This document shows, piece by piece, positions 1-64,000 of a stretch of DNA of 64,000 bases (its first letter is position 1; every line of letters starts with the position of its first letter). This DNA comes from Felis catus (taxonomy: Eukaryota), in NCBI RefSeq assembly GCF_018350175.1, contig NC_058376.1, positions 14,260,001-14,324,000 on the forward strand, written 5' to 3'. A program made the position numbers and the translations under genes. Under the pieces are notes generated by a model, which made no database searches, was not told where the DNA came from, and saw nothing but the letters and a program-made list of their open reading frames with translations.

Positions 1-2639
1 GATGACAGCTTTATAGTAGAGGCTAAAGTCTGGGATTGTGATGCCTCATGCTTTGGTCTTCTTCTTCAAAATTACTTTGGCTATTTGGGGCCTTTTGTGG
101 TTCCATACAAATTTTAGGATTGCTTGTTCTAGCTTTGANNNNNNNNNNNNNNNNNNNNNNNNNNNNNNNNNNNNNNNNNNNNNNNNNNNNNNNNNNNNNN
201 NNNNNNNNNNNNNNNNNNNNNNNNNNNNNNNNNNNNNNNNNNNNNNNNNNNNNNNNNNNNNNNNNNNNNNNNNNNNNNCCTTCATAAGCTTTCTATAGTT
301 TTCAGCATACAGATCTGTTACATCTTTGGTTAGGTTTATTCCTAGGTATTTTATGCTTCTTGGTGCAATTGTGAATGGTATCAGTTTCTTTATTTGCCTT
401 TCTGTTGCTTCATTATTAGTGTATAAGAATGCAACTGATTTCTGTACATTGATTTCGTATCCTGCGACTTTGCTGAATTCATATATCAGTTCTAGCAGAC
501 TTTTGGTGGAGTCTATTGGATTTTCTATGTATATCATGTCATCTGCAAAAAGTGAAAGCTTAACTTCATCTTTGCTAATTTTGATGCCTTTGATTTCCTT
601 GTGTTGTCTGATTGCTGATGCTAGAACTTCCAACACTATGTTAAACAACAGCAGTGAGGGTGGACATCCCTGTCATGTTCCTGATCTCAGGGAGAAAGCT
701 TTCAGTTTTTCCCCACTGAGGATGATATTAGCTCTGGGTTTTCATAAATGGCTTTTATGATGTTTAAGAATGTTCCTTCTATCCCGATTTTCTTGAGGGT
801 TTTTATTAAGAAGGGATGCTTTATTTTGTCAAATGCTTTTTCTGCATCGATTGACAGGATCATATGGNNNNNNNNNNNNNNNNNNNNNNNNNNNNNNNNN
901 NNNNNNNNNNNNNNNNNNNNNNNNNNNNNNNNNNNNNNNNNNNNNNNNNNNNNNNNNNNNNNNNNNNNNNNNNNNNNNNNNNNNNNNNNNNNNNNNNNNN
1001 NNNNNNNNNNNNNNNNNNNNNNNNTTGCATCCATATTCGTCAGGGATATTGGCCTGTAGTTCTCTTTTTTTACTGGGTCTCTGTCTGGTTTAGGAATCAA
1101 AGTAATACTGGCTTCATAGAATGAGTCTGGAAGTTTTCCTTCCCTTTCTATTTCTTGGAATAGCATAGAAGGATAGGTATTATCTCTGCTTTAAATGTCT
1201 GGTAGAACTCCCCTGGGAAGCCATCTGGTCCTGGACTCTTATTTGTTGGGAGATTTTGATAACTGATTCAATTTCTTCAGTGGTTATGGGTCGGTTCAAG
1301 CTTTCTATTTCCTCCTGATTGAGTTTTGGAAGAGTGTGGGTGTTTAGGAATTTGTCCATTTCTTCCAGGTTGTCCAATTTGTTGGCATATAATTTTTCAT
1401 AGTATTCCCTGATAATTGTTTGTATCTCTGAGGGATTGGTTGTAATCATTCCATTTTCATTCATGATTTTATCTATTTGGGTCATCTCCCTTTTCTTTTT
1501 GAGAAGCCTGGCTAGAGGTTTGTCAATTTTGTTTATTTTTTCAAAAAAACAACTCTTGGTTTCGTTGATCTGCTCTACAGTTTTTTTAGATTCTATATTG
1601 TTTATTTCTGCTCTGATCTTTATTATTTCTCTTCTTCTGCTGGGTTTAGGCTGCCTTTGCTGTTCTGCTTCTAGTTCCTTTAGGTGTGCTGTTAGATTTT
1701 GTATTTGGGATTTTTCTTGTTTCTTGAGATAGGCCTGGATTGCAATGTATTTTCCTCTCAGGATTGCCTTCGCTGCATCCCAAAGCGTTTGGATTGTTGT
1801 ATTTTCATTTTCGTTTGTTTCCATATATTTTTAAATTTCTTCTCTAATTGCCTGGTTGACCATTCATTCTTTAGTAGGGTGTTCTTTAACCTCCATGCCT
1901 TTGGAGGTTTTCCAGACTTTTTCCTGTGGTTGATTTCAAGCTTCATAGCATTGTGGTCTGAAAGTATGCATGGTATAATTTCAATTCTTGTATACTTATG
2001 AAGGGCTGTTTTGTGACCCAGTATATGATCTATCTTGGAGAATGTTCCATGTGCACTCGAGAAGAAACTATATTCTGTTGCTTTGGGATGCAGAGTTCTA
2101 AATATATCTGTCAAGTCCATCTGATCCAATGTATCATTCAGGGCCCTTGTTTCTTTATTGATCCTGTGTCTAGATGATCTATCCATTTCTGTGAGTGGAG
2201 TGTTAAAATCCCCTGCAATTACCACATTCTTATCAATAAGGTTGCTTATGTTTATGAGTAATTGTTTTATATATTTGGGGGCTCCCATATTTGGCTCATA
2301 GACATTTATAATTGTTAGCTCTTCCTGATGGATAGACCCTGTAAGTATTATATAATGTCCTTCTTCATCTCTTGTTACAGCCTTTAATTTAAAGTCTAGT
2401 TTGTCTGATATAAGTATGGCTACTCCAGCTTTCTTTTGGCTTCCAGTAGTATGATAAATAGTTCTCCGTCCCCTCACTTTCAATCTAAAGGTGTCTTCAG
2501 GTCTAAAATGAGTCTCTTGTAGACAGAAAATAGATGGGTCTTGTGTTTTTATCCATTCTGATACCCTATGTCTTTTGGTTGGCACATTTAATCCATTTAC
2601 ATTCAGTGTTATTATAGAAAGATACGGGTTTAGAGTCAT
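1..2639 (-). pseudogene. L1 ORF2 (endonuclease + reverse transcriptase), frameshifted
   Basis: Split across ORFs 1758-2639, 1180-1824, 702-1166 and 46-648 by frameshifts and N gaps. Confidence 0.9.
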
Positions 2640-2678
2640 TGTGATGTCTGTATGTAGTGATGTCTCTCGTACTTTTTC

Positions 2679-3573
2679 TCACAGGATCCCCCTTAGGATC
2701 TCTTGTAGGCCTGGTTTAGTGGTGATGAATTCCTTCAGTTTTTGTTTTTTTTGGAAGACATTTATCTCTCCTTCTATTCTAAATGACAGACTTGCTGGAT
2801 AAAGGATTCTCGGCTGCATATTTTTTCTGTCCAACACATTGAAGATCTGCTGCCAATCCTTTCTGGCCTGCCAAGTTTCAAAAGAGAGATCAGTCACGAG
2901 TCTTATAAGTCTCCCTTTATATGTTAGGGCAAGTTTATCCCTTGCTGCTTTCAGAATTTTCTCTTTATCCTTGTATTTTGCCAGTTTCACTATGATATGT
3001 TGTGCAGAAGATCGATTCAAGTTACATCTGAAGGGAGTTCTCTGTGCCTCTTGGATTTCAATGCCTTTTTCCTTCCCCAGTTCAGGGAAGTTCTCAGCTA
3101 TTATTTCTTCAAGTACACCTTCAGCACCTTTCCCTCTTTCTTCCTCCTCTGGGATACCAATTATGCGTATATTATTTCTTTTTAGTGTATCACTTAGTTC
3201 TCTAATTTTCCCCTCATACTTCTGGATTTTTTTTTAATCTCTTTTTCTCAGCTTCCTCTTTTTCCATAATTTTATCTTCTAGTTCACCTATTCTCTCCTC
3301 TGCCTCTTCAGTCTGAGCCGTGGGCGTTTCCATTTTATTTTGCATCTCATTTAAAGCGTTTTTCAGCTCCTCCTGACTATTCCTTAGTCCCTTGATCTCT
3401 GTAGCAATAGATTCTCTGCTGTCCTCTATTCTGTTTTCAAGCCCAGCGATTAATTTTATGACTATTATTCTAAATTCACTTTCTGTTATATTATTTAAAT
3501 CCTTTTTGATCAGTTCATTAGCTATTGTTATTTCCTGGAGATTCTTTTGAGGGGAATTCTACCCTTTGGTCAT
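2679..3573 (-). pseudogene. L1 ORF1, disrupted
   Basis: ATG at 3573 (minus) is followed by a TAG at codon 5; only the C-terminal 113 aa (2679-3020) is open and matches L1 ORF1p. Confidence 0.8.
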
Positions 3574-5142
3574 TTTGGATAGTCCCTGGAGTGGTGCGGA
3601 CCTGCAGGGCACTTCCCCTGTGCTGTGGTGTATAACTGGAGTTGGTGGGCAGGGCCGCAGTCAGACCTGATGTCTGCCCCCAGCCCACCGCTGGGGCCAT
3701 AGTCAGACTGGTGAGTGCCTTCTCTTCCCCTCTCCTAGGGGCAGGATTCACTGTGGGGTGGGGTGGTCCATCTGGACTACTTGCACACTGTCAGGCTTGT
3801 GGTGCTGGGGATCTGGCGTATTAGCTGGGGTGGGTAGGCAAGGTGCACGGGGGGCAGGAGGGGCAGGCTTAGCTCACTTCTCCCTAGGTGATCCACTTCA
3901 GGAGGGGCCCCTCTTCTGTGGGCCTCTCGTCTGCGCTTGGGTCCAGAGACTCCATTCTGCTAGTCTTCTGGTGGTTTTCTGGGTTATTTAGGCAGGTGTA
4001 GGTGGAATCTAAGTGATCAGCAGGATGCGCGGTGAGCCCAGCATCCTCCTATACCACCATCTTCTGCTGGTCCGAGAAATACTTTTGAATGTGTTTGAAA
4101 GGGAACCATCTGACACGCTGAATACATAGTAGAAAAATGGCAGATGAATTTCCTACTCTCAGAGTGTTTACATTTTGTTGGTGTTAATAAATATGTTACA
4201 AATTAATTATGACAAATTTAGACACATAATTTGCTTGGAGAGAATAAAACAGCTTCCTGGGGAAGAGAATGAAGGTTCATTAAATATTGGAGAGATAGTT
4301 CGGGGTGGTACTTTGATGTTTGGTGTCAAACGAACTGATCAAGTTGAAAGAATGGGCAGAAAGGGCAGTACCAAGCAGAAAGGGGAAGAGAAATTCATTA
4401 TGTGTTGGGTATGATCAGTGGTGCCACAGTTTTCAGTTGAAAAGAGGAAGGAGTAGGGCTTTAATGGTGTCCTTTAGTGTCTTCCCTGGTGCGTATACAA
4501 GAATGGGATGAGAAGCCCAGTCCTTTCTGAGTTTGAGAACCTTCCGTTTGTTGGGGTCTGACTTCAGTGTCCTTTCCTCAGGTGCCATTCCAGAGCTCTC
4601 ACCTTTAGATCCTACAATAGAAAATGTATTTCAGACTCAAATTCAACCAGCAGTGAATAACCAATCACTGATTCATATGCATGGCAAAGGTGAGTGCACA
4701 AAGTCTGAGTGTGAGGATCCTAGAGCCAGGAGACTCTAAACCATGTCAAATTCCAAGGAGGATGGCCTTGCCATCGAGGTCAGCCCTGGATGGAGGCTAT
4801 GCCCAGTATAGTAAGTGTCCTGCTGATGAAGAATTAAGCCTTCTCTCAAGGGATGGAATTATCACACATGGCATAGTCTAAATCTGATGTGATGACTGAG
4901 TGTGCTGTGAGTTAGTCTAGGATGGGTACATCCTACAACAGGGAAAAGAATTCTAATAATTACAGTTTGTTGAAAATCTATTCATTGTTTCATTATGTTC
5001 CTTGTCTTTGAAGGCTTCTGAAGGAGGGAAGAATATCATCAATTAGGCATGTATATCATAATTTACATATCTAGTAACGGTCTGGTTATTTATAAGGCAT
5101 AGAAGAACATAAGGAACAATGCGTTCACAAACAGACTACTAT

Positions 5143-5371
5143 ATTTATTTTTTTATTTATTTGAATTTTTTTCTTTTTTCTTTTTTTTTTTTTTTGAGAG
5201 ACAGAGTGTCAGGGTGGGAAGGGCAGAGTGAGAAAGAGACACAGAATCTGAATCAGGCTTCAGTCTCCAGGCTGTCAGCACAGAGCTCTACATGGGGCTC
5301 GAACTCACAAACCATTAGACATCACCTGAGCTGAGGTTGGACACTTAACCAATGAGCCACCCGGGAACCCC
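5143..5371 (-). mobile_element. CanSINE (SINEC_Fc-like), duplicated with the array (paralog 17295-17535)
   Basis: Poly(T) at left, GAGACACAGAATCTGAA body, TSD CAGACTACTAT/CAGACTACCAT. Confidence 0.9.
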
Positions 5372-7133
5372 CAGACTACCATCAAAGTGTGAAATTTGAG
5401 ACTCTTAGTCCAAGAATATTGGGGATTTTCAGGTTGAATGGAATGAGATTATTGCGATAATATATTGAATTATTTTATAACTTCTAAATGGCACACCAAC
5501 ATTTCAACACGGTTTTTTAAATGCATTTTTTAATTGGAGAAATATTGAAGGAATTCAAATTATGTGCCAGGCTGTACTTCATCGGGAAACAGGGTTGCAC
5601 AGAATAAAAGACTTTTTTTTCTGCCATTATGCATCTGTATTCAGAAACCTGAATGGAAAGGTACTGGAAATAATGTAATAGAGCTAGAAAACTTTTCCAA
5701 TAGTTCAGGAGAATTGTGACAAGAAAGGGGGTGTTAGAAAAGCAAAGTGTGTATTCAGGGATTTTGTGCACTAGAGATTATGGTTGTGAATTTCAAGAAT
5801 GGTAGAAAAGTAGGGAAAATTAAGGTAACGAACAATTGTAGTGGGCATATTTTCCTTAAACTTCTTGTAAGGGATGAATCACAGCAGAGGGACCACATAC
5901 CCCAGTGTAAAAGTCATAGGAAATACTGTCAACTGAAGGAAAAATGTCTACTAAGGAAAGATCACAGGAAACGAAAACAGCAGTTTTATGAAATTCCCAG
6001 GTGAAAGTATTCAGTAAAAGACTGGATGTCACTCATTCTTTGATGGGAAATTTTAGCATGGAGTAGAAGGAATGATCTTCCTGAGTTTGTACTCCCTTCC
6101 AGGTTGGATTTTAAAGTTCACAGTAAAAAGTAATACAAATTTTGGATTCTGCCAGATTCGTAAAATGGTGATTGATGTAAAGCATAGACAACGAAGACAA
6201 GCAGAAACATCCCAAGAAACAACCATACAAANNNNNNNNNNNNNNNNNNNNNNNNNNNNNNNNNNNNNNNNNNNNNNNNNNNNNNNNNNNNNNNNNNNNN
6301 NNNNNNNNNNNNNNNNNNNNNNNNNNNNNNNNNNNNNNNNNNNNNNNNNNNNNNNNNNNNNNNNNNNNNNNNNNNNNNNNNNNNNNNNNNNNNNNNNNNN
6401 NNNNNNNNNNNNNNNNNNNNNNNNNNNNNNNNNNNNNNNNNNNNNNNNNNNNNNNNNNNNNNNNNNNNNNNNNNNNNNNNNNNNNNNNNNNNNNNCAATA
6501 GAATGATTAGATAAAGGGTTTAGTTGAGAAAAAAAGGAAGTATTTGGAATTAGACACCAATAAAGTGAGAATATATAGATGTGAGGTTACAAACCAAGGT
6601 TTCTAGATCTCAACACTATTGGCATTGTACAGCAGAAGTTCCAGTGTTGTTGGGCTTTGTTCTGATGACTGGAATTAGCATCTTCCCTCATTTATCACAC
6701 ATGGAGCTACTAGGTATCTGCAGGAGGTATCTGGGTGTGAGAAGGCAGGTAAAAATTTGCAATGATTCCAGAAAGATGATGGGAGTTATTTCCTTCCCTA
6801 TGGGGACAGGTAGATAGCGTAGGAAAAAGGAGAGATCAAGAGGACAAGATTTTCCTAAATGTCCCTCAACAATGATACATAAGGTAAATTAAATGGCAAC
6901 AAGTTGTGAAGCTGGGTACCAGTTTTACGTATGGCCTATGATTCTAGTGAGAGAATTCTTTGGCAGAGCAATTAAAATGCTGTTCTTTAAATATAACTGG
7001 AGACCTCAACAGAATGAAGTCACATTTCCCAAGACATTTATTGATTGTTGACAGTGAGTGGCATACCAGAAGTGCTTACATATTTGTTGGGTATGTCAGG
7101 GGATGAATGGTATGTTCTGCCAATTACTGACAG

Positions 7134-7141
7134 TATATAAA
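7134..7141 (+). promoter_or_regulatory. TATA box, copy 1
   Basis: GTATATAAAGGT, 83 bp upstream of ATG; same motif before all ten copies. Confidence 0.85.
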
Positions 7142-7216
7142 GGTCCAAGGCTAGTAGAAGACACACAGTTCACCACATCCTCTCGCAACCCACGTGAAAT
7201 CTCTTCTCTTGACAAG

Positions 7217-7489
7217 ATGTGTTGCAACTACGGCAACTCCTGTGGCTATGGCTGTGGCTATGGCTATGGCTGTGGCTATGGCCCCTATTACAGCTGGAGT
7301 TATGGACCTGGCTATGGCTGTGGATATGGCTCCTGGTATGGCTGTGGCTCTGGCTGTGGATATGGCTCCTGCTGTGGCTATGGCCCCAGATATGGCTGTG
7401 GTTGTGGCTATGGTTCCGGCTGCTATGGTTCCGGCTGCTATGGTTACCGGCCATTTTGCTATAGAAGATGTTATTCTTCTTGCTGTTAG
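7217..7489 (+). CDS. KRTAP21: KRTAP21-like HGT-KAP, array copy 1 (90 aa, Trp-bearing type A)
   Basis: MCCNYGNSCGYGCG...[14 protein letters not shown] resembles human KRTAP21-1 termini; TATA 7134, AATAAA 7764; intronless. Start is the ATG downstream of the TATA, not ORF-track 7058. Confidence 0.9.
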   Translation: MCCNYGNSCGYGCGYGYGCGYGPYYSWSYGPGYGCGYGSWYGCGSGCGYGSCCGYGPRYGCGCGYGSGCYGSGCYGYRPFCYRRCYSSCC

Positions 7490-7763
7490 AACATCACCCC
7501 ATTGTCCTCTAAATAAGACACGTCTAATGAGAGGGCTGAATCAAGGATTCATACCTCACATTTTCTATATCCACGAAATTGCATGCTTCTCAGAGGTTCA
7601 CACCTTCAAGCAACATTTCTAGAATGGCATCCTGTGCTTCAAGGCAGTGTGGTATCATCTGACTCTTTTCCAAATGTTGATGTTTATTCCTTTACTCTGG
7701 ATTCTGTCATCTGACTGTGGAAACAAGCCTAACACCCCACTGTTGGGCAAATACCTTATTCTC

Positions 7764-7769
7764 AATAAA
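7764..7769 (+). terminator. Poly(A) signal, copy 1
   Basis: CCTTATTCTC-AATAAA conserved ~275-290 bp after the stop in all seven array copies. Confidence 0.8.
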
Positions 7770-10240
7770 AGTGATTCTTTACTTCTAGTATATCTCTATG
7801 TTCTTGCTTGTGAATTACTCCTTTTTTTGAGGTATTATGACTTCTCTTGAAAATCTAGGTGACAATATGTTTCATGAACATGAGGGCTCTTCCTTCATGT
7901 AATGGGAGCATTTCTTCTCTTATGTGCATCAGAGAAAATGCCTTTTCTACCTGTGCCTTGCACCCTCATGCCCAGGCCCTCACAACTCAACACAAATCAC
8001 AGAGTATTTCAGAACTTTCATCTGGAAATCACACTCTATGTAGAATGGAGGTGGAGGGGAAAGGCAAGGAGGGATGTTACCTCTTTTGGAGGTTGTGAGA
8101 CAAGCTCCAGGGAGAGGAGGTGTGGCCTGAGTACTTCAAGGATGAATGGAATGGAAGAGAGAGTTTCCAGATTAATGAGAAATTAGAAATGGAATCGGGT
8201 GTCTAATGAACTAAGGAAAGGAAAATTTAGAAGAAAGATGTGGTATTGTATCATCTGTAATTTAATGGAAGTCTGGATGTATTGTTGGCATATATTGTGA
8301 GTGAGGAAATTGATATGTGAGTCACTTAACTCACAAATAGTTTAGAATGTTTTTGAAAGGGAACTATCCTACACTCTGAAGATACAGGAGAAAAACTGTG
8401 GAGTACTTTCTTGCTCTCAGAGTGTTGACATTCTCATGGCGATATTTAAAAATAAGTAGGAATTAGTTGAAATTAATTTGGAGAGATCATACCTATGAAG
8501 GCAATAAAACATCTTACTGGGGAAGAGATTGTAGGCTGAAGGATTGCGGAGATAGTTCAAGGATGTATTTTGACATTTTGTGTCAAATGAACTGATGCCA
8601 TTTGAAAGAAATACTAGAAAGAACAGTTGTAAGTATAAAGGAGAAAGAGAAATTCATGAAGGTTGGGGTTTGATTGGTGGTGCCACAATTTGTAGTGGAA
8701 AAAAGCAAGGGATAGTTTGGGAGTTGCGAGCTTACTATTGTGTTGGGTTCTTACCAAAGTGTCTTTTCCTCATATGCCTTCCAGAACTCTAACAGTTAGA
8801 GTGTACATCAGAAAAAGTGTCTTCAGAGTCAATTTCTACCAGCAGAAAGAATGACTCACTGTCTCATCTCCATGACAAAAGTCACTGAAGAAATTCTGAG
8901 TCTGAGGACACTGGAGCTAAAAGACTCCATCCACAACATGGCCAATTCTAAGGAAAATAACCGTGCCATCAAGGTCAGCCCTGGCATGAGGCTATGCCCA
9001 GGATATTAAGTGTCCTGCTGTGGAAGGATCAAGGCTTCTGTCACGGGTTGGAAGTTTTCAATATGGAACACCCTAAGTCTGTTCTGAGGACTGCCTGTGC
9101 TCTGGGTTAGTCAAGGGGGGGTGGGGGGGGGGTAAATCCTACCGACAGGGGAAGAAATTCCATTAATTACAGTTTGTTAAAAATCTACTCATTGTTCTAT
9201 TATGTTCCTTGTCTTTGAAGGCTTCCTGAAAGAGGGAAGAACATCATCAGATAGGCATGTATATCACAATTTACATATCCATAAAGGGTCGAATATTTAT
9301 TAGGTATATAAGATAACTTGCACGTCTGTGACAAGGTGTTCATAAACTGACAAGTATCCTCAAAATGAGATATTTGAATCTCACTAGTTAAAAACTTTTG
9401 AGACTTTCAGGATGGAAAGAGTAGAATGGAATGAGAACATGGTGATAATATATTGAATTATCTTATAACTTGTACTGGCACACCAACATTTGAACACGAT
9501 TTTGTTTTAATGCATTTCTTTACTGGGGAAATATTGACGGAATTCAAATTATGTGCCAGGCTCTACTTCATCTGGAAAGAGGGGTGCACAGACGAGGAGA
9601 TTATGTTTCTGCCATTATGGATCTGTATTAAGAAACCTGAATGGAAAGTTACTAGAAATACTGCAAGAAAGCTGGAAAACTTTTCCCATAGTTCAGGAGT
9701 ATTGTGACAAGAAAGGGGTTGTTAGAAAAGCAAAGTGTGTATTCTAGGGATTTTGTGCATTAGAGTTTATAGCTGTGAATTTCAAGAATGGTAGAAAAGT
9801 AGAGAAAATTAAGCCAAAGAATAATTGTAGTGGGTATATTTTCCTTAAACTTCTGGTAAGGGATGAATTAGAGCAGAGTGATCAGATAGAGCAATCAAAA
9901 AGTCATAGGAAATACTGTCAACTGAAAGAAAAATGTCTACTAAGGAAAAATCACAGGAAAGAAAATCACCAGTTTTATGAAATTCCCAGGTGAAAGCATT
10001 GAGTGAAAGACTGGATGTCACTCATTTCTTTGATGGGAAATTTTAGCGTGGAGTAGAAGGAATGATCTTCCTGAGTTTGTTCTCCCTTCCAGCTTGGATT
10101 TTAGAGTTGTCACAGTAAAAAGTAATACAAATTTTGGATTCTGCCAGATTCATAAAATGGTGATTGATGTAAAGAGTAGACAACAAAGATGAGCAGAAAC
10201 ATCCCGGGAAACAACCATACAAACAAAAAAACAGAGACAC

Positions 10241-10266
10241 CTTCCTTCCTTCCTTTCTTTCTCTTT

Positions 10267-10308
<42 letters not shown>

Positions 10309-10395
10309 TTTCTTTCTTTCTTCTTTCTTTCTTTCTACTCTCTCTCTTTCTTTCTTTCATTATTTCTAAATTCTTCCTTCCTTCTTTCCTTCCTT
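10241..10395. repeat. (TTTC)n/(TTCC)n polypyrimidine microsatellite upstream of copy 2
   Basis: Direct reading. Confidence 0.95.
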
Positions 10396-11053
10396 GTTTT
10401 CTTATTGACTTTATGTCTGGCGATGGAATGATTGAATAATGGGTTTAGTTGAGAAAAAAAGGAAGAATTTGGAATTAGACACCAATAAAGAGAGAATATA
10501 TAGATGTGAGGTTACAAACCAAGGTTTCTAGATCTCAACACTATTGGCATTGTACAGCAGAAGTTTCAGTGTTGTTGGGCTTTGTTCTGTTGGCTGGAAT
10601 TAGCATCTTCCCTCCTTTATCACACATGGAGCTAGTAGGTATCTGCAGTAGGTATCTGGGTGTGAGAAGGCAGGTAAAAATTTGCAATGATTCCAGAAAG
10701 ATGATGGGAGTTATTTCCTTCCCTATGGGGTAGGTAGCTTAGGAAACAGAAGATATCAAGAGGATAAAATTTTCCTAAATGTCCCTCAACGATGATTCAT
10801 AAGGTAAATTAAATGACAGTAAGTTGTGAAGGTGGGTACCAGTTTTACGTATGGCACATGATTCTAGTGAGAGATTCTTTGGCAGAGCAAATTAAAATGC
10901 TGTTCTTTAAATATAACTGGAGACTCCAACAGAATGAAGTCACATTTCCCAAGACTTTTATTGATTGTTGACAGTGAGTGGCATACCAGAAGTGCTTACA
11001 TATTTGTTGGGTATGTCAGGGGATGAATGGTATGTTCTGCCAATTACTGACAG

Positions 11054-11061
11054 TATATAAA
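11054..11061 (+). promoter_or_regulatory. TATA box, copy 2
   Basis: TATATAAA at the conserved position. Confidence 0.85.
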
Positions 11062-11136
11062 GGTCCAAGGCTAGTAGAAGACACACAGTTCACCACATCC
11101 TCTCGCAACCCACGTGAAATCTCTTCTCTTGACAAG

Positions 11137-11370
11137 ATGTGTTGCAACTACGGCAACTCCTGTGGCTATGGCTGTGGCTATGGCTATGGCTGTGGCTATG
11201 GGCCCTATTATGGCTGTAGTTATGGACCTGGCTATGGCTGTGGATATGGCTGTGGATACGGCTCCTGCTGTGGCTATGGCACCAGATATGGCTGTGGCTG
11301 TGGCTATGGCTCTGGTTGCTGTGGCTACCGGCCATTTTGCTATAGAAGATGTTATTCTTCTTGCTGCTAG
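11137..11370 (+). CDS. KRTAP21: KRTAP21-like HGT-KAP, array copy 2 (77 aa)
   Basis: MCCNYGNSC...[14 protein letters not shown]; TATA 11054, AATAAA 11651. Confidence 0.9.
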   Translation: MCCNYGNSCGYGCGYGYGCGYGPYYGCSYGPGYGCGYGCGYGSCCGYGTRYGCGCGYGSGCCGYRPFCYRRCYSSCC

Positions 11371-11650
11371 AACATCACTGTCCAAGACACATTTGCTTCT
11401 GAAGTGGCATGGCTTAAGGGAGGGCTGATTCATTGATTTATACCCCAAGATTTCTATATCCAATGAATTGCATGCTTTCGGTAATTGTGACCTCTAGTTA
11501 GCATTTGTATGAAGGCTTCCTGTGGCTGAGGCTATGTGGTATCCTCTGACTATTTTCCAAATGTTAGTCTTCACTTCCCTAATCTGGGTTCTGTGTTGAG
11601 ACTGTGGCAACATATTTAAAATCCCACAGTGAGGTAAATCCCTTATTCTC

Positions 11651-11656
11651 AATAAA
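11651..11656 (+). terminator. Poly(A) signal, copy 2
   Basis: AATAAA in conserved context. Confidence 0.8.
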
Positions 11657-13507
11657 AATGTTTCATTTTTTTCCTAAGTAATCTCTGTGTTCTGGCTAAT
11701 GAATGACTCCTTTCTGAGGTGTATGGCATCTTTTGAAACTCGGGCGACAATATATTCCATGAACCTGGGTCTCTTCCTAGATATAATATAAACCTTTCTT
11801 CTCTTATGTGCATGGAGATAATGTCTTCTCCTATTTCTTGTATCCATAACACCTCAACATAAATCACACTGTGTAAGAACTTTGTCCTTGAGGTAACACC
11901 GTATCTAAATGGAGCTGAAGGCTGGAGGGGTAAGAGGAAGAGTTAGGACACCTCTTTGGGAAGTTGTGACACAAGCTCAAGGGGGGGGAAGTATGGCCTG
12001 AGTGCTTCGAGGATGAATGGGGTTGAAGAGAGAAATTTTGGGATTAATGAGAAATTGGGAGCCGCCTCTGTTGAGATGTAAGAAACTAAGAAAATGAGAA
12101 GCAAAAGAAAAACGTGATATTGTATTATCTGCATTTTGATGGAAGTGCAAATACATTTGTTGGCATATACTGCGTTTCAGTAAATTGATTTAAGTCCATT
12201 AATTGCCAAATAGTTTTGAATGTTTTTGAAAAGCAACTGTCACACACCCTGAAGGCTCAGTAGAAAAATTATAGGTGAATTTCTTGCTGTCAGAGTGGTT
12301 TCATTCTAGTAGGTTAATAAAACAAAGAGAAGAATTAATTCAGATAAATTTAGAGAGGTAATTCCTATGGTGTGAATAAAACAGCATCCTTGAGAAGACT
12401 GAAGTATTGAAGAGTTAGTTCAAGGATGTGTTTTGACATGTTCTGTCACATGAACTCATGTCAGTTTCCAGAAATACTAGAAAGGACAGTTGTAAATGTA
12501 AAGTAGAAACAGAAATACATAAGGTTTTGGTATGATCAGTGGTGCCACGAGTTTTCGTGCAAAAGAACAATGGCTAGTGTCTTAAATGGGCTCTCTAATG
12601 GAGCAGATATAAAATGTAATGAATAGTTCCAGTTGATTTTCTGAGTTTGAATGTGTACTACTTTGATGGATTCTGATTTCAGTGTGCTTCTCTCATGTGC
12701 CTTTCCAGACCTCTAACATTTAGATCCTACAACAAAAATTGTCTTTCAGACACAATTTCAACCAGCAGAATAAAAGACTCACTGTCTCGTCTCCATGACA
12801 AGGGTCACTGCACAAAATCTGGGTCTGAGTACCCTTGGTCCTGGAGACTCCACAACTTGGCCAGTTTCAAGGAAGATGGCTCTGCCATCAAGGTTGTCCT
12901 GGAGGGAAACTACGCCCAGGATATAATGTGTCTTACTGATGAGGAAAGAGATGTTCTTTCAAGAGCTGGGCAATTCTCACAGATGGAACATCTGTAAGTC
13001 ATTTCTGGGGACTGACTGTGTTCTGGATAAATCAGAGTTGACAAAATTGTATACACAGGGAGAGTCAATTCCAATCATTACAGTTTGTTGAACATAGAAC
13101 TTATGGTTTCATTAGGTTCCTTTTCATTGAACACTACTTGAAAGAGAGCAGAATAGTATTTATTAGACACATATCTCATACTTTCTATTTCTAGTAAAGA
13201 GTTTATCATTTATTAGGCATATGAGATAACGTATATCTGGAGAAATGACTTTGAAAACTAACAGATATCTTCAAAAGGTGAAATTTGTGACTGTTTTAGC
13301 CATGAGCATTTGGGACTTTCAGCTTGAATGAATTGAGAACATTATGACATATATTCACATTCTTATAGATTCTAAGTGATACCAACGTTTGAACATGGTT
13401 TTGTTTTAATGTGTCTGTTTTTTATTGGCAGAAATATTGAGTTGAGATTATGTGCCAGGCACTATGCTTAGAACTAACTGATGATTCAAGGACACACAGA
13501 AGAAAGA

Positions 13508-13752
13508 TTTTTTTTCTTTTTTTCTTTTTTTTTTTTTTAAATTTTTTTTCAACGTTTATTTATTTTTGGGACAGAGAGAGACAGAGCATGAACGGGGGAG
13601 GGGCAGAGAGAGAGGGAGACACAGAATCGGAAACAGGCTCCAGGCTCCGAGCCATCAGCCCAGAGCCTGACGCGGGGCTCGAACTCCCGGACCGCGAGAT
13701 CGTGACCTGGCTGAAGTCGGACGCTTAACCGACTGCGCCACCCAGGTGCTCC
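13508..13752 (-). mobile_element. Young CanSINE (SINEC_Fc-like)
   Basis: CpG-rich near-consensus body, long poly(T), TSD AGA(A/C)AGATTTTTT. Confidence 0.95.
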
Positions 13753-15059
13753 AGACAGATTTTTTTCTGCCAGTAAATATCAGTGTCCCGAGCTCTTAAT
13801 GGAAGTGTATAGAAATAAAGCAATAAAGATAGGAAGTGTTTTTCATTAGGTCGTGGGTATTGTGAGCAGAGAGTGGGTGTTTAAAAATTATCATGTCTAT
13901 TTCAGGGAACTTGTGCATTGGAATTTATGGTTTTGAATTTCAATAATGATGGAAAAGTAGGAAAATTAAAGGTAAAGAACATATGTAAGGGGATATATGT
14001 GTTGTATTTGTTGTTAGGGATGACACATAGTGGAGTGATCAGATAACCCATGAGCAATACTAGAAAATAAAAAAAACATTAGAAATATTCTCAACCAAAG
14101 GAAACATATCGAATAATGAAACTTCTCCGAAAAGGAAATCAGCAGTTTTATTAAAATGCCTGTGGAAGTCATTCAATAAAGGACTGGATGACTCTCATTT
14201 CTTGGTGTTAAAATTTGAGTGTGGAGTAGAAGAAATGATACCTGAATTTGTACTCGTTTCCAACTAGGATTTCATAGTTGTTACAGTGAAAAGTAATTTA
14301 AATTTTGGAATCTGCCTGGATATGAGCATAGTGACCTGGACAATGAAGATAAGGAAACACATCACAAACAAATAAACAACATTCTCCCCCACCCCCACTG
14401 TATGTCTGGTGATGAATGGGTTGGACTTTCAGTTTAGTTGAGAAGAAGGGGAATCTTTGGACATAGACACGAGTAAAGAGAATCTAATTTATAGATGTGA
14501 GGCTACAAAGGTAGGTTTCTCGATCTCAGCACTTTTGTCATTTGACATGAGGCATTTCAATGGCGTTGAGGACTTTTCTGTGTCGTGAAATGGGCATCAT
14601 CCCTAGCTTTTACCACCCAGAGCCAGTAGATATCTGTAGCAGGTATGTGGGTGCAAGAAGCCTGGTAAGATATTGCAATGATTCCAGAAAGGAGATGAAT
14701 TTTTCTTTCCTTTTGGACAGAGGTAGATGTTTCACGAGTGTGACGAAATCAAGAAGGAGAAATATTTCCTAAAAATCCCTCAGCCTTCTTGTTAAATGAT
14801 TGGAGATTGTGACCATGGATTTTGGTCACATGGATTTTGGACCATGGATTTTACTTAGAGTCCATGATTCTACTGAGAAAAGTTTTTTTGGCAGAATGAA
14901 ATAAAATGCTGTTTTTAATAAAACTGTTGTCTGCTTAATAATGAGCTCACGTTGCCCAACACATTGTTGATTGTTGACAGTGACTGGCACAGCACAGTTG
15001 CTTACATATTTGTTGGGTAAGTCAGGGGATGAGTGACATGCTCTGCTAATTACTGACAG

Positions 15060-15067
15060 TATATAAG
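15060..15067 (+). promoter_or_regulatory. TATA box (TATATAAG variant), copy 3
   Basis: Conserved position, one substitution. Confidence 0.8.
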
Positions 15068-15142
15068 GGTCCAAAGCAAGTGGAAGACACGCACTTCATC
15101 ACATCCTCTCACAACCCACGTGAATTCCCTTCTCTTGACAAG

Positions 15143-15388
15143 ATGTGTTACAACTACGGCAACTCCTGTGGCTCTGGCTGTGGATATGGCTATGGCTGTG
15201 GATGTGGTCCCTATTATGGCTGTGGTTATGGCCTCCGTTATGGCTGTGGCTATGGCTCAGGGTATGGCTGTGGCTATGGCTCCTGCTGTGGATATGGCTG
15301 TGGATATGGCTGTGGCTATGGCTATGGCTCCAACTGCTGTGGCTACCGGCCATATTTCTATAGAAGATGTTATTCCTCTTGCTGTTAG
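15143..15388 (+). CDS. KRTAP21: KRTAP21-like HGT-KAP, array copy 3 (81 aa, GLRYG type C)
   Basis: MCYNYGNSC...[14 protein letters not shown]; TATATAAG 15060, AATAAA 15672. Confidence 0.88.
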   Translation: MCYNYGNSCGSGCGYGYGCGCGPYYGCGYGLRYGCGYGSGYGCGYGSCCGYGCGYGCGYGYGSNCCGYRPYFYRRCYSSCC

Positions 15389-15671
15389 AACATCACTGTC
15401 CAAGCCCCACTTGCTTCTGAAAAGACACGCCTTACGAGAAGACTCATTCAAGGATCTATACCCCAAGATTTATATATCAAAAACATTGTATGTGTCATAG
15501 AAGATTTGACCTCCAGTAACATTTGTAAAATGGCAGCTTGTGGCTTGAGGCTATGGAGTATCATCTAACAGTTTTCCAAAAAGTGTTGTTCTTACTCCCT
15601 TAATATGGATTCTGTGTTGTGACTGTGACAAGGATCTGAACATCCCACATTTGGGCAAATCCCTTATTCTC

Positions 15672-15677
15672 AATAAA
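15672..15677 (+). terminator. Poly(A) signal, copy 3
   Basis: AATAAA in conserved context. Confidence 0.8.
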
Positions 15678-17294
15678 AATGTTTCATTCCTTCTATCAAA
15701 TGTCTCTCTTCTCTCTTGGTAAAGCCTCATTTCTTGAGGTGTTATGGCCTGTCTTGAAAATTGGGCTTACAATATATTCCATGTACCCAGGTCTTTTTCT
15801 TGATATCATACAAGTATTCCTTCTCTTACATGCATCGATATAATGTCTTCTCCACCTAAATTTCACATCCCTAACACTCCAACACAAATCACACAGTATT
15901 CAGAACTGTGCCCTGGAAATCACACTGTAGGTAGAATGGAAGTGGAGGGAAAAGACGAGGACAGGGAGGGATGGCACCTCCTGGGAGGTTGTGATAGAAG
16001 CCTAAGGGAAGGGGTGTGGCCTGATCACTTAAAGGATGAATGTGATGGAAGAGAGAGTTTCTGGCATTCATGAGAAATTGAAAGCTGCCTCAGCTGAAGT
16101 GTAAAGAAGCAAGGAAAGGGTACATTAGAAGCAAAGCGTGGTATCATATCATCTGAATTGGACGGATTTGCTAATATATATGTTGGCATAAATTGAGTTT
16201 GAAGAAATTGATTTAAGTCACTTAACTGACAAATACTTCTGAATGTGTTTGAAAGAGAACCATCCGACACACTGAATACATAGAAGAAAAATGGCAGATG
16301 AATTTCCTACTCTCAGAGTGTTTACATTTTGTTGGTGTTAATAAATATGTTACAAATTAATTATGACAAATTTAGACACATAATTTGCTTGGAGAGAATA
16401 AAACAGCTTCCTGGGGAAGAGAATGAAGGTTCATTAAATATTGGAGAGATAGTTCAGGGTGGTATTTTGATGTTTGGTGTCAAACGAACTGATCAAGTTG
16501 AAAGAATGGGCAGAAAGGGCAGTACCAAGCAGAAAGGGGAAGAGAAATTCATTATGTGTTGGGTATGATCAGTGGTGCCACAATTTTCAGTTGAAAAGAG
16601 GAAGGAGTAGGGCTTTAATGGTGTCCTTTAGTGTCTTCCCTGGTGCGTATACAAGAATGGGATGAGAAGCCCAGTCCTTTCTGAGTTTGAGAACCTTCCG
16701 TTTGTTGGGGTCTGACTTCAGTGTCCTTTCCTCAGGTGCCATTCCAGAGCTCTCACCTTTAGATCCTACAATAGAAAATGTATTTCAGACTCAAATTCAA
16801 CCAGCAGTGAATAACCAATCACTGACTCATATGCATGACAAAGGTGAGTGCACAAAGTCTGAGTGTGAGGATCCTAGAGCCAGGAGACTCTAAACCATGT
16901 CAAATTCCAAGGAGGATGGCCTTGCCATCGAGGTCAGCCCTGGATGGAGGCTATGCCCAGTATAGTAAGTGTCCTGCTGATGAAGAATTAAGCCTTCTCT
17001 CAAGGGATGGAATTATCACACATGGGATATTCTAAATCTGATGCGATGACTGAATGTGCTCTGAGTTAGTCTAGGATGGGTACATCCTACAACAGGGAAA
17101 AGAATTCTAATAATTACAGTTTGATGAAAATCTATTCATTGTTCCATTATGTTCCTTGTCTTTGAAGGCTTTCTGAAGGAGGGAAGAATATCACCAATTA
17201 GGCATGTATATTATAATTTACATATCTAGTCAAGTTCTGGATATTTATAAGGCATAGAGAACATATGGAACAATGTGTTCACAAACAGACACCT

Positions 17295-17535
17295 TTATTT
17301 ATTTATTTATTCGTATATTTCAATTTTTTTCATTTATTTATTTATTTATTTATTTTTTTGACAGACAGATGTCAGCGTGGGAGGGGCAGAGTGAGAAAGA
17401 GACACAGAATCTGAATCAGGCTTCAGTCTCCAGGCTGTCAGCACAGAGCACTACACGCAGATCAAACTCACAAACCGTAAGATCATCACCTGAGCTGAGG
17501 TTGGACACTTAACCAACTAGCCACCCAGTCACCCT
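17295..17535 (-). mobile_element. CanSINE, paralog of 5143-5371
   Basis: Same insertion site and shared diagnostic changes (GAATCAGGCTTCAGTCTCCAGGC). Confidence 0.9.
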
Positions 17536-18428
17536 CAGACAACTATCTTTAAGGTGTGAAATTTGAGACTTAGTCCAAGAATATTGGAGATTTTTGGGTT
17601 GAAAGGAATGAGAATATTGCGATAATATATTGAATTATTTTATAACTTCTAAATGGCACACCAATATTTGAACACGATTTTGTTTTAATGCATTTCTTTA
17701 CTGGGGAAATATTGACGGAATTCAAATTATGTGCCAGGCTCTACTTCATCTGGAAAGAGGGGTGCACAGAATAATAGACTTTTTTTTTCTGCCATTATGC
17801 ATCTGTATTCAGAAACCTGAAAGGAAAGGTACTAGAAATAATGCAACAGAGCTAGAAAACTTTTTCAATAGGTCAGGAGTATTGTGACAAGGAAGGGAGT
17901 GTTAGAAAAGCAAAGTGTGTATTCTAGGGATTTTGTGCATTAGAGCTTATAGTTGTGAATTTCAAGAATGGTAGACAAGTAGCGAAAATTAAGCTACAGA
18001 ACAATTGTAGTGGGCATATTTTCCTTAAACTCCTTGTAAGGGATGAATCACAGCAGAGGGATCACATACCCCAGTCTAAAAGTAGTAGGAAATGCTGTCA
18101 ACTGAAGGAAAAATGTCTACTAAGGAAAGATCACAGGAAAGGAAATCAGCAGTTTTATGAAATACCCAGGTGAAAGCATTCAGGAAAAGACTGGATGTCC
18201 CACATTTCTTTGATGGGAAATTTTAGCGAGGAGTAGAAGGAATGATCCTCCTGGGTTTGTACTCCCTTGCAGCTTGGATTTTTTAGTTGTCACAGTAAAA
18301 AGTAATCCAATTTTGTATTCTGCCAGATTCATAAGATGGTGATTGATGTAAAGCATAGACAACCAAGATGAGCAGAAATATCCCAAGAAACAACCATACA
18401 AACAAAAAGCAGAGACACCTCCATTTCT

Positions 18429-18476
18429 CCCTTCCTTCCTTCCTTCCTTCCTTCCTTCCTTCCTTCCTTCCTTCCT
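18429..18476. repeat. (TTCC)n microsatellite upstream of copy 4
   Basis: Direct reading; homologous position to 10241. Confidence 0.95.
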
Positions 18477-19123
18477 TTTTGACTTCATGTCTGGTAATGG
18501 AATAATTGCGTTTAGTTAAGAAAAAAAGGAAGTATTTGGAATTAGACACCAATAAAGAGAGAATATAGAGATGTGAGATTCAAACCAAGGTTTCTAGATC
18601 TCAACACTATTGGCATTGTACAGCAGAAGTTCCGGTGTTGTTGGGCTTTGTCCTGATGACTGGAATTAGCATCTTCCCTTGTTTATCACACTTGGAGCTA
18701 GTAGGTATCTGCAGTAGGTATCTGGGTGTGAGCAGGCAGGCAAAAATTTGCAATGATTCCAGAAAGAAGATGGGAGTTATTTCCTTCCCTATGGGGACAG
18801 GTAGATAGCTTAGGAAAGAGGAGAGATCAAGAGGACAAGATTTTCCTAAATGTCCCTCAACGATGAACATAAGGTGAATTAAATGACAACAAGTTGTGAA
18901 GCTGGGTACCAGTTTTATGTATGGCTCATGATTCTAGTGAGAGAATTCTTTGGCAGAGCAATTAAAATGCTATTCTTTAAATATAACTGGAGACCTCAAC
19001 AGAATGAAGTCACATTTCCCAAGACATTTATTGATTGTTGACAGTGAGTGGCATACCAGAAGTGCTTACATATTTGTTGGGTATGTCAGGGGATGAATGG
19101 TATGTTCTGCCAATTACTGACAG

Positions 19124-19131
19124 TATATAAA
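19124..19131 (+). promoter_or_regulatory. TATA box, copy 4
   Basis: TATATAAA at the conserved position. Confidence 0.85.
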
Positions 19132-19206
19132 GGTCCAAGGCTAGTAGAAGACACACAGTTCACCACATCCTCTCACAACCCACGTGGAATCTCTTCTCTT
19201 GACAAG

Positions 19207-19476
19207 ATGTGTTGCAACTACGGCAACTCTTGTGGCTATGGCTGTGGCTATGGCTGTGGCTATGGCTACGGCTGTGGCTATGGTCCCTATTACAGCTGGA
19301 GTTATGGACCTGGCTATGGCTGTGGATATGGCTCCTGGTATGGCTGTGGCTCTGGCTGTGGCTCTGGCTCCTGCTGTGGCTACGGCCCCAGATATGGCTG
19401 TGGTTGTGGCTATGGCTCCAGCTGCTATGGTTACCGGCCATTTTGCTATAGAAGATGTTATTCTTCTTGCTGCTAG
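19207..19476 (+). CDS. KRTAP21: KRTAP21-like HGT-KAP, array copy 4 (89 aa, type A)
   Basis: MCCNYGNSC...PYYSWSYGPG...[14 protein letters not shown]; TATA 19124, AATAAA 19751. Confidence 0.9.
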   Translation: MCCNYGNSCGYGCGYGCGYGYGCGYGPYYSWSYGPGYGCGYGSWYGCGSGCGSGSCCGYGPRYGCGCGYGSSCYGYRPFCYRRCYSSCC

Positions 19477-19750
19477 AACATCTCCCCGTTGTCCTCTAAA
19501 TAAGACACATCTAATGAGAGGGCCGAATCAAGGATTCATACCTCACATTTTCTATATCCACGAAATTGCATGCTTCACAGAGACTCTCACCTCCAAGCAA
19601 CATTTCTAGAATGGCATCTTGTGCCTCAAGGCTGTGTGGAATCATCTGACTGTTTTCTAAATGTTGGTCTTTGTTCCCTTACTCTGGATTCTGTCATCTG
19701 ACTGTGGCAACAAGCCTAACATCCCACAGTTGGGCAAATTCCTTATTCTC

Positions 19751-19756
19751 AATAAA
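19751..19756 (+). terminator. Poly(A) signal, copy 4
   Basis: AATAAA in conserved context. Confidence 0.8.
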
Positions 19757-20369
19757 AGTGGTTCTTTGCTTCTAATATATCTCTATGTTCTTGCTTGTGA
19801 ATTACTCCTTTTTTGAGGTATTATGACTCCACTTGAAAATCTAGGTGACAATATGTTTCATGAACATGAGGGCTCTTCCTTCATGTAATGGGAGCATTTC
19901 TTCTCTTATGTGCATCAGAGAAAATGCCTTTTCTACCTGTGCCTTGCACCCTCATGCCCAGGCCCTCACAACTCAACACAAATCACAGAGTATTTCAGAA
20001 CTTTCACCTGGAAATCACACTCTATGTAGAATGGAGGTGGAGGGGAAAGGCAAGGAGGGATGTTACCTCTTTTGGAGGTTGTGAGACAAGCTCCAGGGAG
20101 AGGAGGTGTGGCCTGAGTACTTCAAGGATGAATGGAATGGAAGAGAGAGTTTCCAGATTAATGAGAAATTAGAAATGTACTCGGGTGTCTAATGAACCAA
20201 GGAAAGAATAATTTAGAAAAAAGATGTGGTATTGTATCATCTGTAATTTAATGGAAGTCCAGATGTATTTGTTGGCATACATTGAGAGTGAGGAAATTGA
20301 TTTCAGTCACTTAGTCACAAATAGTTTAGAATGTTTTTGAAAGGGAACAATCCTAGACTCTGAAGATAC

Positions 20370-20527
20370 AGGGGGAAAATTGTGGAGTAGTTTCTTGCTC
20401 TCAGAATGTTGACATTCTAATGGCTATATTTAAAGCAAGTAAGAATTAGGGGGAAAATTGTGGAGTAGTTTCTTGCTCTCAGAATGTTGACATTCTAATG
20501 GCTATATTTAAAGCAAGTAAGAATTAG
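20370..20527. repeat. Perfect 78-bp tandem duplication
   Basis: GGGGGAAAATTGTGG...AAGAATTA begins at 20371 and again at 20449. Confidence 0.95.
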
Positions 20528-23135
20528 TTGAAATTAATTTGGAGAGATCATCCCTATGAAGCCAATAAAACATCTTACTGGGGAAGAGATTGCAGGCTGA
20601 TAGTTCAAGGATGTATTTTGACATTTTGTGTCAAATGAACTGATGCCATTTGAAAGAAATACTAGAAAGAACAGTTGTAAGTATAAAGGAGAAAGAGAAA
20701 TTCATGAAGGTTGGGGTTTGATTGGTGGTGCCACAATTTGTAGTGGAAGAAAGCAAGGGATAGTTTGGGAGTTGCAAGCTTACTATTGTGTTGGGTTCTT
20801 ACCAAAGTGTCTTTTCCTCATATGCCTGCCAGAACTCTAACAGTTAGAGCGTACATCAGAAAAAAGTGTCTTCAGACTCAATTTCTACCAGCAGAAAGAA
20901 TGACTCACTGTCTCATCTCCATGACAAAAGTCACTGCAGAAAGTCTGAGTCTGAGGACACTGGAGCTAAAGGTCTCCATCCACAACATGGCCAATTCTAA
21001 GGAAAATAACCGTGCCATCAAGGTCAGCCCTGGCATGAGGCTATGCCCAGGATATTAAGTGTCCTGCTGTGGAAGGATCAAGGCTTCTGTCACGGGTTGG
21101 AAGTTTTCAATATGGAACACCCTAAGTCTGTTCTGAGGACTGCCTGTGCTCTGGGTTAGTCAAGGGGGGGTGGGGGGGGGTAAATCCTACCGACAGGGGA
21201 AGGAATTCCATTAATTACAGTTTGTTAAAAATCTACTCATTGTTCTATTATGTTCCTTGTGTTTGAAGGCTTTCTGAAGGAGGGAAGAACATCATCAGTT
21301 AGGCGTTTATATCACAATTTGCATATCCATAAAGGGTCGATAATTTGTCAGGTATATAAGATAAGTTGTAGATCTGGAACAAGGTGTTCATAAACTGACA
21401 ACGATACTCAAAATGTGAGATTTAAGACTCACTACTTAAAATCATTTGAGACTCAAGGTTGAATGGAAGGAGATCATTGTGATAATATACAGAATTATCT
21501 GATAACTTGTACTGGCATAAAACACTTGAACACGATTTTGTTTTAATGCATTTCTTTACTGGGGAAATATTGATGAAATTCAAATTATGTACCAGGCTCT
21601 ACTTCATAGGGAAAGATGGGTGCACAGAAGAAGAGATTATTTTTTGCCATTATGGATATGTATTCAGAAAACTGACTGGAAAGGTACTAGAAACAATGCA
21701 AGAAAGGTAAGAAACTTTCCCAATAGTTCAGGAGTATTGTGTCACAAAACAGGGTGTTAGAAAAGCAACGTGTGTATTCTAGGGATTTTGTGCATTAGAG
21801 TTTAGAGTTGTGAATTTCAAGAATGGTAGAAAAGTAGAGAAAGTTAAGATAAAGAACAATTGTAGTGGCTATATTTTCCTTAAAATTTTTGTAATGGTTG
21901 AATCACATCAGAGTGATTAGATACACCAGTCTAAAAGTTGTAGGACATACACTTAACTGAAGGCAAGATGTCTACCAAGGAAAGATCACAAGAAAAGAAA
22001 TCAGCAGTTTTATGAAATTCCCAGTTGAAAGCATTCAGGAAAAAATGGATGTCACTCATTTCTTTGATGGGAAATTTTATCGTGGAGTAGAATGAATGAT
22101 CTTCCTGAGTTTGTACTCCCTTCCAGCTTGGATTTTATAGTGGTCACTGTAAAAATAATGCAAATTTTGGAGTCTGCCAGATTCATAAAATGGTGATTCA
22201 TGTAAAACCTAGACAACGAAGATAAGCAGAAATATCCCAAGAAACAACCATACAAACAAAANNNNNNNNNNNNNNNNNNNNNNNNNNNNNNNNNNNNNNN
22301 NNNNNNNNNNNNNNNNNNNNNNNNNNNNNNNNNNNNNNNNNNNNNNNNNNNNNNNNNNNNNNNNNNNNNNNNNNNNNNNNNNNNNNNNNNNNNNNNNNNN
22401 NNNNNNNNNNNNNNNNNNNNNNNNNNNNNNNNNNNNNNNNNNNNNNNNNNNNNNNNNNNNNNNNNNNNNNNNNNNNNNNNNNNNNNNNNNNNNNNNNNNN
22501 NNNAATGATTGGATAAAGACTTTAGTTAAGAGAAAAAGGAAGTATTTGGAATTAGACACCAATAAAGAGAGAATATAGAGATGTGAGATTCAAACCAAGG
22601 TTTCTAGATCTCAACACTATTGGCATTGTACAGCAGAAGTTCCGGTGTTGTTGGGCTTTGTCCTGATGACTGGCATTAGCATCTTCCCTTGTTTATCACA
22701 CTTGGAGCTAGTAGGTATCTGCAGTAGGTATCTGGGTGTGAGAAGGCAGGCAAAAATTTGCAATGATTCCAGAAAGGAGATGGGAGTTATTTCCTTCCCT
22801 ATGGGGACAGGTAGATAGTTTAGGAAAGAGGAGAGATCAAGAGGACAAGATTTTCCTAAATGTCCCTCAACAATGATACCTAAGGCGAATTAAATGACAA
22901 CAAGTTGTGAAGGTAGGTACCAGTTTTATGTATGGCTCATGATTCTAGTGAGAGAATTCTTTGGCAGAGCAAATTAAAATGCTGTTCTTTAAATATAACT
23001 GGAGACCTCAACAGAATGAAGTCACATTTCCCAAGACTTTTATTGATTGTTGACAGTGAGTGGCATACCAGAAGTGCTTACATATTTGTTGGGTATGTCA
23101 GGGGATGAATGGTATGTTCTGCCAATTACTGACAG

Positions 23136-23143
23136 TATATAAA
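23136..23143 (+). promoter_or_regulatory. TATA box, copy 5
   Basis: TATATAAA at the conserved position. Confidence 0.85.
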
Positions 23144-23218
23144 GGTCCAAGGCTAGTAGAAGACACACAGTTCACTACATCCTCTCACAACCCACGTGGA
23201 ATCTCTTCTCTTGACAAG

Positions 23219-23488
23219 ATGTGTTGCAACTACGGCAACTCTTGTGGCTATGGCTGTGGCTATGGCTGTGGCTATGGCTACGGCTGTGGCTATGGTCCCT
23301 ATTACAGCTGGAGTTATGGACCTGGCTATGGCTGTGGATATGGCTCCTGGTATGGCTGTGGCTCTGGCTGTGGATATGGCTCCTGCTGTGGCTACGGCCC
23401 CAGATATGGCTGTGGTTGTGGCTATGGCTCCAGCTGCTATGGTTACCGGCCATTTTGCTATAGAAGATGTTATTCTTCCTGCTGCTAG
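23219..23488 (+). CDS. KRTAP21: KRTAP21-like HGT-KAP, array copy 5 (89 aa, type A)
   Basis: Differs from copy 4 by one residue (GCGYGSCC vs GCGSGSCC); TATA 23136, AATAAA 23762. Confidence 0.9.
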   Translation: MCCNYGNSCGYGCGYGCGYGYGCGYGPYYSWSYGPGYGCGYGSWYGCGSGCGYGSCCGYGPRYGCGCGYGSSCYGYRPFCYRRCYSSCC

Positions 23489-23761
23489 AACATCACCCCG
23501 TTGTCCTCTAAATAAGACACATCTAATGAGAGGGCTGAATCAAGGATTCATACCTCACATTTTCTATATCCACGAAATTGCATGCTTCACAGAGACTCTC
23601 ACCTCCAAGCAACATTTCTAGAATGGCATCTTGTGCCTCAAGGCTGTGTGGAATCATCTGACTGTTTTCTAAATGTTGGTCTTTATTCCCTTACTCTAGA
23701 TTCTGTCATCTGACTGTGGAACTAGCCTAACACCCCACAGTTGGGCAAATTCCTTATTCTC

Positions 23762-23767
23762 AATAAA
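23762..23767 (+). terminator. Poly(A) signal, copy 5
   Basis: AATAAA in conserved context. Confidence 0.8.
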
Positions 23768-26700
23768 AATGATTCTTTGCTTCTAATATATCTCTGTGAT
23801 TTTGCTTATGAATTACTCCTTTTTTGAGGTATTATGACTCCACTTGAAAATCTAGGTGACAATATGTTTCATGAACATGAGGGCTCTTTCTTCATATAAT
23901 GGGAGCATTTCTTCTCTTATGTGCATCAGAGAAAATGCCTTTTCTACCTGTGCCTTGCACCCCTCATGCCCAGGCCCTCACAACTCAACACAAATCACAG
24001 ATATTTCAGAACTATCATCCAGAAATCACACTCTATGTAGGTAGAATGGAGGTGGAGGGGAAAGGCAAGGAGGGATGTTACCTCTTTTGGAGGTTGTGAG
24101 ACAAGCTCCAGGGAGAGGAGGTATGGCCTGAGTACTTCAAGGGTGAATGGAATGGAAGAGAGAGTTTCCAGATTAATGAGAAATTAGAAATGGACTCAGG
24201 TGTCTAATGAACTAAGGAAAGGATAATTTAGAAGAAAGATGTATTGTATCATCTGTAATTTAAAGGAAGTCCGGATGTATTTGTTGGCATATATTGAGAG
24301 TGAGGAAATTGATTTCAGTCACTTAACTCACAAATAGTTTAGAATGCTTTTGAAAGTGAACTATCTTACACACTGAAGATACAGGGGGAAAATTGTGGAG
24401 TACTTTCTTGCTCTCAGAGTGTTGATATTCTAATGGTGATATTTAAAAATAAGTAGGAATTAGTTGAAGTTAATTTGGAGAGATCATCCCTATGGAGGCA
24501 ATAAAACATCTTACTTGGGAAGAGATTGCAGGCTGAAGGATTGAGGAGATAGTTCAAGGAGATATTTTGACATTTTGTGTCAAATGAACTGATGCCATTT
24601 GAAAGAAATGCTAGAAAGAACAGTTGTAAGTATAAAGGGTAAGAGAAATTCATGAAGGTTGGGGTATGATTGGTGGTGCCACAATTTGTAGTGGAAAAAA
24701 GCAAGGAATAGATTGGGAGTTTGCGAGCTTACAATTGTGTTGGGTTCTTACCAAAGTGTCTTTTCCTCATGTGCCTTTTCCTCGTGTGCCTTCTAGAACT
24801 CTAACATGTATGTTAGAGCACACATCAGAAAAAAGTGTCTTCAGACTCAATTTCTACCAGCAGAAAAAATGACTCACTGTCTCATCTCCATGACAAAAGT
24901 CACTGCAGAAAGTCTGAGTCTGAGGACACTGGAGCTAAAAGCCTCTGTCCACAACATGACCAATTCCAAGGAAGATAACCCTGCCATCAAGGTCAGCTCT
25001 GGCATGAGGCTATGCCCAGGATATTAAGTGTCCTGCTGTGGAAGAAACAGGGCTTTTGTCAAGGGTTTGAAGTTTTCAATATGGAACATCCTAAGTCTGT
25101 TCTGAGGACTGCCTGTGCTCTGGGTTAGTCAAGGGTGGGTAAATCCTACAGACAAGGGAAAGCAATTCTAATAATTATAGTTTGTTAAAATCTATTCATT
25201 GTTCCATATTGTTCCTTGTCTTTGAAGACTTTCTGAAGGAGGGAAGAACATCATCAGTTAGGCGTTTATATCACAATTTACATATCCATAAAGGGTCAAA
25301 TATTTATTAGGTATATAAGATAACTTGCACATCTGTCACAAGGTGTTCATAAACTGACAAGTATCCTCAAAATATGATATTTGAGTCTCACTAGTTAAAA
25401 ACTTTTGAGACTTTCAGGATGGAAAGAGTAGATTGGAATGAGAACATGTTGATAATATATTGAATTATCTTATAACTTCTAATGGTACACTAACACTTGA
25501 ACACCTTTTTGTTTTAATGCATTTCTTTACTGGGGAAATATTGACTGAATTCAAATTATGTTCCCGGCTCTACTTCATTGGGAAAGAGGGGTGCACAGAA
25601 TAAGAGATTATTTTTCTGCCATTATGGATCTGTATTCAGAAACCTGAATGGAAAGTTACTAGAAATACTGCAAGAAAGCTAGACAACTTTTCCAATAGTT
25701 CGGGAGTATTGTGACAAGAAAGAGCATGCTAGAAAAGCAAAGTGTGTATTCTAGGGATTTTGTGCATTAGAGCTTATAGTTGTGAATTTCAAGAATGGTA
25801 GAGAAGTAGAAAAAATTAATCTAAAGAACAATTGTAGTGGGTATATTTTCCTTAAACTTCTGGTAAGGGGTGAATTACAGCAGAGTGATCAGATAGACTA
25901 GTCTAAATGTAGTAGGAAATACTGTCAACCAAGGAATGATCACAGGAAAGGAAATCAGCAGTTTAATGAAATTCCCAGGTGAAAGCATTGAGTAAAAGAC
26001 TGGATGTCACACATTTCTTTGATGGGAAATTTTAGCGTGGAGTAGAAGGAATGATCTTCCTGAGTTTGTTCTCCCTTCCAGCTTGGATTTTATAGTTGTC
26101 ACAGTAAAAAGTAATACAAATTTGGATTCTGCCAGATTCATGGAAAGGTGATTGATGTAAAGCCAGGACACCCAAGATGAGCAGAAACATCCCAAGAAAC
26201 AACCATACAAANNNNNNNNNNNNNNNNNNNNNNNNNNNNNNNNNNNNNNNNNNNNNNNNNNNNNNNNNNNNNNNNNNNNNNNNNNNNNNNNNNNNNNNNN
26301 NNNNNNNNNNNNNNNNNNNNNNNNNNNNNNNNNNNNNNNNNNNNNNNNNNNNNNNNNNNNNNNNNNNNNNNNNNNNNNNNNNNNNNNNNNNNNNNNNNNN
26401 NNNNNNNNNNNNNNNNNNNNNNNNNNNNNNNNNNNNNNNNNNNNNNNNNNNNNNGGGATGATTGGATAAAGGGTTTAGTTGAGAAAAAAGGAAGTATTTG
26501 GAATTAGACACCAGTAAAGAGAGAATATATAGATGTGAGGTTACAAACAACGGTTTCTAGATCTCAACACTATTGGCATTGTGCAGCAGATATTCCAGTG
26601 TTGTTGGGCTTTATCCTGTTGGCTGGAATTAGCATCACCCTCGTTTATCACACTTGGAGCTAGTAGGTATCTGGGTGTGAGAAGGCAGGCAAAAATTTGC

Positions 26701-27073
26701 AATGATTCCAGAAAGAAGATGGGAGTTATTTCCTTCCCTATGGGGACATGTAGATAGTTTAGGTAAGAGGAGAGATCAAGAGGACCAAATTTTCCTAAAT
26801 GTCCCTCAACGATGATATATAAGGTAAATTAAATGACAACAAGTTGTGAAGGTGGGTACCAGTTTTACATATGGCCTATGATTGTAGTGAGAGATTCTTT
26901 GGCAGAACAAATTAAAATGCTGTTCTTTAAATATAACTGGAGACTCCAACAGAATGAAGTCACATTTCCCAAGACATTTATTGATTGTTGACAGTGAGTG
27001 GCATACCAGAAGTGCTTACATATTTGTTGGGTATGTCAGGGGATGAATGGTATGTTCTGCCAATTACTGACAG

Positions 27074-27081
27074 TATATAAA
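27074..27081 (+). promoter_or_regulatory. TATA box, copy 6
   Basis: TATATAAA at the conserved position. Confidence 0.85.
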
Positions 27082-27154
27082 GGTCCAAGGCTAGTAGAAG
27101 ACACACAGTTCACCACACCTCTCACACCCACGTGAATTCTCTTCTCTTAACAAG

Positions 27155-27382
27155 ATGTGTTGCAACTACGGCAACTCCTGTGGTTATGGCTGCGGATATG
27201 GCTATGGCTGTGGATGTGGTCCCTATTATGGCTGTGGTTATGGCCTCCGTTATGGCTGTGGTTATGGCTCAGGCTATGGCTGTGGCTATGGCACCAGATA
27301 TGGCTGTGGCTATGGCTATGGCTCCAGCTGCTGTTGCTACCAGCCATCTTGCTATAGAAGATGGTATTCCTCTTGCTGGTAG
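27155..27382 (+). CDS. KRTAP21: KRTAP21-like HGT-KAP, array copy 6 (75 aa, type C CDS, altered C-terminus)
   Basis: MCCNYGNSC...GLRYG...YQPSCYRRWYSSCW; TATA 27074, AATAAA 27671. Confidence 0.88.
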   Translation: MCCNYGNSCGYGCGYGYGCGCGPYYGCGYGLRYGCGYGSGYGCGYGTRYGCGYGYGSSCCCYQPSCYRRWYSSCW

Positions 27383-27670
27383 AACATCACTGTCCAAGCC
27401 CCACTTGCTTCTGAAATGACATGCCTTAAGAGAAGGCTCATTCAAGGATCTATATTTATATATCGAGATTTATATATTGAGAGCATTGCATGTGTCATTG
27501 AAGATTTGACCTCCAGTAACATTTGTAGCATGGCATCTTGTGGCTTGAGGCTATCGAGTATCATCTAACAGTTTTCCAAAAAGTGTTGTTCTTACTCCCT
27601 TAGTATGCATTCTGTGTTGTGACTGTGGCGTGGATCCGTACATTCCACATTTCGCAATCCCCTTATTCTC

Positions 27671-27676
27671 AATAAA
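27671..27676 (+). terminator. Poly(A) signal, copy 6
   Basis: AATAAA in conserved context. Confidence 0.8.
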
Positions 27677-30187
27677 AATGTTTCATTCCTTCTATCAAAT
27701 GTCTCTAGTCTCTTTTAAGAAAGCCTCATATCTTGAGGTGTTATGGCCTCTCTTGAAAATTGGGCTGACAATATATTTCACGTACCCGGGTCTCTTTCTG
27801 GATATCATACAAGCATTTCTTCTCTTACATGCATAGATATAATGTCTTCTCCACCTAAGTCTCATATCTCTAGCACAGTACTGCAGAACTGTGCCCTGGA
27901 AATCACACTGTAGATAGAATGGATGTGGAGGGAAAAGAGGAGGACGAGGAGGGATGGCACCTCTTGGGAGGTTGTGACAGAAGCCCAAGGGAAAGGAGGT
28001 GTGGCCTGATCACTTAAAGGGTGAATGTGATGGAAGAGAGAGTTTCTGGTATTTCTGTGAAATTGGAAGCTGCCTCAGCTGAAGTGTAAAGAACCAAGGA
28101 AAGGGTAAGTTAGAATAAAAGCATGGTATCATATCATCTGAATTGGATGGATTTGCTAATATATTTGTTGGCATAAATTGAGTTTGAGGAAATGGATTTA
28201 AGTTACTTAATTGACAAATACTTTTGAATGTGTTTGAAAGAGAACCATCCGACACACTGAATACACAGTAGAAAAAATGTAGATGAATTTCCTACCCTCA
28301 GAGTGTATACATTTTGTTGGTGTTAATAAATATGTTACAAATTAATTATGATAAATTTAGACACATAATTTGCTTGGAGGGAATAAAACAGCTTCTTGGG
28401 GAAGACAATGAAGGTTGAAATATTGGAGAGATCAGGGAGGTATTTTGATGTTTTTGTGTCAAATGAACTGATCCAAGTTGACAGAATGACTAGAAAGGAC
28501 AGCACTAAATAAAAAGGGCGGAAAAGAAATTCATTAAGTTTTGAGTATGATCAGTGCTGCCACAATTTTCAGTTGAAAAAAGCAAGGACCTGTGCTTTAA
28601 TGGTAGCATTTATGGCATTACTTGGTTCAGATATAAAGCCCAGTTCTTTCTGAGTTTGAGAACCTACTAGTTTGTTGGGGTCTGTTTTCAATGTCCTTTC
28701 CTCATGTGCCATTCCAGAACTCTAGCCTTTAGATCCTACAGTAGAAAATATTTTTCAGGGTCAAATTCAGCCAGCAGTGAAAAGCGACTCACTAACTCAT
28801 CTCCATGACAAGGGTCATTATAAAGTCTGAATCTGAGGTACCTGGAGCTTGGAGACTCCACAACATGGCCAGTTCCAAGGAAGATAGTGCTGCCATCAAG
28901 GTCAGCCCTGGAGTGAGGCTATGCCCAGGATATAACATGTTCTGCTGATGAAGAGACATGGTTTCTTTCAAGAGTTGGGCATTTTTCACAGATGGAACAT
29001 CTTTAAGTCAGATATGGGGACTGACTGTCCTTTGGGTCAATATGAGTGGGGAAACCCTACAAAGATGGGTAGGGAATTCTAATAATGAAGTTCACTGAAC
29101 ATCTAACTTATGCTTTCATTTATGTCCTTGTCATTGAATACTTTCTGGAGGAGGGCAGAATATCATTAATTAGGCACGTATATCAAAATTTACATGTGTA
29201 GTGAAGTGCTGATCATTTATGAAACATTTAAGATAACTAATACCTCTGGAAATATGTCTTTGTAAACTAACACATATCTTCAAAATGTGAAATTTGTGAG
29301 TCTCTTAGTCACAGAACATTTGAAAGTTTCAGCTTGAGTAAAATGGGAACACTCCAATGTTAGAACATATTTTGTTTTAATGCATCTGTTTTTATCGGTG
29401 GAAATATTGATTGATTTCAAATTACATGCCAGGCACTCTACGTAGAACTTGTGACTCAGAGATGTACAAAATATAGATTTTTTTCTGCTGTTATGGGTCA
29501 GAATCTAGAGCTCTGAATGGAAAAGTACTAGAAATAATGCAATAAATATAGGAATGATTTTCAATAGATCAGGCATATTGTGACCAGAAAGTGGGTTTTT
29601 GAAAATTGACATGTCTATTCTAGATAACCTTTGCATTAGAATTTGTCATGTTGAATTTCAAGACTGACAGAAAAGGAGAGAAAATAAAAGGTAAAGAACA
29701 ATTGCATGGGATATGTTTTCTTTAAGCTTCTTGTTAGTGATGACGCATAGCAATCAAACAGACCAGTGACCAGTATAAGAAAAGTCAGTTGGATTCCTTC
29801 TTAACTGAAGGGAAAATGTCTAATAATTAAAGTTCTCAGAAAAGAAAATCAGCAGCTTTATGAAAAAATCTCTGTTGAAAGCACTTGATAAAGGACTTGT
29901 TGGCCCTCCTTACTTTGTTGTTGAAATTTGAAAGTGAAGTAGAAGGAATAATCTTCCTGAGTTTGTACTTCCAACACGGATTTCATAGCTGTTATAGTAA
30001 AAAGTTAAATTTTGGATTGTGCCTGAATCTGAAAATAGTGACTTAGACAACAAAAATAACCAAAAACATCACAAACAAAAAGTAAACAACTTTTTTTTTA
30101 ACTACACATCTGCTGATGGAAAGGTCATATGCTTGGTTTAGTTGAGAAGAAAGGGATATTTGGACTTAGCAATAAAGAAAGAACCTA

Positions 30188-30421
30188 GGGCACCTGGGTG
30201 GCTCAGTCCATTGGGCGTCCGACTTTAGCTCAGGTCATGATCTTGCGGTTTGTGAGTTTGAACCCTGCGTCAGGGTTCACAGAACCCTGCTCTGTGATGA
30301 CAGCTCGCAGCCTGCAGCCTGCTTCAGATTTTGTGTCTCCTTCTCTCTCTGCTCCTCCCCTGCTCGTGCTCTGTCTCTTTCTCAAAAATAAATAAACATT
30401 AAAAAAATGAAAAAAAAAAAT
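30188..30421 (+). mobile_element. CanSINE
   Basis: GGGCACCTGGGTGGCTCAGT head, (CT)n, poly(A), TSD AAAGAAC(C/G)T. Confidence 0.92.
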
Positions 30422-30855
30422 AAAGAACGTAATTTATAGATGCGATGTTATAAACCAAGGTTTCTGAATCTCGGCACTATTGACATCTGACATTAGATCT
30501 TTCAATGTTGTTGGGGGTTGTTCTGTGCCCTGATATTATCATCATCCCTGGTTTCTCCCACAAGGAGACAGTAGGCATATATAGTAGGTATCTGGGTGCA
30601 AGAAGCCTGCCAAGAAGTTGTGATGATTCCAGAAAGGAGTTGGGAGTTATTTCCTTCCCCAAGGGCAGAGGTAGATGTTTTGAGAAGGAGGAGAGATCAA
30701 GAGGGACAAAATTTTCCTCAATTCATCATAAACTTGTTATATGAAATATATTAAAAGATAGGAGGTTGTGAAGTTTGGTATCTGTTCTATGTAGAGCACA
30801 TGACGTTACTGAGATAATTCTTTGTCAGAGTAAATTAAAATGCTGCCTCTAAATA

Positions 30856-31043
30856 GGGTCACCTGGGTGGCTCAGTCTGGTAAGCATCTGACTCTTGATT
30901 TCAGCTCAAGTCATGATCTCATGGTTCTTGAGTTGATGAGATTGGACTCTGCACTGACAGAGCGGAGCCTGCTTGGGATTCTCCCTCTGTCTCTCTGCCT
31001 TTCTTTTGCTCATGCTCTATTTCTCAAAATAAATAAAGTTAAA
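30856..31043 (+). mobile_element. CanSINE in the proximal promoter of copy 7
   Basis: tRNA-derived head, A-rich tail, degenerate TSD AAAATGCTGCCTCTAAATA / AAAATTGTTGCTCTTTAAATA. Confidence 0.9.
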
Positions 31044-31205
31044 AAAATTGTTGCTCTTTAAATAAAATGAGAGTCACCCCCAAATAAACAGTTTATTTTA
31101 CCCAAGACATTACTGATTGTTGACAGTTACTGGCACAGCATAGTTGCTTACATATTTGTTGGGTAAGTCAGGGGATGAATGGCATGCTTTGTCAATTACT
31201 GGCGG

Positions 31206-31213
31206 TATATAAA
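31206..31213 (+). promoter_or_regulatory. TATA box, copy 7
   Basis: TATATAAA at the conserved position. Confidence 0.85.
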
Positions 31214-31288
31214 GGTCCAAGGCTAGTAGAAGACATGCACTTCACCACATCCTCTCGCAACCAACGTGAATTCTCTTCCCTTGACAAG

Positions 31289-31570
31289 ATGTGTTGCAAC
31301 TACGGCAACTCCTGTGGCTATGGCTGCGGATATGGCTATGGCTGTGGATGTGGCCCCTATTATGGCTGTGGTTATGGAACAGGCTATGGCTGTGGCTATG
31401 GTACTGGGTATGGCTGTGGATATGGCTCACGGTATGGCTGTGACTCTGGCTGTGGATATGGCTCCTGCTGTGGCTATGGCACTGGATATGGCTGTGGCTA
31501 TGGCTATGGCTCCAGCTGCTGTGCCTACCGGCCATTTTTCTATAGAAGATGTTATTCTTCTTGCTGCTAG
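31289..31570 (+). CDS. KRTAP21: KRTAP21-like HGT-KAP, array copy 7 (93 aa, GTGYG repeats)
   Basis: MCCNYGNSC...GTGYGCGYGTGYG...[14 protein letters not shown]; TATA 31206, AATAAA 31845. Confidence 0.9.
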   Translation: MCCNYGNSCGYGCGYGYGCGCGPYYGCGYGTGYGCGYGTGYGCGYGSRYGCDSGCGYGSCCGYGTGYGCGYGYGSSCCAYRPFFYRRCYSSCC

Positions 31571-31844
31571 AACATCACTGTTCAAACCCCACTTGCTTCT
31601 GAAATGACATGCCTTAAGAGAAGGCTGATTCAAGAATCCATACTCCAAGACTTCTATATCTAAGAAATTGCATGCTTTGTAGAAGATTTGACCACCATTA
31701 ACATTTGTAGGATGGCATCTTGTGGCTGTGTAGTATCATCTTACTGTTTTCCATATGTTGGGCTTTACTACCTTAATCTGGATTCTGTTTTGTGACTGTG
31801 GCAATGATCCTAACATTCCACAGCTAGGCAAATCCCTTATTCTC

Positions 31845-31850
31845 AATAAA
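31845..31850 (+). terminator. Poly(A) signal, copy 7
   Basis: AATAAA in conserved context. Confidence 0.8.
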
Positions 31851-32543
31851 AATGGTTCTTTGCTTCTAACACATCTCTGTGTTCTTGTCTGTGAATTACT
31901 CCTTTTTTTTGAGGTGTTATGGTGTCTCTTGAAATCCAGCTGACAATATATTTCATGAACCCTCGACTTTTCTCCTTGATACAATACAAGCATTTCTTCT
32001 CTTACGTACATCAGAGATAATGTCTTCTCCACCTATTTCTTGCATCCTTCATACTCAGCCCTCACACAATATTTCAGAACTGAGTCCTGAAAATCACCCT
32101 GTATCTAGAATGGAGGTGAAGGAGAAAGATGAGGTGGGATGTCAACTCTTCAGGAGGCTGTGACAGAAGCCCAAAGGAGCGGAGGTGTGGCTTGAGCACT
32201 TAAAGGATAAATGGAATGGAAGAGAGTTCCCAGGATTAATGAGAAATTGGAAGCAGACTCAGGTGATGGATGAATAACTAAGGAAAGGATAAGTAGAATA
32301 AAAATGTGGTATCATGTCATCTGCATTTTGATGCAAGTGCAAACACATTTGTCTGCATATATTGAATTTGTGAAATTGATATTAGTCACTTAACTGGCAA
32401 ATAGTTTTGAATATTTTTGAAAGGGAACTGTCTTACACACTGAAGATACAGGTCCAACATTGTAGACGGGTTTCCTGCTGTCAGAGTGTTTACATTCTAG
32501 TAGGTGATAATAAAAAGAAAAGTAAGAATTAAAATAAATTTAA

Positions 32544-32756
32544 TGTTTTTTTAAAATTTGTTTTTGAAGGAGAGAGAGAGAGAGACAGAGCCTGAGCGGG
32601 GGAGGAGCAGAGAGAGAGGGAGACACAGAATTTGAAGCAGGCTCCAGGCTCTGAGCTGTCAGCACACAGCCCGACACGGGGCTTGAACTCACGAACCGTG
32701 AGATCATGACCTGAGCTGAAGTCAGATGCTCAACTGACTGAGCCACCCAGGTGCCC
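32544..32756 (-). mobile_element. CanSINE
   Basis: (GA)n and consensus body; TSD AATTAAAATAAATTTAA. Confidence 0.92.
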
Positions 32757-33701
32757 ATAATTAAAATAAATTTAAATGGGTGATTGTTATGGTGGAAATA
32801 AAACAGCCTCCTGGGGAAGAGAGTGCAGTTTGAATTATTGGATACAGTTCTGGGCAGTATTTTGAAGTTTTGTGTCATCTGAAATTTTGGCAGTTGTAAG
32901 AAAGTCTAGAAAGGACAGTAGGAAGTGTAAAAGGAAAGAGAAATTCATTAAGTTTTGGGTATGATCAGTGGTGCCATAACTACCAGTTTGAAAGTACAAG
33001 GACTAGTGCTTTATAGGTGTCTTTGACTGCCCTACTCGGTGCAGATAAGAATGGGATGAAAAGCCCAGTCCTTTCTGAGTTTGAGAGTCTACGAGTTTGT
33101 TGGGGTCTGACTTCAGGGTTTTTCCTCATATGCCTTTCCAGAAGTCTAACATGTAGATCTTACAATAAAAAATGTCTTTTCAGACTCAATTTCAACCAGC
33201 AGTGAAAAATGACTCACTGACTCATCCCCATGACAAAGGTCACTTCACAAAGTGTGAATCTGAGGTTCCTGGAGTTTGGAGACTCCACAATATGGCCAAT
33301 TCCAAGGAAGATGGTTCTGCCATCAAGGTCAGCCCCAGAGTGAGGCTATACCCAGCATATAATGTGTCTTACTGATGAGGAAACCGGGGTGCTTTCAAGA
33401 GTTGGACAGTTTTCAGTGATGGAACATTTGTTAGTCGGAGCTGAGGACTGACTGCTTTGCATAATACACATTTAGTCTTACAAAGAAGAGAAGCTACTTC
33501 TAATGATTGCTTGTGGTTGAAAATCTACTCATTGTTTCATATGGCCTTTGTCATCACAGACATTTTTAAAAATGTGGGGATACGATTTTTTTAAGTATTA
33601 TAAGGTCATTTACATATCCAAACAACAGTCTTCAGGAAGTAACATTAAATATATGTTCAAATCACAAATATTGTGACTCTCTTAGTCAACAAACAATCAT
33701 G

Positions 33702-34240
33702 TAGAATGTCACAGTTGGTGAGAGAGGGAGGGAACCACAAGTTCTTTGCTAGGTGGGAAGACCAAAGACTAAATCGTAGGAAAAGTGGGTGGGTGGGTCA
33801 GGACCCCATCATGAGACAGGTGGAAGGGAAAAACCTGGTCACAATATTTTCTCTAGCGATGAATGAGATGTGGTGGTCAGGGGAGACTGGAATATACCAA
33901 ATGGGTGATGTCAGTCAAAAGACAACATGGTGCAGAATACCAGTATTCCAACCAGGCCTCAGAGATATGGTATACCAGTATGTGAAAAAAGGGTCCAGAA
34001 TTTACATGTAAGGGACAGTAGATTATGGCGAATACACGGATAAAATTAATGTGAGGTGACAAGCAACAGCAATCATAGCTGATAACGTATTTCTGAGTGA
34101 CCAGACCAAAGAAAAGGCATAGAGTGGATGATTTTTCTTTGGCCATTGTTTGGTACAGTCTCATTTCCAAATCATGTATATTCTTTATAGTTCCTAAGGA
34201 TAATAATTAAAATACTCTTTTATATAAAATAAAAAAAAAA
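33702..34240 (+). pseudogene. SSBP1: Processed pseudogene of mitochondrial single-stranded DNA-binding protein
   Basis: From 33787: [29 protein letters not shown]...[68 protein letters not shown] (stop 34120-34122). Intronless; premature stops at 34009 and 34057; ATTAAA 34206; poly(A) ~34226-34240; degenerate TSD AACAAACAATCATG / AACAAAATAATTATG. Confidence 0.92.
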
Positions 34241-34324
34241 CAAAATAATTATGACTCTCATCTTGAGTAAATGAGGAAATTAAAATTGTAAAAGAGAGAT
34301 AGGGTTGATAAAATCAGAGATAGT

Positions 34325-34326
<2 letters not shown>

Positions 34327-34356
<30 letters not shown>
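34327..34356. repeat. (GT)n microsatellite
   Basis: Direct reading. Confidence 0.95.
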
Positions 34357-34358
<2 letters not shown>

Positions 34359-35032
34359 CATTCATCAGGGAAGGCTGGGAAAAATGAAGATATGGCTTCA
34401 GACATTGGGTCACATAATGGAGGAAATGGATACCATTGATAAAAGTGATTACTTCTTATAATCAGGAAATGATTTAAGCATTAAAGCTTCTTCATGAAGA
34501 AACTCAAGATCTTTTTCTTTGATGAGCTATTGCATATTGTTGATGTACTAAATTATAAAATCAGGCATTTGTTCTTTTGGTAATTTAACAAATTTTAACA
34601 TCCATGATCCAGCTACATGTTATGATTGATGTTGGGGACAGAGGCACAAAGAACACACAGTTCCTTCTTCCAATAATTAAAGATATGCATTTGGATACAA
34701 AATAATAAATCATACACTCACATTATAGCATGCCTGTTTATAGGTGTTATAGGGATGCTGAGGAAGAATTCAAAGGAGAAGCCAAAATGAGTCATAATGT
34801 AGAAAAGGAGTACTAGACAAGATATTGCTTCTAAAGGAGAATGACATATGAGCAAAGCCATGAAGGATGAGTTGAAATTGATCTGCTACATGTGAAGGAA
34901 AATAAAATTCAAGGAAGAGGAATTTTAAAAAGAAATGAATAAGTTGACAGCTTACTTCTTAAGTATTAACCTCTGTTGGAAAGCTTATAATCAGTATTAC
35001 ACCCATATAGGAATTCTGAGATTCTCTTAAGT

Positions 35033-35345
35033 TGCGTTGTCCAAGATGGTAGCCACTAGAGGGATATGACCATTGAGCACTTGAAATATGGCTTGTCCAA
35101 AATGAAATGCATTGAAGTATAAAGTACACACTAGATTTCAAAGACTTGGTATAAAAAAGAATTAAACCTATATATCGAATAATTAAAAAATATTGGTTAA
35201 ATATTGTTATAATATTTTGAATATATTAGGTGAAGTAAAATATGCTATAAAATCAATTCATCTGTTTCTTTTTATTTTTTTAAAATGTGGCTACTGGAAA
35301 ATTCTAAAATGTATGTGTTTAATGATACATTCCTATTGTACAGTT
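35033..35345 (-). mobile_element. MER33-like hAT-Charlie DNA transposon relic
   Basis: TGTCCAAGATGGTAGCCACTAG...TTGAGCACTTGAAAT...AAATGTGGCTACTGGAAAATT...CTATTGTACAG matches my recollection of MER33. Confidence 0.7.
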
Positions 35346-38234
35346 TGGCTCTGTAAAGTCACAACAAGCTGGCCAGTGAGGACTTCGGCCTAGAAGAGAA
35401 GCCATGTTTGTCTACCTGTTATCAAGGTAGAGGGAGTAGATCATTCTGGGGAAGTAAGACCACAATAGCCAGTGCTAAAGACTTCAGGGTGCTTAGTAAC
35501 AAGGTTTTCATTTGAGATAGTTTGTTCAGTAAATGGGATTAATCAATTTACTGTTTAAGATAAAGAAAAGATGGATACCTTCCTTACCCCAAACACAAAA
35601 GAAGTGGCATATTGATTTAAGTTGTAAACATGAAAGTTAATTTATTAGAGTATCAAAAGATGATATAGACTTTCAGGAATTTTGTAAGCCATTTAATCTG
35701 AAACTAGTCATGCTAAGGATATTTACATCACGGAAATTGGCAAATCAGACCCCCTACCTTCAGCAGAGGTCATTAAACAATTAAATGGCAGGCCACTGCC
35801 CACATGCCTCTTGTTATTGAGAATAAACTTACTTTTTTGAAAGTTTTTAAATGTGGATGTATTATTTATAAACCCGAAAAAGAAAAATAAAACTCCACAG
35901 AAATCAGTAAGAGGGGTTACAATATTTCTTTATGTCCAGAAATCTTTAGAGCTTATCTTAAGTTGGTATCTACGTTCCCCTTGCATGAAACGTTGGATTT
36001 AACCACATTCTCCTTCTGCAAAATATCATTTCCTCAAGGCCATCCCAATGATTACACTTCCAAGGAGAAAATTGTGTGGATAGTGATTAAGGGTCCAGGA
36101 TCCAGAGTCACACTACTTGTGCTTTAGCTCCATCAGTTATTAGCTGATATTATTTAACACCTCTGAGCCTCAGTATATTCAGAGGTAAAATGCTAAAAGA
36201 GTGCTAAATCAGGATTGTTGAAAGTACAAAATAAATAAAATATGCAAAACTCTACCACTGTGAGAATGCAGTACATTTTTGTTATTATATTTATTATTAG
36301 GTTGCTCATAGTGAAGTGGCTGACATTTAACCATTTTAACCTAAAACTTTGTATATGGCTCAACCTTATATATTATATCTATTAATATTGGCAGTATTTT
36401 GATAATTCCAGAATTTTAATCCATAATCCCAATATTCTCATGTCAGATACATAGGTTAGACTCCCAAGGTAGATGTTCTGTACATCTATCATACATGTAT
36501 TCCATAGTTATGAACTCTGACATATGTTTTGATGCCAAGTAAATTGACATTGTGTTTGTCAATGTACTTTTCATAACAAATTAATGGGTATTAGTAAAGT
36601 AGTTTATTTTCTGATGATTGGGTCCTGTTTTTTTTTTTTTTGTATCAAGTTCTATTAATTAGTAGATAAGTTTCCATTCGATTTGGCAGAAGGGGTGAGA
36701 TCTATAATAAAAAAAGTTTTTATTAAGGGGGTGGTGATAACTATAGGTATTGGTTGCAGCATATTGAAGAGCTAACGGGGAAGGAAGAGAAAACATTGAA
36801 TACAATCTAATATTTCATGTAGCACGAGGTGGAAACATAAAGAATGGTCTAATGGAAATGATGATTCACTCTCCCTAGAGTTTCTAAAGCACAGAACTCA
36901 TCCTTGAGGTCTAGATACATACTTTTTATTCAATATCCTATGCCCTAGAATAGCACTTGCATGATGTAGGTCTTCAAAAATTCTTGTAACATTAATTGTT
37001 TAGTCACTGTCTGGAAAAAGAATCAACGGAACAATGAGGGTAAATACGATCATACCAAAGATGGTTTAGAAAGCAGGTGATGTGAAATGTCAAAGGGTCA
37101 TGGAGTTTTCAGTAATGGAGCCAATGTTGAATATGTTTTAGTGGAAAGAATTATGAAAATTGGGACAGTCATAATTAGAAGGCAATCTAGAATGTTTCAG
37201 GTTTTAATTTTGACATCATACTTGTGGATCTAGATGCTTTTAATCTATATTGACTAAAATTTGAGATGTCTAGAAAAGTTACCATCATTTCTACTTAAAT
37301 TCTGACTTACAAAATGTTATGAAGATTGTACTCTCAGTAGACAGAGATTGCAGATGCAGAGGGACAGTCCTAGTACCACCATGTGGTGCTTAAGAGGAGT
37401 CCTGGAGCAGGTCTGAGAGGGGGCTGAGTTGTCTGCTTTGGCTGTGAGGTGAAGATCGTAAAGAAACAAAATCCAGATGACAGAAGTGTAAGAGAAAAGT
37501 TGCAAAATACTGGCAATCTCAGTCAGACAAAATGAATATTTCGCTTTTGAAACACTGAAGGAAATAATACTTCATGAAAAAAAATTCATGGGTCCTGTCC
37601 TAGCTTTTATGTTATAGGGAGGATTGAGAGAACTCAACTCTACCCCTAAATAACTTATCATCCTTGGGCAAGACTTAAGTATCCTCAGACTCCTTTTTCT
37701 CATCTGGAACATGTGTAAAAATGCACACCACAATTTCCTACTTTATGTTGTTTTTGTCAGATTCAGATGAAGTGATAAATCTGAGTGTAACTCAAAAGCT
37801 ATAGAAAGAAATATAAATGTTAATAATAATTATTGTTGTTCTTCTAATAATTATTTTTCTTATATAACATCCTATCCATTAAAATAACAATAATTTTACA
37901 GGTGGAAGAAATCTCATAGACTCTCATTCAACAGTTAGTGAGTTACCTAGTTCTTTAGATTCACAGAAAATAAAGACAGTTATTGGCCTTAAATAACACA
38001 CAATCGATGAAGGGAATCAGATAATTAAAACACAGCATGCTAATACAACATATTCAGTACCACAATAAAGGTAAACTATGGAAGAACAGAGGAATTATGC
38101 TTAATACATGTACTCCAGGAATGCTTCCTATACAGGGTATAGTCTAAGCTGTGTTTTAATGAATCAGTAGAATGTGGGGAAGATAAAATTTTGGCAATGC
38201 AAGTGGCAGATATTTCAAAACAATATGTCATACT

Positions 38235-38449
38235 GGGGCACCTGGGTGGCTCAGTTGGTTAAATGGCTGACTTCGGCTCAGGTCATGATCTAGTGGTCCA
38301 TGAGTTTAAGCCCCATATTGGTCTCTGTGCTGATAGCTTGCAGCCTGGAGCCTGCTTTGGATTCTGTGTCTCCCTCTCTCTTTGCCCCTCCCTTGCTCAC
38401 ACTCTGTCTCTCTCTCTTTCTAAAAAATAAGTAATAAACGTTTAAAAAT
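38235..38449 (+). mobile_element. CanSINE
   Basis: GGGGCACCTGGGTGG head; TSD ATATGTCATACT. Confidence 0.92.
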
Positions 38450-39009
38450 ATATGTCATACTGAAAAATGTCTTAAATAGAGTGGATTATATTATATTGGA
38501 TAAAATAATGGTTGTTTTTATTTTGATATTTTGCATCAGATCCCTGATTTATACTAACTTAGATCTTCTCCTCACCTGTCTCTTGCTCCAGCCACACTGC
38601 AGTAGCCATTCTACCTGGGTTCCCTCCACTTTCTTGTAGATATAACCGGAGAATGTGTCACCTAATACACCTGCTGTTTGCCTCTCACTTCCAGCCACGA
38701 TGCTTTCCTGTTGAACCTGAGAGGAGATGCTGGAGCGTCTCAGTGCCCATGTATGTTTATCTGGAATTGCAGGAGGGCTAGTGCCCCTTGGAGTGAAAAT
38801 CTAAATTAGGTTTGTTAACATTCCACAGACCTATAATACGAGGGTTACGTCTGTTTTCCTGTAATTCTCGTGACTAGTTAGGGCCAAATCCTGGCCATAA
38901 CTACCTGAAAAAAGTTGTTGTCCTTAAAATGATGAGCTTTTTAAAAATGAAATTGCTGTGGTAATGCGGCTACAAAGTCTGTGTTGTGTGCTCCGCCCTT
39001 TTCTGGTAG

Positions 39010-39017
39010 TATATAAA
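39010..39017 (+). promoter_or_regulatory. TATA box, ATT-start copy
   Basis: AGTATATAAAGGT, 94 bp upstream of the ATT. Confidence 0.8.
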
Positions 39018-39103
39018 GGTCTCAGGGCAAGACATGACATCCAGACTCCAGAAACCTCCATCTGCCCTTCTAAAGAACTACTGAAGCTCCATTTCTTGCC
39101 ACC

Positions 39104-39319
39104 ATTTGTTGCAACTACTATAGAAACTCATGTGGTAGCTGTGGCTATGGCTGTGGCTATGGCTGTGGCTGTGGTTCTGGATATGGCTGTGGCTATGGCT
39201 GTGGATACGGCTCGGGCAGTGGCTGTGGCTATGGCTGTGGATACAAGTCTGGCTATGGCTCTGCCTGCTGTGGAGGCAGACCACTTTCCTACAGAAGATG
39301 TTATTCATCTTGCTGCTAG
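39104..39319 (+). pseudogene. KRTAP21: KRTAP21-2-like copy with ATG>ATT start, otherwise intact 71-codon frame
   Basis: GCCACC ATT TGT TGC AAC TAC TAT AGA AAC = (I)[15 protein letters not shown]...[15 protein letters not shown], no internal stop; TATA 39010, AATAAA 39580. Not in the ORF track. Confidence 0.8.
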
Positions 39320-39579
39320 AACATAACTGAAATACATCTTTTTCTCTAAGACGATTATTCCAAGCCATTTTTGTTTCAGTGTCCCATAATTACACCATAT
39401 CTGAATGAAGAGAGTAGTCAGAGTCTGCAGTAAACTGACTGTCTTCTTGAAAGTCTTCATTGTAATTGAGGGGGTCTGAGTTATCCTATGTTTTTGGAAG
39501 GAAGACCTCATTTTTGCCATTGTCCAAGGTTAAACTTGTTATCTTCTTATTCTATGTTTCTCTGTTGTGATGATTTCCA

Positions 39580-39585
39580 AATAAA
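39580..39585 (+). terminator. Poly(A) signal, ATT-start copy
   Basis: AATAAA 261 bp after the stop, with T/GT-rich sequence downstream. Confidence 0.65.
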
Positions 39586-39926
39586 ACACGTTTTACTGCT
39601 CCTCCCAAGTTTGTATATCTTTTCTGTCATACATGTCATTGACATATTTTTGTGTATTATTTCTGTGACCTCCTCAGAGATTGACAGGGCTCATGCTAAA
39701 CTCTTCGTTCCGGTTATGTATGTCTGGCTTCCATTATGACTGGTCAGTATCCATGACATACTGAATATTACATATCTTGTATTTCATCCCTAAAATATTG
39801 AACTTCTTGGCTGAGTCATGTGTTCTTACTTCATTTTACTCAAAGGTTTGTTTTTAAGCATTTGTGTTTCATGATCCTGGAGCTATCCATTTCACTCTTT
39901 CTGTGTTAACCACACTCATGTATTCA

Positions 39927-39954
39927 ACACACACACACACACACACACACACAC
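39927..39954. repeat. (CA)n microsatellite
   Basis: Direct reading. Confidence 0.95.
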
Positions 39955-40792
39955 GCCTCGAAAATCTGCTTTGGGAAAATGATGCTCGTGAAAAAAATGG
40001 GCTGTAAGGGGAGGGAAAGAAGGCTCAATAATTAGGTACAGAAATGACCTGGGGACTGGTTAAATGAACCTGAGTTTAGATGGTAGGATAGATAATGAAA
40101 GGGAACAGATGAGCATCAGGGACTTTGTGAAGGTAGAACCTATAAGATCTTAAACATCATCAGTGAAGAAGATGGGAGAAAATCCTAGAGAAGGTAATAT
40201 CTAAAAAGTACGTATTTTTTCTTTGCACATAGAATGGTAAGGAATTCAGGGTAGTATATGCAGTTATATATCTGAAAGGCTGGTATAGCAAAATCAATAA
40301 GACTAGCATTACAGATGTGTTCTGTGTCTTTCCAGAGACACTAATCAGGATGGGGTGAATGGGTGATCATAACATACAAATTTCTCAACACAAGAGATCT
40401 TTCAATGTGACACCATCTGAAACAAGAGTGATTCCCTCATTAGGTGCTCTATCACGGGATAGATCTAAAACCCTATTACTAGGGTTATTTTGGGGGAGAG
40501 GTAGAATTAACCAGTGTTACATATCCATTTCCTGTTCTATTGTAGGATGCTATAGGTTAGAAATGGATTTGAGCTTTGAGACCTGATTGTGATAATGGTG
40601 ATGCTAATACCAGGAAAATACAGGACCACAAACTTTTATGTTGCCAAATCTAGGGGGAGAAGCCAGATGTAATATGTTTTGGATTGAGAGATCCTATCTT
40701 CATTTGGAGGCAGAAAGACTGTTAGAACTGGAGTCAAAATTCAACCACCCATGGTTAAATAAATTCAGTGTTCTTAATATTCCTTGAATCTT

Positions 40793-41245
40793 TTTTTTAA
40801 AGTTTATTTATTTTGAGAGAGACAGAGACAGTGGGAGTGGGGCACGTAAGAGAGACAGGGAGAGGGGCGGCTGGGTGGCGCAGTCGGTTAAGCGTCCGAC
40901 TTCAGCCAGGTCACGATCTCGCGGTCCGTGAGTTCGAGCCCCGCGTCAGGCTCTGGGCTGATGGCTCAGAGCCTGGAGCCTGTTTCCGATTCTGTGTCTC
41001 CCTCTCTCTCTGCCCCTCCCCCGTTCATGCTCTGTCTCTCTCTGTCCCAAAAATAAAATAAAACGTTGAAAAAAAAATTAAAAAAAAAAAGAGAGAGACA
41101 GGGAGAGAGAGAGAGGATCCCCGGTAGACTCCACGCTGTCCATGCAGAGCCTAATGCAGGGCTTGAACTCACGGAACCATGAGATCATGACTTGAGCCAA
41201 ATCGAAGAGTCAGATGCTCAACTGATTGAGCCACCCAGGCGTCCC
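40793..41245 (-). mobile_element. CanSINE (host of a nested SINE)
   Basis: TSD TATTCCTTGAATCTT at 40778-40792 and 41248-41262. Confidence 0.9.
40864..41091 (+). mobile_element. Young CanSINE nested in opposite orientation
   Basis: Near-consensus CpG-rich body; TSD AGAGAGACAGGGAGA at 40849-40863 and 41092-41106. Confidence 0.93.
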
Positions 41246-42831
41246 AGTATTCCTTGAATCTTGAAAGAAATTGCAGGCTTGGGAAAAGGAAGGACACAAG
41301 AGGATGATGATAGATTATTCTCCTTGGAAGAAATAGAATCACTTCTTATAAATTAGAGGAATGAGTAGTCTTAATCATCACACATTTGTTGAGTACCTAA
41401 TAAGGGACATTTCATTATGTTCTATGGACAGAGAATTAAAATATTTTAGCCCCACTTTCTAAAAGTGTGGAAAAGACACATACACAAAACCCTACAAGCT
41501 ACAAAGATCAGAATATTGCTATAATATAATTATAACAAAGGTGTTTGAAAAATACAGAAGGAAAAAACAGAAGAGAGGCCAAGACAAAGAATAAACAAAG
41601 AAGAGTCAGGCATATTTCTGAAAGAGAGAGAAACTTCTAGCTGAAATATGAAAGATGAATAGAAGTTGGTCCATCATAAAGGGAAATAGCCTCTGAACAG
41701 GGGAAAAAGATGTAATACGTTTCAGGAAAGGTCTATAGCCTAGAGCCTTATTGCAATAGATATCATCAAAGCTGGAGGAAATGTAATCACTAGTTGAACT
41801 TAAGGAATAAATTCACAGGTGTCAGTAGGCTGAATTCAAAGGTGACCTCTAATGACATGCATCCTTGTATGCTTCCCTCCTCTTCAGTGTGAGCAGGTCT
41901 TATAACTTGCCTTTTACCTTTGCAAAGATGATGGGATAGCATTCCTGTGATTATGTTATGTTTGGGGTTAGAAGATAAAACTCAAGATGAATAAATCTGA
42001 ATTTTAGATGAAAAGCAGATAACTTTTTAGTATGTTTCATGCAATATTTGGGGCGTACTGGCTAAATCTGGAAACTCAAGTTTCACAGAAAGAGATTTTT
42101 CAGATGTCCTGGCTGATATTTTGAGTGTAATATCATGAAACCCAAACAGAGATCCTAGGTAGGCTGTGCTTAGACTTCTGATCCACTTAGACTGGAAAGA
42201 ATAAGTGTATATTGTCCTGAGGTGCTATTTGCATGCACGCCTGCGTGTATGTGTGTGTGTGTGATAGTTTACAACAGGCTTTCTCTACTGTTCTCTAAAT
42301 TATCTGGTAAGAGGTGTGGTTGACTTGGGTGACCCCTATATCATTTCTGTATATCAACAGAGATGAGGAGACAGTCATACCAGTAGGTATTAAGAGTAGA
42401 CCGCTATAGAGAGAAAGTGAAAGAAAGGTCGAGAGGCACTCTCAGACATACTTGAGGAGACTGGCTTGTGAACACAACATTGAAATAAATTTTACCTAGG
42501 ACCCAAAGTGACACTGGGAATAATGAGACTTGAAAGTGTGTGGCGATTTTATAACAGAGTAATTTCACAGCGAAATGGGTCACCATAAGAAACAATAAGT
42601 GTTTAAGCCTCTAATGAGTAGAAAGGGACACTTGATGTAATGAAACGAAGAACAGACACTTGATCTTTGTAATGTATTAACTGTGGAGCTTTCGGTAAGG
42701 TTCCTAAACCTCTTTGTATTCCAATTTCCATATTACAAGTTATCTACCTCTTTCACAATTTTATTGGGGTCACATAGATTAAAATGTCTGAAGGAAATTT
42801 GTGATTTGCAAAAATTTCAAGGCTTTTTAAA

Positions 42832-43064
42832 CATTTTTTTAAAGTTTACTTATTTTTGAGAGGGAGAGAGAGAGAGAGAGAGACAGAACATGAGTGGGGA
42901 AGGGACAGAGAGAGAAGGAGACACAGAATCTGAAGCAGGTTGCAGGCTCTGAGCTGTTAGCACAGAGCCTGACATGGAGCATGAGCTCACGAGCCATGAG
43001 ATCATGACCTGAGCTGAAGTTGCTGAAACTGGATGCTTAACCAACTGAGCTACCCAGGCGCGCC
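42832..43064 (-). mobile_element. CanSINE
   Basis: (GA)n and consensus body, ~600 bp upstream of the TATA of the 181-aa gene. Confidence 0.9.
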
Positions 43065-43664
43065 TCAACAGTCTTTAAAGGGTATTTGTATGTGTGTGTG
43101 TTGTTCTGTTTGAACTAAATGAATACCTGGAGTTGATAAAAATTTATTGAGGAATGGCTCTTGGGGTAAAATTATCAGAATATCATATGCATGGGTATTT
43201 GGATTCATAGGAACTCTACAACATAGAATGTTGAGGTTCTGAATTGGGCAGCATTAAGTTCCAATGAAATCCCCTATGTAGTATTTAGTAAGCTAGTCAA
43301 TGTAATTAGTCAAGCTTATTTTAATAGTCATATTTCCAAACCTAAACTTTGCTACCCTCCACAGAGCCTTGTTACATATATCGTTGGAATCATGTGCTCA
43401 GATGATTGGATAATTGATGGAAACTTTCTTGACAGATTTGTAATTGGCTCAAGACAATTCCTGGGTGACAAAAAACAAACATGGTTTCCCAATAAAACTG
43501 GAGTCTATAATAATTGTTTTATTTAAGATAGATGCTATAGCTGTGAAAAGATCAAGTCCTCTCATTATCAACTGACAGGAGTGACTTATACATGCTAGAT
43601 ATTAAATAAATATTTATTGCATGAATCACAAAATTCATTACATGCCCTGGCCCTTCCTTGTCAG

Positions 43665-43672
43665 TATATAAA
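43665..43672 (+). promoter_or_regulatory. TATA box, 181-aa gene
   Basis: AGTATATAAAGGT, 83 bp upstream of ATG. Confidence 0.85.
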
Positions 43673-43747
43673 GGTTCCAGGGTAGTAGGTGACGTTCAAA
43701 CTTTGGAAGCACTCTTTCCCTCAACGGAAACCTCACCCTCTGCCACC

Positions 43748-44293
43748 ATGTGTTACAACTATTATGGAAAATCTTACTGGGGCTGTGGATATGGCTCTGG
43801 CTGTGGCTGTGGATATGGCTCTGGTTGTGGCTGTGGATATGGCTCTGGTTGTGGCTATGGATATGGCTCTGGCTGTGGATATGGTTCCAGATATGGCTGT
43901 GGCTATGGCTGTGGATATGGTTGTGGATATGGCTCTGGCTGTGGCTGTGGCTATGGCTGTGGATATGGTTGTGGATATGGCTCTGGCTGTGGCTGTGGCT
44001 GTGGCTATGGCTGTGGATATGGTTGTGGATATGGCTCTGGCTGTGGCTGTGGCTATGGCTGTGGATATGGTTGTGGATATGGCTCTGGCTGTGGCTGTGG
44101 CTGTGGCTATGGCTGTGGATATGGTTGTGGATATGGCTCTGGCTGTGGCTGTGGCTATGGCTGTGGATATGGTTGTGGATATGGCTCTGGCTGTGGCTGT
44201 GGCTATGGTTGCAGATATGGCTGTGGCTATGGAAGTGGCTGCTGTACCTGCCGACCATTTTGCTACAGAAAATGCTGTTCTTCTTGCTCCTAG
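43748..44293 (+). CDS. KRTAP21: Long KRTAP21-like HGT-KAP (181 aa) with internal repeat expansion
   Basis: GCCACCATG Kozak; MCYNYYGKSYWGCGYG...RPFCYRKCCSSCS; TATA 43665. Confidence 0.88.
   Translation: MCYNYYGKSYWGCGYGSGCGCGYGSGCGCGYGSGCGYGYGSGCGYGSRYGCGYGCGYGCGYGSGCGCGYGCGYGCGYGSGCGCGCGYGCGYGCGYGSGCGCGYGCGYGCGYGSGCGCGCGYGCGYGCGYGSGCGCGYGCGYGCGYGSGCGCGYGCRYGCGYGSGCCTCRPFCYRKCCSSCS
43901..44200 (+). repeat. Coding minisatellite: six units of 48/54/48/54/48/48 nt ([16 protein letters not shown][GC])
   Basis: Unit GGCTATGGCTGTGGATATGGTTGTGGATATGGCTCTGGCTGTGGCTGT repeats with identical synonymous codons. Confidence 0.9.
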
Positions 44294-44742
44294 AATATTG
44301 TATGCCTCTGAAGAAATATTTCAAGATTAACATTTCCCCCTAAAAGATGCTTCATTTTATTATCTCTACATGCAAGTAAGAATTGGATACCACCTGTGTT
44401 TACTTCAGAGAACCTGTTAGTGAGGAATTATGAATGTTTCCATTATGTTACATGAAAACAGAAGATTTGATTCTGGTTATGTTCAAAATGTAAATTCTTG
44501 GTTATCCTGTTCTATGGTTTTGTATTGTCCATGAGCATAAAAACTCCATATGTGGGATAAAAGTATATTTTTTCAATACATAAATTTCACTTGTTCCTGA
44601 AAGTTATTGAGTCCTTTGGGCCAGATTTGTCACCAACGTTAGTATTTGTGGCTTCCCTGGAAGGTTGGGTAACCACTGTGTGAGCTGAACCTTCTGTTTG
44701 ATTTTGCTGTTAACATAAAATTGCTCTAAAATGTAAAGTCCA

Positions 44743-44850
44743 GGGGTGTCTGGCTGGCTCAGTTGGTAGGCATATGACTCTTGACCTTGGGGTGGTGAGT
44801 TCCAGCCCCACGCTGGGCATGGAGCCACCTTAGAAAAATATAAAAAAAAA
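44743..44850 (+). mobile_element. Short CanSINE-type element (tRNA head + poly(A))
   Basis: GGGGTGTCTGGCTGGCTCAGTTGG head; TSD AAAATGTAAAGTCCA. Confidence 0.85.
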
Positions 44851-46062
44851 ATGTAAAGTCCAATTAAAAAAATAATATGGTGCTGTTTCAGATAGGAAGA
44901 TCAGGTTAAAAGTCTGAAGAAGTGACAAGTAGGCTGATATTTGGCAAATGGATAGATGCTAGAATAAGGGGAAGAATGTTGGAGGCAGGAGGGAGAACAG
45001 GCGCAAAGCTCTCAGCAGATGGGAGGTTAGTATGCTTAGGGACTGTAAGGAGGTCTGGGGACAGGAGAGCAGAAACCATCTAGACTGGAGAGGTGAGTAG
45101 AGGCCAGGTCACGCAAAGCCTTGTGTTATAAGGTGTTAAGATTTGCTTGGATTTTGTTTTAAGATACTTATTGGTTTATCCAGCCATTTGTTCTTGTCTT
45201 TGCAACTACTTTCCTTTCTGTCTTTTTTCTATCTTTTTTTCCATCTTTCATATCAATACTAAACACAAATTCACACCATTTCCGTGTTTCCACGTGTGTG
45301 GATTGGACTATGGAAAATTGGAAGAAAGGTAACTTGTTTGGAGCATGTTGGAATAATTGAAGGGGGTATAGTGTCTGGTCTGGACTTGGAAATTTGTAAG
45401 GGCAGCTCGGAGATGGGGGGAAGGGAGGAAGAGGCTCTGAGAGGGGGTACTTACAAGTGTGTACCTCATAGCACTTTGTGTTGACACCACCATTTTCTTC
45501 CCATATTTTAAAATATTTGTTACATGGAAGAGAGATTAATATTGGTTTCCTGGTTCCAGGGACCAGAATTAGATGAACATGCATGGAATTAAAAGGAGGC
45601 TAACATCTTAATATGTGACAGTTTTAAAATATAACAGGCAAAAATGGATTTTGGTGTCATAGAGGTTATTCAGCTCTGAGGGTGTCTGGGTATGGGCTAC
45701 GTTACTACTTACTCTGGTTGTTACAGAGAAATTAAAACACATAGGAGCCAGTTAGATCTGTCTGACTCTTAACACCTCATCCTATTCTAATTTTTAAAAA
45801 GTGTTGATTCTATAATGTAAACAATGCCTGCAAGGCATAGAATCAGAGTCACTGAAAAAAGTGGTAATGTTCTTAACAATGATAGGAAAGAAGTGAAATG
45901 AAAAACTTTTTATAGATTTGGAAGATGGCCAGAGATAATGAGTATATTTTATTACCTTATTCTATAGGAAGGAGACAAGGCATGAGGCTGAGGTAATATG
46001 GCAATAGTAACCATATTAGCAAAGTAAGGCTGTAGTATCAGCAGAAGCTTAAACCTAGACAA

Positions 46063-46745
46063 GGCTGCACCGGTTTGCATTCCCACCAACAATGCAAGAG
46101 AGTTCCTTTTCCTCCACATTCTTGCCAACCCTTGTTGTTTCTTGTGTTTTTGATTTTATCCATTTTGACAGGTGTGAGGTGATATCTCATTGTGGTTTTG
46201 ATTTGCATTTCCTTGGTGTTGAGTGTTGTTGAACATCTTTTCATGTGACTGTTGGCCATTTGGATGCCTTCTTTGGAGAAATGTTTGTTCATGTCTTCTG
46301 CAAATAATTTACTTTTTGGGTGTTCAGTTGCATAGGTTCGTTATATACTTTGGGTACTAACACTTTAATGGCTATGCCATTTGCAAATATCTTCTCCCAT
46401 TTAGTAGGTTGCCTCTTAGTTTTGTCAATGGTTTCCTTGACTGTGCAGAGACAGTTAAGAAACAAAACAAATTAGAAAAGGAAAAGAGAGAGAGAGAGAA
46501 ACCAAGACACAAACTCTTAACTATAGAGAATACACTGATGGTTACCAGATGGGAGGTGGGTCGTGGGGTGGGTTAGATAGGTGATGGGGGTTTAGGAGTA
46601 CACTTGTGATGAGCACTGGAAGATGTCTGATATTGTTGAATCCCTATTTTGCAAACCTGAAACTAACATAACACTATATGTTAACTATACTGGAATTTAA
46701 AATAAAAAAATACATAAAATAAAAAGAAAAAAATAAACATGAAAA
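46063..46745 (+). mobile_element. 5'-truncated, 5'-inverted L1 (twin priming)
   Basis: 46063-~46450 is minus-strand ORF2 C-terminus ([13 protein letters not shown]); ~46451-46745 is plus-strand 3'UTR + A tail; TSD AAACCTAGACAA at 46051-46062 and 46746-46757 after TT. Confidence 0.88.
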
Positions 46746-49486
46746 AAACCTAGACAAAGTAAGATAGAAATATTCCATATTAACCAAAGGCTGCATTACA
46801 GATTTCATGGGGGAAAATACTAGGGAGGAGTCAGGAAAAGAAATATGGCATTTGCAAGGATCTTAAGTTACACTAGGAATTTTCCATGGAGGATTCTGAG
46901 AGATTTGAATCATATAGAAACTACTAACAAAAAGAGATTTCACAATAAAATGAGATTGTTTGAAACAATAAATTGAGAGTTCCCCAATACTGAAACTATT
47001 AAAAGAGAGGTTACTTGTATCTCCCTATTATATTATTATGTAATACAATAGTACAGATTATATGTCACATCAAGCAAACTTGGAAATGCGATTTTAATTT
47101 GGCACTGAACCCTTCTGAGTGTCAGTCTCTGTTAAATGACATTTTTAATTCACAATTTGATAGTTTCACCAAATGGTTTCACGGCTCACATACAGACAAC
47201 TGGAAAAGGAATGTTTTCAGCCAATAAAGCATTTTACAGTAGCGAATACTGCCTAGTCGTGTGGGAGGAGCTGGACCAAATCACATTTTGACTCAGATTC
47301 AATTGACATCTAAGCAGGAAGAGGGAAAAGAGAGAAAAAAGTATATTTGCTGTCCGTGTGATTCTCATAGAACTTTTAATGTATAATCTCATGAATCAGC
47401 AGGAGCCCCCGTACAACGACACATTACTCATCACTCTTGAAACATTCAGCTGCAGTATGGTCACACCGCCAAGTAGCAACTGACTTTACTCTTCCATAGT
47501 AAACTGTGGAACTCTGGGAATGCAGAAATTTACTTTCTCCCTATTAAATACATAGACCTATTCCCAAGGGAGGGGACTGTAACCTCAATAGATGTTTATG
47601 ATCACTGATCTTCAAAATATGCTATGAAGCTAAGCCCTGTGATGTATGGTTTGATACTACATGTTTATAAAAATATGATTTAAAATGCACCTAACAAGGT
47701 GCACTGAGGCCAATTGCATGGTAGTTTGTTTTCTGAGGGAGTTGGGTCACTTTTGAAAACTTATTATGAAAAACATTAATTAACACAGACGCACTTGAAA
47801 CCAGAGCAACATTACACAACATCTTAAAGTTTTAGTACAATAAATATATCGGTATAAGTAAATGTAGGTATTTGAAAAGCTGCTGTTATTTGGGATTCCT
47901 TGTATGTGGATCAAAGAAAGGGGGAAAGGAAAAATAGAATGTATTGAGTCTCCACTATACATCAGGATCTGTGCTATACTCTTTGTATCTCCTGTATATT
48001 TTCTACAGACATTTTGACAAAATTTTAAATACATGTAGTTATTTTTGTTCCAATTTAGAGGTTGTAAAAACTGAGGCTCACAAATCTGAGGACATTTTCC
48101 TTGGTCAAATTGTTAGCAAGTGGCTCAGCCAGAAAGGGAATCGATCTGTTTGCCATGGAAAGCTATTTCTATTACAGAGCCTCTGAAACTTGGGGGAGAC
48201 ATGTACCAGTTATCAATTTACTGCCTCTCAGCTTCAAACTCCCCCTTCAGTAGATGCTCTGTGATAACACATGGGATTCCTTTAGGCATTTTTTTTTTCT
48301 TTGCTGTGAGCATGGTATGAAGCTTTCTCAGTAGCGGGGGGTGTTGGGACATTGCAAGAGGAAGTAGTTCTGAATTTTTTGGGTGCAGCACTGGAGGGAA
48401 GGGGAGGGTGTTCAGTAGTGTGGATGTGAAGACATATGGGGAAGCTCTACTCAGTCAAGAGTTGAGGATGTGAGGGATCCTCAGTGATGCCGGAGCCTCA
48501 GACTGACAAGAATCTTTATTGGCTCCCCTCCGTATGGAAACCTGTACCTTGAAGACTTCTCATCCACGAAACCCTGTTGACCTCCTGCCCTCAAAGACAC
48601 CCAGATTCCCTCTACAGGAATTCCCCATCCTCCGTCTGCCTGTATCCCAGAGCTTCCCAGGCCCTCTACACGCCCACACTATCGGTTGCTTGTTTTTCAT
48701 CTGCGTTCCAGAAAGAGTTGTCTCCTACTTGGTCAATGACTGTGGAACTACCCTGGTCTGGCCAAACCAGTGAACTTCTCTGCTTTCTAGTGGGCTGAAC
48801 TAATCTTTTCAAGTTTTTTTTTTTTTTTAAATTTTTGAGTAGTCTGTCACATTCTTAGGGTACCATATAGAATTTCCTCATATCGTATAGCTACTCTTTT
48901 ATCATGGTTTAATAATTTTGTTTCACATTAAAATTTCTGTTTATCCTACTATGTGGTTTCTGTCTCCTGATGAGAATCAGACTGATATAGAGGTCTTTAG
49001 TTTTAGGAGTCATCTGTGTGTTTACAGTGGTCAAATCAGTGGCAGCAGATAAGATTTAATAGTGTATAAGGTGAAAAGCAAAGATGTAGGATAAAGTAAC
49101 CACAAGAAGCCCAAAACTTAGGGAAAAGCAAGGAAAGATTGTTAATGAGAGAGATGTCCTGGACCAGAAGGCCATGCATAAGGGAAATGGTGGTAAAAAA
49201 GGATATCAAATTAAAAGTAAGGATGAATAATAAATACCATGGAAAGGTCACTATTATTAATGTCATGATGCAAGGCATCCAACAAAAGCAGTACAGGTAA
49301 ATATCATTATTAAAATATTGTTTGTCAGAGAATACAGGTGAGAATAAAATAAAAAAATATTGCAGAGCCTGGAAGAATTAATTATTGAGTGGCTACATTT
49401 TAGTGGGAAGTTTGGATAGATAGTACAAAGATGGGAGCAGTGGGAGAAAATTTATGAACAGACTTATGTTTAAGAACTAGACTGTA

Positions 49487-49680
49487 GGGGTGTCTGGGTG
49501 GCTCAGACGGTTGTGTCTGACTCTTGATTTTAGCTCAGGTCATGATCTCACAGTTTGTGAGATCAAGCCCTGTGTTGGACTCCTCACTAATAGTGCAGAG
49601 CCTGCTTGAGATTCTCTCTCTCCCTCTCTCTTTGCCTCTTCCCTGCTGTCTGTTTCTTTCTCTCAAAATAAATACTTTTT
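49487..49680 (+). mobile_element. CanSINE
   Basis: tRNA-derived head, (CT)n, AAAATAAATA tail. Confidence 0.85.
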
Positions 49681-49814
49681 TTTTTAAAGAAATGGACTTT
49701 AACAAAGAAGTTGTTGAACCAAGGCATTTTTCTTGCTCTAAATTGAAACCCTTGGAAAAGTTTGCTCTCTGTTTAAATAATAAATATTAAATAATGTACT
49801 CATCTGGATTTTAA

Positions 49815-49889
49815 CCACCACCACCACCACCACCACAACAACAAAAGAACAAACAACAACAACAACAAAATACAAAAAAAAAAAAAAAA
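49815..49889. repeat. Compound (CCA)n/(CAA)n/(A)n simple repeat
   Basis: Direct reading. Confidence 0.9.
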
Positions 49890-50492
49890 GGAAGAGAACG
49901 TAATAACCTGACTGGAAAAGGTTGGGATAGACTTGCACTCCTCCAGAGAGAATAAGAATGTTTCCAGGCGAGGCTATAATGTGTTGAAATATTTAATTGC
50001 TTGTGCAAAATCCATGAGAAGTGCTTCAGAGTGATTATGATGGAAAAAACAAAATACTAAGAAAGGGTAAAAAAGACACCAAGATGCTACAATGATGATT
50101 ATGGTGATGAAGATGATGATGATGATGGTACAGAGGATATTAATAGTAGTGAGTAGAACTTTGTGTTTTGTGGATGATTTCTGAGGTATTGAAAGAACAA
50201 CAACAAAAAAACCCCAACCAAACTTATATTTATAGGTCAAACATATTTTGGTGATGTGATATGTCATGGTCATGAAATGCAATTATGGAAGTGAAAATTA
50301 TGGTCTTATATGTTTGGGTGCTTAGGAAATGTATCTTTATTTGGTTTTAAAGCCTTAGAAAATTCCTAGTTTAGCAAGTAAATTAGGGCATTTAAATAAA
50401 CTTGTTGTACACAGGTGAGCTAATATTAGGCAAATAGTTGTAAAATGAGAGAGCAGAGCCCATGTGAGGTATGAGCCATACATCGCTGGGAG

Positions 50493-50500
50493 TATATAAA
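50493..50500 (+). promoter_or_regulatory. TATA box, 115-aa gene
   Basis: AGTATATAAAGGT, 85 bp upstream of ATG. Confidence 0.85.
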
Positions 50501-50577
50501 GGTCCTGGAAGAGGAGATGGTATCCAGACTTCAGAATATCCTCCTACATCTCAACTGAGAACTCACCTCCCAACACC

Positions 50578-50925
50578 ATGTGTTGTAACTACTACGGAAA
50601 CTCCTGTGGCGGCTGTGGCTCTGGCTGTGGCTGTGGATATGGATGTGGCTATGGCTCCCGCTATGGCTGCGGCTATGGCTCTGGCTGTGGCTCTGGCTGT
50701 GGCTCTGGCTGTGGCTACGGCTGTGGCTCTGGCTGTGGCTCTGGCTGTGGCTATGGCTCTGGCCGTGGATATGGTTCTAAAGGCGGATATGGCTGTGGAT
50801 ACAGCTCCCGCTATGGCTGTGGATATGGCTGTGGCTCTGGCTCTGGCTGTGGATATGGCTCCAAAGGCGGATATGGCTGTGGGTTCAGCTCCCGCTATGG
50901 CTGCGGCTATGGCTGTGGCTACTAA
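50578..50925 (+). CDS. KRTAP21: KRTAP21-like HGT-KAP (115 aa), lacking the conserved C-terminal motif
   Basis: MCCNYYGNSCGGCG...GYGCGY*; ACCATG context, TATA 50493, AATAAA 51262; decayed PFCYRR tail follows the TAA. Confidence 0.75.
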   Translation: MCCNYYGNSCGGCGSGCGCGYGCGYGSRYGCGYGSGCGSGCGSGCGYGCGSGCGSGCGYGSGRGYGSKGGYGCGYSSRYGCGYGCGSGSGCGYGSKGGYGCGFSSRYGCGYGCGY

Positions 50926-51261
50926 CCATTTTGCCTACAGAAGATGATATTCCTTGTACTGCCCCTTTGAAACGATCGCTACAAGTCCAAGTCCAATTGC
51001 AATCTCCCCATCCATGAACTTCATCGCAAAGTAAAGAATTATTATTGTCTGTCAAGAACCTGCCTACACGTCGAAGAAGCTCTTTGCAGTTGATGGAGAC
51101 CAAGTAGTTTCATCACATCACTGAAGAGAGAAGATCTTATTCTGATCACTTTTCAATCGTAAATTCTTATATATTTGTCTCTGTACTGTGGCTATTTGTA
51201 CAAGCACAGGAGGATTATCCAACTGGAGTATACTAAAATGGAGCAAAAATAGCAATTTCTT

Positions 51262-51267
51262 AATAAA
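51262..51267 (+). terminator. Poly(A) signal, 115-aa gene
   Basis: AATAAA ~340 bp after the stop. Confidence 0.65.
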
Positions 51268-51386
51268 ATATCTTATCTACTGAGAAGTCTGGTTTTCTTT
51301 ATATCACAGCCATCATTGGTTTCAAGGTTTGTGTCCTCCTAGAAATATGAGTGACCACAACTTTGGATAAGTGTGTTTATTGATTG

Positions 51387-51586
51387 GAGCACCTGGGTGG
51401 CTCAGTGGGTTGAGTATCTGACTTTTGATGTCAGCTCAGGTCGCGATCTCATGATTCATTGGATGGAGCCCTGAGTCAGGCTCTGCACTGACAGCATGGA
51501 GCCTGCATGGTATTTCCTCTCTCCCGCTCTCTCTACCCCTCCCCTGCTTGCAATCTCTTACTTTCAAAATAAATAAACTTAAAAAA
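51387..51586 (+). mobile_element. CanSINE (first of a tandem pair)
   Basis: Consensus head and tail. Confidence 0.88.
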
Positions 51587-51595
51587 TTCCCCCAA

Positions 51596-51818
51596 GGGGC
51601 TCCTGGGTGGCTGAGTCAGTTAAGCGTCCGACTTCAGCTCAGGTCATGATGTCACAGTCTGTGGGTTCGAGCCCTGCATCGGGCTCTGTGCTGACAGCTC
51701 AGAGCCTGGAGCCTGCTTCTGATTCTGTGTCTCCCTCTCTCTCTGCCCCTCCCCAGCTTGTGCTCTGTCTCTTACTCTTTCAAAAAAAAAAAAAAAACAT
51801 TAAAAAAATTTAAAAAAA
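51596..51818 (+). mobile_element. CanSINE (second of a tandem pair)
   Basis: Consensus head, (CT)n, poly(A). Confidence 0.9.
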
Positions 51819-52042
51819 GACTTTTTTTGGGGGGGGGAAGAGGAACACTTCCCAGATAAAAAAACGTTTGCTTACACCTCCACGGACCATTACTGTGTCA
51901 TGTGGCCACTCTCAGCTGAAGGTGGGTAAGGAAAAAGAAATTGTTGACAGAGGTTCTGCCTGTCAGCCAACAGTGTGTGCCAAAACCCCATAGGTCTTGA
52001 ATATCAGTGGAAAAGGACAAAAGACAGGGAAAGCAAAAAGTC

Positions 52043-53482
52043 AGATAAATGGATATTTGTGTTTATAGTGATTTGAGTTTGCGCAGGGGCACAATGAAAG
52101 CTTGTCTTCGAGTTATAACGGGTTCAATTTATACTCCTCTGTTTATATCATGTTATTTGTCCACACCGGGCTCTTTTCTTTCCTTCTTGTTTTTTTAAAC
52201 CTATTTATTCTCTGTTATTTTTCTTTTATTTTCACTCTCAATCTCATCCCTCATTAGCTGCCAGCTTGTATTTTATATGCAACCATTTCATTTTATATTA
52301 TATATTTTAAGTTTATATAAATGACATATCCATTTCGTTTCGTTTCGTTTCGTTTCGTTTCCTTTCCTTTCCTTTCCTTTTTCCTTTCCTTTCCTTTTCT
52401 TTTTCCTTTCCTTTCCTTTTCCTTCACTCAGCATGATTTGTGTTGACAGATCCATCTATACTATTGTGTGTACATTTAGAATGTTATTTCTATTGCTGCA
52501 TGGTACTCTGTGTACCATGTATATACAAGATCTACGTAATGCACGTACAAGATTTTTCTCATTCAATATCTCGGTGATTCACACAACTGCCCTCAGGTCC
52601 CCTTTATCATAACATGGCTTCAGTAAACACGTGTTCCTTTGTGGGATTTTATGAGAATCAACCCAGGATCTGAATTGCTGGGGCAGGTATGTGTATGGCT
52701 AGGTTACTTTTTAAAAAATTTGAGTAGAGTCGACACACAATGTTTATTACTTTCAGGGATACAGCTTAGTGATTTGACACGTTTAAACATTATGCTTTGT
52801 TCACCACAAATGTAGCTACCATCTGTCCCATTACATTGCTATCACAATATGATTGACTGTGTTCCTTATGCTGTGCCTTTTATTCCTAGGACTTACTCAT
52901 TCCGTAACTGGAGGCCTATATCTCTCTTTCGTCTTCACCCATTTTGCCCAACCCCTCTGGCAACCATCAGTTTGTTCTCCATATTGATAGCTCTGATCCT
53001 TCTTCTTTTTGTTTATTCATTTTTTAGATTCCATTTATGAGTGGAATCACGTATTTGTCTTTCTCAGTCTGACTTATTTCACCGAGCGCCATACCCTCGA
53101 GATCCACCCGTGTTGTCTCAAATGGCACAATCTGAGGAAAGGAAAAGAAAGGAAAGGAAAAAGAAAAGGCAAAAGGAAAAGAAAGGAAAAAGAAAAAGTT
53201 GTGTCATTTGTATAAATTTAAAATGTATTATATAAAATGAAATGGTTGCCCATAAAATACAGGCTGGCAGCAAATGAGGGATGAGAGTGAGAATGAAAAT
53301 AAAAGAAAAATAACAGAGAATAAATAGGTTTAAAAAACAGAAAGAAAGAAAAGAGCCCAGTGTGGACACATAACATGTTATAAACAGAGGAGTATAAACT
53401 TAACCCTCTATAACTAGAAGACAAACTTTTGTTGTGCCCTGTCCAAACTCAAATTGCTATAAACACAAATACCCATTTATCT
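52043..53482. repeat. Inverted repeat: arms 52043-52431 and 53132-53482, ~700 bp spacer
   Basis: e.g. TTTAAACCTATTTATTCTCTGTTATTTTTCTTTTATTTTCA vs TGAAAATAAAAGAAAAATAACAGAGAATAAATAGGTTTAAA; (TTTCC)n mirrored by (GGAAA)n. Confidence 0.92.
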
Positions 53483-54260
53483 ATTTCTATCTACCTCTAT
53501 CTATCATCTATCTATCTAAAATGGATTCCACATTTTCCTTATCCATTTGTCTATTAATGGATACTTCTATGTCTTGGCCATTATAAATAATGCTACAATA
53601 AGCAAGGGGTGCATATATCTTTACTAGTTAGTGTTTTCATTTTTGGGGGTAAATACCCAATAGTGGAGTGATTGGTCATATGGTACTTCTATTTTTACTT
53701 TTTTGAGGAACCTCCATGCCATTTTCCGCAGTGGCTGTACCAATTTACATTTCCACCACTGGTACATGAGGGTTCCTTTTTCTGCATATCCTTGCCGACA
53801 TCTGTCANNNNNNNNNNNNNNNNNNNNNNNNNNNNNNNNNNNNNNNNNNNNNNNNNNNNNNNNNNNNNNNNNNNNNNNNNNNNNNNNNNNNNNNNNNNNN
53901 NNNNNNNNNNNNNNNNNNNNNNNNNNNNNNNNNNNNNNNNNNNNNNNNNNNNNNNNNNNNNNNNNNNNNNNNNNNNNCTTTTTTTTAAAATTTCTTTTAT
54001 TTTTATTTTTTGGCATTTGCTTAGTTTTATTTTATTTTCATTTTTTTAGTATGAAACTTATTATCAAATTGGTTTTCATACAACATCCAGTGCTACACAC
54101 TTTTTAATCAGACTTTTTTGTTGTTGTTTTTGTTGAGTTGTAGTGTTCTTTATGTATTTTGGATATCAACCCCTTACTGGGTATATTATTTGCAGGTATC
54201 TTCTTCCATTCAGAGGGTTGCTTTTGTTTTGTGGACAGTTGCCTTTGCAGTGAAAAAACC
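52714..54260 (-). mobile_element. 5'-truncated L1 (3'UTR + ORF2 C-terminus) with internal insertions
   Basis: L1 3' end sequence and ORF2 tail (WWKCKLVQPLRKMAWRFLKK); 13-bp TSD AGGTTACTTTTTA at 52701-52713 and 54261-54273. A short second carnivore L1 3' end probably lies at ~53978-54093. Confidence 0.85.
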
Positions 54261-55064
54261 AGGTTACTTTTTAGAATGTCCACACCAGTTCAAAACCCTA
54301 AAATTATAGTTTTTATGTTTTCAAATCTATGCTAAAACTTGGTATTATCTAACCTTCTAATGTTTACTTATTTGATAAATGAAAGTGATATCATCTTGTT
54401 TTAATTTATATTTCTTTGATTACTAAAAACTTTGAATATTTTGTAATACTTCAAATATGTGTCAAACTTTGTTTGTTTCTTCCATATCCTTTGCCCATTT
54501 TTTTCCAATGGGGTTTCTGTCTTTTTCTTCTTGATTTGTTGGAGTTCGTTGCCTATTCTAAAGTGTCATTTGTCTTTGTTCATAGTGTGCATAACTGAAC
54601 ACAAATTTTTAACTCTATGGTTTGTGATTTCGAAGCTTTATTTAAGAAGACCTATTTTACCTTTATGTCAAAGATGTTCCACATTTTATTACTTTCAAGT
54701 TTTGCATTTTCCTTTTAGATAATTAATTCACATGGAGTCTATCTTTATATGTTGTGCTTCAGCTTTATTTTTCACTGTGTTGAGCCATTTTCTCCAATAT
54801 CACCTGTTAAACAGTCCATCCTTTGTCAATGATTGGTGGTACATCTTTATTGTATATTGTTTTTATGTGTAAGAGTCTGTCTGTGACTCTCTATCATGTT
54901 CTCTCTTCACTTATATCTTTCTGTATATTTCAGAAGCCTTTTTATCTTAATGGCAGAAAATTAGGTTTATTGTACATGTTTCTACTAAAGAGAAGTAGAG
55001 CCAATGGGTAGAATTTAAAGACAAATAGACCTCACAAGAAATGTTTTTAATGGCTAGAGGAATG

Positions 55065-55106
55065 TTTTTTTTAAGTTTATTTATTTATTTTGAGGGAGGG
55101 GAGGGG

Positions 55107-55155
<49 letters not shown>

Positions 55156-55267
55156 TCCCAAGCAGGCTCCACACTGTCAGCATAGAGCCCAATGTGGGGC
55201 TTGAACTCATGACCCCAGCCAAAACCAAGAGTCGCACGCTCAACCAACTGAGCCACCTAGGTACCCT
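55065..55267 (-). mobile_element. CanSINE with (GA)n expansion
   Basis: Consensus body, long (GA)n at ~55111-55152. Confidence 0.88.
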
Positions 55268-56640
55268 GTAATTGGTAGACTTATAGGCATCCCTACCCAG
55301 AAGTTGTTCAAGAGTTTGGATCTCCTCTTATTGCAGAAGTGAGCAAAGCTGTGCATTCAGAACATGAGATTAATTAATTGATTCATTCCATTCACTTCTA
55401 CTTTGAAATTTAGTGATTCTATAAGTAAAGAATAAATTAAAGTGAGGTTCAGGCAGCCTGAATGAGGATGATATGGTCAGGAAAGCCAGAAAAAAATAAT
55501 GCCCCACTCTGTAGCAGAAACAGGAAGAAGAGTTTTGATTTGACGTACACTTTGAAGCCTTCACTTTGAGTCAGTATTTCCAGATTTCTGTGAATTTGTA
55601 CAGATGATCCCCAGAGCAGGGAAAAGAGAGACACCAGATTCAGTAAAGCATTTGCAAAAGAATTCATGACGGTGGTCAGGGATTAATATGATGATGAATA
55701 GTCTAGTTCTTGAAGGGATATCGAGATCTACTCATTGTGGATTGCTGAGAGATTATGAGATATGATGTGGGTCACAACAGTTCAGTTGCCTTGAGAAGCA
55801 GACATCATTACTGTAACTATTCAAAGACAGATGAACTGATCATCTGCGAGCAGTAAGTATGCAGAATGACATAGCACTTTGTTACTTATTAGCTTTGTTA
55901 CTTTGGTCTAGTAATGTAATTTCTCCTTAAAAATCAATTTCTTTGTATGAAAATGTGGATAAAATATGTTCCCAATATTGTGGGGTGATTCAGACTTAAT
56001 ATTTTCAAAGGCAATTCGTGCAACATAAACCATTATAAAATACTTGTTAGAATGAATTTCTTTGCTCTATGGGAAGTTGCAAAGAGAAAGCAGTAATCAA
56101 ATCTTTAAAAGATTAATTGATACATTTATTCACACAACCCTCTGAGACATATTCCATAATTAGTGATAGATATTTTATAATTAACATTTTTATTCACTTA
56201 ACTCTCCAGTTGCAAGATTTTAAATTCTGAATATATTAAAAAACAGTCACAGTCTCAACATAACCTGTTTTCCTATGATGTTAATGTTTTTGGTGATACC
56301 AAAATTGAAATAAGGATCTCAATTGTTTTACATATTGAAACCATAAAATGTTTTCAAGCCAGAAGTTTTATAGGTATAAGTGTTGGCTTTCATAATTACT
56401 GAATTGAATATATGTTACCCATGTTTATTGAATTAATATAGTATTCTGAGAAACAATTTGTTGTATAATGCTTCAATCACAGTATAGTTGGTTTTGCATT
56501 AGGATAATCAATTTTCTCAGGATTTGGTTGTATGTGTTTTCTTCATTAAAGTTCAATTAATAGAGATTGAACAAATACATGGGGTACATACTATCAGACA
56601 TGTATTCACTTGACGATCAATTAGCTTAAGAACATTTCTG

Positions 56641-56838
56641 GGGTGCTTGAGTGGCTCAGTTGTTTGAACGTCTGACTCTTGATTTTGGCTCAGGTCATGA
56701 TCCCAGGGTCATGGGATTGAGCCCCATGTAGGGCTTCAGGCTGAGTGTGGAGCCTGCTTACAATTCTCTCTTTCTCTTCCTTTGCCCTCGTCCTTGCTCA
56801 TGCTCTCTCTCCCTTAAGAAAAAACAAACAACAAAAAA
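56641..56838 (+). mobile_element. CanSINE (older subfamily)
   Basis: Head GGGTGCTTGAGTGGCTCAGT; TSD ACATTTCT. Confidence 0.85.
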
Positions 56839-57879
56839 GACATTTCTTAAGGTTATAAATGGTGGAGCCAGGATTCCAATCTGGGTGTCCCTGATTTCAA
56901 AAGGTTTTCCACATTATATAGATTTGTGAATTAACCTGGAGATGAGTAATATAATCCAGTTCTTAAAAGAGGCAAAAGCTGGTGGCCATCAAAACTTGAT
57001 TCCATCTCAGGTATAGGAAGTAGAATGTATTCCATAATGAGAAGATAGGATGATACTTAGTGACTGTTTCTGTAGGTGACATGACCATACATAAGGGGAA
57101 TATAAAGCACCCAGAAAGATTTTGTATTAATAAAAAATGTTACACTTTAACATATTTAGCTTCAATTTTGAATTAAAATTTTCTAGGAAGACAAGTTCTG
57201 AAAACAGAACAACCAATTTTTGGAAAATGATTTTTTTTTTCTTTTTTTGCAATCTTGCGATGGGGGAAAGGGAAGTGATCATAACTAAGGGGAAAAAGGG
57301 CTCTAAAATAGAAAAACACATGTTTCTTAAATATTGGCAATTTAAACATTGTGGCAAAGGCTGACAAACAAGGATTTGAAAATGTCAGAAAATTACTACT
57401 TGGGGTCTTTTGAAGACATGAGAATGAGCACTAGTAGTCAGAAAGTTATATTCACTCTAAGAGATGAAATGCAACAGGGATTTAAAACAATATAATTAGA
57501 CATTAAAACACAATTGCATATTTTATCATGAAAAGTTGTCATTGAGGACATGCTGTGAGATGAGTATATTTCTGCGGTGGAAATGCAGAATTTTTTTTGC
57601 AATTCGTATTATGTGGCAAACAAAGTGCAGATACCCTTGATCAAAGCACAGAGGTTTTTAAGAGCATGGGGCTGTTTTCTGGAAATTTTCATATCCCACC
57701 CTTTCTCAAGAGCCAGATAGTTCAAATGACATAGAAGCTATGGGTATTATTGGTGCTGATTGTATACTTAAACAAGATAAAGTCTTTGAAATAATCAAAT
57801 AATTCTTACCAAAAAATACTTGAAATAAAATGCCAACTAGGAAAACCATTTAAATATAGTAAGGCAATTTAACAACAGC

Positions 57880-59137
57880 AATGAAAAGTATTTTATCTAC
57901 AGCAGCCAAATAATAAAACAATTTCAGTTAAAATGAGGGAGTAGACAGAGTTGGCAGCTATCATGATCCTCATCAGGTATAGAAAAAGAAGGAAATAACA
58001 GGCAAAAACATTGGGGAAAGATGATCTTTTTGATGATTATATTCTTGTGTACAGATTAAACACAAGATACTAAAGTCAAAAAGTATGAAAATTAATCTGA
58101 ATTTTGTGAAATATATGGACACTGAAAAATACACTGAAAACAATTTTCTAATTGACTAGATTTATAAAACGGTGAAAATAATTTTTATAATATAGCATAA
58201 CTATAAAATTCTCAGAAAAAAATAAGAAAGATGAAAAATCCTATTTGCAGGACACTATAATAGAATATCTTATTAAAGAAAAGAGTCTGAAAAAATGTAA
58301 ATGTAGATTTCAACTTCAATGGGAAGACATCATAAAATGTAAATCTTCCAAATTAATATTTAAGTTAAGATGTCTAGTGGATTCTGCATTGAATACGATT
58401 ATTCTAAATGTACATAAAATATATCCCTAATACTTAACAAGAAAAAAATTAAAAAGAATAGATTTTGGTTTAAGAATAGGAAATAGAAGAAAGAGACATA
58501 ATAAGGAATTTAGAAATAAAAAGTACATTTTAATATGTAATATGTGATAAAGTTTATCGTACAAAACAGTAAAAAAATATTTAACAGTAGAGCCCATACA
58601 ACAGGCTATCCATCTAGAAAACAATAAATGTGCATCTTCAATTACAGTTACACTACCTAAAAAATATTCTGCAAGGACTAAAGACTAAACACAAAAATAA
58701 CAAAACACAACAAAGCCCTGCAAAATAGAAAATCAAAGAGAATACATATATCATTTTTAGAAAATGGATACCTTTGCCAAGAGCAGACAGCTAGAAGCTG
58801 TGAACAAAAAGATAGATGAGCAAAACGGAAGATAACAGATGAATGTTAATGTCTTAATATTATTCAAAAAGCCTACAAACCCAATAGAAAATTAGGCAGA
58901 GGAAATGAGTAGACATTGCATGTAGGGGAAATATAAATGTCTAAATGTATTAACAGGTATTCACATTCCATCATAGCCAGAAGATTTAAAAATCAGACTA
59001 CCAAAATACTATTTTTATCAGGTAGATAACAAAATGTATTTATTTTAATTAAGACTTAATTTTTTTAAGGAAAGTTGTAGAATCCATAATAAAATTGATG
59101 GAAAGGGACAGAGATTTCCCATTTACCCACTGCCCTT
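57880..59137. mobile_element. Old L1M fragments (A-rich plus strand to ~59030; minus-strand 3' end ~59035-59137)
   Basis: Degenerate ORF2-like text (CTTTTTGATGATTATATT; AAACCCAATAGAAAATTAGGCAGAGGAAATGAGTAGACATT) and ACAGAGATTTCCCATTTACCC. Confidence 0.5.
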
Positions 59138-59250
59138 GAGGAATACAAATAAAGTTTCTACACCTGTTGCTGGAAGGGGGTGGGGTGGGGAATGAATGCA
59201 TTCATGCTTCCACCCCTGGGCTCCTGTTAAGACTGTGGGAAGGAGCCTGC

Positions 59251-59328
59251 TCTTGCTGTGTCTACAGGTCTGGTTGCTATGACTACAGACCAACCAGTGA
59301 CCAAAGGTGCCATTTATCTTTCTCCTAT
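59251..59328 (+). pseudogene. Degenerate KRTAP21-like 3' coding relic
   Basis: SCCVYRSGCYDYRPTSDQRCHLSFSY; the last 20 codons align without gaps to [19 protein letters not shown], with TAT at the TAG position. Confidence 0.5.
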
Positions 59329-59656
59329 ATTGTGACTTTCAACACACTTTGTATATGTTGACATGATCTTCTAAGATACACTTTCTTTCCTTGGCCTCGT
59401 ATTTAAATGCTTTTCCTCTCAATACAAGTTTGCAAGTCACTTCTAAATATTTTGATGTTAAGTACTTGCTTATCAACAAAAAGATTTCAGTTCTTAGAGT
59501 CCATATTTCATTTTTAGAAGACATAAAAATTCATACATTCAGGAAAAAAATTCTCGTATTTGTTGATTCTGCTGTGTCATTGTGATCTCGAGTATATTCT
59601 AGGAACAGAAGCTTAGCATGAGTTTCTTAAACCAGCTTTCTTTGCCATAGGAAGTC

Positions 59657-59873
59657 TGTTTTATTTGTTTTATTTTTAAAATTTTTAAAAAATGTTTATT
59701 TATTTTTGAGACAGAGAGAATGAGGGGCAGAGAGAGACACACACCAAATCTGAAGCAGGCTCCAGGCTCTGAGCTGTCAGCACAATCTGACACGGGGCTC
59801 GAACTTACAAACTGTGAGATCGTGACCTGAGCTGAAGTTGGATGCTTAACAGATGGAGCCACCGAGGTGCCCC
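59657..59873 (-). mobile_element. CanSINE
   Basis: Consensus body, T-rich tail. Confidence 0.88.
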
Positions 59874-60982
59874 AGGAAATTATTTTAAAATCTGCATCAG
59901 ATCTAAGTTATTTGCTATAATCTTCGTGTTCTTTTTTATAAACCAAGCTACTGTGGTATTGCTTATTTGGTTTACGTCAAATTAAACTTTGATTTTCAAA
60001 CATTTCAAACCCAAGTTTTGTTTAATTCTTGACACTTAAAAATCAGCATGCATGCACCTCTATGCGCAGTAGGTTTTGCAAGGGGAAACAGTGGATCTTT
60101 TCATTTGTTGTGCTGTGAATTTTATGTTGGCAGCCTTTGTGATAAGAGATAATAGCTCATACACATTTGGTATGATGAGGGACCAGGATTGCAGTGGCGA
60201 TATCACTTGAGTTATTTGCCCTCAGAGGTCTACCAAATTGCCTCGACCAGATATTTATACGCTTGTGGTTTCTGACAAGGTTCCTGAGTTTCTCCATTAA
60301 TTTAAAAATTCAACTTTTGCACATAATACCACTAGACTTTTCCACATATGTCTTTAGTGTATTTGGAAATACTTCAAAGCACTGAAAGAAAGGAAAAGTA
60401 TTCAGTGCAAGATGGTGGTGGAATTGCAGACTTCAAACCAAACAGGAAGGTGAAAGTATTTGAATATCGTCAGGTAAACAACAGGGACTTAATGAAAGAT
60501 AACAGCCTTGAATGAATTTTCTCTGAAGAGATTAAAAAGCACACAGCAGCATGAGACTGGGGTCAATATTTTGTGAAAACAAAGGTGATGAATGTCTTAC
60601 TGGAAAGGTACATGAAGTAATATTTCCGAATATTTATACTAGAAAACAAAGTGTACTGCTTAACACTTTAAAAAATCTTAGGAACACTAACTCAATAAAA
60701 GATTAACTGTTACTATGTTGAGATAAGAAAAGATATTGGCAGAGATAGGAAAGAGAGGGAAGAAATAATATCAATAAAGATCTTTAAAAGAACTATGAAC
60801 GAAGTAAAAAACATAACTAATATGGAGTAAAACCATGTCAGTGACAGAGGCCAGCCATGGAAAAATATATGGAATCCAAAATAAAAAGCCATGGGGAGGA
60901 AAGTGATCAGAAGATGATACCTGTCCAATTAAATGTTATCCAGGAGATGATGCTTTCTAAGATCAACTGAAGTGGTATTTCT

Positions 60983-61213
60983 TTTCTTTTCTTCTTTTTT
61001 TTTTTTTTTACATTTATTTATTTTTGAGAGACAGAGTGAGACAAAGTGAGAGTGGGGGAGGAGCAGAGAGAGAGGGAGACACAGGATTTGAAGCAGGCTC
61101 CAGGCTCTGAGCTGTCAGCACAGAGCCCCACGCGGGGCTCGAACCCACAGACCGTGAGATCGTGACCTGAGCCGAAGTCAGACGCTCTACCGACTGAGCC
61201 ACCCAGGCGCCCC
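60983..61213 (-). mobile_element. CanSINE
   Basis: TSD TGAAGTGGTATTTCT at 60968-60982 and 61214-61228. Confidence 0.93.
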
Positions 61214-61728
61214 TGAAGTGGTATTTCTAAAGAAAACAATTCAAAATAAGAAAGAAAAGTATCCAAAGTAAATGAAACTTCAGTAAGCCAAAGAAATAAA
61301 ATCTATTGATAAAAAGCACTGCAGGTGCCCACCAAAATGAAGGAAAAGTGGTAGTAACAAGGCATAACTGGTGGGAATTAATAAACTTCACGTATAAACC
61401 TAGATTTCTACATGGGACTGGGCGGAAGAAATGTCATCTGAAGAGAACAAAAACAATTTCTGTTCTTCAATGTCTCTTCCACAGCTGGGATACCAGAAGG
61501 AAGTAGAACACTGATTACAATATGTTGAGGAAAAGAGTTGCTAAGCCAAAAATTTACTCCCTCCTCCAATATTGTCCCATGCATCAAGATACTAGGAAGT
61601 GATTTTCAAATATATAAAGATTCAGAAAGGAGATCATTAATGTATCTTTGATAGAAGCAAAGCAAAACAAAATAAAATTACTTTAAGATGTAGATCAGTC
61701 AACTGAGGACTGAATAAAAAATGATATG

Positions 61729-61941
61729 TGGGGCACCTGGGTAGCTCAGTTGGTTAAGCATCAGACTCTTGATATCAGCTCAGGTCACGATCCCATGGTT
61801 CATAAGATTGAGCCTCGGGTCGGACTCTGTGCCGACAGTGCAGAGCCTGCTTAGGATTCTTTCTCTCCTTCTTTCTCTCTGCCCCTTCCTGCTCATGCTC
61901 TCTCTCTCTCAAAATAAAACATTTAAAAAAATAAAAAAAAA
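61729..61941 (+). mobile_element. CanSINE
   Basis: Consensus head, (CT)n, A tail. Confidence 0.88.
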
Positions 61942-62339
61942 TAGATCTGGAAGACAATCTATTATTTTCTTAGAATTTCTGAATATTGCTAAAATAGGAT
62001 CTTTGTAGTTTAATATCTATGGAATTCTTGAGGAAATTGTGCAACATCCACTCCTTAGAGTTATCCAGACAGCAAAGACAGCCACACAAGATTTTAAGGA
62101 AGAGACAATTTTGAGAGTTAGAATAATCTATAGATCATTGAAAAAGGTAGGAAAGTTTCAAAATTTGTCAACTAGAAATCAAAAATAGTATTTTCACTAT
62201 TGAGGCAAAAATGTAGAATATTAACAAATACAATTACAACTGCATTTTATAAGCCCCTTGACTAAGTGGTATTCTTTCTTGGATTGCTAGGATAATATTA
62301 TGAATTCATATGATTAGTTTAAAGGAGATAAAATGAAAC

Positions 62340-62497
62340 CAGTAGTGTTCGAATCACCTGGGAAATTGTTAGAAATGCAATTTTCAAGCCCCACCCAGAT
62401 CCATTGAATCAGCCTTCCTGCAGTTGGGGTCCAGCAACCTTGTTGTAGCAAGCTCTCCAGGAGATCATTATACAGACTAAAGTTTGGGAACTCCTGG
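62340..62497. mobile_element. MER5A-like DNA transposon relic
   Basis: GAATCACCTGGG...AAATGCA...GCCCCACCCAGA...GAATCAG...AAAGTTTGGGAAC. Confidence 0.7.
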
Positions 62498-63139
62498 CAT
62501 AAAGGAAGTGGGTGACCCTCGGTCTCCTTACTTCACCCTATTTTTAGTATATTTTCTACCAGATTTCATTGGCATTTATTTGGATTTATTTATTTATAAT
62601 GGACTCTTTTGATTAGCTCATATTTATTTACAATATTTTTGAGTGGCTTCTGACTCAATAGCCAACTCATCTGTAGATTGTATTAGTTCTCATTCATTAT
62701 TTCCCTTTATTACCTAGTAATGCTAAAAGAAACAGTGGTGATTTTGGACACCATTGTCTTGTTTACTCATTTGTGGGAATTTTTTAGGGTTTCAACAACA
62801 GATTTGATGTCAAAATTTGTTTAAAGAAAGATAAATACTCTCCAACTAAAACCTGTTTTGAAAAAGATATTCTTCACCAGTTTTATCAATAACTTTCTCA
62901 TTATGAATAGATGTTGAATTTTATCAAGTATCTTTCTCAGATCAATTAATATAATTTCATTTTATCTCCTTTAAACTGATCATATGAATTCATAATATTA
63001 TCCTAGGCCTCCCACTCCGTGCTCCGACCACACTCCCCTGTATCCTTTATTTACTGGGCATTTTTCTCAAATATTAAGATATCAGATTCACCTGATGATT
63101 GCATACATAGGACAGGCATAGGAAGTTTTTGTTTAGGTA

Positions 63140-63313
63140 AATGATTCTCAAATCTGAATGCACATCATGCTTACCTAGAGAGCTTTTGTTAAATGCAAAT
63201 GTCTGGACCCCATCCCTGAGATTTTTATTTAATTGATCTGAAGTGAGACTGTTGGCATGTTATAAAAGCTTCCCCAGGAAATTTAGTCCACCTTCATAAT
63301 TGAAAAAAGCTTC
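63140..63313. mobile_element. MER5-like DNA transposon relic
   Basis: TTCTCAAATCTGAATGCACATCA...AAATGCAAATGTCTGGACCCCATCCC. Confidence 0.55.
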
Positions 63314-63471
63314 CCTATTACCTCAAAGCCTGCTGGAGAAAAAATGTGCCTCAGACCAGGAATTGAGAACTTCCCCCCAAAAAGCCAGATCTTTTTTTTT
63401 TTTTTTTTCCTTACTGCCACCTGGAAATACATGTTTTCCATTTGATTGAGGTTAAATTCAAGAGTCCCTCT

Positions 63472-63709
63472 GGGGGCTCCTGGGTGGTGCAGTCGGTTAA
63501 GCGTCTGACTTCAGCCAGGTCAGGATCTCGCGGTCCGTGAGTTCGAGCCCCGTGTCAGGCTCTGGGCTGATGGCTCGGAGCCTGGAGCCTGTTTCCGATT
63601 CTGTGTCTCCCTCCCTCTCTGCCCCTCCCCCGTTCATGCTCTGTCTCTCTCTGTCCCAAAAATAAATAAAAAATGTTGGAAAAAAAATTAAAAAAAAAAA
63701 AAAAAAAAA
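63472..63709 (+). mobile_element. Young CanSINE
   Basis: Long poly(A); TSD AAGAGTCCCTCT at 63460-63471 and 63710-63721. Confidence 0.94.
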
Positions 63710-63794
63710 AAGAGTCCCTCTGTTGTTAAATATATGTAGAGAACCTGAATTACCCTACAACAACTGCTGAGGACTCAGGCATTTTACCATCTAC

Positions 63795-63863
63795 ACTGGT
63801 TAATTTTATGGGTCCCTTTGGCCAGGCTATGGAGCCCAGATGTTCAGTTAAACACCAGTCTAG
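63795..63863 (+). mobile_element. Possible MLT2-type LTR 5' end, cut by N gap
   Basis: TGGTTAATTTTATGGGTC...GCCCAGATGTTCAGTTAAACAC resembles the MLT2 start. Confidence 0.45.
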
Positions 63864-64000
63864 NNNNNNNNNNNNNNNNNNNNNNNNNNNNNNNNNNNNN
63901 NNNNNNNNNNNNNNNNNNNNNNNNNNNNNNNNNNNNNNNNNNNNNNNNNNNNNNNNNNNNNNNNNNNNNNNNNNNNNNNNNNNNNNNNNNNNNNNNNNAG

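What the first reader, a model, noticed from the sequence alone, without database searches (positions are those of the whole stretch)
4077..34280. Recent tandem amplification of one KRTAP21 gene into at least seven intact copies
Seen: seven open ORFs at ~4 kb spacing, each with TATA and AATAAA, in homologous flanks. All seven share MC(C/Y)NYGNSC with a single Tyr, whereas the non-array copies have NYY, so they descend from one founder. Known: HGT-KAPs are hair-shaft matrix proteins, and humans have only a few KRTAP21 members. Inference: a lineage-specific dosage expansion. No stop or frameshift in any of the seven suggests selection, possibly linked to coat fibre properties.
Basis: partly seen in the sequence, partly recalled or inferred. 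Interest (0 to 1): 0.72.

Follow-up and report, generated by a model that had tools for sequence, protein, structure and literature searches.

The report
Old, promoter-shuffled cat hair-gene array
This is a real tandem run of 15 intact hair-protein (KRTAP21-type) genes, seven of them in the window, but most copies differ by 15-30% and dogs carry a similar run at the same place, so it is likely an old array that later roughly doubled in the cat lineage by swapping DNA through a shared promoter, an ordinary kind of gene-family turnover rather than a recent burst.

Summary
Observation confirmed and extended; interpretation mostly not. The seven ORFs are intact with TATA and AATAAA, and eight more lie upstream: 15 units, none elsewhere in the genome. 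It is not a recent one-founder burst. The seven differ by 6-28% over whole units and fall into six deep lineages (K 0.19-0.35). Fox shares the single-Tyr start, and dog has eight co-oriented KRTAP21 genes about 4 kb apart at the syntenic site. Three lineages (A, B, C) later grew to 12 copies (K 0.06-0.08). This followed a cat-lineage-type SINE insertion and probably preceded most of the Felidae radiation, since cheetah and snow leopard carry A-type and chimeric copies. Units are mosaics: eight share a promoter about 2% apart although their distal spacers differ 23.5%, and one gene switches lineage across its ATG. The proteins are under purifying selection (omega about 0.23-0.36). Best reading: birth-and-death by unequal crossover and conversion centred on the promoter. 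Expression, copy-number variation and coat effects are untested. Known kind; modest interest.

The parts
7217..7489 (+). u09: intact KRTAP21-type ORF, 90 aa, gene-body type A, promoter P1, upstream spacer Y
11137..11370 (+). u10: intact ORF, 77 aa, body type B, promoter P1, upstream spacer Z
   Evidence: Pfam KRTAP 23.3 bits
15143..15388 (+). u11: intact ORF, 81 aa, body type C, promoter P2, upstream spacer X
19207..19476 (+). u12: intact ORF, 89 aa, body type A, promoter P1, upstream spacer Y
23219..23488 (+). u13: intact ORF, 89 aa, body type A behind a Z spacer (irregular A-A junction; mosaic switch about -1850 to -1150 from the ATG)
27155..27382 (+). u14: intact ORF, 75 aa, chimera of promoter P1 and body type C; switch between -49 and +59; closest array copy to the snow leopard protein P0003
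31289..31570 (+). u15: intact ORF, 93 aa, terminal unit with its own ancient lineage; old CanSINE about 235 bp upstream of the ATG
10837..11136 (+). Example of the homogenised P1 promoter (-300..-1), shared at 0-4% difference by 8 of 15 units (u04, 05, 07, 09, 10, 12, 13, 14); TATA at -83
14843..15142 (+). Example of the P2 promoter (u03, 06, 08, 11; proximal part also u02), about 19% from P1
5150..5372 (-). CanSINE shared at one orthologous site by all four Y spacers (also 17300-17533 and two upstream copies); absent from Z spacers and the spacer before u15; brackets the amplification
17300..17533 (-). Y-spacer CanSINE copy upstream of u12
13510..13757 (-). Young CanSINE private to the u11 spacer; empty site in the three other X spacers
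1..4074 (-). In-window part of a roughly 5.5-kb LINE-1 (starts about 1418 bp before the window) inserted in the u08-u09 spacer, replacing about 400 bp of it; interrupts the array, which continues upstream with eight more intact genes (u01-u08, G000:C18:14230193-14258144)
39098..39319 (+). Non-array KRTAP21-like gene, NYY type, ATT in place of the start ATG (probable pseudogene)
43748..44293 (+). Non-array KRTAP21-like ORF, 181 aa, NYY type
50578..50925 (+). Non-array KRTAP21-like ORF, 115 aa, NYY type, stop before the usual C-terminal tail

Best explanation
This is a 15-gene head-to-tail array of intact KRTAP21-type genes built from six deeply diverged lineages, likely inherited from an array already present in the cat-dog ancestor, in which three lineages (A, B, C) were later likely amplified to 12 copies in the cat lineage by unequal crossing-over and gene conversion centred on a shared promoter. 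SHOWN: 15 intact units; six lineages; gene body and the spacer downstream of it travel together; promoter P1 sits in front of A, B and one C body; stepwise loss of divergence toward the start site; chimeric genes; purifying selection on the proteins. INFERRED: an ancestral C-A-B trimer of about 12 kb as the amplified unit; repeated conversions made the Y and Z spacers alike over their last 1.7 kb and nearly identical over the last 300 bp, giving a misalignment substrate through which crossovers dropped, doubled or swapped gene bodies (C-B, A-A and A-C junctions); timing after a cat-lineage SINE (at most about 35-50 Myr) and mostly before the Felidae radiation (about 11 Myr). FROM ESTABLISHED KNOWLEDGE, untested here: the products are glycine/tyrosine-rich hair-shaft matrix proteins, and extra copies raise their dose.
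For: Divergence: 3' segments K 0.06-0.08 within A, B and C, and 0.33-0.35 between them; distal spacers 0.28-0.39 between types. A, B and C are each clades at 100/100 in the 3' tree but break up in the upstream trees (u01 left out of two trees). Spacer type follows the upstream body in 11 of 12 junctions from u03 on. Y versus Z difference falls 23.5, 11.8, 6.9, 2.3% from distal spacer to promoter, while P1 versus P2 or u15 stays 18-19% in the same 300 bp, so constraint alone does not explain it. u14 switches from P1 to C between -49 and +59; u07 between -571 and +74; u02 carries a C-type patch over promoter and ORF. Sawyer-type test: 23 of 78 pairs significant (13 units, u01 and u08 and ORF columns left out). 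718-bp mismatch-free tract between u03 and u08. Synonymous difference between bodies 0.23-0.28, non-synonymous 0.035-0.078; 56 synonymous against 47 non-synonymous changes on a minimum spanning tree, 7-16 stops expected if neutral, 0 seen. Dog: KRTAP21-3 to -10 co-oriented, 3.9-4.6 kb apart, 66 kb from KRTAP8-1 (PMC2528016 supplement 1); cat 64 kb from the matching gene, with KRTAP7 18 kb beyond it against 20 kb in dog. Fox NYG start. Cheetah P0002 is A-type with P1 (1 mismatch to u04); snow leopard P0003 is closest to chimeric u14; lynx P0008 has the u01 promoter translation. Shared Y SINE and private young SINEs with empty sites.
Against: No DNA from another carnivore could be aligned, so 1:1 orthology with dog and the copy number in other felids are not shown; only one annotated protein each was found for cheetah, snow leopard, lynx, fox and seal. 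Conversion distorts divergence clocks, and the clock used (cat-tiger 95.6% similarity at 10.8 Myr) is crude. The three irregular junctions all fall in P1 spacers, but 8 of 11 junctions are P1, so that alone is expected by chance about one time in three (56/165), and the homogenised zone is partly the product of the same events. No GC-bias signature of a hot spot on the P1 stem (13 weak-to-strong against 12 strong-to-weak). The Y SINE matches neither published diagnostic motif; its subtype is my reading of one indel. The Sawyer null assumes even rates, and promoter constraint inflates it. Within C bodies the last 20 codons show pN above pS (0.069 against 0.044, few sites). Pfam KRTAP passes its cut-off in only 3 of 7 window copies.
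Confidence: 0.75

Rival explanations
1. Recent single-founder burst in the cat lineage: one KRTAP21 gene was copied 7-15 times lately for dosage.
For: Regular 4-kb period, same orientation, shared single-Tyr start, similar proteins; 15 units against 8 in dog.
Against: 64 of 91 unit pairs differ by 15% or more, 1 of 91 by under 5%; synonymous sites differ 23-28% between types; fox has the same start; dog has a syntenic 4-kb run; A-type and chimeric copies occur in cheetah and snow leopard.
Confidence: 0.04
2. Old array plus cat-lineage amplification, but the shared P1 promoter comes from one or two chimeric duplication events plus strong purifying selection, with no continuing promoter-centred exchange.
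For: The proximal 100 bp is constrained in all lineages (about 10% against 25-30%); no GC bias; few irregular junctions.
Against: Four distinct divergence steps between Y and Z (23.5, 11.8, 6.9, 2.3%) need several events of different age; P1 copies are closer (2.3-2.7%) than their own same-type spacers (5.7-9.3%), whereas P2 copies are not (6.0% against 5.3-7.3%); a 718-bp identical tract lies in spacer DNA.
Confidence: 0.15
3. Positive selection spread the P1 promoter onto A, B and one C gene body because it gives stronger or different hair-follicle expression, as with HBB-promoter capture in the beta-globin cluster.
For: P1 drives 8 of 15 genes and is more homogeneous than P2; a fixed P1-C chimera appears to be shared with snow leopard.
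Against: No expression data; neutral recombination gives the same picture; P2 genes remain intact and constrained.
Confidence: 0.2
4. Assembly artefact: haplotypes or reads stacked into extra units.
For: Tandem arrays are prone to it (general knowledge); read depth could not be checked.
Against: 0 of 91 whole-unit pairs under 1%, closest 4.0%; private SINE and L1 insertions mark single units; all on one 158-Mb contig.
Confidence: 0.02

Closest known systems
Mammalian KRTAP21 tandem clusters (Wu et al. 2008, PMC2528016; Khan et al. 2014, PMC4180150)
   Same: Same subfamily by best named homologues and synteny; multi-copy runs at about 4-kb spacing are tabulated for dog (8 of its 10), panda, bat and horse; counts 0-13 across the 30 species tabulated.
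   Different: Cat is in neither table; 15 array genes plus 2 further open frames exceeds the highest count listed (13). Khan et al. report low conversion in high-Gly/Tyr KRTAPs from coding alignments, whereas exchange here is plain in promoters and spacers. I saw passages, one section each and supplement rows, not whole texts; the .doc and .fas supplements of Wu et al. could not be read and may list dog conversion pairs and sequences.
KRTAP1 coding-only concerted evolution (Zhou et al., bioRxiv 10.1101/282418)
   Same: Short-tract exchange among tandem KRTAP paralogues whose flanks keep old lineage identity (abstract and section 13 read).
   Different: There the coding region is homogenised and the pattern switches at start and stop codons; here synonymous sites of A, B and C bodies stay 23-28% apart and the homogenised block is the promoter and proximal spacer. 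Only u02 shows a promoter-plus-ORF patch.
Anti-Lepore HBB/HBD chimeric fusion genes and promoter capture (Gaudry et al. 2014, PMC4041002)
   Same: Unequal crossover or conversion joins one paralogue's promoter to another's coding sequence, fixed in carnivores among others (abstract only); u14 and u07 have that structure.
   Different: There the parental genes are typically lost and the expression effect is known; here parents persist in many copies and no expression effect is shown.

Membership tests
KRTAP21 / high-Gly-Tyr KAP | Short intronless ORF rich in Gly and Tyr | tested here: met
   75-93 aa, Gly 29-32%, Tyr 21-24%, Cys 20-23% in 7 of 7
KRTAP21 / high-Gly-Tyr KAP | Pfam KRTAP (PF11759) above its cut-off | tested here: inconclusive
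   3 of 7 above 21.1 bits, 3 below, 1 no hit; low-complexity sequence
KRTAP21 / high-Gly-Tyr KAP | Nearest named homologues are KRTAP21 | tested here: met
   Top named hits 'keratin-associated protein 21-1-like' in cheetah, snow leopard, lynx, fox, zebra; cat record P0017 equals u01
KRTAP21 / high-Gly-Tyr KAP | Position next to KRTAP8 and KRTAP7 in the cluster | tested here: met
   KRTAP7 (PF15034, E 3.5e-49) 82 kb and a KRTAP8-like gene 64 kb upstream of u01 (the KRTAP8 label rests on position and recall); dog spacing 66 and 20 kb
KRTAP21 / high-Gly-Tyr KAP | Expression in hair-follicle cortex and incorporation into the shaft | not testable with these tools
   No run was listed, so no reads could be laid
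Recent single-founder tandem amplification | Near-identical whole units | tested here: not met
   1 of 91 pairs under 5%, median 22.6%
Recent single-founder tandem amplification | Array and signature absent from outgroups | tested here: not met
   Dog syntenic 8-gene run; fox NYG start
KRTAP1-type coding-only concerted evolution | Synonymous sites homogenised among paralogues | tested here: not met
   pS 0.23-0.28 between body types; exception u02
KRTAP1-type coding-only concerted evolution | Paralogues cluster by species in coding trees and by position in flank trees | not testable with these tools
   No orthologous DNA from other mammals available
Anti-Lepore-type chimeric fusion genes | Promoter of one paralogue joined to the body of another at a mappable switch | tested here: met
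   u14 switch -49 to +59; u07 -571 to +74
Anti-Lepore-type chimeric fusion genes | Captured promoter changes expression | not testable with these tools
   No expression data

The most novel reading that the evidence does not exclude
A promoter-centred mirror image of KRTAP1 concerted evolution: in cats one promoter allele (P1) was spread by selection onto three ancient, still distinct hair-protein gene bodies and serves as the exchange hub that doubles and reshuffles them, so that felids make several different matrix proteins under one regulatory programme, with copy-number variation that shapes coat fibre.
Probability: 0.15. Interest if true: 0.55.

Novelty: new member of a known kind. Interest (0 to 1): 0.3.

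Why it matters
It corrects a tempting story (a recent cat-specific coat adaptation) and gives a well-resolved example of how a hair-gene array turns over: proteins held by purifying selection, promoters merged by recombination, units swapped through that shared block. The array looks under-annotated (0 of 7 window ORFs, with or without the upstream extension tried for 5 of them, are in the protein collection) and is a plausible copy-number-variable locus for felid coat studies. It also suggests that conversion in high-Gly/Tyr KRTAPs is missed when only coding regions are tested.

Tried and rejected
Sequencing-run search (library word PACBIO, 9.9-kb query): none was listed, no RNA holder listed; this is no evidence either way, and it left read depth, other-felid DNA and expression untested. 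Exact look-ups of the nine window ORFs and five extended forms: not in the collection. GC-biased conversion at P1: no signal. Coding-region homogenisation as the cause of protein similarity: rejected by pS; a first estimate from protein-guided alignments was redone with amino-acid-blind codon alignments and with transition weighting, with the same conclusion. A missing or dead unit in the 9.3-kb gap between u08 and u09: rejected, it is an L1. The 38-39-aa N-terminal extension from an ATG upstream of the TATA box: rejected as real coding sequence, since it is broken in 6 of 15 units and reads through the TATA box. Literature: searches for a cat or felid KRTAP21 array gave 0 papers, 9 unrelated or review listings and 39 papers, 20 listed, none about this array by title; the library lacks most subscription journals. 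Earlier scan findings: none. Structure prediction was not run (low-complexity proteins, no bearing on the question).
Full report
OBSERVATION. The three relatives downstream have NYY. The array runs beyond the window: a search of the own genome and 200 kb of neighbouring DNA gave eight more intact genes upstream, 15 in all, named u01-u15, with u09-u15 in the window. A 3' flank finds exactly 15 places, all here. The 9.3-kb gap between u08 and u09 is a minus-strand LINE-1 of about 5.5 kb whose best genomic relatives are 98% identical. The organism is a cat: a Felis catus protein record equals u01.

NOT AN ARTEFACT, NOT RECENT. Over -2450 to +600 from the ATG, the closest of 91 pairs (14 units; u01 left out for lack of upstream homology) differs by 4.0%, none by under 1%, 12 by under 10% and 64 by 15% or more; the seven window copies differ by 6.0-27.8%. 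The 3' segments form three starred clades, A (u04, 09, 12, 13), B (u05, 07, 10) and C (u03, 06, 08, 11, 14), plus three singletons (u01, u02, u15) (u08's branch is inflated by the L1). K is 0.06-0.08 within A, B and C and 0.33-0.35 between them, and 0.19-0.30 for pairs involving the singletons. On the crude clock of cat-tiger similarity (95.6% at 10.8 Myr; PMC3778509, passages), even the closest pair is about as old as that split, within-type copies about 15-20 Myr and the types several tens of Myr (inference).

OUTGROUPS. KRTAP21 counts are 4 in human but 10 in dog (PMC2528016 Table 1), 11 in cow, 9 in pig, 8 in panda, 13 in armadillo and 12 in sloth (PMC4180150 Table 1). Dog KRTAP21-3 to -10 are eight co-oriented genes 3.9-4.6 kb apart, 66 kb from KRTAP8-1, which lies 20 kb from KRTAP7-1. 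In cat u01 is 64 kb from a KRTAP8-like gene (label from position and recall), which lies 18 kb from KRTAP7. Panda, bat and horse also show 3.7-5 kb spacings. The fox protein begins MCCNYGNSC; zebra and muntjac have NYY. The single-Tyr founder is therefore at least as old as the cat-dog ancestor. A cheetah protein is A-type with one mismatch to u04 and a P1 promoter translation; a snow leopard protein is closest to the chimeric u14; a lynx protein carries the u01 promoter translation. Only one protein per wild species turned up, so their copy numbers are unknown.

BRACKETING THE AMPLIFICATION. All four Y spacers share one CanSINE at the same site, absent from Z spacers and from the spacer before u15; the copies are 88-95% alike and 79-82% like their best unlinked relatives. 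It lacks the longer motif seen in the oldest SINE here and keeps the T that separates subtype IIA from IIB in PMC4084570 (passages), but it matches neither published diagnostic motif, so the subtype is my reading; both subfamilies are described there as feliform. Two young SINEs, 96-97% like unlinked copies and IIB-like (under about 5 Myr in that paper), are private to u03 and u11, with empty sites in the other three X spacers. The A-B-C amplification thus falls after a cat-lineage insertion and before the young insertions.

ANATOMY OF EXCHANGE. Upstream spacers fall into X (before u03, 06, 08, 11), Y (u04, 07, 09, 12) and Z (u05, 10, 13, 14). The spacer follows the gene body before it (A-Z, B-X, C-Y) in 11 of 12 junctions from u03 on, the last being the terminal spacer, so the unit that moves is body plus downstream spacer, and a C-A-B trimer of about 12 kb is the simplest ancestor (inference). 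Y and Z differ by 23.5% at -2450 to -1750, 11.8% at -1700 to -950, 6.9% at -700 to -300 and 2.3% at -300 to -1; in that last block P1 differs from P2 and from u15 by 18-19%, which measures what constraint alone achieves. P1 copies are closer than their own same-type spacers; P2 copies are not. Diagnostic-site painting puts the u14 switch from P1 to body C between -49 and +59, the u07 switch between -571 and +74 (one site suggests before -383), a mosaic switch at -1850 to -1150 in u13, and a C-type patch over the promoter and ORF of u02. A Sawyer-type permutation test found 23 of 78 pairs with significant tracts (13 units, ORF columns excluded), and u03 and u08 share 718 bp without a mismatch. 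Against a strong hub claim: the three irregular junctions falling in P1 spacers is weak evidence (8 of 11 junctions are P1), there is no GC bias (13:12), and promoter constraint inflates the permutation test.

SELECTION. With codon alignments blind to amino acids, pS and pN are 0.06-0.10 and 0.005-0.034 within types, and 0.23-0.28 and 0.035-0.078 between them. On a minimum spanning tree of the 15 ORFs there are 56 synonymous and 47 non-synonymous changes; omega is 0.23 unweighted and 0.29-0.36 with transition weighting, and 7-16 nonsense changes would be expected under neutrality against none seen. Repeat alignments minimise differences and a spanning tree is not a phylogeny, so these are approximate. 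The protein likeness that suggested recency is thus purifying selection, not youth or coding conversion. This supports function of the set but says nothing on positive selection for dose or coat type.

COMPARISON. It is a KRTAP21 cluster by composition, named homologues and synteny; Pfam passes only 3 of 7 copies. It works like ordinary birth-and-death evolution with unequal crossover. It differs from KRTAP1, where coding regions are homogenised and flanks are not (10.1101/282418, abstract and section 13), and it resembles promoter-capture chimeras of the beta-globin cluster (PMC4041002, abstract). Khan et al. describe low conversion in high-Gly/Tyr KRTAPs from coding alignments; flanks here show otherwise for one cluster. 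My searches found no paper on this cat array, within a library lacking most subscription journals.

VERDICT. Real, larger than reported, older than claimed. A new member of a known kind with one attractive detail, promoter-centred homogenisation with chimeric genes. Expression, copy-number variation and any coat effect remain untested (no run listed). Interest 0.3.

Noticed in passing
window 39098-39319: KRTAP21-like gene with TATA box, open frame and AATAAA but ATT where the start ATG should be; probable pseudogene, 7.8 kb after u15 (dog has a short KRTAP21-2 about 7 kb beyond its 4-kb run).
   Followed up: partly
window 50578-50925: KRTAP21-like ORF stops just before the usual C-terminal tail; a remnant reading PFCL follows the stop.
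   Followed up: partly
window 43748-44293: Unusually long (181 aa) KRTAP21-like ORF from about 19 copies of a 24-bp unit; panda has a 633-bp KRTAP21 in its run.
   Followed up: no
window 1-4074 and L016 end: Roughly 5.5-kb minus-strand LINE-1 with ORF1 and ORF2 fragments replaces about 400 bp of the u08-u09 spacer with no evident target-site duplication.
   Followed up: partly
window 7103-7216 and equivalents: Database proteins from cat, cheetah, snow leopard, lynx, zebra and muntjac carry a 38-39-aa N-terminal extension that is a translation through the TATA box; probably an annotation artefact.
   Followed up: yes
window 30850-31060: Old CanSINE inserted only about 235 bp upstream of the u15 ATG, plus a second at 30190-30419; may alter u15 regulation.
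   Followed up: partly
L013-L016 (u02, u03, u08): u03 and u08 spacers share 718 identical bases ending near a SINE private to u03, a recent conversion tract; u02 has a C-type promoter and ORF inside its own ancient flanks.
   Followed up: yes
L010-L012 (about 50 kb and 61 kb upstream of the window) and L009:2912: Two decayed Gly/Tyr-rich frames without ATG and a 57-aa ORF with a TATA box and no Pfam match, between the KRTAP8-like gene and the array; likely KRTAP relics.
   Followed up: no
window 20370-20527: Perfect 78-bp tandem duplication in the u12-u13 spacer.
   Followed up: no
C-type ORFs, last 20 codons: pN exceeds pS (0.069 against 0.044) among C copies, on few sites; possible relaxed or diversifying tail (u14 has several changes there).
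   Followed up: no
window 52043-52390 and 53135-53482: Inverted repeat pair, 353 bp at 86% identity, with TTTCC and GGAAA satellites.
   Followed up: no
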